The position numbers and the translations under genes are program-made. From positions 15,252,001-15,316,000 of the forward strand of contig OZ116704.1 in NCBI GenBank assembly GCA_964199315.1: a stretch of DNA of 64,000 nt. Reading direction: 5' to 3'. Positions 1-64,000 of the stretch are shown one piece after another; within the stretch, counting starts at the first letter, position 1, and each line of letters opens with the position of its first letter. Source of the DNA: Orbicella franksi (taxonomy: Eukaryota). The notes beneath the pieces are model-generated. The model was not told the DNA's origin and made no database searches. It was given only the letters and a program-made list of their open reading frames with translations.

Positions 1-329
1 GCTCCTCAATGAAAAATTCATAAGCCGGTTTTAGATTGGAGTCAAATCATTTTGAACTATATATTTCAATATTTACTGATTTTGCACCAGAGTGAATACA
101 CAGCGCTTACTTGACCAAACATTTAAGTGGATTTTGATGGGTTTGCATGAATAACTCTTGAAATCCACACAATATTCTCATACTTCCACTGACTAATTCT
201 ATTCGGCATGATAATGAGCTTTGTCTCAAGTTGTACAAATTCACGTCACGCTGTGCGTCTTTTTCTATATTATCCGCTCCTGCTTTAATGTCTTATACGC
301 CGGGTTTTCTTTTTTATCGAACGGTTTTC

Positions 330-407
330 GGTTTTTTTTTCGCTTCATCTGTCGCGCTGCCTTTGCTTCAGTCTTTGAATTTTCACTGCTAACTGATTGC
401 TTGGCTG
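330..407 (+). other. Putative upstream non-coding exon (start approximate)
   Basis: Pyrimidine-rich stretch ending in strong donor CTG|gtaagt at 408. Confidence 0.35.
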
Positions 408-538
408 GTAAGTAAAACTGAAAACAAAATCATCCACAGGCGGGTTTTAGTCAAAAGCTTTCGAATATTGATCTTAGTTTAGTAGATGCATTGCCGTTTA
501 CACTAAACCCTTGGCTATATCTTTGTTTATCTCAACAG

Positions 539-579
539 GGTTGTGAATGTCAAGACCTTCACACAGTTTAGTTACTAAG
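539..579 (+). other. Putative 41-nt 5' exon with ATG at 547 (MSRPSHSLVTK)
   Basis: Acceptor ctttgtttatctcaacag, donor AAG|gtaaga; connection to gene 1 is inferred. Confidence 0.45.
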
Positions 580-3027
580 GTAAGAATTCCTGTTTTTCAA
601 ACTTCATTTTCTTCGTTTTTCAGCGATCTGTCTGATTAATATCCCGCTCTGTTATTATAGAAAGGTTAAATATTAGTTCTGTATATGCAGTACCTAAAAA
701 CCCACCAAAGTTTTGCCTCGTATATCAAAGGATTTGTTCAAAGGATAATTCTTGGCTTACAAACACAACAGCCAGAGCATTTTTGATCCTGAAAAGAAAC
801 ACCGCCATATTGAAGCTCAAAATAGCTGAATTACGGAATTCAGTGGTTATGGGCTTCCTTGAGGCTTAATTAATCGGGCGAAGATATGCCAGTAAAGGAA
901 ACTCGCGGTGATAAACTTTCAGAACTGGGCTGATGTTTTATCCGATAAAATGCTTAAGCGGATTTCAGTTCATAATTCACTGGCAAACGGTTATTGTAAT
1001 AATTTCCGTTTCAAGAAGAAAGCTTTGGACGAAGGCAGATCATATAAACACTTGATCAGTTCTCGTGCTGTGCCATTCACAAAGAATTAGTCAATTTTTG
1101 AAACAATAGGTGTGCCGGGAATTAATGATACCAGGTTTCCAATTCAGAGCGTGTCTTCATAGGCTTGGTTTTTGGTCCAAAGTTTTCAGAGAGCGTGCAA
1201 ATACTTTAAAGCTTGACGTAAGAGCGTCTCGGTGTTCTCCAAACGTAAATTATTTACTAGAGACGACAAGGCGAAACTAGTTTTTCTTCCACTGAACCAC
1301 AAGTCGTTACGATTAAAACAATTATTTGCACTCTAAATCTTTTATTGCCCAAATTAGAATAACAGGGTTAAATTTTTCTCAAATAAAAGCTCTACAGTGT
1401 TAAAAAAAACCATCGATGCACCAGAGGTGAAAGCCTCTTCAAAGACATCGCTTTTGTAAGTCAAAAATATAATCTTAGTATTTGAGATATGAATAATTCT
1501 GGTAGTTTTCCTTCGTCTTGCAAACTGAAGATCTGTTTGCCGATTAGAAACGTTTATTTGACACAAAATGTCAAACAGTGTTCATTTTTTTTCTCGAAAC
1601 ATAACAAATAAAGAGCTTGAAAAATTGAGTTCTATTTCCGAAATAAAATAGGAAGTTAGAAAAACTCATGCCTCGGGACATCTATATATATTTTAAATTA
1701 TCTGTTTGATATAATTTGATTTTAGTTGCTCTTCGTTCCACGTTCTGAAAATAGATCTCCGACCAGCTTTTTGGAATTCTTTTGTGTTTCCGGTAGGAGA
1801 CGAAATGAAAGGTGTTTCAAGTGCCGTGGGATTGAGTGTTATAAATACAGAATGTTTAGTCGGTGCAAGAAGACTAATAACGAAATAAAAGAGAAACTGA
1901 TTTGATATGAAAGTAAAACATCACCACGTCACGTCTACAATTTGTGAGTCACCTCGAACACCCTTTGGAGACTTGCAAAAAGGTAGAAATAAGAACTGAG
2001 AAATCTAAAATCTGCAAAACTATTCTCTTGTAAGGAGGCTCACGGGCACCGAAGCAACACCTGAGATTGCCCGGCAACCTCTCCAGCGAAAACCAGCGTT
2101 CAGTCTATCCGGTGAGACAGAGAAAGATCACTCTGTTATAATATTGGCATAGGGTAGGATAATTAATCGTTAATTTAATTCATACTACAGTGCAAATCAT
2201 GATTAACACAGACGTATTCGTAATTTTCTCAGCTATATAATAAATGAGTAATCGTAAGCACTCGGCAATTTTGAGAGAATATTTAAACATCACTAGTAGT
2301 GTAAATCCTAATTGAGCTCGCATTTAAACGATTACATATGTGTATTCCTGTCTAAGTTACCGATGTTTTATCACGTTTCTTTATAACGAGTGCTGTGTTT
2401 CGGAAACGTTTAGCATTGTGCAGCCACATCGCGAAATATTGAGTTTGTCCCGTATTTTCCCTCGTCTGTGAAATATTGCAAGAATCTCCGGAAGAGATGT
2501 TTCACAAAGATATTAAGAAAAAGAAGTATGTGCACAATATTTTAAAAAGCGTTCCACGTGGAAAAATTGACATTGTACAACGAAACGACCTCGAGATTTG
2601 CCGGGCTTAAGAAAATTTGTCAACATTTGTTTTTCCTGGTTCAATGTCCGTAAAAATAGGCAACAAATTTTCCGATCGCTTTTCACTTGGAACAAGACAG
2701 TAGCGTGGATATCATAGAGTCACCTAACTCAAGTGTTTGCTGTATAGAGGCCATAAAGGGTGCTTGAAAATATTGTCTGTATGGCTTTGTGGACAGTTAG
2801 AAATATCATGACACTAGTCAAACTCGTCCCCAGGGTCATCTCGGCCATGCCTTCCAACCTCACGTTTCGTTCAGAGAAAACTGTTAGCTATTAATCAACT
2901 TTGAAGCACGAGCCTACCACTAATGACTGCTCGAAGTTGATAGAGGTAAATTGAGCACCGTAGCGAGTTAGTAAAGATGATGTTTTGAGTGTTAGCCATT
3001 CGTCAGAGGCTGGTGGGTCAACGACCG

Positions 3028-3250
3028 AGGAGCTACCTCACGGTTTGTGCATCTTGAAAAATTTAGTGCAAATTTTTCAAGTTCGTCGTTTGTAATCCGC
3101 CTTAAACTTCTCCATCCTTAACCATCCTTGTTCCTTCGTGGTTTATTATTATATCTTTGATGTTTTTCTATCTTAGCACACTATTATTTTCAGGTTTTCT
3201 CCAATTTAATTTTTATAAACTTCGCACGTGGCTAAAATAACACCGACTGG
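3028..3250 (-). mobile_element. Degraded copy of the TTAA-flanked MITE family (see 11418 and 16397)
   Basis: Reverse complement matches the 3' half of the other copies (ttttcaagatg..aaccgtga..gctcc); the other end is eroded. Confidence 0.6.
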
Positions 3251-4617
3251 CTTATTCATACATGAGTCCTAATTTGGTATTTTGTCGCTATTCTTTTAAA
3301 ACACCTGGGTCTTTATCATATCCTGCAAAAACACGTTAGCTTGCTAGCGAGTACACCGGAGTACTAGCGATTATCAAATGAGCGCTATTGGTCACAACCG
3401 CACGTGTGCGGTTGGCATGACGATGGACATGCATCCTGTTCACACGTAACTAAGCAGTGTCGTAACTAATGTTAATCATCGTGTGGTGTTTTGCACCGTT
3501 CACAGTCAGGTGTTTTTTGTTTTTGTTTTATTTGCTATTTTTGCTCGTTTCGCTCCTCTACATTCGGTATCGTCCGAGAAAGCTGGTCAACGACCATCAC
3601 GCGTCCTTTACCTTTCAGCGACTTGAAACAGAAATAGCAATAGCAATGAGTCTGTCGCTCTCTCTCGAACGAGAGAGATCCTGGGAACTAGCTTGGAGAA
3701 ACGCGCACTGTAGCAGTTTCCCGGCTATGAAGTGAAGCGCAAGCTTGATACAATAACGAGACATTCGAAAACAAATTATACTATAAAAAGCCACAGGAAT
3801 TAATGTGATTTGATCTAGGGGCGGTCACCGGTGGTGGTTGGAAATTAACTTGACTCCGCCTGGGGATCGTATGTTTCTTTTACTGTGGTTTCGTCGCAAT
3901 GTTTGCGTCAAAATTGAAGGGGTGGAACTAAATGAGTTCTGACGTTCCAAACTTCAGTGTCAGGTTTGTTTTGCTTAGCAGTACAACAAGTATTTTGAGA
4001 ATTTCGCCGTCTGCTAAAAACGGAAATTTTATCTCGATCCTATCTTGGATTGTTAAATTCGCTACAAAATCTATCCGCCTCACTTGACCCCTTTCTGCGG
4101 GAACCTAAACTTATCTTCTTTGACGTCAGACTGTTCAGGGCGAGGAACTATTTGCGGTTTTCAAATATTTACAAAGAACGCAACCTTTATTATGTCCGAA
4201 CCAAATTGAAATTGCTCGTACTAATCGGAAAAATTGTTTACCACCGAAAAGGTTCATGGAAAATGCGCTCTCGCGCGGTATTCTTTGTTTTACAATCAAC
4301 CATGCAGCTATAATTGATTAATTACAAATTCGGAGTCATTTCAATGTAATTGTTTCTCTGACAATGAACTTGATCGCTCGGTGTGGTTTCCGGTGGTTTT
4401 TCAGCTTGAAAATTTGCGCTTTTGCAGCTCTATTATTTTTGCCGTGAAACCGTTTATGAACCTGTATCGAAAAAAGATTTCGCCTTTCGAGTGTTTATAT
4501 ACCGCGCGAGTGATCACGCGAAACGTAGAACCTCCGAGAAAACCACGCGCTTGTTTGATTTCATTTGGTGTCAAGGCATCGATTTACTTGTCAACTGAAA
4601 GGTCGTCTCGCAATTTG

Positions 4618-4622
4618 ATTGG
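4618..4622 (-). promoter_or_regulatory. CCAAT box in a CpG-rich putative proximal promoter of gene 1
   Basis: tttgATTGGctg about 270 bp upstream of the ATG; possible donor gtgagt at 4686. Confidence 0.3.
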
Positions 4623-4887
4623 CTGTCGCGTGATCCTGGTGTCCGTCAATTGTTATCTCAGGCCATTTCCATTTTGGTCAATTTAGTGAGTCATAGATGT
4701 CCATTTCAGTTTTGTATGCCCGATTAGGGACCGCTTTGTCTGTAGTGTTATTTTCACAAACATGTGTAAAAGGTTCGTAAAGTATTCTTGAAGGAATCAA
4801 GGAGCAGAGGAGAAAATTTTACGAGAATCGTCGCATTTTAACATCCGTGATTTCTATGTCCTTTTCGTTTATAGGTTCGATAGCGTC

Positions 4888-4939
4888 ATGTTTTGGTGTT
4901 TCCTGTGGATCGGTTGCTTTTTCTCTTCATTTCAACGAG
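4888..4939 (+). CDS. IGSF9B: Gene 1 coding exon 1, signal peptide
   Basis: MFWCFLWIGCFFSSFQR; acceptor cttttcgtttatag ends 4874; donor gtaagt at 4940; phase 1. Confidence 0.75.
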
Positions 4940-7900
4940 GTAAGTTTGTAAAACCTTCCCCTAATTATCACACTTTTGCCGAAACGTCGCTGAAAATATC
5001 TCGGCTTAAAATCAGCGACCCTTTCATATCATCAATGATGCTGTTAGCGATCCCTAAACACAACAAACTACTGATTTTACCGTAATATTGCGCCTCAATC
5101 GAATGAACGATCCTCTAAACTTCGAGAGCTCTTCATTCTGGAGCAGATCTCTGGTGCGCATCGTATTTTTATGCAGGATCGCAGCGAGTGTAATCGTGGA
5201 CCCAGCAAAATTCAACGAGAATTGCGATCTATCCACGGAGCACTTAAATCGATGTAAGATTTCTCAATGAAGACGCTTAACGTTCTGGATATTATCGCGC
5301 TCGAGATCTAAACAAGTTCTGTCGTCGCGCAACATATGAGTAGTAAACCTCCATGAGGTGTCTTCGCTGTTTTCTACAGCACGTGAGAAATTCTGACAAG
5401 TATTGAGAGCGCTGGTAAATAATTTGAGCATTTTGTTTCGCATATTCCTGCTGCGTTAGAAAGCGTCATGATTCGATCTTGGGCCACTATACTTTGGCGT
5501 AACCAACCAACCTAGACTTCACAGCTGTGTAATTATAGCGCACGTTTTCTGTATTTCAACATGTAGAAGCCGGAGCTTTTCACGATAAGTTTAAGCAGAG
5601 ATCAAAGCGATTATTTTTTGTCAAGACAAGAACAAATGTTGAGAATATGCCGTTTAAGATCGCGTCTAAAACTAAACTCAGAGACTTAAATGTTCAAGGT
5701 TAACCTATCTAATTTTCATTTCTTACTCTAGGCTTAGCGCAAGGAAGTTCGTCGAATACAGATCCAGGCGGGGGGAAAAGTCCTCCGTTAGAAATCGCCG
5801 TAAAGCTTGGTTCAGACGCAATTATCCCTTGTGATGCTGTGGACCCGAACCAACCGTCCGATCTTTTCGAGTGGCGAAAGAACGGGTCGAAAAGCGCGAT
5901 TTTTATCAAGTTCATGAACTTCAAACCACACATTGACTCGCGCTACTCTCGCCGTTTGCATATGATAAACAGTTCCGCGATATTACTTTCGGGAGCCAAG
6001 GAAAGCGATTCGGGAATTTATCGTTGTAGAACGATGCAGACCGGTTCGGAAAGCACGATCTTAAAGCACGGGAGATGGGTGGTTTTAAAAGTTACAGGTA
6101 AGTTGAAAAGTGTTGACCCGAAACAGTAAAAAACCCGTGGCACGCATGTGACAGGTTTGGGACGGGCTTGTATGACCCTTGCATGGGACGTTCGTTTGTA
6201 TAAAATAAGTTAGTTATCAGAAAAAAACGTTGTTTTTATCGATTGACAACAGGTGCTTCATAGAGGCGATCCACTTGCTAATGATATATCGTTTAAGAAC
6301 GCCTACGAATCAGATTTTTTTTTACAAATTTCTGGACACCAACACTTTCCTGACAGCTCGTAATTACTCCTGAGAAAACGTCGTTTGTCTCGGCAGACAA
6401 GCGTTCTTTGTGGACTTCGTGTATCAAATTCACGCTAAAATTTCATCAGAAAGCGTTCTGCGTGACATGTTTGGATGGTCAAAAAACCCTGCTGAGAATA
6501 CGGGCCTGCTTACATCTGGAAAGTTTATATCTATTGTATGCTTTCTTATATTCGCCATTGTTCAGTGCTTATTTTTGGTTGTAACGTCATGGCAGAACTC
6601 AATAGGGTTTCTTGATTACATGTAATGAGGGGCTTTCTCGAATCCGGAAAGGATCCTTATTTAGCTTTATTTCGTTATTATAGTCAGACTAAACTTCGGG
6701 AAGCTATTTGAAATTTTTCAAACCTCTTAACCTTCTTTCTTGTTAAATTCAAATGATATCGATGTCTTTGAAACGTGTTTTGTGGGCACTGTAGACCGTC
6801 CAGGGGGAATAAGTTTGACCGCGGTTTAAATTCCTGAGGTTTAAAAAAATGGTTTGTTTTAAAGCAAGTTTTTATGAGTTTCTTCTGAAAGAAAACAACA
6901 TTTTTGAAATGAGATGTTTGTTATCGTTCAATCGAGACGTCAAAACATACCAGTTACCAGTTTTTGTCAACAAAACTTTTTACCCAACGAGTTTAATCTG
7001 TTTGAAGGAGACTGAAATGATATTCAAAATCGTCGCCTTGTTTCGTAACCTTGGCCTAAATGTATCATTAGGACTGGAGCAGTTGTAAACTTATTTCTAT
7101 CGTATTTGTTTCGATTTATATATTTACGGTCGCAAGTCGTTTGCAATCTCTCTCTACTATGTACAATACCAAGTCTTTGTACCTTCATGGCATGTTAATC
7201 TTTGAACTGTACTGATATGAACGCTCGACGAGTCAAAATGCGACAGTTAAACTTTCTTTCATTTATCTTTAAAAATCAGGGTTTATTTTCAGCGCCTTAT
7301 AAAATACGATGTGAAATTTTCGCCATCAGTAAAAGTACAGCTAGACGGTGCCATCTGAGACTCTAATCTCTGCTCTTTTGTGGGCCGCCGTGCTAATCCC
7401 TCCTGATTGAAATATGCATAGCCGAATATAAAACGTTTGTGCATTACATTGAAAGGGCATAATTACTATGTTAGACCGACAAGGCCAATAAGGCCGATAT
7501 CACTGAAAGCATTCAACGACGGAAAGCTCGAAAAGCAAATTTGTACTTCAGTAGTTCTGCAGGTGTTTTAATGGTTCTAAACAATCGTCAGACAAGATTT
7601 TTCACTTTATTCTTAAGTTTCTCATGTCCTGAATTTATAAAGAGCATTATGAAATGTCTTTTGTAATGGTTTCACACTTTCTTTGTGTTCAACAACAATG
7701 CGGAACAGTACTAAGGGAATGTTTTGGTCGGCTACCTGCAGAGAAACTTTTTAGGAAACGATCTACATGTTATTAAGGCTTAATAAATGATTTTGCATTC
7801 CCCTATCCTTACCACGTGGAGTTTGTTCTTTTTTAAGGTCTCCAATCTGCAGTTAATGATTACTCAAAATTTGCTTCAGTTGTTTCATCGAAACTATTTG

Positions 7901-10900
7901 AAAGAAGTTGCAACAACATTGAACAGCAAACAACTGCCTTCGTCATTTTCTCACCTGTACAATTTGTGTATAATAAATACCGTTTGTCTTCGGGCCGACT
8001 CGGTGCAAATCCAATTGCTGAGTCAAAGAAACGAACATGGCGAAAAACTCTATGTTAAGCCTTTTATTGTTGTGAAAAAAATGTCTTTTAACCACAAGAA
8101 ATAGCCCGCTTCCTAATTTACCGCCTCGGGCTGAACAAAACTTTCTTTGGGAAGCAAACATTACGCGCAATTTAATATCCTTTGTTTGAGAAGGTTTTTA
8201 CTCGTTGTTGATTTAAAATCCTGACATTTTGACAGTAAGTCTTTGCTTGTCGCATCCGATGTTTTCTTTTCACTTTATTCAGAGTTACGTAGCGCTTTTG
8301 GAATTCATTTTACTTCAATTAACATTTCTTTCTTTCGCAGCTCATTGAAGAAAGCTCTTCACAAACATGCTCTTTTCTCGTCTTTTCCAAATCTCAAGAA
8401 GTTACCACGATACACTTGCAAGGGGTATATGGCTGGATTTCACAAACGAAAGAACTATCTTATACCCAGGAAATTGGAAATTTAAGTTTCAAGATGTAAT
8501 AACGTTTTTGTTTGTCCAAACAAAAAAGCAAACCAACGACATTTCTTTCGTCAAATGTAAACCCCCTTGAAATTGCCATGACAACAAAACGTGCTTGTAT
8601 GATCAAAGACCCGAAAACCTGTCAGCTTCGAAGAACAAATTTTGAATAATTGAACAATAATGTTCCAGGGAGGTCTGTTGACCCGCCCTTTGAAAAGCAA
8701 GTGTTTTGAGAGCAGTGACAGGTTTGAAAATAATTTTGTCAATATATGAACACGCAAGGAAACATTCCAGCTTTCTGCTCCGTTGTTTTCCGCCATACAG
8801 GCTTAACTCAAGGGAAAATCGTATTGAATACAAGATGTCCTAATCTAAGCTAGTAAATCCTAAATCAGGAACAAATATACCAACATCCAATACGGACAAC
8901 GTTGCGGGAGAAAGTCAACAACGAAAGCAAATGGCGGTCGTAGTTTCTCGGTCACGATGTCTGCGCTTTGTAGATCAACCCGGCAATTGCCAAGAGCTCT
9001 ATTTTAAAGATCTCCTTTGTTAAAAATTTGAAATTTAATACCGTCTTGTCATTTTCTCCGGGACAGTACGTGTATCTCATTGTGTTTTATGAAATTTTTC
9101 TGCACTAAGCAAACAATATCCGTGCCAAGTTAGTAAACTCGCCGTGTAGCTCATCAATTAGGTTAAAGCGAAAAAGCAAATACCATTTTGGATCCTGGAA
9201 GTTTACCGTTTCAGTATTACTAACTCGTGAAACGTGCGTGGCGAGAAAAACTGGTCATTTGACCCGATTTTATTTATTCGGTATTTCTCTCTCTAGCAAT
9301 GGGCGTATACTAATGATTGCCCACTCCTTTTCAACTCTGTTTCTGTGCTTTTTGAAATTTTTTGATTGGTTTGAAAATCTCTTGCAATAAGTGCTAATCA
9401 ATCAGAACCGCGATCTTGTTGCCTCCGACCACGTCCCATCGCGACTTAGAGGCTTTCCCGCGCGTAGCAAACGGAGCACGTTTTCGTGCGCTTATCACGA
9501 GGTGACAGGTGCTCACGTTGAACTTAAATTGGTTTATGGTTTGTTGTTTTATTTGTGGCTATGGTTGTTTACCATTTACCCGAAAATTCCTGATTTCGGT
9601 CAGAATGTAAATGGTAGGGCAATTTTGGCTCGACCGACGGAAAGAGTTTCAAAATAAACGGAACGTCTTAAAAGGTACTCCAAAATTTCTAAAGGAAATA
9701 TCCGAGTGGAAAAGTGTGTTTACCATTTGCAATTCTTCACCGCCAACTTGGAATTCCGATTAGGTCGAATTCGTCCCAGGTTCTCTCGGTAAATTGAGGA
9801 ATTCTGAACGGAACTTATCATCGGGCATTTTGATTTTCATTTGCACTGGTTTCTCCTGATAAACAAACTATGACTATGTCTGTAGCTTGAATGGGATGTA
9901 ATAACAAACGATGTGGTTCAAATCTTTGGGATTTATCAGAAAATCGTGAGGTCCGTAAGACTTAGGTGTGAGGGTATAATGAACAAAGTAAGTCCAAGGA
10001 GAAGCGGGGAAGGGAATTAAAATTTAACTGTAAACGGGTCAAGGTTATGTAGTGAATTATGTGGTAAATTAGTGGTGTAATGTTATGGAATGCATTAATC
10101 GTAAAATAGGTCGCACCAGCAATATTTTTAATTTACATGTTTGTTTTACGTTTTTTTATGCATACATTCTAGATCTGTTTAGGTTTCAGGGACAGTGACA
10201 ACTTTTTAAATTCACTTTGTTTATTTTTCTCTCGTCGTGTTCCTCAACTTAATTTTTGCGTCACTTTCATAATTTTGAGATTCTCTGATATTAAATCCCG
10301 TCGGACGTTATTTTCTTAACTTCAGTCATCTTACTTTCCTCGCTCAATCTTAAACTAACCTCTTTCAACTTTTAAAACTTAACTTAATCAAGAGAGCATG
10401 ATAAAGGATAAGAGAGTCAATTAATCCCCTATTTAGGCGTTATTCCCAAGGTAATCCCTTTTTAGGCATGGTTCCCAGCTCTTCCGCGCGTAATGTTCTC
10501 ACGCGCGTTAGGTCAATGTTTTCGTGGAGAATGAAAATACTTTTATAACACGAAAACATCCACGCCAGTGGAGGCGGCTTCCGCTGTCTGCATGAGCAAA
10601 ACCCGCGTCATAGGACTGGCGTTTTCTTGACCTTCTCAGTTGTGATTTCCGAAACCTGAAGTGATCTAAAGATATCTGAAAAGGGATAATTTAAGGAATA
10701 AGGCCTAAAGAGGGATTGACTCTCTTTATACCATTCATGCTCTGCTGACTTAACCCATTACATTGATATAAACTGTTAACATTTCGGCTTTCTCTCTTTT
10801 TCTCGCTCTATCAGCCCTTTTGCCAGCTCCGGTTCCTCCCTTCTTCCTAAAGAAACCGCTGGACAAAGTAACTGCTAACGAAAGCGATTCTTTGTCTCTA

Positions 10901-13900
10901 CTCTGCTTGGTTGGGGGGTACACCGGAACCGGAAGTGGAGTGGTGTAAACACGGGGCACCTTTACCATTTGCCGCTTCTGTGTCTCCCGGAAGTCGACTT
11001 ACAATACCATCCGTTGAACCTGATGACAGTGGTCGATACCGGTGCTCCTCGGTTAATTCTGTTGGGCAACTTCATCACGTATTTGAAGTTACCATTAAGC
11101 GTAAGAAATGATTTCTTGTCGCATAAAAAATTCACCACAGCACTGCGGAAAAGCCACGTTCTCGTCTACGCGACCTTAGACGTTTTTGTTTTGTGTTTTC
11201 AGCTCTTTTTATTCGGCTTGGTGAGCGCAAACTGTCAATACAAAGTTAACGTACAATGTACAGAATTCAGAGATATACGGCGCTAAACCCTGATATGTTT
11301 CTTTCCAAAAAGGGTTAAGTATTTTCAGCATTTAATTAAAAGCGCGACAGTTATCTTTAGAATGAAGAGTAAATATTACCTTCACGATAAGTTTCCCCGC
11401 AATTCTGGGAATCTTAAAGGAACTCAGTCACGGCATTTTCAGTAGTTTTGGCCACGTACAAAATTACCTTAAAATTGAAGGAAACCTAAAAATAGTAGTT
11501 TGCTAAGATAGAAAAACACCAAAAAGATAGTAGTAAACCATAAAGGGACAAGGACTGGATGGTTAAGAATAGAGAAGATTAACACGAATTACAAACGACG
11601 AACATGAAACATTCAGGCTAAACTTTTCAAGATGGGCGAACCGTGACGTAACTCCTTTAAACGTCATAACAACGTGAAGACATACGGGTACATGTACTTT
11701 GAGTTTAGAGTTTTTCCAGACTGTGAATGTCCTAGTGTCCCCGCGGCGTTGACATTTTGTTCTGGTACAGTCGCATATCAAGAGCTGAACTGCTAGTAAG
11801 CTGTCCGCTATGCTTAGCTACCGGCAATTTTTATTTTTCCTTTCGTCTCTATTTGTTTGCTTCTATCTTGGATTATGGTTTATTTTCTGTGCAAGTTGCA
11901 AATGTTTTATTTGGTTTAATCGCTGGGTCGCATTTTTTTTCGTAGCTTTAATCTTTTTCGGAGTATCCGCTAACAAAGGTTTCTTGTGAATGTCTTTTAA
12001 AGTATTATTATTTCTGCGCTGCGGTGTAGTTAAAGGAAATAGGTCACACTATTAATTCAAATCGAATGGAAGCTGAAGATAATGATTTTAAACAGACAAA
12101 AAGCGCAAGCAAAATGGTTCTGTGTGAATTGTAAAAATTGCAAAATATCACACGATATGGAATCAGATTTTAAACTTGATAAACCTGGGTAATTATTGTC
12201 TAGCCACCAATAAACAAGTTTAACGGAGTCAGTTCATATCAATAAAAGGGTGGTGTTTATAATGTTCCGAAGTCGCTAGTGTTTGGTTTTAAAGCTAAGA
12301 TCCCAGGAATGTGTCGTCATTTCCAAGTTTGTCGTAGAAAGGAAAGGGCGGCAATTTTGTTGTACTTCACGTGACCTGGTTCCTTTAAACTCGTCTGTAT
12401 TGCTTTAGCTCATTTTTTTTTCAGCTCATGCACATGATAACCACCGCCATTTATCAGTTGTCTTTTCACCTCTATATTGCGATCATTTGGGCCGTGTTTA
12501 ACTAATATATTTCCACATTCGGCACTATATCTAAAGATCCACTTCATTTCATTGATACCGCATCCTTCCTTCTCTTTTCAATTTCTCGGCCAGACGATTA
12601 TCCTTCTTTTCAAGCACACATGTTTCCTTCCTTAAATCAAGCCCTTATATCTCATTGCTGAGTACATGATTGATATATGCACCTGATACAATACATTCCA
12701 CTTATATTTAGCATTCGAGAACTTAAACACTCACATTTCAACACTGTGGGATATCATTTTGATGAAAGTACTCAGTGAATTGCAGGAACATATTTTCGAA
12801 GTAACGGTGACTGACGATGGCCATGAGGAAATGGATTGCAGGATGAACAAAAAAAAAAAACGCTGTCATTTATTTTCATATTGTTGTTGTATTGTTTTAT
12901 GACGTACTACAACATAACAGGATTTTAATTAAGGAAACCCTGCAAACAATACGCATAATAGTATTTGCAGAATAGCATTCGTAAATGTGAAGCACTGATT
13001 AGGAAGTGATGATTAATTGCTTGAGGATGGCAATGGCTTCAATATGGACTAACTTAAAGTCAGTTGAAACTGAGAGGCTGCATGTTACTATCAAGTTCAC
13101 TCGAACTCCTATCATAAGAATTTGCAAACAACTTCGGGAAAGATTTTTAGATTTATTTTATCAAAGAGCTCTCTGTGTTAGTCGGAATTCATATGTTTTT
13201 GTTTTTGTTTGTGTTTTGAGCTCGTGGACTCCAAGGAAACGGTAATAATTACACGCGTAAATATCAACAAAGCTGTCATGACATTATATTTGGCCTGAGT
13301 TCCTCGCAAGCATTCCTTTGCAATATGTTTGATGTTTCTACAAATATCATTATAAACCGGTTTACTACCCTTTGGTTTGGTTAGGGCTAGGTTTACATTT
13401 TTCCCTAATCCTTCCGAAGTACTGAACTCGCCCAACTGAGTCTATTCCGGGAGATTCTATCCATGGAGAGTTACCGGAAAAGATTTCCGTTGATCGAAAG
13501 ATAATCTATCATTCGCTAAGAGGCGCTCAATAAGCTTTTCTTTGGAAACACGCTTGAAAGCAGTATCGTGGATATAACCCATGCAGTCACAGTGACCTTT
13601 ATGACTCTTTGCGGTGATAAATATTCTTAACGAGTGATATGTGATTGGTTGGTCAAAGTGCATTAAAACAGATTGGTAAAGAATTGTTGACATTTCCACT
13701 GGGCAGACAAAGGTATTTTCATAGGACTGTTACGTGATACGCGATCTTCTTAAAAATAGTATTTTACATCGAGTGAGTTGTTTTCTAACGGAAGTTTGGC
13801 TTCTGTAAGCACATGAAGAAGAGTAATGCTCTAAATTACTTTATGGCTTCTTTGGGAATGTTGCCGTCTCTAGAGCGAACGGAACAGAAGTTTTGGATTT

Positions 13901-25190: not shown

Positions 25191-25624
25191 AACTGGTTCT
25201 TTTTCCAGCTTATTAATTATCTGAGTATAATTATGCGGAATTTATGAAACATTTTCTCTCTTGATTTCTCGCTCTTTCTCTTTTTCTATTGTTTCGTTTA
25301 AGTCAATTTTGCAGTCGTTTTCAGTTATCGAAAATTTTACTTGGTTATTTAACTATGCCTCCCGTATTTACCCCACCCCACCGACGCTGTTGTACAATAA
25401 GAAAACATTAATTTCGTAACTGAGTATCGCCTTTTTAAATATTTGTAAAAATGCCTGAGTTAGTTTCTATCGGAATATGAATTTTTATTAAGAGGGTTGA
25501 GGTTTTGATGCTGCTATCGTAACTTTTAGAAAACAGCAGAAGTTGGCTAAACTTGCCGATAGTAACAACAAATTATTTAGGTTTCGCCGTGAGATATCAA
25601 TGAATAATCATTGTTGATTATTAA

Positions 25625-25635
25625 AATAAAATAAA
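25625..25635 (+). terminator. Candidate polyadenylation signal of gene 1
   Basis: Overlapping AATAAA AATAAA, the first canonical hexamer I saw after the stop; further hexamers near 25866 and 25987. Confidence 0.4.
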
Positions 25636-26317
25636 ACACCAACTATTTAGCTATTATATGCTGAACTCTAAAGAAAAACTACAACAAAATTATTATCGCT
25701 TTAATGTTTGTAAACTTGATATGTAAATAACAAGTGAGACATATTTGCTAGTTTTATATCCGCAGAGAAGATTTTAATACCGTATGTATATTTGCCCTAA
25801 TTTTTAAGGGAAGCTTTTTTCGTAGAGACCTCTGATTAGTGGGTACAAGTTTGGTTGGCTTCCGAAATAAAATTATGATGTAAAGTTAGGAAGCTCGTAT
25901 ATAAAGGATAAATTAGATAAAAACAATCGAGTTAATAGCAACACTCTTACATAAATCGACGTAAAGTCAGCTATAAATATAAACGAAATAAAAAGCTATT
26001 TTAAATTTATTCGTGTTTGTTTATATGCGAGTATATCTGTTGAGGTTTGAATTTGGAAATTTTTTTCGGCAAATCAGGTTCAAAATCAAAACCATCAGTC
26101 ATAGTTTGCTTGTGTGACTTTCCTGCCTTTTTTTCGGGGAGAGGGGGCGGGGGGCGGGGGGCAGTGGAATGGGGCTTGGGCCTCACAGGCTACGTTTCCT
26201 TTGCTTCCCACTGGTTACATGTTTACTAACCTCTTTATCTGTTCGAATTTAACCCCCGTGGCGACTTTGTGAGGTTGACTTTTCGAGCGTTGTGCCCTTG
26301 TCGTAGCAGAGTATCCA

Positions 26318-26593
26318 TTATTGCAGTGTTAGCAACGTGAGCAGGCAAGATGAACCAAATCCTGCGCTGTGATTCGTTACCCAAGCGGCGGGCAAGATGG
26401 CGCTATCTTGTCCGATCGGGACCACCCGCTGTGTCTCGCATGAAAAATTTCCCCGAAAGCCATATAATATATCTCGTTCTTTTTGCGCGTTTATGGACCT
26501 CGACTCCATCTCGGCCCATAAACTCGCAAATAGAGAACTTGGCCATTATCCATCCACCTTGACCTTACAAGCCTGGTTAATAACCCGCATATA
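26318..26593 (-). repeat. Hairpin-rich interspersed repeat, same family as 56587-56888
   Basis: Reverse complement shares aatcacagcgcaggatt..tcatcttgcc..ctcacg and the ggttatt.accag 5' end. Confidence 0.7.
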
Positions 26594-27478
26594 CAATACA
26601 GTTAAAATATAACCAAGTAGGGGGTAATAGGTAGTCTCCTACATAGCAGGGGCGCGGGCAGCGCGAAAAACCCCTCAAAAGCCCACGCGCCATTCCTCAC
26701 ACTGTTCCCCCAACAGGGGGTCGGGAGAGGTCAACTACGTAAGAAGACTGGCAAGTCATCAACGGCTCAATCACGTATTTGCCCCTCATTAATTAGGATG
26801 CTGCCGGGCAATATCAGCTAAGAAAATAGCTTATGGCGTATCTAGCGAGAAAAGAACATTTAACTAACCGATACCCCCATATTTTCCTGACCACAGCCTT
26901 TATACCTGAAGACATGAGCCATTTTAGAACAAAATGTTAGTTGAAGATCGTTGTTTCTTGTTTTCCATTATAGAATGAAATGTCTTGCCACACATATCAA
27001 CAATGACGATCAAAAATGTTTTTTAGGTCCAGTGAATAAGGTACTAGTCGGCAAAGAGAATTCATTTCGAAAACATGCGAAGGAGTTTGTCTTCAATACC
27101 GTCTGATGTTTCGCTCTTTGCTTAACTGCGGTGCGTTGTTTTCATTACGCATTTAACAAGAAAGGAATTTTTGTCCCAGTGTGACATTATGCAAACAGTG
27201 ACTGGAAAAAGAACAGAAGTAATCGAGTGGAACATTTGTTTTGTCTTCGTGGTTTGCACTGTCGTTAGAGACAGAGGAATGAACGAACGGCTATAAACTT
27301 TTAGCTTTCCTCAAACGGAACGTAAGACATCCATGGTATTTCAGTCTTTTAAACCTCTTAACATGTAATGGGCACTCGTAAAAAATTTAGTGCCCTGTTT
27401 GTTTTAAGAAAACGAAACGAAACTTTTACTTTGTTTTTGCGGAAGTTTGGAATGTAGTTTACGACCCAAACAAACCCC

Positions 27479-27492
27479 GTTGTTATAGAAAC
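27479..27492. promoter_or_regulatory. RFX X-box upstream of gene 2
   Basis: GTTGTTATAGAAAC matches GTHNYY-AT-RRNAAC at all positions, about 365 bp before the ATG. Confidence 0.55.
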
Positions 27493-27856
27493 CTGACGCA
27501 ATCGTTTCAATCGCATGCAAATCGAACATAGCTCGGCCATAATTTTGCATAATTAACTTTATGAACTTCGAATTCACTTTTTATTACTTTCCATACGTCT
27601 TTTCAACTTTGGAGGATTTTTGCGGACTGAAAAGTGAACGGATGTTTCTGAGAAGGCAAAATGAAGTCGTGTGGATGATAAAAAGCCCTGCACGTTCTTG
27701 AACAGAGCTTTGTGATTGTGGTATTGAGCTTTGCGGAAAAATTTTGACATCAGCCAACACGACCTTCACCTGAAAGAAATCGTGCATTGCATAAGATCGC
27801 ATGAAGCCTTCAACACGTCGTTCTAGAGGAAAGGAATTGTAAATATTAGAATCTTT

Positions 27857-27941
27857 ATGGCTTTCATGTCATTTCATATGCGGTCATATCTTATCATTTT
27901 GGCGGCCTTTCTCTGCTGGACAGAAGTTACTATTGCCAGTG
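27857..27941 (+). CDS. Gene 2 exon 1, signal peptide
   Basis: MAFMSFHMRSYLIILAAFLCWTEVTIAS; donor gtaagt; phase 1. Confidence 0.8.
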
Positions 27942-30900
27942 GTAAGTAATGCCAAATGACGAACGCAAAGCGCTGTGTATTTACACAGTAAACCTGTTTT
28001 TATATTTGATACTGCAGCTGCATTTTATTGAATCGAAGATAAAGATTCTTTCAGGCGAAATAATAGTCATTTTGCCTTTTCAGATCCTTGTGATTGCTCG
28101 GTTTGCGGGTCTACTTGTGGCGGGAGTTTGAGCTGCGATCCCGGCAAATTTCTTGTAGTGAATGGAAGCGAATTCGGCTGCTTCCAATGTCCAAGTGGCT
28201 CTTTGTAAGTTCTTTGTTGCCTTGTCTTTGAGAGTATACATTTTAGCTAATTTATGTGTTTGTGAGGGTAAAAACTTCGCTTAATGTAGTGATGTCCATT
28301 TTGTAAATGCAATTAATGAAGTACTCGTAAGATACAGTAATATGATACAAACAATGGACTGGGCCTTATCTCATACGGTTGCCGCAGTGATATCTCAGCA
28401 GCTAATATACCATTTTACCAGAGAAGTTATTATCTTATAGCTAAAATACTTAGTCCCCGGTGGGTTCAACCGTGCCGGATTGGTCGAGGGATAGAGACCT
28501 GACAAAGGACAGCCCCTGGTCCTCCAGTTTGGGGGTTGGGCGTTAGGCTAATCACCTAACCTTGTAAAAAAATGAATGATTACAGAAACTGTAAGAGGCC
28601 CTATGCGCCAACTTGGCGCCAGGGGACAGGTGAAGTGAAGGTGAAGCTAAAATGTCAACGTATTTTTGAACCAAACTTCGTTTCCCGTCGATCCCTTAAA
28701 GTGTTTCAGGTAGCTGCCTTCCATCAGACTTTCTATCTGGTTGCCCACACTATGCCAGAATCGCTTTGTATAGGCAAATGGAGATTTAAGGTCTTAGTTC
28801 TACATTTTATTGAACATCCAGATTATAAACCCAAGGTCAGCAACACTGACATTTAGTACCAGTGAAGGCAAGCAGACCGTCAGGTTTTAGTATAAATCTA
28901 CAAGCATTCTATCATGAATGAGGTTCTCTGATTGGTTATGCTACTTACTATCTATTCTGTGATAGTTAGTGAGTAGCGAAGCAGGGTACCCTTGTTCACA
29001 AAATGACGGTCGCTTCTTGGCATTTTCAAAGTGTCTGTGAAGAGGATTCAAATAAAGTTTTGAACGAGTAGATAGTAGTAGAACTAGTAGATATATACTA
29101 AAACAATTAGATTATTTGTTCTCAATTTCTATGCATGATAGAAATCTCGAGCTCATAATGTAATCATTAATTAGTATAAATCTACTAGCATTCTATCGCA
29201 AATGCTATTCTCTTATTGGCTACGCGTATCTTGTTTACTGTAGGTGGTGTGAGCCAACACTATTGACTGATATATTGAGCAACACTCATCCAATACATGG
29301 CCAAGAAATCAGCCGACAGTTGATTGAGTGTTGGTTGAGTATCGGTCGAAAATCGGTCGAAAGTCAATCAAGTGTTGCTTGAGCATCTGTTGATATGTTG
29401 GCCGTTACTCCACTGACACTTGACTGACACACATATGGGCTGACGTATTGACCGATACTTGACTGAGACTCAACCAACAGTCGACTGACACTCAAAACTT
29501 CGACCAACTGTCGGCGATATATTGGCCATGTATTAATCGACAATCGGCAGATGCAACACCAGCACCTGGCCGACATATCGACCGAGTGTTGGCCGATAGT
29601 GTTGACTGACACTACCTACAGTAAACATGATCCAGCCAGCTACTCTATCTATTCAGTTGTAGATAGTGAGTCGTTGAGCAGAGTGCGGTTGTAAAAAAAA
29701 AAGTGGCTGTGGCTTCTTTACATTTTCGAAGTGGCTGTGAAAAGCGTTTAGATAAAGTTTTGAATGACTTGTTGATTAATACCAAAACAGTTAGGTTTCG
29801 CTCCCAATTTCAATGTGTCATCTGATTTAAATAGAATTCTCTAGTTGAACTGCCAGGGCCATACTGTGTGTAAAGTAATAAAAGTTTCATAATAATGAGT
29901 TAATATCTAACTTTACAGCTGTCCAGGTGGCCGAAACAATTCTCAGCCTTGCCCAGAGGGTTTCTATAATGATAACCCAGGACGGTCAGATATAGGAGCA
30001 TGCCAGGTAATTTTATCCAACTTATAGGTTAGAATATAATTTAAAGTTTGTTGTTAATTCACGAACCAGGGATAATGCTTGACATCATTTTCTGCATCAT
30101 AAAGTCTGGGAGTTTTTTGCTACCTTTCTATATTGTAGAGATTGCAGCTATTGGGGGTATTGTCCATGTATCTTTGTTATATGTAATATTTAGGAATTGT
30201 TTCGAACACAAGTGCCCGTGATTAATCACAAACATTTTTGTGAACTGTGAGTGGCTTAGACTAATCAGTAGAACACTGGTTTGGGTGTTTGATGATTACA
30301 TATCTGATCTTAATTAGCATAGATTTCTACAACTTTTGTAGAAATCTATGCTAATTAAGATCAGATATCCATACACCATAACAGTTAATTGTTTTTGCCT
30401 GTTTAAGGTTGATGAATTATTAATGAGTTCACAAAATAAGATTCAAGCTATTGATCAGTCAATCAATAAATCTTTGTTTTAACACAATATCTTATCATAC
30501 AAATGGTCTTAGGCATTGTGGAAAAATTACATACATAGATTACATTAACTATGAACAGGAATACACTGATTAAAAAGATAACTTACAGGTACAATAAAAC
30601 CTCAGATTCTTAGTACTCTTTGCATATAGTTAGGTAGCAAGAATGTCACTAGTGTGAGACAAAGTCAAAATCTGAGTCTCTAGTGGAATTTTCATGTTGT
30701 TTTATGGTGATATCAGAGTTATTGACTTCCTGTTGTTTTCATTAGGAATGTCCTGCTGGATTTTTTTGTCCAGATAGAGGTCAACCACCCAAACCTTGTG
30801 AATCTGGTTTCTATAGCAACAGTACAGGACAAACACAATGTACCATTTGTCCAGAAGGTTTCCAATGTGAAAACCTTGCATCAAAACCCACAGCATGTCC

Positions 30901-33900
30901 ACAGGGTTTTTACAGTGCTGAGGGCAATGCAACATGTACAATATGCCCAGAGGGGTATGAATGTCCAAATGGTACACCGCCCAGGGTGTGTCCCACTGGA
31001 CAGTTTGCACCCATCCGCTCCGCAGCATGCCAGGCTTGTCCTGCAGGTCATCGATGCCCTCGTCAAGGAATGTCTGCTCCTGAGGGCTGTTCGGAAGGAC
31101 AGTACACAAACCAGACCTCGCAAGTGGGATGTAACACTTGTGAAGCTGGGCAGGAATGCCCAAATGGTGATCGATCTGTGCCATGCCCAGCTGGTTATTT
31201 TAGTAAATATGGAGAGTCCAACTGTACATCCTGTGAATCAGGAGAGTACAGCAGCAATGGTTCATCTGTGTGTTTGCCGTGTCCTGCTGGAAAACAATGT
31301 GTGGACCCTGGTCTTGAGCCAGTGGATTGTACTAATGGAACTTTTTCTGGCCCAGGAGAAAGTGTTTGTAAGCTGTGTCCACAAGGTGAGTAGCTAGTCA
31401 TGCTTTAGATACAAACGTAGCTTCGTTCTATACATGCAGAAATCCAAGAGAACATTTGAAGCAAAACCCGGTGGGGATGTTTATATATGAAGAGTTACCA
31501 TCCTATTATCTTGATATAGCATACTAAATGGTAAAAGCACTGATTTTTACCTTTCGCTTAATTATTTGTCATGAATGCCTACCCATTGAGTTTTCATGCA
31601 CGGACTTAAAGTAAAAAAAGCTATGTACATCATAATAAACAGTACCACATAAAAGCGCTGCTTGGTAGCTTTCATGTCAATGGTCACATGCTGGGGTGTC
31701 ATCTACAAAGGTAAAAATTAAAGTCACATAAACTGATTTAAGGTTTGATCTTGGACGGTAATGAAAGGGTTACATTGATGATTATAGAACTTGTTACTAG
31801 TTAATAAAGCAGATGAATAAGGCTTGCATCACCACATGTTTTGTTGTATTAGGTTACCAGACCACACCAAGTCGAACCTCTTGTGTACCATGTGCAAAAG
31901 GCTTCTACTGCCCTGATCCAAGGTTAGTAGTGATATATTTTTCAGTTTATCACCAAATTTCCTTCTCATCTTTTTCAAAATGTTCAAATTGTTCAGTCGG
32001 TCAGTCGGTGGGGGGTTGGTCAGTTAATTGGTCAGGGAACCATCTTGTAGTATGAGAAAGACAGTCAGACATTTATTCCTTCACAGAGTCATCAATCTGT
32101 CAATCACTGCTAATGCCATGTGTTTGAAAATTTCTAGTAATCCACCAGTGCCATGTCCTGCTGGCATGTACTCTTTGGGAGGTAGATTTGAAAACTGTAC
32201 AGCATGTCCAGCTGGAAGTGCATGCCCTGATCCTGCTGGTGCACCTGTGGCTTGTACTGGAGGTAAACATCCCTTTTTATTGGTTATTAAAGTTGCAAAC
32301 TTAATGGCAGCTAGAGAAGTCAATGTATAGTTTCTCTTCACATATTTAAATATATAAATTGTCCAAAACAATGTCAAGTAGACATCTATATGTATTTCAA
32401 AATTATTAATAATTATATTAAAAACTCTTTTTTATTGGTTATTTTGAAATAAATAAGGTATTAATAGTTAAAAAGTATAGTTTTAGAAAAGTTGAAAATA
32501 TTGCAAAATAATATAATTTCAGCAACGTATGCTGAGGCACTGTCCACAACATGCAAGACTTGCCCTGCTGGTTACAGCTGCCCAGAGAACAAGAGAACTG
32601 AAATATGTCCATTTGACGACTCTCTGGGATACTTTTATAGTACTGACTCAAGTAAGTTGCCATACTTTTTGTGAACAATCATTTGTTTTCAGCTTATTTT
32701 AGTTAAGATTTTCCTTGAAGCAGTTTTAAATTACCTGTCATGTGCAAAGGATTTATGACTGTGTACAATGATAAGGTTTGGTTTTGTGATTGTTGAGCTC
32801 TTGAATTGAAAAAAAATATTACAAGGACACTTCAGCTGAGTTAGTTTTACACTGTTATCTTTTTAGTGGTATCATGTGCGCAGTGCCCCAATGCAAGCTC
32901 AGGACAGATTTGTGAATCTCGATACAAGTTACCCATCAACTGTAATGCTGGAGAACTCCCCAGTCAGAATGGGACCGTCTGTATTAGATGTCGGCCAGGT
33001 TACTACTGCCGTACACCCCAAGAGGGAGAGGTAGCCTGTGATGTGGGACAGTGGTCACTGGGTGGAGCAACAGAATGTAATGACTGTCCAAAAGGCTATG
33101 CTTGTGCAAATAGTGGATCGTTACCTCAGCCTTGTGATCTTGGACATTACACAAATGAAATGAACTTACTCACTTGTAATCAGTGCCAGGCTGGGTTTAA
33201 ATGTTCAACGACCTCTGGCGATCCTGTGGCTTGCACAGCAGGTATGGATATTGTCACAAATGCTGCAGACAGTGTTTTGCCTGTTATGTTTTAATTAACC
33301 TGTTGAATAGCATTGGGTTTTTTTAAAGAGATGTTTACCAAGACTCTACTGCTTCTTTAGACAACCAACATTGATATCAGAATTCATGGTACAGTAAAAC
33401 TAATGTTACATTGACAGAAATGAAAGAAATTGTGATAAATCATAATTACTTGATTATTGGGGGTTTCATTGAATGATATCTAATAATACATTTAAGTAAC
33501 TTTATTCAAGTGTCAAATGTTCTTAGCACTGTTCTGCTAATTGGAGACACTGTAAATAAATAAACAAATATTTCAAAAAAAAACATCACTTGGTTATTCA
33601 AGTTTTGCCACCAGTGTTTCGTTAATTTAAACAATCACCAATCCATTTAAACTTCAGGTACATATAGTGATATAGCAGCTACAAACTGCACAACTTGTCC
33701 CCCTGGTTTTGCATGTCCAAACACGTCAGACTCCACTGCCCAGTACACATGCCCTCTAGGGACGTACTCTGTTGGTGGTAAAACTCTGTGCACACCGTGT
33801 CCAGTTGGAAAGTTTTGTCCCCACAATGAGTAAGTTTTTACTTGCTGGCATTCTCCAGTGACTGTACATGTATGTTAATGGCATTGTTATGTGAGCATTC

Positions 33901-36900
33901 CTGTGTAGCAATTTTAACAATTAATGCTTTTATCTTCTAATACTTTGGGATACTGTATGTGGAATTATTACTTGTTTGTGTGGCCTGAATAAAATGTTTG
34001 ATGAATTTCTTTGAAATAGTGACTACTCAGTCTTTTTTCATTTCCAAGAAGGGACTTACCTTACAATTATAATTTCACTAATGCTAACATAATCGTTGTT
34101 TAAAAGGCCTAATTACCATTGATGTAACCATTCTGTAGTAGTTTTCATCACTATCCTCATCATCCTCATCATCCTTCTAACACCTAAGGTGGGGTGTGTG
34201 AGGTTGAAGTAGTTTTCTTAGAAAAGGAAAAAGACACTATGTGAAGTTCTACTGACAGTTATCTTAATTTGAAGTGGTTATATTTCAGGTTTTGTGTTGT
34301 GGAGGTGGTTAATCAGGCTTTAGCTTGGACGCTTGGTGGCCCCATTTCAGACCAAGTGATGATACTCTTGAGAATTCATGCTCTCAGATTTTCAAATAGT
34401 TCCATATGTATGAAGGAATAAATTTTAAATGGATAAAAGAAAAATTCTCTAGAGAACATCCCATGGTCTGTAATGGAAAAACAAACTTCCCGAGCTAAAG
34501 CAGTTTATATTAAGGGCAAACGCTCAATAGAGAAAATCAACTCTGTGAAAGTCTCCACAATGTGGCAAATTCTATCAACAGGCAATTTCACCTGTAGCAT
34601 CAAGGGTTATGGCCTTTAATGAAACAACTGGCTATGTACAGTGTGACTATCTTTTTAGCTGTTTATTTATATTTTAATTTCTAAATTGTAGCAAAGACAT
34701 TGAACTTGATTGTGAACCTGGCTATTTCTCGACGGGAGGGAAGAAAGATTGTGATCCATGCCCTCCAGGATACAAATGCCCTAATGCAGATGGCATCACC
34801 AACCAAGCTTGCGGTGATGGTGAATATGCAATAGGAGGTGCAGCATCGTGCACAGAATGCCCTAAAGGCTATGCCTGTCCAAACACAACCACTGATTACA
34901 TGATCAAGTGTGAGCCTGGCTTTTATGCAACTAGAAAGAAGACAGTATGCACAGCTTGTAAAGCAGGATTGTAAGTGTTAGCCTAAGGGTTTTCTGTTTT
35001 GTTAACTAATCATGCATCAGCTGCATTGATACATATATCTTATAAACCAAGCACAAGGGCCATAAAGTGAAGCCTTGGAGCCGACTGGCTCATAGTTGCC
35101 GGAGCTTATCCCGGTTTCTGTAGCATGAAGCGGCTAGTAGTATTTCTACTCCCCCTGGACAGGATGCTAGTCCATCACAGGTCACTGCCCTGCAATTTGT
35201 TAGGTTTCCCCAACAATTCACCAGTACCCATTTATACTCCTGGGTGGAGAGAGGCAATGTGAGAGTTAAGTGTCTTGCCCAAGAACACAACACAGTGTCC
35301 CCGACCAGGGCTCAAACCCGGGCTGCTCAATCCAGGGACGAGCGCAATTAACCATGAGGCCACCGAGCCTCACACACACAAGGGCCATACTGGGAGAATA
35401 TTGGCCCGAAGTCTTGACAGTACGGACCAAGCATAGCGAGGTCAGTACAAAAAGGACTGGCTGCCGGTATTTTCCCAATATGGCCCCAAGCAAGCTTGGT
35501 TCATAAGAGATTTATAACACGACTGAAACTACCCAAAAATCTTCAAGAGTAATCTTGCAAGATCATTCGGCACAGTACCCTGTCCAGTACTTAGAGAATA
35601 TTGAACTGGCAATGGAGCAGTCTGATTGCTTAATTTTTGTTGTTAGCCCTCTGAACTAACTTAAAGTCATGTAATAATTTAAGTTAGTGAATTACTTTTT
35701 AAGTTACTAAGTTATACAGTTTAAAGAAGAACTTGATTTATCCCTTATTGGATTAATGCCCACCTGAGGAAATCCAAAGTCATAAGTTGCCATATTTTGT
35801 TCAAAATACTGTCAAACCTCAAAAGAACAGGAACAAAAAATGGTTCAACAGTGGCTGTTGAGACTTAAATCCATAGCTATAGGTTATAATTATTTATATG
35901 GTGTCTATATCACTAACATGTATGTGAGGTAACACATGTGTAAGTAGAAAAAAATAATAATGTGATCTTTGATGATAAACGTTTACAGTTACTTGTGATA
36001 ATACATTGTTCATGTGTAGCCTGATGCAGTCTGAAGAGTCCCTTTGCCGGGACAAAACAAAAGCGTTGCGTCAGGCTAGCCATGAACAATGTAACTGTCA
36101 ACTTTTATTGTCAATTTTCACTTGTGAATCTGTGTGGTCGGGAATCCTTATGCGATATAAGGCAAGATTGCTGGCATCATTTCGTTAGAGAATGGGACTT
36201 TGAGCATGATGCTCAGCGAGTTTGCCAAGCAGAAAGGTCTCTGAAGAGTCCCTTGGCTAGCCACGAACAATGTATTATCACAATGTGATTCTTCTTTGAA
36301 ATATGTCACTGACACTACAAGTTATGGCCCATTTTCTGGGATTGACATGTGGAAGATTTAGCTAATCTTTAATCAATATACACAGTACCTTAACAGAACA
36401 AAACAGAACAATATTTTGACAGTAAAAATTTTTTTTTGTTAGCTATTGTCCTTATACAGATGCCAGGCAAGAAATTCCTTGTGACCTTGGTTATTACTCA
36501 ACTGGAAATGCGTCATCTTGTGAAATGTGCCCCCCTGGTTATGAGTGTCCATTTCAAGATCAGGCTGTCAGGTGTGAAAAAATTAAATTGTATTTCAGAT
36601 GTTACACACTTTCAAAATGTATTGTTTTGCAGTGTTATTCATCTGCCTGTCTGTCCTTTATTAGTCAGTCAGTTGGTCACCCACAATATTATTACATGAT
36701 TGTAAGGTTCTCCCACTCTCAGTTGACAAATTATACCCAGAGGAAAGTTAATGTGCTCCAAAAGTTGGAACCTCAGTGCTAGTAAAGAAAGAGTTTTTAT
36801 GCTTCAACAAGCCTGCAAATAATTTTTGTCTATAGGCAGGCCATTTGTCAGGGCAAGGACCAGTTTTGACCTAACAAAAAGCCAGTCTGGTTGGACAAAA

Positions 36901-39900
36901 AAAAATTGTTTGTCGTTAGAAATTAAAAAGAGACATTTGAGACATTTTGGTATTTTAGTGTAGAGTCTTCGTCAAAATATTGGTTGTAATTTCGAAAAGC
37001 TTATAAGTCAACTGAGTGTAAAATCGCTACTAGCACCAGCAAGGGGACCTTTACATTACTTCTGGTATTATTGTACCTGTTGAAAATTGACAAATTTACA
37101 AACGTTTATACCCCTAGTCACACAAGTGTTTCCAATGTAACAAGTTTCCCAAGACGTCTAAGGAAAACGGGAAAAGCGATAAAACAATCTCCCACGTGGA
37201 GATTCAGAGACTTGAAAATTGGCTGAAATGAATTCTTCGACTTTTTCTGAAAGCAAGTTTCCTCTGGATATTTTTGGGGTCAATTGAATAAAAAATTTGC
37301 ATAATTATTTAAAAAGTGGAATTGGAGGTGGTCGTGACTATAAAGCGTAACTAATCTGTACATTCACGCTTTTCACAAAAACAATTCTGTGGTACGGAAA
37401 CTATATTTCAACCACACTGACAGACGTAAAAAAAACTATAAGAGTTAAGAATTAAACTGATTTTTGATCATACGGACTAGAAAAACATTTGGTTACGTTT
37501 TAGAGGTTTTAAAGTTTTTGAAAGCAGTTGCATTCAGATAAACAAAACATGAGTATTTGGGCCGTGTATTCAATTTCCATACTGTTATAATCAGGTCAAT
37601 GTATTACGACTGAGAATTAATTCCACAACACTTGGTAGCAACAAACAACGAGTAATTACACTGTACATAAGACCTCAGTTTTTAGTAGTTTTTCAGATGA
37701 ATGTAATTCAAACTAAATGGGGCTTCACGATCTTTCACAACGCCCCCGCAAAATGTGTGAATTAACATGCAGGGATAGTGGCGCTGATGTGATGTGTTTA
37801 CAATTCGACATAATTATAGCATTTGAGACGACGCACTGTGCGTGATAGAATTCTTAGAATTGGAATAAAAACAAAACCGATAACAAAATTAAGCTTTTTT
37901 GCTTGGTATTGTGTGACAGTATAACAAAATAACTTGTCCCATATTCGGCCACAAATTTCCAGTTAAAATATTTTTCATTTTAGCAGAAATGCCCAGTCAG
38001 AGTGCCCAACCAGGTTAAGCTTTCACCTGTCAAAACCTCAAATTCACCGGACAATTGTCCGATGACCGACTGTTATTTGCAGGCTTGCTTCAATCTCCCC
38101 GAGCAGAATTGCAAGAATGAAATTAGCCAAAATGAAATATGTGCTGAGCTCCATTCATAAAGGCAATACAAACACGCCATGGAGTAAACTGGCTATGTGA
38201 AAATTATTACACATAGCCAGTTTATTAAACCCAGAAAAAACCAAGTGGAAATATCAATACAAGTAATCATTAAATATGTATTGCCTGCAAATTTAGGGCA
38301 ATGAACCACTACAACACTAACATCGCCATGTACTAGAAAGAGGCAGGGGTTGGGGAGGAGGCGGGTCGATAAAAAGGTTTGCGTGTCAGTGAAATCACAA
38401 ACAGACATCCATTATACAAAGATTCGTGAATACTACATTATTAGTGCACATCATTGCAGATTCAAAATTCAAAACATTTTCCTCGGTACCATTAGCTCCC
38501 AACCTCTCCTCACGCAATGGGTAAAATCATTATGTAAATACATGGCTCAATTGTTGCATAAAATTTTATTTGTGAACAAATAATGTGTTTACTATTCTCA
38601 ACTGCGTTACTTAACATTTTTCCATGCAGGAATCTGTGTCCAAATGGAACATATTCATTAGGGGCTCAGATCAAGTGTACCCTCTGCCTCCCAGGCAGCA
38701 AGTGCCCATCCATCACAGAGGGACCCACTATTTGCCCACCAGGATACTTTAGTGAGAGAAATGCAGAAGACTGCAAGTTGTGTGAGGCTGGCAAGCAATG
38801 CGCTGATCCAGCATGTAAGATCAATCTTAATTCTGAGAAAGTGATAACTTCCCCTGCTTATGTTAAAAGAGTCTGTTCAGAAGTTCAAAAAACAATAATT
38901 ATTGCAGTAATAATTATTGAACTACTGTATGCTTGTATCTTTCAGCTCCTGAGCCATGTCCTCCAGGGTATTATTCCAACATTGGCTGGATACAATGTTT
39001 ACCTTGCAAAAGGGGATTTAGATGTAAAGAAGGGTCAACCACTGATAGCCCACCTGAAGGCAAGTTAACATACTTTATCAAGTACATGCTATTACACAGC
39101 TTGCTATAGTTACAAGTGAATTTTGGAGGATAGAAATATTCCTTTTGTCTGCTGTGACAAAGCCACTGAGGGCAATTTGAAAATACCCAAAAGAAAATAC
39201 ATGCACTGATTAACTTGATTCAATTGCAGAACTAGCATGAGCTGCTGACATAATTATGGTGTGAGCAGAGAGAATTTACATTTTGGTGATCAAATTAAAC
39301 AAGTTGTTTACTTTTTTGTCGCTGAATTTTCTGATAGAAATAGAAAACATATTCTCCGTGTTTCTCTTGAGATATGGAAACACTCATAAAAGTTTGGGAG
39401 GACTCGAAAAAGCTCTCCCAAACTTCCATTTGTGTTTTTATACTCAACAGAAACACAATACATGTTTCTATTTCATAAGGAATAAATATGTGTGGGTACT
39501 CTGGGATTTGCATCTTGTAGTTGTAATCACAGTTGCAGCCATTCAAAACTTTTTTTTATATGTTTGTCTTTTCTAGATGTGTGCCTACAAGGTGGCTGGT
39601 GTGATGGCCGAACATTTTTCCCATGCCCACCAGGAACATATAACGGTTTTAATGGGTCCCAATCTCAGGAAGCCTGCAAGGCATGCCCTATGGGTTACTA
39701 TTGTCAAGACAGCGGCACGGTCAGTTTTGACACATTTGTTTGTCCAGCAGGCCATTACTGCCCCACTGGAACAAAATTCCCTAATCAATTCCCTTGTCCT
39801 GCTGGCACATACAACCCAGATGTTAACCAGACGGCTAGAGCTGTAGCTTGTTTGCCTTGCACTCCTGGAAACTACTGCGAGGCTGGTTCAACTCAACCCA

Positions 39901-42900
39901 CTTTGTGTCCTCCCGGGTACTATTGTCCCAGTGGCACTGGTTCAAGGACACAATTTGCTTGTCATGCTGGATTTTACAATGATGTCTTTGGACTGACAAA
40001 TTACACAGAGTGTAAAGCGTGCCCTCCTGGGTCATACTGTCCTGATGGTTCTTTGACTGAACCTACAGTTACACCTATTCCATGCCCACCGGGTACGTAC
40101 AATCCAGATTGGAATGTGGGCCACCTGCTAAACTGTATTCCATGCACTGCAGGTTACTTTTGTCCTCAGGCAGGGCAGGTCAATGCCACATTATTCTGTT
40201 ATGAAGGCTATTACTGTCCAAATGGCACAGTGGCTGGTCATCAGTTTCCATGTCCTCCAGGAACATTTGGGGACAAAGCAGGTCTGACTGTTGCAGAGGA
40301 ATGTCTGATCTGCCCACAAGGAAAGTCATGCAGCTGGGGTACTGGCCTAAACAACAACAACACTTGGCAAGTTTGTCGCCAAGGACACTTCTGTCCAGCA
40401 GGTGTGTTATGAAGTTTGTGCATGATACAAGGAGTGTGATGTGAAAGGTTAATTACCTGGGCGGGAACTAGCTAATATATTGATGTAAAATGAAGCTAAA
40501 TATTTGTTTGACTGTTTATTTGTTTATTGCCTGGTAGTGTGTTTAGTTGTAACTTTCCTATTTCAAGGGTAGCTGATTATTATTAAAGGCATCCTTTGTT
40601 ACACATGTTTTTGTGATTTAGTTGTCAAGTTTGTAGAGCACTTCAATCTTTTCCAGTTTTTTTGATCTGTACTCTGTTTTCACTTCCTAGTTGATCCATT
40701 CTTATTTAAAGCATCAGAGGCCTTGTTCAATTCTAATACCAGCTAAGACACAGTATTGCCCAAATGTCATGATCAAACTGTATTATTTAGCATATTAATT
40801 AAATCCCTCAAAATTAGCTGTGGCAAGCTTACCGAACTGATAACATGGTTTGGTTTTGTTTCATGTTATATAACAGGGACAGGAGCACCAACAAAGTTTC
40901 CTTGCCCTCCTGGAACTTACTCAAATAGCTCTGACTTGTTTGATGCCTCCCAATGTGACATCTGTCCTGAAAGAAAGTACTGTCCAGGTGGAGAACCAGA
41001 ACCCAGAGGTGACTGTCCTCCAGGGTATTACTGTCCAAGCGGCACTCATGTGGCAGAGCAGTTTCCATGTCCTAATGGCACATACAATCCTGATTATGCT
41101 AAAGCCAGAGTTGATGAATGTCTTAACTGCACTCAGGGCCATTTCTGTGAAAAGGCAACAGTTCAACCTATGCAGTGTTCCATAGGTTAGTTAAGGGTCT
41201 CTGTATTTCCTATATGCGTAATGAGCATGGTCATGCCTCAAAGGTGTTGGAGCTAAGAATAGTTCACTCTGATAACTAGGTGAAATTTTATCATTAAAAA
41301 TAAGTGCACTTATATGGCAAATATATTTAGCACTTTAAGTAATGTGGCCAACAGGGTCAACCGTAATACGTCAAAGGAAAAGACATATTAATTAAAGTTC
41401 TATTATTAAATTCTGTGATAACAGACTCAGCCTACATGTAGGTGTTGGCTATTGATGATGGCCTTCAGTAGTCATGTTTTTCCTAGCCCCACATTAGCCA
41501 AAACATGTTTAATGAAGTGGAGCTCTATAACCAAATTATCTAAATTTGGTTTAGGTTGAATCTGTGGTCCCAACAGAAACTGTTGAAAGTGCCTTAATAA
41601 GCTATTTTGGCAATGTTCAATGCTCAGAATCCAATTTTTTCAATAATAAATGTAGTTTGTATAGTGTGATCACACATGGCAAGTGAGGGTAGCTCAGAAC
41701 ATAACTGTTGTCTGTGTAACGAGAATAACAAGTCACTTATTAACCACAATAAACAGGCTTCAAACAGAACAACTTAATTGGACTAAAAGAAGACAGATAG
41801 AAACTTACTAGAACTGACCATGTTTCTTATCACATCAAAAGTGGTCAAACAAGGCCAACAGACCAGACCTATAATATCATTAATTGTATCTATAACAAAA
41901 TTCTTGATCATGCGGGTGTCCAATTACAGGTATCCAATTTGAACTTTGAATACCTGTAACTAGATACCTACACCATTCACACATCAATTACATCTGTGTT
42001 AATGGCTTCTTTCTCAATGTTTCCAAAAGTTTTTAAAACTTATGAAAAGCACTTCAAACTTGTTTGCTCAAAAGAAGTTTTCAAATGACATGTTCAATTC
42101 CAAAATTTGTCATAGATACAATTAATTAGTAATTGGACCTCGTGTCTTACAATTCAGGGAGTAATTGTGCTCATAATATCAAACTGGCCTCGCACTTTGT
42201 GCTCGTCTCATTTTCAAATTACTTGCGTGATTTCTCCCTGAATTGTACTCCACTCAGTCCAATTGCTATTACTAATTTCACATTCACTAAATACTCACCT
42301 TGTTGAAATGTCAGTCACCAAGAGCAGTTATTCTCAAGGCTATCCTCACACAGTTGATCACACTTTATGAACTACTGACATGCAAACCATTACTATTAAT
42401 AAATGTTTTTTTAAAACTGACATGAATATTCCTTTTGTAGGAACCTACATGCCTTTTGGTTTCAATGCGACAAGTGGTGAGGTTGTTGGAATACCCGCTA
42501 AAGGTAAAGGTGACTGCCTTCCCTGTCTCGCAGGACACTTTTGTCTCAATGGCACTGTCACACCAGAACCTTGTGGCAAAGGGAAATACACAAATCCTGG
42601 GCAGTCAGTGTGCCAGACATGCTTGGCTGGGCGGTATTGCGACAGTGAGACCACAACCGAAGCAGAGATGAATGCCACCAAACTGTGTCCTGCTGGTCTG
42701 TACTGTCAGGCAGGATTGTCAAATGTCAGTGAAGCAACTGATTGCAGACAGGCACACTATTGTCCAGAAGGTGAGTGATTCACATGTGATCTAACTACAG
42801 GTACATGTATATGTTACTTCAGTTGTGAAAAATGATCAACATCTGGCTTCTCCTTATATTGTGAACACACTATCAAATGGATCAGGTTGTCATAAACAAA

Positions 42901-45900
42901 AGAACTGAAAAATATCTTGATGAACTACTTAATTCCAAGCATTATGAGAACTGTCTGACAATCAGTGAGGCAAAAACAAAAACATCTTAACCTGGACACA
43001 AAGGCAGAGGCTTTTAAAAGTGCTTCAAGATGTGACCAATGTGAATGTTCCTGACATTGTTCTGTTGTTGAGATCGGGGGACAAAAATTAATAATTAATG
43101 TGTTGGTTAAAGAGGTTCTGTCAGGGTCCTCACATGGTTTTGATGCAGTCTAAGAGCCTCCCTTGAGCTAGATTAGCCAGTACACAGATGGATGCAGGCA
43201 GGATTGTTCATGAAACCTAACTAAATTCTAGTGGGCTTACTAGTAATGGACTGGCATCTCATTTAGGGGTAACAGCAACTCTGCAAACAAGTCATTTACA
43301 GTGGTACATGTACATTGAAGTATCCAAATTCAAAAGTTAAATAAATGTCAGTCCTACTATTTTTTCTAATTTTTTCTTCACTCTAGGTCACCCTGTAGAA
43401 ATTCCATGTCCTGTTGGTACATTCAACCCAAACAGCAGTGGAAAGAGTGTATATGACTGTGCGATGTGTACGGCTGGAAAATACTGTCTTGAACAATCCG
43501 TCCATGAGACTGGTGACTGTGATCAAGGCTTCTACTGCCCAACAAACATCACAGATGGAGTCTCAAGCTTGCGTATTGGCTCCTATGGACCAATACAGGA
43601 ACCCTGCCCCAAGGGAACATTCCTCGATGAGACAAGAGGGCGGTTTGTTGAGGATTGTAAAGAGTGCATTATAGGAAATTATTGTCCAATCGGATCTAAG
43701 ACACCCACTGTTTGTACAACTGGTCACTACTGTCCACCTGGGTCAGGCGACCCTCAACCATGTCCTCTGGGAACATTCAATAATGGCAGTGGGGCTTATT
43801 ACCTTGAGAACTGTACTGCATGTACACCTGGCTGGTAAGGATGTGTATGGTTTAGACAAAATAATTCTTAGTATTTAACCACGCGGCCATGGGCGGAGCG
43901 CGGTTCTAGGTTTACCCGTGGTTTATTTTTTTTTTTTTTTGTCGGTGACCAGACGCAGACCTCGGCTCGGCCAAATTCCGAGTCACGCAACGTGTGATGT
44001 TTTTTCCGCCAGAAGCTGTTAAAACATTAATACACGGATAATTTTACGGATATTGTTTCCTTTGTTGTGGGTGAAATATATTTTCTTTTGGTTTTATCGA
44101 AGCGTTGGATTCAAAGGGAATAATAAATACGCTAAAAAAAGGTATTATGTCAGCCATGGAATGCGTTGACGTTGCAGCTTTCACTTTCGCTACGTGACTA
44201 ATAAGATCGTGTTTACTTTGGAAGTTTATTTCGCCAGAAGCGACGGTCATCAATTTATTTGCAAGTTTGCGAGTATTTCTTGTGGTTTTAGGCAAATGAA
44301 GTAAATTCTTTGGCTCTTTCATCGCAACGAGTTCATAGATCGGAAGGAAAATGAAATATTTGCAAGCCAAGCAAAGAACATGTCAGGACATGCAATGATT
44401 ACGTCATTGGTAGGGAAATAACCACCGTACTAAAGATAGCCGTCGATAATGCAATTCTTGAATAATGTGACTTGTGTGACTTCTTTGCTAGCCCTTTACT
44501 CAAGGAAAAAAATAAATTTAAACTTGACTTTTAAGAAAGAAAGCTGTTGTTAATAGTGTTCGTATCTTCATGCCCATACATATCCCAAAGAAAGTTCCAG
44601 ATTAACACTATTACGTCATCGGAGATTTCGCAACAGCTACGACTGATGGTGCAATAGTACAGTCTGTGTTGATCAAGTGATGTGATGTCTACAGTAATCA
44701 ATGAATCATCAAGGATTACTTTCGAATGTGCACTGCGTTGCGACTGTAGTGCTAAGAAAACAGTTAAATTTTAAAAGCGTGGTTTTAAGATCTAACAGAT
44801 CTTCTTGTTTATGTAATGCACAAAGTATTTGCCACAACGAACACTGCAGGTTTTGCTGTCCTTTGTGCGAAAGGAGTGTTATTCTAAGTGCCCTGTGTAG
44901 TGGTTTTAAGAGAAAAAAAAGCATAAGTGTGCTATTTTCAAGCTGCTATAACTTTGGACAACAGTGCTCAAAATTGACTTTTGGGGTCTACTCATCTGTA
45001 GGATCAGTAGGCTAATCTAGGGCAAAGTTACTGATCACCTAGTTTCATTTTGGATGCTTAATTTTCAGACACTTTGAATCTCAATTTTGCACAAAAATTT
45101 AGACTCTTTGCTGAAACATAAATGTAATGTAAATTTACACCTACAAAACATCTTTTAGACTGAAACAACATCTGTGGAAAATGATAGTTTTACTGGACCC
45201 TCAAGGTTTCACAGATACACCGGTGGGAGAGTAACAATTCTATCAAGCCGTTATGCAACCATAGTTTACTCTATAAGAGAAACTAGCATATATTTAAACG
45301 TTTTATACTGTAATGTAAATCTTTCAGATGCTTAAAATTTCTGATGTGTTCAAATGTTGGACAGTTCTATTTTCGGACACTTTTTTGGGCGAAATTATCC
45401 TCCAAAATGTTTTGCAAGGAATGTAGTGTGGTTTACAGTTAACTCATAAGGTTGTTGTGCTTGTGTAATAGGTACTGTGATGCACAGGGTCTGTCCATTC
45501 CAAGAGCCCAGTGTGACCCTGGCTATGTATGTTATGGTGGAGCGTACACTGGAACACCCAATGATGGCATTACAGGGAGACCATGTCCCCAAGGGACATT
45601 TTGTGTGGCAGGTTCCTTTGAATTTGATTCTTGTCGTATTGGAACATACAGTAAGAGCACTGGTGGAACAAGTGACCAGGATTGTCAGTTGTGTGATCCT
45701 GGCTACTATTGTTCAAAGCAGCAGCTTACAGCCCCGGAAGGAGCATGCGATGCTGGGTATTACTGTCCAGAGGGATCCATCCTACCCAATCAGACAATTA
45801 CCCCTGCTGGGCACTTCACTCCAGTGGGATCTTCAGAGCCACAGCCTTGTTTACCTGGGACATATCAACCACATCAGAAGCAAAGTCGCTGTCTCCCATG

Positions 45901-48900
45901 TGAACCAGGATTTTACTGCGATACAAAGAACATGACCAGTGGTAAAGAGTGTGAACGTGGATTTTACTGTCCACCTGGTACAGACAGACAATTTGCATGT
46001 CCAGAGGGAACATTTAACAACCACACTCGTCAGGTGTACAACTCAAGCTGTTTAGGATGTCCTCCCGGCCAATACTGTAATCCAACTGCACAGAGTGTTC
46101 CCACAGGTATGAGATCTTATTTATTATTTTGTCCCTCTCCTAACACTTTAGAGTGGGGGTGGGGGGGGGGGGGGGGAGAGCTGGTAAATAGGAAAACAGG
46201 TACTCAAGACATTTTTTATTACATACATGTATGATCCTTCTAGTAAGTGACAGTTTAAGGAGTGGGCTTTTAAATGCACTAAGCATGAGACTGGGACAGT
46301 TTGCACTCTTTGTGTTTGTCTCAACCACAAATGGTTGTGCAAGTCTTGCACCAGGGTGGAAAAATTTTGAGATAAGAGCATCTTGGAAGGAGGAAAAATG
46401 AATATCAGAAATTTGTAGAATAATAATTGTTTTTTTGTTTTTGTTTTATCTTATATTCAAATAAAATTTTCAAATATGTTATAATAATTTATAGGGCTTA
46501 CCACCATTTTGTCTGTCTACCTCACCAGGGCCTTGTGATGCAGGCTACATTTGTTTCTACAATGCAACAAGACCAACACCAACATTTGAGCTTGGTGTTT
46601 TGGAATGGGGCCGGCTGTGCTCTGCAGGATCTTTCTGTCCTAGTGGGACCACACATGAAATAGAGTGCCCAGAAGGAACATACCGGTGAGTTTCATTGGT
46701 TTCTATGTTGTGCTTCATCTCTAGTTATTTTAATGTTAAGTCTTATGTTGCCAGTAGTCATGTGACCTTCTTTATAAAGTTTCAGGCTTTGAGGGTAACA
46801 TTGTCATAAAGAATATCAGAAATGAAAGAACATGATGAATTTTTTTTTCCATGAAAAGATTGCCATAGGCTATTTCTTGTGTGATCATGTGTTAACAACA
46901 TCATCACGCGAAGAAGTCGTGTTTAAACTTTATTTCTGTTTGAGTGAGGTAAATGATATGTTTCCCTCATAGCAAAGTTTTTTACCTCTTTTTGACATCT
47001 CATTTTCATGTACCACTTTCAGGGGGAGGGGTTTTCACAGAGATTTTAATTCAAGGCATTCAAGATTGGATTTGCTAGCCAAAGTGCCAAGTGATACTGG
47101 TGCATGTTGTAATCTACCAATGTGACAACAATTAAATTAGACAGTGTCAGTTGCCAACAGTACAGTACACATTACACTGTAGTCATGGATTGGGTCTGTT
47201 TTTGTTTTGCAGCAAAGTAACTGGTGGCCAGGCTGAAGATGACTGTACACTTTGCGATCTTGGCCATTACTGCAATGGTACAGGACGAACTGAGGTTTCT
47301 GGCCCCTGTGCTCCTGGTTATTTTTGTTCACGGGGAGCTAAAATACCAAAACCCAACAATGATTCCACTGGTGGGATTTGCCCAAGAGGGAGCTTTTGTG
47401 AAGCTGGGAAGCAACCAGAAAAATGTGCACCAGGTACAGCAATTACATTTGGTACCTTCTTGGTGTTGGAAAAACTATTGTGGTTTGGTGTGAATATTGT
47501 TCATTATCTTTTGAATCTTTTTTTATAATACCATGTCAGATGATTACAGCACCACCACATTTTTCATCAATGCCATTGTTTGTTGGGAAGTTGATTTTGT
47601 TCATTACATAGGAGAATTTATTGCTGGTGAGGGAATTACCAGAGGACCTAATGTTGTGCATACTCCCATCTTGTATTTTGAAGAACTTGAAAATGAACAA
47701 TGAACCAAAACTCCCCTCAATTTTGTCTTGAACTACTGGAGGAGAAGCCCCAAACAGTGTGCCAAATGACCTTGTTTACAAGATGTCAAAAGATTCCCTT
47801 TTACTTACCTGTAGGTGTGGTCTCATAAAAGGACACTTTGTATGCCATCTTGTTGAAATGAAAAAATTGAATAAGTTAACTCTGGTCACTATGTTTTTTC
47901 TAGGTTTTCATGCTGATGTTGAGGGTCTAGCTACATGTAAAGAGTGTAGTGCTGGTACTGAGTGCCTTAGAGGAACAATCTACCCTCCACCTTGCCCTCA
48001 AGGGTACTACTGCCTCAGAGGCTCTGAAAACAGTGGTGCAAAACAGGCTTGCCCTAAAGGCACTTTTGGTAATAGGACAGGGCTTACCACACAGAGTGAG
48101 TGTTCTTACTGTTTGGAGGGACACTATTGTGGGACTGCTGCCTTAACAAATGTGACTGGTCCATGCAATGCAGGCTACTTCTGCTTGAAAGGTGCCGAGG
48201 TATCAACACCACCTGATGACAGTCGTACTCCAAAATGGTTCGGTGAATGCCTGGAAGGAGGTTTTTACTGTGAGAGAGGAGTTTCTCAGCCTACACCTTG
48301 TCCACCTGGAACGTTTGCACCTGGTAATGTCGGCAGATTAGAATCAAAGGATGATTGCACCCAGTGCACTGCTGGTTCTTATTGTGAGCTTGGACATCAA
48401 GATGCCGTAACTGGTCCATGTGATGCAGGCTACTTCTGTCTTGAGGGTTCCCACACGGCAAGACCTAATGCATCTTATGGTGGTATCTGTCCTCCTGGAT
48501 TTCACTGTCCTGCAGGCTCTTCTTGGCCTAAGCCATGTGATCCAGGGACATATAACAATGCAAGTGGTCAGGGGTCATGCCAGGACTGCCCAAGAGGTTT
48601 TTATTGCAGTGGTAACAGTACAACTCCTTTGGAGTGCCCTGCAGGCTTTTATTGTCCACGAAAGACACGCTATGCTACTGATAATCCTTGTGATGCAGGA
48701 ACATTCAACAACTTGACAGGAATGTCTGCTGTCAGTGCATGTGTGCAATGCACAGCCGGTTTTTATTGTGATAGACAAGGTCAGTTGACAGATGAAAATC
48801 TATGTACCAACCTGCTTTGTTGAATAAACTATGTACATAGGTAGGTACAGTACGTAGGAACATTTGAAGGTGCATGTAGGTAGATCAGGAGGTACAATGT

Positions 48901-51900
48901 AGGCAGGTAGGTACTAGGAAATAAATGCAAATGACAATTAACATTTTGCCTTCATGAATAAACTGGTTAGTTATTTGAAACTGCAGTGATAAATTGCTAA
49001 ATGGTTATTATTATCAAGCCTAAATAGGTCATTTTGGGAAGCAGGGCAGGAAAAACCCCAGGTTCAGTTGCCTGGGGCAAGTAAAGTGCCAGGATTGCCC
49101 AAGAGGTTTATATTGCAGTGGTAATAAAAATAAATTATTGCAGTGGTAATGAAAATAAAAGTTCAGTGGCCCGGTGGGCAAGTGAATTTAGTCTCCGTAG
49201 TCTTGCAAGTCTATATAAAAATGTCAGCTTGATAAATGATAATTTCCACTCAGAAACTATTTCAAAACTCAAGATTGCAAGATTAGATAACCATGAGGTT
49301 GAAAGCTTGGATTAGTTAGGAATCCAAACATACTTTGTTCGCATTTGTCTTCTGATTTCCATACTGGCTGCCACATCGGCGAGTAAATATTTAGGTGAGG
49401 GCAACTGAAAACTGAAATTTACTGGCCCACTGGGCAAGTAGATTTTGAAACCTTTTTTTCCTGCCCTGGAAAGGTAGATGGGAAGACTTGAGCAAGGTTC
49501 AAGCTCTGGTCATTGACCTTGTCTTTGTGTACTTGGATATGGAAGTTTACCCTACTGATGTCCTCCTCAGAATTTCAGGAATTCCAGTAGTTATTTTAGT
49601 TAACATAGGAAAAAACTAAGATCCACTGGAATATTTTATTTAACATTTTGGAGTGCTCACATTGTTGTGCCTGCAAACAACTTTTGTCTTATGCTGGACC
49701 ATGACTTTTATTCAATTCAAGAGAAAATAACTATATCAAACATGACGATACTAGTAATGAGCACTAATAGGCTAAATAACCAACAATGGACTAAAATCTT
49801 GCCCTGGTATTGAGTACCTCATATGTCTTGATTTAAGGACTTTCAAATGTGACTGGACCCTGTGATCCCGGATACTTTTGTAGTGGAGGTACAACTGCAG
49901 CAAGACCTGTCACCAAGGGTGGAAAGTGTCTCAATGGAACCTACTGTCCAGAGGGAAGCTCACAACCACTTCTGTGCCCAGCTAGAAAGTATTGTGGAAG
50001 TGAAGCTCTATCAGCACCATCTGATGATTGTGCTGCTGGTTATTACTGTATTGAAGGCTCAAGTACACCCAGACCCAAAGACAACATCACTGGAAGTGAG
50101 TGTCCAGCAGGCGCTTACTGCATAGCTGGAAGCTCCACATTTGTACGCTGTCCAGAGGGTACCTATTCAAATGCCACCCGAAATGAGAGGGTAGAAGACT
50201 GTGCTAACTGCACAAGTGGTTATTATTGTGAAGGTGTGGGAAATACAGAGCCGACAGACAAGTGCGATGCTGGGTATTACTGTCCTCCTGGACAGAAAGT
50301 TAAAGATCCAAATGGACTGGAGTGTACTCAAGGTCACTTCTGTCCAAGAGGTTCAAAAGTTCCTCAGCGATGTGAGTCAGGATTTTACCAGGAAGATATA
50401 AATCAGGCAACCTGTAAGGTAAGTCTTCCCAGAGAGGGGAGTGTTCATGATGTCATTATGATTTGCATGTAACAGACAAAGAAGATATAAACTGCTACCA
50501 ACCTACATTTAAATGTAGTTTGGGAATTAGAAATTACTACTGCTCTTAAGGAGCAGTACTACAGTTATTACTACAATAGAAGAAATAAAATGTGGCACAA
50601 ATAGTGATCTCGATGTACAACGAATTGTATGTTTTCTTATTTGACAATAACTTTTACGTTCTTTTTGGTTAACCTTTTCCCTTTAGGTGTGCCCAGAGGG
50701 ATTTTACTGTGACAACCGCTATGCCCCGGTTGTTTTCTACCAAAACAGTACTTGTCCTCCAGGGCATTATTGTCCTAATAAAACAACTTTTGCATATGAA
50801 TTCCCCTGTCCACTGGGGACGTTCAGCAATGCATCTGGTCTCTCTCACATCACCGAATGCAGTCCCTGTCCTGGCGGTTACTACTGCGATGAACTTGGGC
50901 AGACCACATTCACCAAGCAATGTGATGGAGGTCAGTTAATTCTTAGCAGGCACAAAAGGGAGGAGTTATTTGAGGGGAAGTGGTGATTCTAATTAAGTTT
51001 GGCCAGGAGCACGTAGAGTGAGGTTGTTTTGGAATCATGAAAAGGTCTTTACTACAGCTTTATTGTCACATTTACAATTATGTGTGAAGCACTGAAATTT
51101 TTAAACAGAGTAATGTGTTTTTAATTACCATAGTCGTAGAAAAAAATCCTTCCAGTTCACTATTCACTATTCAAACTTCCAAGAACATTCCTTCTCCACA
51201 GCAACCGGGTTTTATACCCAAGGTGTTAATTCACCTGTAATGGACTTGTGTCCTTTCCAGAAGCTGTAGAAATGCTCATAGAATTAGGTTTCAGGTGTGA
51301 AGGTCACAGGCCTTTACAGCATTGCAACTGATGTTACAAACATTGCTACATAGTCATCATTCATATTTTTAAAACCATTGATCAGAAGCATTGTTTTATC
51401 ACAGGGTATTTCTGCCGAAGTGGTGCATCTGTGTCTACTCCAGAAGGTTTCTCGGAAAATGCAACATTATGTCCCCCAGGCACATTCAACTACTCAGATG
51501 CAGGTCCTTGTCCTGCTGGGTTCTACTGCCCTGTTGGTACAGCAGAACCTGAGAAGTGCCCTCCAGGCACCTTTAGTAATGAGACCAAACTGTCGTCAGT
51601 TGAACAGTGCCAAAACTGCACAGCTGGAAAGTATTGTGGAGAGTTCAACTTGGTGAAGCCTTCAGGACTCTGTAGAGAGGGATATTACTGTTCTTCAGGG
51701 GCGTCAAGGGCTGACTGGATTGAATGCCCTGCCGGTGCCTATTGCATTAATGGGACTTTTGAACCTGAACTGTGTCCCAATGGGACTTTTAGAAACATCA
51801 CTAAAGGGATGTCCATTGATGATTGCTTTAACTGCACTCCTGGGTATTACTGCCAAGGCGTTGGATTGACAAAAGTAACTGGTCCCTGTGCAGAAAGGTA

Positions 51901-54900
51901 TTCTTTAGTTCCTTGTTTGTCTCAGTTTTGTTATAATCCTTTTTACGGTTTTCCTAAGTGATTGATGATGTCTCAGTTGAATTTAGAGTATGTGTAGCTC
52001 TTTGACTCTTTTGTAGCATTAACGTGATAATGTCATGTTTCTGTCAGTAATACAAATAAGGCACATTTGCTAATGATGTAACTTTGTAAAAGCTGAGGTA
52101 GTAATTTTCATACTGAATCTACTAATATTTCTTTTAATGTTCTGAAAATGTTTTGGTGAGTGAAATTGATACATTGTATAACCCTTGTGAATGATTTCCT
52201 GTATTGTTAATTATTTGCTTGATGTTGTGTTATAACGAAAAATCTAAATTGATAATGGCAATTTTTTCATAGGTACTACTGTCCAGGTGGCAACCGTGTG
52301 AAAGATCCACATCAATATTTCTGCACAGTGGGACATTTTTGTCCAGGAGGGACATCTGAACCCATCCCATGTCAAAATAACAGCTTTGCCAAAACCACGC
52401 ATGCTAAGGAATGTTCTTTGTGTCCAGCTGGATTTTTCTGCAAAATAGCTGGTGTTCCACAGAACTGTACAAAAGGCTACTATTGTCCTTATGGCACTGG
52501 CATTGACTTGAAAGCATGCCCCAGGGGGACATATGGTGATCAGGAGGGATTAGAAAAAGTCTCGCAGTGTAAGGCATGTGATCCAGGAAAGTACTGTGCG
52601 TATGAACATGCAACTAACTACACAGGTGACTGTGCACCAGGCCATTGGTGCGCTTATGGTCTTGATAGGGCGGATCCAATTGGAGATAACATAACAGCAT
52701 ACAATGCAAGTAGCAATGATTCGTGTCCACACTATGATGGCAGGGAAACAGGTTATGGAGGCATATGTCCAATTGCACACCATTGTCCTGAAGGATCAAA
52801 AGCACCACTACCCTGTCCTCCAGGGACCTACGGCCCCCTCCCAAAGCTTGAAGAGTGTCCACCCTGTGTAGAAGGTTATTACTGCCCAGGAAATAACTCA
52901 GAATATGAATCACGTCCATGTCCACAAGGTTATGTCTGTCCTAATGGAACATCAGAGCCTAACCAATTCCCATGTCCACCTGGAACATATAATAACAGGA
53001 CGAGACGCACAAGAATTGAGGACTGTGTCAGTTGCAGGCCTGGCATGTATTGCCCAGTTGAAGGTAAGTTGGTCAACACAATGGGCTAAGTTAGGGTGAC
53101 TATCATGAAAAACAAGGTGAAGTTATTGCTTGGTCTGTTTCCTCCCACTGTCAGAAGCAAACATTAACTTTATGCAAGAATGGTCCTCTTTTGTAATAAA
53201 GTTGCAGAGGAATTGTAATTATAAAAATTCTTAGAATTAATTACTACATTTTATTTGTCTCTTGGAACAATTTTTCTTCAGGAATGCCACAACCTAATCT
53301 TTATTGTGCTGCTGGCTACTTCTGTCGACGTAATGCAACCAGTGCTACCCCTGATCAAGGTGACGATGCCAATATCTGTCCTGTTGGTCATTATTGTCCT
53401 GAAGGAACTGGTGAACCAGTGAACTGCCCTCTTGGAACATTTGGAAATGACACAGGTCTGTTTTGGCTAGAGTTATCTACATGTAACGTCTTCTTAGATT
53501 ATTTAAACATTACTAAGCAGGCTGGGTGTGTCTGTGGCTTTTAATAGTTTGATCACTACAGCAATGAACAAGATAAAGCGTCAAATGTTAATCAGTTTTA
53601 GGCTTGTTGATTGATGCATTTGTGTCAATATACCTGGCTGGCTCTTTGCATTGACTTATGTGTCATTTGCTCATCTTCAGCATACAAGGATGTCAGTGAA
53701 TGTTGGAACTGTACAGCTGGTTTCCATTGCTCTCAGCCTGGACGAGATTCCCCAGTTGGACCATGTGACCCAGGCTATTACTGTCCATCTGGGGCATCTA
53801 GCTCACAAGAAGTCCCATGTGACCCAGGGACATACTGTGTGGGACAGAATGAAGAACCAGAATTGTGTCCCATTGGGACATTCCAGCCTAACTACACTAG
53901 AACGCATATCAGTGACTGTATTAATTGTACTGCTGGTAGGTTTTTTTTTTTATCAAATTATGGTGTTTCTCCTGACGAAAGAACTTGGCATGAATAACTT
54001 CATAAAGGAGGCTGCTGGTTCCAAAAGAATTAACCTCTCTCTATACTTTGTACTGGAGGCGCAGTGGCCTCATGGTTGGTGTGTTTGCCTTTGGATCAAG
54101 AAGTCCGGGTTCAAGCCCTGGCTGGGGATATTGTGTTGTGTTCTGAAAAGGGGAAAATCAGTGGCTTGATGGGCCACTTGGCTTGTATACATACCTCACC
54201 ATACTACATACTGGAAAGAACTGGAGGTTGCAGGATTGAATAACAACGTATCATTCATTTTCTTGTTTCAGGTTTTTACTGCTCCACACCTGGTCAAGCT
54301 GATTACACTAATCCTTGTAAAAATGGTTCATATTGCCCAAGTGGCTCATCCATACCAGACCCAGTTGAATGTCCCATTGGGTTTCAGTGCCCCAGTGGTA
54401 GTGCTATACCCAAACCATGTCCTGCAGGAACATTCACCAACTCTTCAGGGAGGGACAGCTGTGACCCTTGTCCTGATGGCTTCTATTGCTTCCCTCTGGA
54501 GCTCGCAAGAAATGAATCCATTGGATACCGTATCTGTCCAAGAGGGTACTACTGTCCTGAGGGGACTGGTCTTGATTGGCGTTCATGCCCAGCAGGTACC
54601 TACAGTGATCGTCTTGGCTTGTACAGTGAGAAGCAATGCAAGGACTGTGATGCTGGAAAGTTCTGTGATGGAAGAAACCTGACATCTCCAACAGATTTTT
54701 GTGCAGCTGGCTATTTCTGCACAATAGGTAATTAAGTACTTTTGGTTGCTAATGGTGACAATAAGATTGCACATCACTAATGTATAAGAGCAACAAAGAT
54801 TGCTTGCAATATTTATTTACTTTCGTGATGAATTGTCAGAGTATGATCGATATGGTGTATGTATTATTGGGAAAATGATTGGAAGTCTAATGTTAGCTTA

Positions 54901-57900
54901 TAGCATAACAGAAACTTTGATAAGGTCCCTAAAAACGTGGCTATTTATGCACGTAAAGTTGATAAAGGTAAATTAACCACTGTATGAAGTATTTTTTCAA
55001 GTAGTGTGTTGAAAAGTATGCTTGTTAGGTATAAATGATATTGATTATTTTGTATTTCCTAGATTGGCCTAGACTACCTGTTGTGGGTTCAAACTACCAT
55101 TGTAATAAGTTTTTTTTCAACATTATTGTTCAGATAAAGTGGGTAGTATGTAAAGACAGGCTAACAAAGGGTCAAGGCTCATAATGTTAACATCAAAAGT
55201 TCACCATGGTGATTGTTCTGCCATTGTCAAATGTAGCTGCCTGCCTATTCGACATAACATAGTACCTTTTCCCCCCAAAAATACTGCTTATAAGAATTGT
55301 AAATATTGTTGTTGCATTTTAGGTGTTTCTGTTGACAAGCCTTACATTGATGGCTACAATGTTACCAATAGTTCATGCCCCAACCCTACGTTCCTCGGCC
55401 AGTACACTGGCATCGGTGACATCTGTCCCCCAGGAACATTCTGTATTGAAGGATCCAATGTGCCTGAGGACTGTGCAGCAGGAACATACAATGATGAGTA
55501 TGGTCAGGAAGAATGCAAGGCTTGCCCAGCTGGTTACTACTGTCTGCAAAAGACAGTCACATTTATCAATAACACGTGTCCAAGTGGTCATTACTGTCCA
55601 GTCAATACCACTCAGCCTTATCAGTACCAATGCCCACCAGGCAGCTTTAACAACTTGACTGGGCAGAAGACAGAGGCATCCTGCCTTCCATGTCCAAAAG
55701 GTAGCTACTGTGAAGGTTCTGGGAATTCCTGGCCAACAGGTCTGTGTAGCCCCGGTTGGTATTGCAATGGAAGTGCAACATCTAATATGACGACCACACA
55801 TGGCGGGAAATGTCAACCTGGTTACTATTGTCCTGAAGGGTCTGGATATCCAAGGGAATGTGATGGAGGGAAATTTTGCGATGTTGCAGGCCTTAGTGAA
55901 CCTAAAGGCAACTGTAGTGCAGGCTACTTCTGCAAGTTGAAGGCAAGCAGCTCAACTCCAACCGATAGCACTGGAGGTAAATGTCCTTCAGGGAATTATT
56001 GCCCAGAAGGGTCCATGGATCCCATTGCTTGTGATCCGGGGACTTACTATGGTGGTATTGAAGCAACAAACGTGAGTGCTTGTGTGCCATGTACTCTTGG
56101 AAAGTTCTGCAATACATCTGGTCTCTCTGCTCCTGATGGGGTGTGTTCAGCTGGTTATTATTGCCCGGGTGGGCAGTCGGTTGGCACGCCATCCTTGTAC
56201 GGTTGCCCACTTGGACATAAATGCACTGAAGGTGCTGACAGTCCTACAAAGTGCGAGTCTGGAAACTACCAGGATGAACCACTACAAGACACTTGCAAAG
56301 AATGCCCAGCACGTTACTACTGTAATGCTACATTTGGTGGAGTAGAGAACTATAACTTGTACTTATGTCCTGAGGGTTTTTATTGTCCTAATGGCACCCG
56401 ATTTGCAGAGGAATTCCCCTGTGGAAATGGCACTTTCAACAACTTAACAGGACGTGCAAGTCAGAGTGAATGTACACCATGTCTTCCACGTTACTATTGT
56501 GGAGAGCCAGGTTTAACTCATCCACGGACTTTATGCAGCTCTGGGTACTTTTGCAAGACAGGTAATATATGTACAGTGAGTATAAAATATGGGTTATTGA
56601 CCAAGCTTGAGGTCAAGATAGCTGAATATTGGCCATTAGTTCTTGTTTTTGTGTGTTTATGGATTGACACAGAGTGGAGGTCCATAAGTAGCAAAAAAAA
56701 AAAAGAACGAGTCCAATATCCAGTCATCTTGACTGAGCAAACTTGGTCAATAAAGGGTTTATTATATGGAAAAGGGGACACAGCAGGTAATCCCAAGTGG
56801 GTGAGATAACACCGTTTCACCCGCACAGGGAGTCAATCACAGTGCAGGATTCAGTTTATCTTGCCCACTCACGAAGCTAGCCACATAACAAAACATATTA
56901 AAATGAGTCATAATTGGAGCTCTTTCAACTAAATGTCTACAGTGTGCACATCTCGAGTAAACATTTCCATGTTTTTTATCTTTAGTTTTGACAACAACAG
57001 TTACAGTTTTGTTCAATAGACAGTTTTTTTTAATTTTCAGAAATAGCTTGGTAGCATCACGTCTGGTGTTGTAATACTGCAGTTCCAATTTGAGATGTTA
57101 TCTACACTTGTTAAGTGCCTTTTCTTTAATGACAGGAAACTCGCTTGTTTTTTTAGGGGCTAAGTCTGCCACACCTGATCAAGGAAGCGATGCAAATATT
57201 TGTCCACGAGGAAGTTATTGTTTGGAAGGAACAGATGAACCAGAACCCTGTCCAGCTGGAACGTTTAGTAATGATTTGGGTAAGCTCAATCAACTTTTTA
57301 AGCCTCCCTTATGATTTCTATTTAATATAAAATAACTGAGCTAATACACATGCTCTCATTGGTCGCTAGATGTGTTCTGATGAGAGTTTTTAAACATGGT
57401 TGTGACTATTTAGATTCATGCGTATTTTTTTAGAAATATTATATAAATGCAATAGAGGACTTTTTCTGTGTTTGCACAGGGAGGTTGGGAGAATTCTCAA
57501 AAGTTGTGCAAACCCTTGACTGCATCTTGGGTTTGCATAACTGTCTCGAATTCTCCCAGTCCCCCTCATGTGTAGATGAGGCTAAGTAAACACAGACAAA
57601 GTACTCTATTGCGTAACTATTACTTCTTTAAATAGCTCCACCTTGGAATTGAAAGTTTTTTTGTAATTAAAAGTTTGTATTTTTTATAACTCTGTCTTCT
57701 TCAAGATAGTGTCAATTTGGTTTTTCAGTATTATCTTCATTTGGGTCACTTTACCCTAAACACAAACAGAACACTTTGTTTACACTGGGTAGTAAAGATT
57801 CCTAAATTTGATTTTCAGGATTACATAATGCCAGCCAATGTACACCATGTACAGAAGGATACTATTGTGAGTTTAATGGAAGGACAAACGAAACAGGGCA

Positions 57901-60900
57901 GTGTCAAGAAGGCTATTTCTGTGTCCAAGGTTCAGTCAGCAAGCAGCAAGAAATCTGTCCTGTTGGAAACTACTGTCCAACTGGCACCCATGTTCCCAAG
58001 TCCTGCCCAGCTGGAACCTTTTCTAATACTACTGGCTTATGGAAAATAGAACAATGTACAAATTGTACTGCTGGGTCATACTGTTTCGAGCATGGAAGAA
58101 CCCACCCCACTGGACCATGCAGAGAAGGTTACTTTTGTCCTACTGGGTCCTCAGTAGATAATGCTGAGCCATGCCCTATTGGTTTACATTGCCCCACAGG
58201 TACATACATACATTTTATTTTTGTTTTCAAATTAAAATTACAATTATAACATACACGAATTATTAATATACAACTAGGTACAAACGAAGTTGTCAAAAGA
58301 TGGAATCTCTAGCTTTTCTATATTTCATAACAACGTAGTTAGCCTGAATCATAACCTGGAAAATCTTCAAACTCAACTTTTGCATGAAGTAGATTTTCAT
58401 TTTAATGTCATAGGAGTTACTGAAACAAAAGTCACCAATGCAAATTCACAATTGTGCACAGCACATATACCTGGCTACATATTTGAATATGTTCCAACAC
58501 CTCTGGCATCTGGGGGTGTGGGAATGTTCATTGATGAGTCACTTGATTATCATGTTTTAGAAAGGACCTCTAATGAAGCTTTTCAGGTATTGTGGGCTGG
58601 GTTTTCCTTTGAGAATAAGCAAAATGTTATTTGTGGAATCTTTTATAGACAGCATAACTCTCCTGAAATCTTTCAATCATATTTTGATGAGACTATTGAA
58701 AAACTTCTGTCCTCTGGGAAATATATTGTGATCATGGGTGATTTCAATATTGACCTTTTAAAATGTGTGTCATCTTCGTATAGTCACGACTTTTTGACTT
58801 CCCTTCAAAGTTGTTTTTCTCGTTCCCACAATTGACAAACCAATGCGTGTCCGCTCTACCTCCGCCACCCTAATTGACAACATCTTTATCAACAATCCTG
58901 ATCAAGTTGTGGCTAGTGGAAATATCATCTCTGATATAAGTGATCATTTTTTGCAATTTTGTATTCTGAAGTCTATGAGGGATAAAATTAAGATAAAGAA
59001 ATTTAAACTGCGAGACTTTTCTAGATTCTCTAGGGACAGTTTTAACGCCGATCTGTCTAATGTGAACTGAAATACACTCTTAGATAAAAAAAAATGTATG
59101 ACGTGGACAATTTATTTTCTTCTTTTTACAACAAGTTTAACAAATTGATAAATAAACATGCACCTATGAAAACAATTTCAAACCGCAAAGCAAAACAACT
59201 CTCCAACAGCTCTCCAGGTGAGTATGATCTATGTGTTAAATTAAAAAATAAATTCCAATATTTAGAGGGGAAGCCACATCAGCCCTAGTTGGTTTTCCTG
59301 CAGGTCCTCTATCCTGATCAAATTGGAATTTTGAAATGTTCGTTTTTCAGGGGGGTCGGGAATGGGAATACCATGAGAAAAACCCTTGGAGCAAGGCGAG
59401 AACCAACAACAAACTAAACCCACATGCGACACCGTGCTGGAATTGAACTCGGGTCACATTGGTGGGAGGTGAGCACTCTCAACACTGCGCCATCCCTACT
59501 CCCCCAACAGTGTTGTAATCAGTCCTTAGTAATATGGGTACAGGGTACTTCCAAAAGCAACTTCAATTGAAGGCTGATATTTGGTTGAATTTATTACATT
59601 ACAGTGTTGTGTACAGTAGTTAACTTCTTCTTGGCACTCGGGCTCTTTTTTTGTCATTTGCTGTCTACTTTTGATGTTAAAAGAGATTTTTAGATGCTCC
59701 TCACTCTTGGCAAGCTTAAGTTCTAACATGCAGTTAATGGCGTACCTTACAGGAAGTGCCACTCCTAAAGACTGTCCTTCAGGAACATTTACCAATGCCA
59801 CAGCCCAGCCGTCCTGCCAAGATTGTCCTCCAGGGTACTATTGCGTGCCAGAGAATGTGACTGCGGGAGATCCAAAGTCAGGCTATCGAGCCTGTCCAAG
59901 GGGTTATTATTGTCCTGCTAGAACTGGTTTGGATTGGAAGCCATGTCCCCGTGGAACCTTCAGCAACAGAACAACCTTAAGCTTGGTGACACAGTGTGAG
60001 GATTGCCCAGGAGGCAAATATTGTGGCGAGCTTCATGCTGTTAAGCCAAGTGGTGACTGCTATGGTGGCTTCTACTGCGAGTCAGGTGTTGACAAGCCAG
60101 ATCCTGTTAACTCAGTGAATGGAACATCGCTGCTTGGTAACTGCTCAATTTTAGGATTGCATACAGGTAAATATGCTGTTGTGCTCAGTGACAATGAAGT
60201 AAATTAACAATCATCACTTATATTATCATCATCATCATTGTCATCAATCCTCATCGTGCATATCTGCACATAAGTCCACAGATTAGCCACCATCGATTAA
60301 ACAGGTCAAGCATTGAAAATTACCGCTCAATCCAATGGTGTTTTAATCTTATCTTGTTGTTAGCTTATGTTACTAGCTCAATAAATACTTCACATTCTGT
60401 ACTATATATGTATGTCATACATGCATTTATACCATGCCATGGAAAATACAACCAATCAGAATACAGAAAAACCATTGTATATGTTATGATATTGCACCCA
60501 ACCTTCCCATTGTGTGCCACATGTATGTCCCTTTGATTGTGTTGACGTCTGTATTTTCTATGGCATGGTATAAAATAGTTGTACAATGCTCTCTCGTGGT
60601 ATACTGTGGAATGTCCCGCTTGTCACATTTTCTCGGTATACACAATTGTCTAAAGGTGTATACCGAGAAAATACAAAAGAATCCTGGGATATTCCATGGC
60701 ATGCTGTGAGAGAGCGTTGTATAACTAGTATGTAGGCGTAAATAGTTTCGGAAAATAAAAGGGCAAACAAGATATAAATTGCCCAGTAAATGATATGTTT
60801 TGTGAGGAATTTATCACTAATTGTAAGCCACTCAGTGGCCAACCCGTTGAAAAAGGAATCTTAGAATCTTGTGATCCATCGTGTAGGTTTTGGTGGTGTA

Positions 60901-63900
60901 TGTCCAAAAGGCCATTTCTGTCGTGCAGGATACACTCTTCCTGAGGGGTGTCCTGATGGGAGTTATCAAGATGAGGAAGGCCAGACGTACTGTAAATCAT
61001 GCCCAGCTGGATATGTCTGTCTTGCCAAGGCGACCACTTTCAATGACACTGTCTGTCCGTCTGGGAGGTATTGTCCAGTGAATACAAGTAATCCAATTCT
61101 TTGTGATGAAGGCACATTTAATGAATTAACCGGACAGGAAGAGGAACCCAACTGCGTTCTTTGCACTGCTGGGAAGTACTGTGAAGGCTCTGGCTTGAGT
61201 AAACCAACTGCAGATTGCTATGGTGGGTGGTTCTGTAAGAATGGATCCACAAAGCCAACACCTGATGGAGGTAAAGCATTTATCCGACAAGTTCATAGTG
61301 TGTTTCTCTTGTAGTGTACCTATGGGTCTACTGTTAAGTAGGACAGGTAGGCATCAGATGTCAGAGGCTCGACAATTCAGCCAGTGTATATGTGTTTTAT
61401 TTATTACACTGGGAAGCATGGTGACCTCATGGTTAGTGTGCTCAGCTTTGGATCAAGCTGTCTAGGTTCGAGCCCTGGCCAGGGACATTGTCTTGTGTTC
61501 TTGGGCAAAATACTTTACCCTCACAGTGGCTCTCTCCACCCAGGTGTACAAATGGGTAGTGGCAAATTTAATCCTGTGTGTTATCCTGGGAATTAGACAT
61601 AGCAACATTAGGAGCGTCAACTTTGTTTGTCATCATAATGTAGGTTTTGGCTTGCATCTTAGGTCTTGAATGTATTTTAACATCTGGAGATTTTTTTTCC
61701 TCTCAGCTCGCTGTCCAGTGTCGCATTATTGTCCCAATGGATCAGCACTGCCACAAGTTTGTGATCCAGGAAAGTACTGTTCACGTCCAGAGCTGTCTGA
61801 ACCAGAATTTGACTGTGAAGCGGGCTATTACTGCACATCTGGAGCAAAGGAAGCTAATCCCATGGATGGAGTGACAGGAAACATATGTCCTAATGGGACT
61901 TTCTGCCCAAGAGGAAGCGATGCACCTGAGAATTGTCCTGTTGGAACATTCTTAAACAGCACAGGGAACAGGTAAGATGGAATGATGGTTCACATTTTAT
62001 CTTTCCTCAGTGGCTTTGGCATTTTGAGAGTACTACAGTGGGATGAATGTATGACATTGTTTAGTTTTTCCAGTGTGAACGGATTTGACGATTTGTCAGA
62101 TTTCCACTGTTGTATTCCTAAGAAGTAGGGGGTCAGTACTGTTCCCAATGGTTGGTTCCTCTGTATCAAATTGGAAACCTGGCTTTTCTTTACTCCATCA
62201 TTATGCCTACGTCCTTTATTCCTACAGGAATGTGACTGACTGTATAGAGTGTACTCCAGGGTGGTACTGTGGTGGAAGTGGGCTGCCTGTTCCCACAGAC
62301 CTGTGTGCACCAGGTTACTATTGCACTGGCGGAGCAAAAGATGCCAATCAACATGAGTGTCCTCGTGGATACAAATGCCCAGAAGGCAGTCCAAATCCTG
62401 TGCCATGTGATGCAGGACAGTACCAAAATGAGACAGCACAGGCGACTTGTAGAATCTGTCCACCTGGTTTCTACTGTAATGATACTTATGGCCCAGTCAT
62501 CTCATATGGACAGTTCCTCTGCATAGAGGGTCATTACTGTCCTGAAGGTACAAGGTATGCTGAGGAGTTCAAGTGTCCTCCTGGGACCTTCAACAACAGG
62601 ACAGGCATGGATGACAAGTCAGATTGTAGGACATGTACTGGTGGCATGGTCTGTGATGAATGGGGCCTTGTGACACCATACAAGTTATGTGGTGCTGGAT
62701 ACTTTTGCCGGGAAGGTGCCAACAGTACAACGCCGAACCTTGGGGAGAAGGCAGACATTTGTCCTGCTGGTTACTACTGCCCGCAAGGTACTGGGCATTG
62801 TCCTGTGGCATTTTTACAATTGAAATTTGGAAGCTGGCTAGTTTTGTGGTCAGCCTGAAGAAAAAGTTGTCTCTGATAATGGGTATTTCCAAAACATGCA
62901 AAATATAGAATCAAGTATTGTGCACATTAGCATCAGTATAAGATTTAAATAACTTATAATGAGATTATTCCAAATCATTTAGGAAAAAACGTTTTAATTA
63001 GCGCGTCTTTGAAAGTCTGTTTTACTCATATTTTAAAGTGGTATGATTTCTTTTTCTGAGGCTACCGCTGGAGAATATGGGACATAATAATATTAAGAGA
63101 CAGTGCCATTAAAAACCACTCCGAATTCTCAAGTATCTCCTTCCAGGGCCACAGCCAGAAAAAATGTGACTGAGGCAATTTCCATGAAAAAGTTATGACT
63201 GAGGCAATAGCCATGATTAAATTCTCTTGTTGGGTATTTATTGTGTTTATGATGACTAAAAACAACAAAAACGACAGATATGATTGAGGCAAGTGCCTCA
63301 GTTTGCGTGTTACTAGCTATGGCCCTGCATTCATGTAATGTTTTTAGAAAATTGATTTTGATAACTCCTGTGACTATAACAACTTGGTAATAGCAATGGT
63401 TTTGACCTCATGTCGAGTAAGACCAGCTCATCCATGACATTGTTTTGCAGGTGTTGACAAACCCATTGATTGTCCAGCTGGTACATACAGTCCAGCAACG
63501 GGTCTTCAGGCAGACCATGAATGCTTGAATTGCACTGGTGGAGACTTCTGCAATGAAACTGCCAGGACATCAACAGCTGGACCTTGCAAACCCCGGTACT
63601 ATTGTCCACCTCGTTCAACAAGTGATGAACAATATCTATGCACAGAAGGCCGCTATTGTACTTTGGGAACTTCCATACCTTTCCCCTGTCCATCAGGAAC
63701 CTATTCAAATGGTACTGGGCTAGAAAAGCCAGAAGATTGTATCGCCTGCAGACCAGGATATTATTGTGACAGTGTGGGACTCATTGAGCCAAAGGGCCAA
63801 TGCGACGAGGGCTACTATTGCCCCGAGGGTCAAAATGTCAGCAATCCAGTCCCTTGTCCAGTTGGTCAGCACTGTCCCAAAGGAAGTGCTGAGCCACAGG

Positions 63901-64000
63901 ACTGTCCAGCAGGGAGAGTTGCTGAAAGTTCAGCATCAGCTGATTGTGCTGTGTGCCCTGAAGGCTATTACTGTCTGCCAGAACTTGTTATTCCAGGTTG
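27857..64000 (+). CDS. Giant secreted or membrane cysteine-repeat protein (ephrin-receptor-like / GCC2_GCC3-type repeats), 3' incomplete, at least 4407 aa
   Basis: 36 exons listed below sum to 13,223 nt, every splice phase is consistent and there is no internal stop. N-terminal signal peptide, then continuous CPxGxYC / CxxCxxG repeats. The gene runs off the right edge. Confidence 0.9.
28084..28204 (+). CDS. Gene 2 exon 2
   Basis: DPCDCSVCGSTCGG...CFQCPSGSF; phase 1-2. Confidence 0.85.
28448..28644 (+). mobile_element. Short bipartite RTE-like non-autonomous retroelement with 9-bp TSD
   Basis: Flanking AGCTAAAAT at 28439-28447 and 28645-28653; cctggtcctccag..ggggttgggc..ggctaa head, gaggccctatgcgcca end, (GTGAA)n tail; RTE resemblance is from memory. 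Confidence 0.55.
28888..29805. repeat. Two tandem units of about 284 bp, the second interrupted by a TIR element
   Basis: Units start tagtataaatcta at 28888 and 29172. Confidence 0.6.
29226..29633. mobile_element. TIR element of about 400 bp with internal short ccgac/gtcgg repeats
   Basis: atcttgtttactgtaggtggtgt vs reverse complement of acactacctacagtaaacatgat (21/23). Confidence 0.65.
29919..30006 (+). CDS. Gene 2 exon 3
   Basis: CPGGRNNSQPCPEGFY...GACQ; phase 2-0. Confidence 0.85.
30746..31385 (+). CDS. Gene 2 exon 4
   Basis: ECPAGFFCPDRG...CKLCPQ; phase 0-1. Confidence 0.9.
31853..31922 (+). CDS. Gene 2 exon 5
   Basis: GYQTTPSRTSCVPCAKGFYCPDP; phase 1-2. Confidence 0.85.
32138..32262 (+). 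CDS. Gene 2 exon 6
   Basis: SNPPVPCPAGMYS...PVACTG; phase 2-1. Confidence 0.85.
32523..32651 (+). CDS. Gene 2 exon 7
   Basis: ATYAEALSTTCKTCPAGYSC...YSTDS; phase 1-1. Confidence 0.85.
32867..33241 (+). CDS. Gene 2 exon 8
   Basis: MVSCAQCPNASSG...PVACTA; phase 1-1. Confidence 0.88.
33658..33829 (+). CDS. Gene 2 exon 9
   Basis: GTYSDIAATNCTTCPPG...KFCPHN; phase 1-2; absent from the ORF track. Confidence 0.88.
34692..34970 (+). CDS. Gene 2 exon 10
   Basis: DKDIELDCEPGYFS...CTACKAG; phase 2-2; absent from the ORF track. Confidence 0.88.
35030..35545. repeat. Palindromic repeat split by a SINE insertion
   Basis: Left part 35030-35064, right part 35390-35545 with inverted catactgggagaatattggccc / ggtattttcccaatatg. 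Confidence 0.6.
35065..35376 (-). mobile_element. Full-length tRNA-derived SINE, family B, with 13-bp TSD
   Basis: TSD CACAAGGGCCATA at 35052-35064 and 35377-35389; minus strand reads ggtggcctcatggttaa...ggtttgagccc...ttcttgggcaagacacttaactctcac core. Confidence 0.85.
35993..36283 (+). ncRNA. Decayed type I hammerhead-ribozyme-containing element (retrozyme-like); G12 position is A, so predicted inactive
   Basis: CTGAAGA 36031-37, stem II GTCCC/GGGAC, AAAAC in place of GAAAC, GTC at 36070-72; partial second core at 36241. Confidence 0.55.
36443..36571 (+). CDS. Gene 2 exon 11
   Basis: FYCPYTDARQEIPCDLGYYS...DQAV; phase 2-2. Confidence 0.85.
36808..38087. mobile_element. Non-autonomous hAT-like DNA transposon, 1280 bp
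   Basis: Perfect 15-bp TIR CAAGCCTGCAAATAA; 6-bp direct repeat CTTCAA on both flanks; no long ORF. Confidence 0.75.
38630..38814 (+). CDS. Gene 2 exon 12
   Basis: RNLCPNGTYSLG...QCADPA; phase 2-1. Confidence 0.88.
38946..39059 (+). CDS. Gene 2 exon 13 (ends at a GC donor)
   Basis: SPEPCPPGYYS...STTDSPPE; donor AAG|gcaagt; phase 1-1. Confidence 0.8.
39577..40401 (+). CDS. Gene 2 exon 14
   Basis: DVCLQGGWCDG...HFCPA; phase 1-1. Confidence 0.9.
40877..41185 (+). CDS. Gene 2 exon 15
   Basis: GTGAPTKFPCPPGTYS...MQCSI; phase 1-1. Confidence 0.9.
   Translation, partial: GQEHQQSFLALLELTQIALTCLMPPNVTSVLKESTVQVENQNPEVTVLQGITVQAALMWQSSFHVLMAHTILIMLKPELMNVLTALRAISVKRQQFNLCSVP
42125..42276. repeat. 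152-bp palindromic repeat
   Basis: Terminal attagtaat/attactaat plus inner acaattcaggga / tccctgaattgt inverted pair. Confidence 0.7.
42295..42380 (+). repeat. Possible decayed Penelope-like terminal fragment
   Basis: ttgttgaaatgtcagtcac resembles gtcgaaacgtcagtcac with two CpG>TpG changes; family assignment is from memory. Confidence 0.3.
42441..42770 (+). CDS. Gene 2 exon 16
   Basis: GTYMPFGFNATSG...HYCPE; phase 1-1. Confidence 0.9.
43387..43834 (+). CDS. Gene 2 exon 17
   Basis: GHPVEIPCPVGTFN...CTPG; phase 1-2. Confidence 0.9.
43876..45450. mobile_element. Unclassified insertion of about 1.6 kb filling intron 17
   Basis: CpG-rich start in a CpG-poor gene; aaccacg/cgtggtt inverted pair at the 5' end, T-run, gtgtggtt near the 3' end. 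Confidence 0.3.
45472..46106 (+). CDS. Gene 2 exon 18
   Basis: WYCDAQGLSIP...QSVPT; phase 2-1. Confidence 0.9.
46155..46176 (+). repeat. G-rich run G5-T-G16
   Basis: Direct reading. Confidence 0.8.
46529..46685 (+). CDS. Gene 2 exon 19
   Basis: GPCDAGYICFYNAT...CPEGTY; phase 1-2. Confidence 0.85.
47213..47433 (+). CDS. Gene 2 exon 20
   Basis: RKVTGGQAEDDCTLC...EKCAP; weak donor gtacag; phase 2-1. Confidence 0.8.
47904..48779 (+). CDS. Gene 2 exon 21
   Basis: GFHADVEGLATCKEC...FYCDRQ; donor gtcagt; phase 1-1. Confidence 0.88.
49042..49468. mobile_element. hAT-like MITE (427 bp) containing a 38-nt copy of exon 21 sequence
   Basis: Perfect 14-bp TIR CAGGGCAGGAAAAA; GGGCAAGT subterminal repeats; flanks GGAAG/GAAAG. 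Confidence 0.75.
49838..50418 (+). CDS. Gene 2 exon 22
   Basis: GLSNVTGPCDPGYFC...QATCK; AAG acceptor; phase 1-0. Confidence 0.85.
50687..50930 (+). CDS. Gene 2 exon 23
   Basis: VCPEGFYCDNRY...KQCDG; phase 0-1. Confidence 0.9.
51405..51897 (+). CDS. Gene 2 exon 24
   Basis: GYFCRSGASVST...GPCAE; phase 1-2. Confidence 0.9.
52273..53063 (+). CDS. Gene 2 exon 25
   Basis: RYYCPGGNRVKDP...YCPVE; phase 2-1. Confidence 0.9.
53282..53455 (+). CDS. Gene 2 exon 26
   Basis: GMPQPNLYCAAGYFC...FGNDT; donor gtctgt; phase 1-1; Cys spacing across the junction matches the other repeats. Confidence 0.8.
53681..53935 (+). CDS. Gene 2 exon 27
   Basis: AYKDVSECWNCTAG...NCTA; phase 1-1. Confidence 0.88.
54055..54195 (+). 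mobile_element. Internally deleted SINE family B copy
   Basis: ggaggcgcagtggcctcatggtt...gggttcaagccctggc...tgtgttgtgttc head, body missing. Confidence 0.65.
54272..54727 (+). CDS. Gene 2 exon 28
   Basis: GFYCSTPGQADY...YFCTI; phase 1-1. Confidence 0.9.
55323..56561 (+). CDS. Gene 2 exon 29
   Basis: GVSVDKPYIDG...YFCKT; 1239 nt; phase 1-1. Confidence 0.9.
56587..56888 (+). repeat. Hairpin-rich interspersed repeat, same family as 26318-26593
   Basis: ttattgaccaag...cttggtcaataa and gtcaagatagctgaatattgg / ccaatatccagtcatcttgac inverted pairs. Confidence 0.7.
57157..57279 (+). CDS. Gene 2 exon 30
   Basis: GAKSATPDQGSDANIC...FSNDL; phase 1-1. Confidence 0.88.
57330..57612. repeat. Interspersed repeat with hairpin 57487-57557
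   Basis: gggagaattc/gaattctccc and tgcaaaccc/gggtttgca nested stems. Confidence 0.55.
57819..58199 (+). CDS. Gene 2 exon 31
   Basis: GLHNASQCTPCTEG...LHCPT; phase 1-1; coding frame absent from the ORF track. Confidence 0.88.
58290..59200 (+). mobile_element. LINE (CR1/L2-like) ORF2 relic: APE-type endonuclease domain, disrupted
   Basis: SIFHNNVVSL, VIGVTETK, CGIFYRQHN, IMGDFNIDL, PMRVRSTSATLIDNIF and ISDH motifs; +1 frameshift near 58815 and TGA at 59068-70; no RT domain. Confidence 0.85.
59240..59504 (-). mobile_element. tRNA-derived SINE, family A (second copy)
   Basis: Reverse complement ggggagtagggatggcgcagtgttgagagtgctcacctcccaccaatg is colinear with the 15291 copy. Confidence 0.8.
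59753..60166 (+). CDS. Gene 2 exon 32
   Basis: GSATPKDCPSGTF...LGLHT; phase 1-1. Confidence 0.88.
60426..60729. repeat. Double-hairpin palindromic repeat
   Basis: tttataccatgccatggaaaatac / gtattttctatggcatggtataaa; perfect 16-bp stem 60628-43 / 60656-71. Confidence 0.75.
60887..61270 (+). CDS. Gene 2 exon 33
   Basis: GFGGVCPKGHFC...PTPDG; phase 1-1. Confidence 0.88.
61411..61570 (+). mobile_element. 3'-truncated SINE family B copy
   Basis: ggtgacctcatggttag...ggttcgagccctggcc...ttcttgggcaaaatacttt...ctctccacccagg. Confidence 0.75.
61707..61971 (+). CDS. Gene 2 exon 34
   Basis: ARCPVSHYCPNGS...STGN; phase 1-2. Confidence 0.9.
62228..62787 (+). CDS. Gene 2 exon 35
   Basis: RNVTDCIEC...YYCPQ; donor gtactg; phase 2-1. 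Confidence 0.85.
63144..63327. mobile_element. hAT-like MITE (184 bp)
   Basis: TIR cagggccacagccag vs cagggccatagctag (13/15); tgactgaggcaa subterminal repeats; flanks CCTTC/CATTC. Confidence 0.7.
63451..64000 (+). CDS. Gene 2 exon 36 (end uncertain, window edge)
   Basis: GVDKPIDCPAGTYS...YYCLPELVIPG; open to the edge, or ends at a possible donor at 63997. Confidence 0.85.

Follow-up and report, generated by a model that had tools for sequence, protein, structure and literature searches.

The analysed window, a stretch of 64,000 nucleotides from the coral Orbicella franksi, probably holds the 5' half of a single gene whose product is a type I membrane protein about 8,500 aa long. A splice-aware dynamic-programming model, scored by codon log-odds and GT/AG sites, placed exactly 36 exons at 27857-63996 (+), all of them phase-consistent, with AG/GT borders throughout and 4,477 codons read without a stop. 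This agrees with the first-pass annotation, which had described a giant, unfinished gene of 36 exons and more than 4,400 aa. The gene continues past 64000 and extends another 28.6 kb beyond the window, in L004-L006. As a whole, it covers about 64.7 kb (G000:C7:15279857-15344583, + strand) with 75 exons and a CDS of 25.5 kb, and the 8,501 codons of the 75-exon model have their sole stop at the end (L006:8581-8583). The features of the window are given below; lines without a remark rest on the exon model.

27479..27492 (.), X-box-like palindrome GTTGTTATAGAAAC, 365 bp upstream of the ATG
Exon 1, 27857..27941 (+), ATG and signal peptide, aa 1-28; hydrophobic N-terminus; GTAAGT donor at its end
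Exon 2, 28084..28204 (+), aa 29-68; first Cys units; junction CPSGSF/CPGG preserves the repeat motif
Exon 3, 29919..30006 (+)
Exon 4, 30746..31385 (+), 213 aa, 27 Cys; top Pfam match, PF07699 at 42.7 bits, E 4.9e-11
Exon 5, 31853..31922 (+)
Exon 6, 32138..32262 (+)
Exon 7, 32523..32651 (+)
Exon 8, 32867..33241 (+)
Exon 9, 33658..33829 (+)
Exon 10, 34692..34970 (+)
Exon 11, 36443..36571 (+)
Exon 12, 38630..38814 (+)
Exon 13, 38946..39023 (+), in-frame donor alternatives 39023, 39033, 39063 and 39081; clear CPPGYY...CLPCKRGFR unit
Exon 14, 39577..40401 (+), acceptor 39577 or 39592; start of the longer composite units; PF07699 at 28.6 bits
Exon 15, 40877..41185 (+)
Exon 16, 42441..42770 (+)
Exon 17, 43387..43834 (+)
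Exon 18, 45472..46183 (+), exon model and Pfam scan
Exon 19, 46495..46685 (+)
Exon 20, 47213..47451 (+)
Exon 21, 47904..48779 (+), exon model and Pfam scan
Exon 22, 49838..50418 (+), super-repeat zone (about 690 aa) begins nearby, at aa ~2070
Exon 23, 50687..50930 (+)
Exon 24, 51405..51957 (+)
Exon 25, 52273..53063 (+)
Exon 26, 53282..53455 (+)
Exon 27, 53681..53935 (+)
Exon 28, 54272..54727 (+)
Exon 29, 55263..56561 (+), 433 aa; largest exon of the window; search query
Exon 30, 57157..57279 (+)
Exon 31, 57819..58199 (+)
Exon 32, 59753..60166 (+), junction with exon 31 reads ...GLHCPTG/SATPKDCPSG
Exon 33, 60887..61270 (+)
Exon 34, 61707..61971 (+)
Exon 35, 62228..62787 (+)
Exon 36, 63451..63996 (+), final exon within the window, reaching aa 4477

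A further candidate exon at 58414-58586 was rejected because it resembles a transposable element.

According to RNA-seq junctions, the exons of the ectodomain, the transmembrane (TM) helix and the tail belong to one transcript. Joints with GT..AG ends were found at ext 70069/70309, 70604/71923, 72087/72313, 72486/72896, 73001/73336, 73727/74208, 74396/75053 and 75248/75442, and a loose end connects ext 75584 with 76144. Exons 52 to 75 (ext 76618-92583) are based on the gene model and colinear homology, not on reads. As a check of the model, aa 5601-8501 aligned with residues 1301-4183 of Lingula XP_013391352.1 in a single HSP of 2,972 columns (42.4% identity, 2,129 bits) nearly free of gaps, and identity rose to 64-84% within the C-terminal domain. 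Transcripts of the gene are contained in whole-colony RNA; exon 29 was present in RNA runs from 15 studies, and together with the C-terminal exon it was found in polyA and metatranscriptome runs of several coral studies. A tandem paralog lies about 72 kb upstream.

The ectodomain spans about 6,050 aa, of which 10% are Cys, and carries about 160 N-glycosylation sequons. It follows a signal-peptide-like exon 1 product, MAFMSFHMRSYLIILAAFLCWTEVTIAS, and is made up of about 150 disulfide modules of the Ephrin_rec_like/TNFR type, partly arranged in a super-repeat of about 690 aa whose units are offset by 685-711 aa and share 44-49% mutual identity. The motif CPxGx[YFHW] was counted 123 times where 0.9 would be expected, and none of 200 shuffles yielded more than 4. 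In exons 2-13 the units are short, with 4 Cys in about 32-40 aa; later exons hold longer composite units. Ephrin_rec_like (GCC2_GCC3, PF07699) was the sole Pfam family above the cut-off (gathering score 23.1 bits); besides exons 4 and 14, a third match above it lies outside the window (L004:6242-6640, 25.7 bits), and most other exons scored 19-20 bits, under the cut-off. In the same Pfam scan TNFR_c6, NCD3G and TNFR_ELAPOR1 gave sub-threshold matches only, and no Ig, Sushi, Kringle or MAR domain was found by Pfam. The signal peptide, the change from short to longer units and the repeat class had all been read correctly in the first-pass annotation. Its description of an extracellular Cys-repeat protein holds for the ectodomain, but a single TM helix and about 2,400 aa of cytoplasmic tail follow, so that the protein is not purely extracellular. 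A secreted filament was rejected on the same grounds.

Between the Cys-rich ectodomain and the TM helix sits a conserved juxtamembrane domain. The helix itself (aa 6077-6097) is the only hydrophobic segment of the 8,501-aa protein. A helix was detectable in 17 homologs, and each of these likewise has a single TM directly after the juxtamembrane domain; their tails measure 270-3,378 aa. In an alignment of the coral protein with 17 homologs, spanning animals and six or more protist lineages, the TM is flanked by PDWxLI before and KYR...ASKGS...WDYxxQVDLEGF after. The latter, a deeply conserved membrane-proximal motif, opens the tail; it is followed by DPxTGxxVPI beta-hairpin repeats, by a helix of about 1,200 aa rich in E/K/R/Q/A, by a C-terminal zincin-fold domain and by a final coiled coil. 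It had been suggested to look past 64000 for a multi-pass TM or a coiled-coil C-terminus; the extension revealed the one TM helix and this tail. The charged helical region, with 1.4% Pro, may form a single alpha-helix instead of a coiled coil, because its heptad periodicity is weak. The hairpin-repeat region was modelled with a pLDDT of only 67 and had no significant match in structural comparison. Neither the juxtamembrane domain nor the tail domains are in Pfam.

The C-terminal domain (exon at L006:5628-6208) was modelled by AF2 with a pLDDT >96 across the core. VIA-align related the model to yeast Wss1 (5xbn; Z 9.0, rmsd 3.0 A, 106 residues), a fold match that is moderate on the program's own calibration, and to S. 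pombe Wss1 (5ln5; Z 7.4), with further Z values of 6.9 (4jiu) and 6.1 (6mdx). Zincins dominate the list, in which minigluzincins, YbeY, SPRTN and aminopeptidase catalytic domains rank below Wss1, and Foldseek and an atlas search agree with this fold. Two His residues of an HxxxH motif, H169 and H173, are near-invariant among 28 aligned sequences, and the residue after the first His is C, T, S or A and in none of the 28 a Glu. Judged from the model, the domain is a Wss1/SprT-like zincin fold without the catalytic Glu and predicted to be non-catalytic. Its identity to the coral sequence is 65% in Lingula, 41-45% in Chromosphaera and 40% in Fabomonas.

A search with exon 29 returned 9,315 relatives, 734 of them below 1e-30. 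Among the best 150, about 80 have the juxtamembrane domain (Lingula match E 1e-23) and at least 35 combine it with the C-terminal domain. The full architecture occurs in animals (corals, brachiopods, echinoderms, fish and frogs), Ichthyosporea, CRuMs, ancyromonads, metamonads, Diplonema, one dinoflagellate and one labyrinthulid. Most supergroups are represented among the protists that keep it. The closest known proteins are Lingula anatina LOC106159584 (XP_013391352.1) and its relatives, which are Anneissia japonica LOC117121631, Intoshia linei OAF72051.1 and, among protists, Chromosphaera perkinsii Nk52_evm8s371, Kipferlia GIQ81354.1, Diplonema KAJ9462458.1, Durusdinium CAK9096936.1 and Hondaea GBG24881.1, and further Fabomonas, Diphylleia, Barthelona and Chilomastix. 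Similar uncharacterised giants had been anticipated in other aquatic animals and were found there and in protists. By sequence, the coral protein is thus placed in a pan-eukaryotic, Lingula LOC106159584-like family of which all members are uncharacterised, and for which a literature search found no papers. Names given to members in databases (SVEP1, cytadherence HMW2, MYH16) mirror composition, not function.

From this architecture, the coral protein is proposed to act as a single-pass transmembrane tether or contact receptor. Its extracellular part would be a stiff, glycosylated rod which, estimated from module size, could be a few tenths of a micrometre long provided that the modules are stacked end to end, and which would make contact with a surface, particle or matrix outside the cell. 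The one TM helix would couple this contact to the long cytoplasmic rod, and the non-catalytic zincin-like end and the hairpin repeats might dock on the cortical or ciliary cytoskeleton.

Three other explanations compete with this one. It is conceivable, if improbable, that the hypothesis of the first-pass annotation holds in a narrowed form and that the protein is located in the membrane of cilia or flagella. As a filament or sensor on their surface, with a tail reaching the axoneme or intraflagellar transport trains, it would serve, for instance, flagellar surface motility, particle capture, the cnidocil of cnidocytes or sperm. All named organisms that have the complete architecture possess flagellated cells (coral, Lingula, a crinoid, Ptychodera, Intoshia, fish, frogs, Chromosphaera, Diphylleia, Fabomonas, Kipferlia, Chilomastix, Barthelona, Diplonema, Durusdinium and Hondaea), and fungi, land plants, insects and nematodes are missing among the named matches, but only about 25 of the best 150 could be named. 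The lack of the C-terminal domain in reviewed (Swiss-Prot) proteins would also fit. The palindrome upstream of the ATG matches the consensus RTHNYYWTRRNRAC on both strands and had been taken as support for a ciliary role; however, the degenerate consensus has 7 matches in the window where 4.85 are expected, a count that was reached in 19 of 100 shuffles. Because it is not above chance, the motif carries little weight. Further points against are that a VxPx-like VHPV in the tail is common to coral and Lingula only, that no mention of the family was found in ciliary proteomes or papers, and that the protein is neither a cysteine repeat modular protein (CRMP), given its single TM, nor an MST1 relative.

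Less probable is a protective or adhesive, functionally mucin-like coat of the cell surface, on the lines of the Cys-rich coats found in ciliates and Giardia or of Chlamydomonas FMG1, in which the tail would do no more than anchor the protein to the cortex and control its trafficking or turnover. The huge, repetitive ectodomain rich in N-glycosylation sequons, its highly variable repeat number across species (ectodomains of roughly 1,400 to 7,400 aa), the existence of a tandem paralog and the expression in whole-colony RNA are in line with a coat, and FMG1 is a precedent for giant repeat glycoproteins coating cilia (PMC12021028). A simple coat, however, needs neither a 2,400-aa tail in which coral and brachiopod agree at 40-60% identity nor a terminal domain kept since the last eukaryotic common ancestor, in which coral shares 40-45% identity with Chromosphaera or Fabomonas. 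It is very improbable that the zincin domain is an active metalloprotease and the protein a contact-activated protease or signalling receptor: the fold and the two near-invariant His on the active-site helix would suit this, but the general-base Glu of HExxH is missing in 28/28 aligned members, and a third His conserved at the spacing found in Wss1 was not observed.

For the family as a whole, a speculative and rather improbable reading goes further. The members might be an unrecognised surface-to-cytoskeleton coupling device dating to the last eukaryotic common ancestor, built from a sub-micrometre disulfide rod, one helix, a cytoplasmic rod and a dead zincin docking on the ciliary or cortical cytoskeleton. 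It might be used in contact sensing at the flagellar or cell surface, gliding and particle capture, and might have been overlooked since the usual model organisms are without the full-length form. Giant Cys-repeat surface proteins are commonly dismissed as lineage-specific coats, yet the coral architecture is kept precisely as far as ancyromonads and metamonads, which points to a basic function going back to that ancestor. Defining the family gives a testable candidate for early eukaryotic surface-cytoskeleton coupling and corrects the misleading names SVEP1, MYH16 and cytadherence HMW2.

Two known systems had been put forward as models in the first-pass annotation, and neither withstood comparison. 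CRMPs, alveolate proteins with a role in regulated exocytosis (rhoptry or mucocyst discharge), share with the coral protein a signal peptide, a large Cys-rich region of EGFR/GCC2_GCC3 type outside and a cytosolic C-terminus. However, they have multiple C-terminal TM helices and, in some, Kringle or MAR domains (PMC9670195), whereas the coral protein has one TM and no Kringle or MAR, and its 2,400-aa tail carries a zincin-like domain. MST1 of Chlamydomonas, the mastigoneme protein, is likewise elongated, glycosylated, disulfide-laddered and extracellular, but is assembled from nine Ig-like domains, six Sushi domains and a polyproline-II helix, lacks a TM and is restricted to green algae (PMC10602792); these Ig-like, Sushi and polyproline-II features are absent from the coral protein, whose helical tail has only 1.4% Pro.

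Eph receptors, ELAPOR1/2, SVEP1 and SCUBE have the PF07699-type Cys module in common with the coral protein, and the TNFR-like region of ELAPOR1 gave a sub-threshold match, but in these proteins a few modules are combined with kinase, MRH, CUB, EGF, Sushi or VWA domains, whereas about 150 modules are the only recognisable content of the coral ectodomain. Fibrocystin/PKHD1, usherin and FMG1 of Chlamydomonas (PMC12021028) resemble it in having a very long, repetitive, glycosylated and membrane-anchored ectodomain. No homology to them was detected, and they differ in their repeat folds (IPT/PbH1, laminin/FN3 and Ig-like 'beta chunk') and in their short or multi-helix tails; FMG1 illustrates that giant repeat glycoproteins can coat cilia and be dispensable for force transduction (PMC12021028). 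With the Wss1/SprT/SPRTN and minigluzincin metallopeptidases, the coral domain shares the fold and a His-x3-His on the equivalent helix, but it lacks the catalytic Glu and detectable sequence similarity, and it ends the tail of a membrane protein and is not part of a DNA-repair protease. Closest are Lingula LOC106159584 and its relatives, which share the Cys-repeat ectodomain, juxtamembrane domain, one TM, membrane-proximal motif, long helical tail and HxxxH zincin-like domain. In vertebrate members the tail is short, at 420-490 aa, and the ectodomain of the Lingula model measures about 1,750 aa compared with about 6,050 aa in coral, but the Lingula protein is colinear with the coral one at 42% identity across 2,900 aa.

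The giant cysteine-repeat gene that starts at window position 27857 on the forward strand belongs to a pan-eukaryotic, still uncharacterised family whose members are giant single-pass proteins ending in a pseudo-zincin tail. The window (G000:C7:15252001-15316000, forward strand) belongs to a 497-Mb genome, and between 28 kb and the end of the window the forward strand is dense with Cys-rich stop-free stretches. Exon 1 opens with an ATG at 27857, encodes MAFMSFHMRSYLIILAAFLCWTEVTIAS and is followed by a GTAAGT donor. A splice-aware dynamic programme, which combined GT/AG sites and phase continuity with codon log-odds learned for the first model from the long Cys-rich stretches, placed 36 exons and 4,477 codons within the window, which reproduced the exon count of the first-pass annotation and, together with the enrichment of the repeats, bore out its observation of a giant Cys-repeat gene.

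The first model pass was misled by a PIYTPGWREAP repeat and a transposon-like frame. Three small exon candidates devoid of the Cys pattern (28970-29030, 35181-35258 and 58414-58586) were dropped in the second pass; the second of these is the interspersed-repeat peptide PIYTPGWREA and the third is transposon-like. Under a higher exon penalty all three false exons vanish, and the direct junctions regain the motif (CPSGSF/CPGG; CPTG/SATPKDCPSG). Copies of the repeat in the PIYTPGWREAP frame lie in introns of the gene at window 35181-35258, L006:5272-5457 and L006:9266-9580 (L006 being positions 84001-94000 of the window numbering carried on downstream, "ext" below), and the transposon-like open frame occupies 58290-58835. 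Another interspersed repeat of 190 bp (63144-63329), with at least 40 genome copies of 79-84% identity spread over many contigs, is found in the intron preceding exon 36. Rfam models, applied to the full window at their gathering thresholds, returned no RNA family and no hammerhead at 35993-36283. The upstream neighbour (16702-24304, forward strand) is a different gene whose exons encode Ig-like and fibronectin-III-like domains; a 692-aa Ser/Asp/Glu-rich open frame (22226-24304) comes after them and resembles a receptor cytoplasmic tail.

To complete the gene, 80 kb downstream of the window were examined (L004-L011). Cys-repeat exons reach ext 70604. Searches by tblastn with the C-termini of distant homologs located non-Cys exons further downstream. 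They encode a juxtamembrane domain at ext 73336-73727, segments of the cytoplasmic part and, at ext 89663-90271, a strongly conserved domain. At ext 69901-75900 (L012), raw polyA RNA reads and transcript contigs provided eight GT..AG joints and one loose end, which chain the last Cys-repeat exons to the juxtamembrane exons, the transmembrane (TM) exon (ext 74208-74396) and, up to ext 76144, the cytoplasmic exons. Ectodomain, TM and proximal cytoplasmic exons up to this point thus belong to a single transcript. The full model, built from the RNA junctions and a second pass trained on tail composition, has 75 exons, a 25,506-nt CDS, 8,501 aa and one stop at ext 92581-92583 (L006:8581-8583), and its reading frame closed without manual tuning. 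Model residues 5601-8501 align with residues 1301-4183 of Lingula anatina XP_013391352.1 in a single, nearly gapless HSP (2,972 columns, 42.4% identity), and this colinear match independently validates the gene model.

The C-terminal exon is also contained in RNA-library contigs, and the gene was found in sequencing runs labelled coral or coral metagenome. Exon-level protein fragments of other corals, 83-98% identical, all end at an exon border, so splice junctions cannot be confirmed from them. Three polyA RNA runs with raw reads carry the same species label (X22, X23 and X24), of which X22 and X23 are one sample. At L012, X24 gives good coverage of the gene, with 419 reads in a quarter of the run, whereas X22 and X23 have almost no reads outside repeats; expression therefore differs strongly between samples.

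The first-pass annotation had described an extracellular protein and had proposed looking beyond 64000 for a multi-pass TM or coiled-coil C-terminus. The extension gave one TM and a cytoplasmic tail of about 2,400 aa, the sole hydrophobic segment being aa 6077-6097 (VLIGAMLGSFALLMVILVIGL), and a reading of the protein as extracellular only is not supported. The ectodomain runs from aa 29 to about 6076, consists of 10% Cys, has about 160 NxS/T sequons and contains 123 CPxGx[YFHW] motifs versus 0.9 expected. The only Pfam family recognised was PF07699 (Ephrin_rec_like), with a few exons above threshold and others just below; the earlier repeat assignment was therefore right, and the proposed shift from short 4-Cys units in early exons to longer composite units agrees with the unit sizes. 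A super-repeat of ~690 aa (offsets 685-711 aa, units 44-49% identical) covers aa ~2070-4900, and the best distant relative (P0001) has a matching period of about 700 aa. A polybasic KRRRRR/AV sequence, furin-like in look, is present about 135 aa ahead of the TM, in the juxtamembrane part of the ectodomain (L004 about 9440-9460; ext ~73440-73460; aa ~5938-5943). It is not conserved, since Lingula reads TLRRLL at the corresponding place.

Segments of the cytoplasmic tail, in order (gene on the forward strand)
Start of the tail: membrane-proximal stretch, 50-60% identical to Lingula
aa 6330-6801, ext 77632-78215 and 78684-79513: DPxTGxxVPIxxxTIDPxTGxxxPxGG repeats (hairpin-region alignment A2)
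About 1,200 aa: E/K/R/Q/A-rich segment, Pro- and Gly-poor, with a weak heptad signal
aa 8081-8343, L006:5628-6208 and L006:7344-7550: conserved C-terminal domain
End of the tail: short terminal coiled coil

With A2 as alignment, the DPxTGxxVPI region is predicted to form strings of short beta-hairpins with a helical hairpin interposed (pLDDT 67). Foldseek found no match to this model, and VIA-align paired only the inserted helical hairpin with generic helical bundles, none significantly. The E/K/R/Q/A-rich segment could be a coiled coil or a single alpha-helix. Pfam searches of the tail, the juxtamembrane region and the whole Lingula and Anneissia proteins yielded nothing beyond weak PF07699. 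An ectodomain exon, the C-terminal exon and the profile of the C-terminal domain alignment (A1) had no meaningful match among PDB sequences, and feature searches of the ESM Atlas were likewise unproductive for the C-terminal domain, for the hairpin region and for the juxtamembrane/TM region.

The C-terminal domain alignment A1 has 28 members, in which two His spaced HxxxH are nearly invariant, as are certain A, P and G positions; the first His is followed by C, T, S or A and in no member by Glu. The Lingula ortholog, chosen for its contiguity and its 65% identity with the coral exon, was folded with A1 as input alignment and gave a helix / three-strand sheet / helix / helix topology with a core pLDDT above 96. 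Compared by VIA-align with 48,161 PDB representatives, the model matched yeast Wss1 best (Z 9.0, rmsd 3.0 A, 106 residues), followed by S. pombe Wss1, AQ_1354/YbeY, abylysin, selecase, jannalysin, SPRTN and M1 aminopeptidase catalytic domains. Foldseek and ESM Atlas (SprT-like, YgjP-like, WLM, MPN635_N) indicate the same superfamily. Interpolation of the aligned ranges, using the Wss1 residue numbering, would put the HxxxH helix on the Wss1 active-site helix. We read the domain as a zincin-fold pseudo-protease that may still bind metal and whose most likely role is that of a binding module. It is also present in eight uncharacterised AFDB cluster representatives, 250-1,172 aa long (A0A6J0WJF6, A0A177B041, A0A7J8H1H5, A0A3M0IT01, A0A3Q7QV33, A0A7S2RRB2, A0A6P8GZS6 and A0A7S1KYM7; E 1e-16 to 1e-10, 18-29% identity, query model m4e10e1dad1b7), and short or truncated family forms may accordingly exist; no Swiss-Prot protein has the domain.

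Similar uncharacterised giants had been noted in other aquatic animals, and both animal and protist members were found. With exon 29 as query, phmmer retrieved 9,315 proteins from 1.84 billion cluster representatives, many of them 4-7.8 kaa long. The juxtamembrane domain occurs in about 80 of the best 150, and at least 35 have the C-terminal domain as well. Around the membrane, animals and protists have in common PDWxLI, the TM, (F/W)R..GW...KYR, ASKGS and WDY(E/D)xQVDLEGF..L(Y/F).KLE.Q, and each aligned protein has one TM. Members occur in animals (Lingula, Anneissia japonica, Ptychodera flava, Intoshia linei and the fish Nelusetta ayraudi), including frogs (Discoglossus, Eleutherodactylus, Bufo and Aquarana), and in protists (Chromosphaera perkinsii, Diphylleia rotans, Fabomonas tropica, Kipferlia bialata, Chilomastix cuspidata, Barthelona sp., Diplonema papillatum, Durusdinium trenchii and Hondaea fermentalgiana). 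All named members are labelled "hypothetical" or "uncharacterized" or bear composition-driven names, and full-text literature searches retrieved no paper on the family. Its presence in Opisthokonta, CRuMs, Ancyromonadida, Metamonada, Discoba, Alveolata and Stramenopila speaks for an origin near the last eukaryotic common ancestor. A frog-seeded search found amphibian proteins only, and a word-index-limited region search with the Chromosphaera protein (P0003) matched Lingula alone. Symbiont contamination as source of the coral gene was ruled out, because the contig spans 32 Mb, the introns are of animal type and Lingula is closest. A tandem paralog on the same strand (G000:C7:15166225-15179877; L014:1441-1899) lies about 72-86 kb upstream of the window start, with a juxtamembrane domain at C7:15166225 (39% identical) and a C-terminal domain at C7:15179491 (54% identical, HCLSHI kept).

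The architecture, its deep conservation and the terminal domain's fold are established, and we infer a transmembrane tether or contact receptor as the mechanism. The strongest constraint is on the juxtamembrane/TM/proximal module and the tail end, not on the repeats, and ectodomain length varies across species from roughly 1,400 to 7,400 aa. This pattern fits an outside rod that would serve as a length-adjustable reach or spacer, while the inside parts would make specific, ancient contacts. Cys-rich domains of TNFR or Eph measure about 2.5-3 nm per 40 aa; should the roughly 150 modules of the ectodomain stack in this way, the rod could reach a length of a few tenths of a micrometre.

Alternatively, the protein might sit in the ciliary or flagellar membrane; the first-pass annotation had hypothesised a ciliary filament or sensor, with reference to an X-box. 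An X-box-like palindrome does lie upstream of the gene, all named taxa in the family are flagellated, and the lack of a Swiss-Prot relative would agree with such a location. However, the X-box consensus occurs in the window at chance frequency (7 observed versus 4.85 expected), the membrane-region alignment displays no conserved ciliary targeting motif, and the specific analogies drawn with cysteine-repeat modular proteins (CRMPs) and the mastigoneme protein MST1 fail on defining features. A ciliary location is a possible but less favoured reading, and a link to cnidocytes or sperm is not supported. Kinship with mastigonemes was rejected, as MST1, which occurs only in green algae, is a polymer with Ig, Sushi and polyproline elements (PMC10602792), whereas the coral protein is devoid of Ig, Sushi and polyproline-helix features and has a TM. 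Membership in the CRMPs was rejected because of the TM count: CRMPs are multipass proteins (PMC9670195), whereas the coral protein crosses the membrane once.
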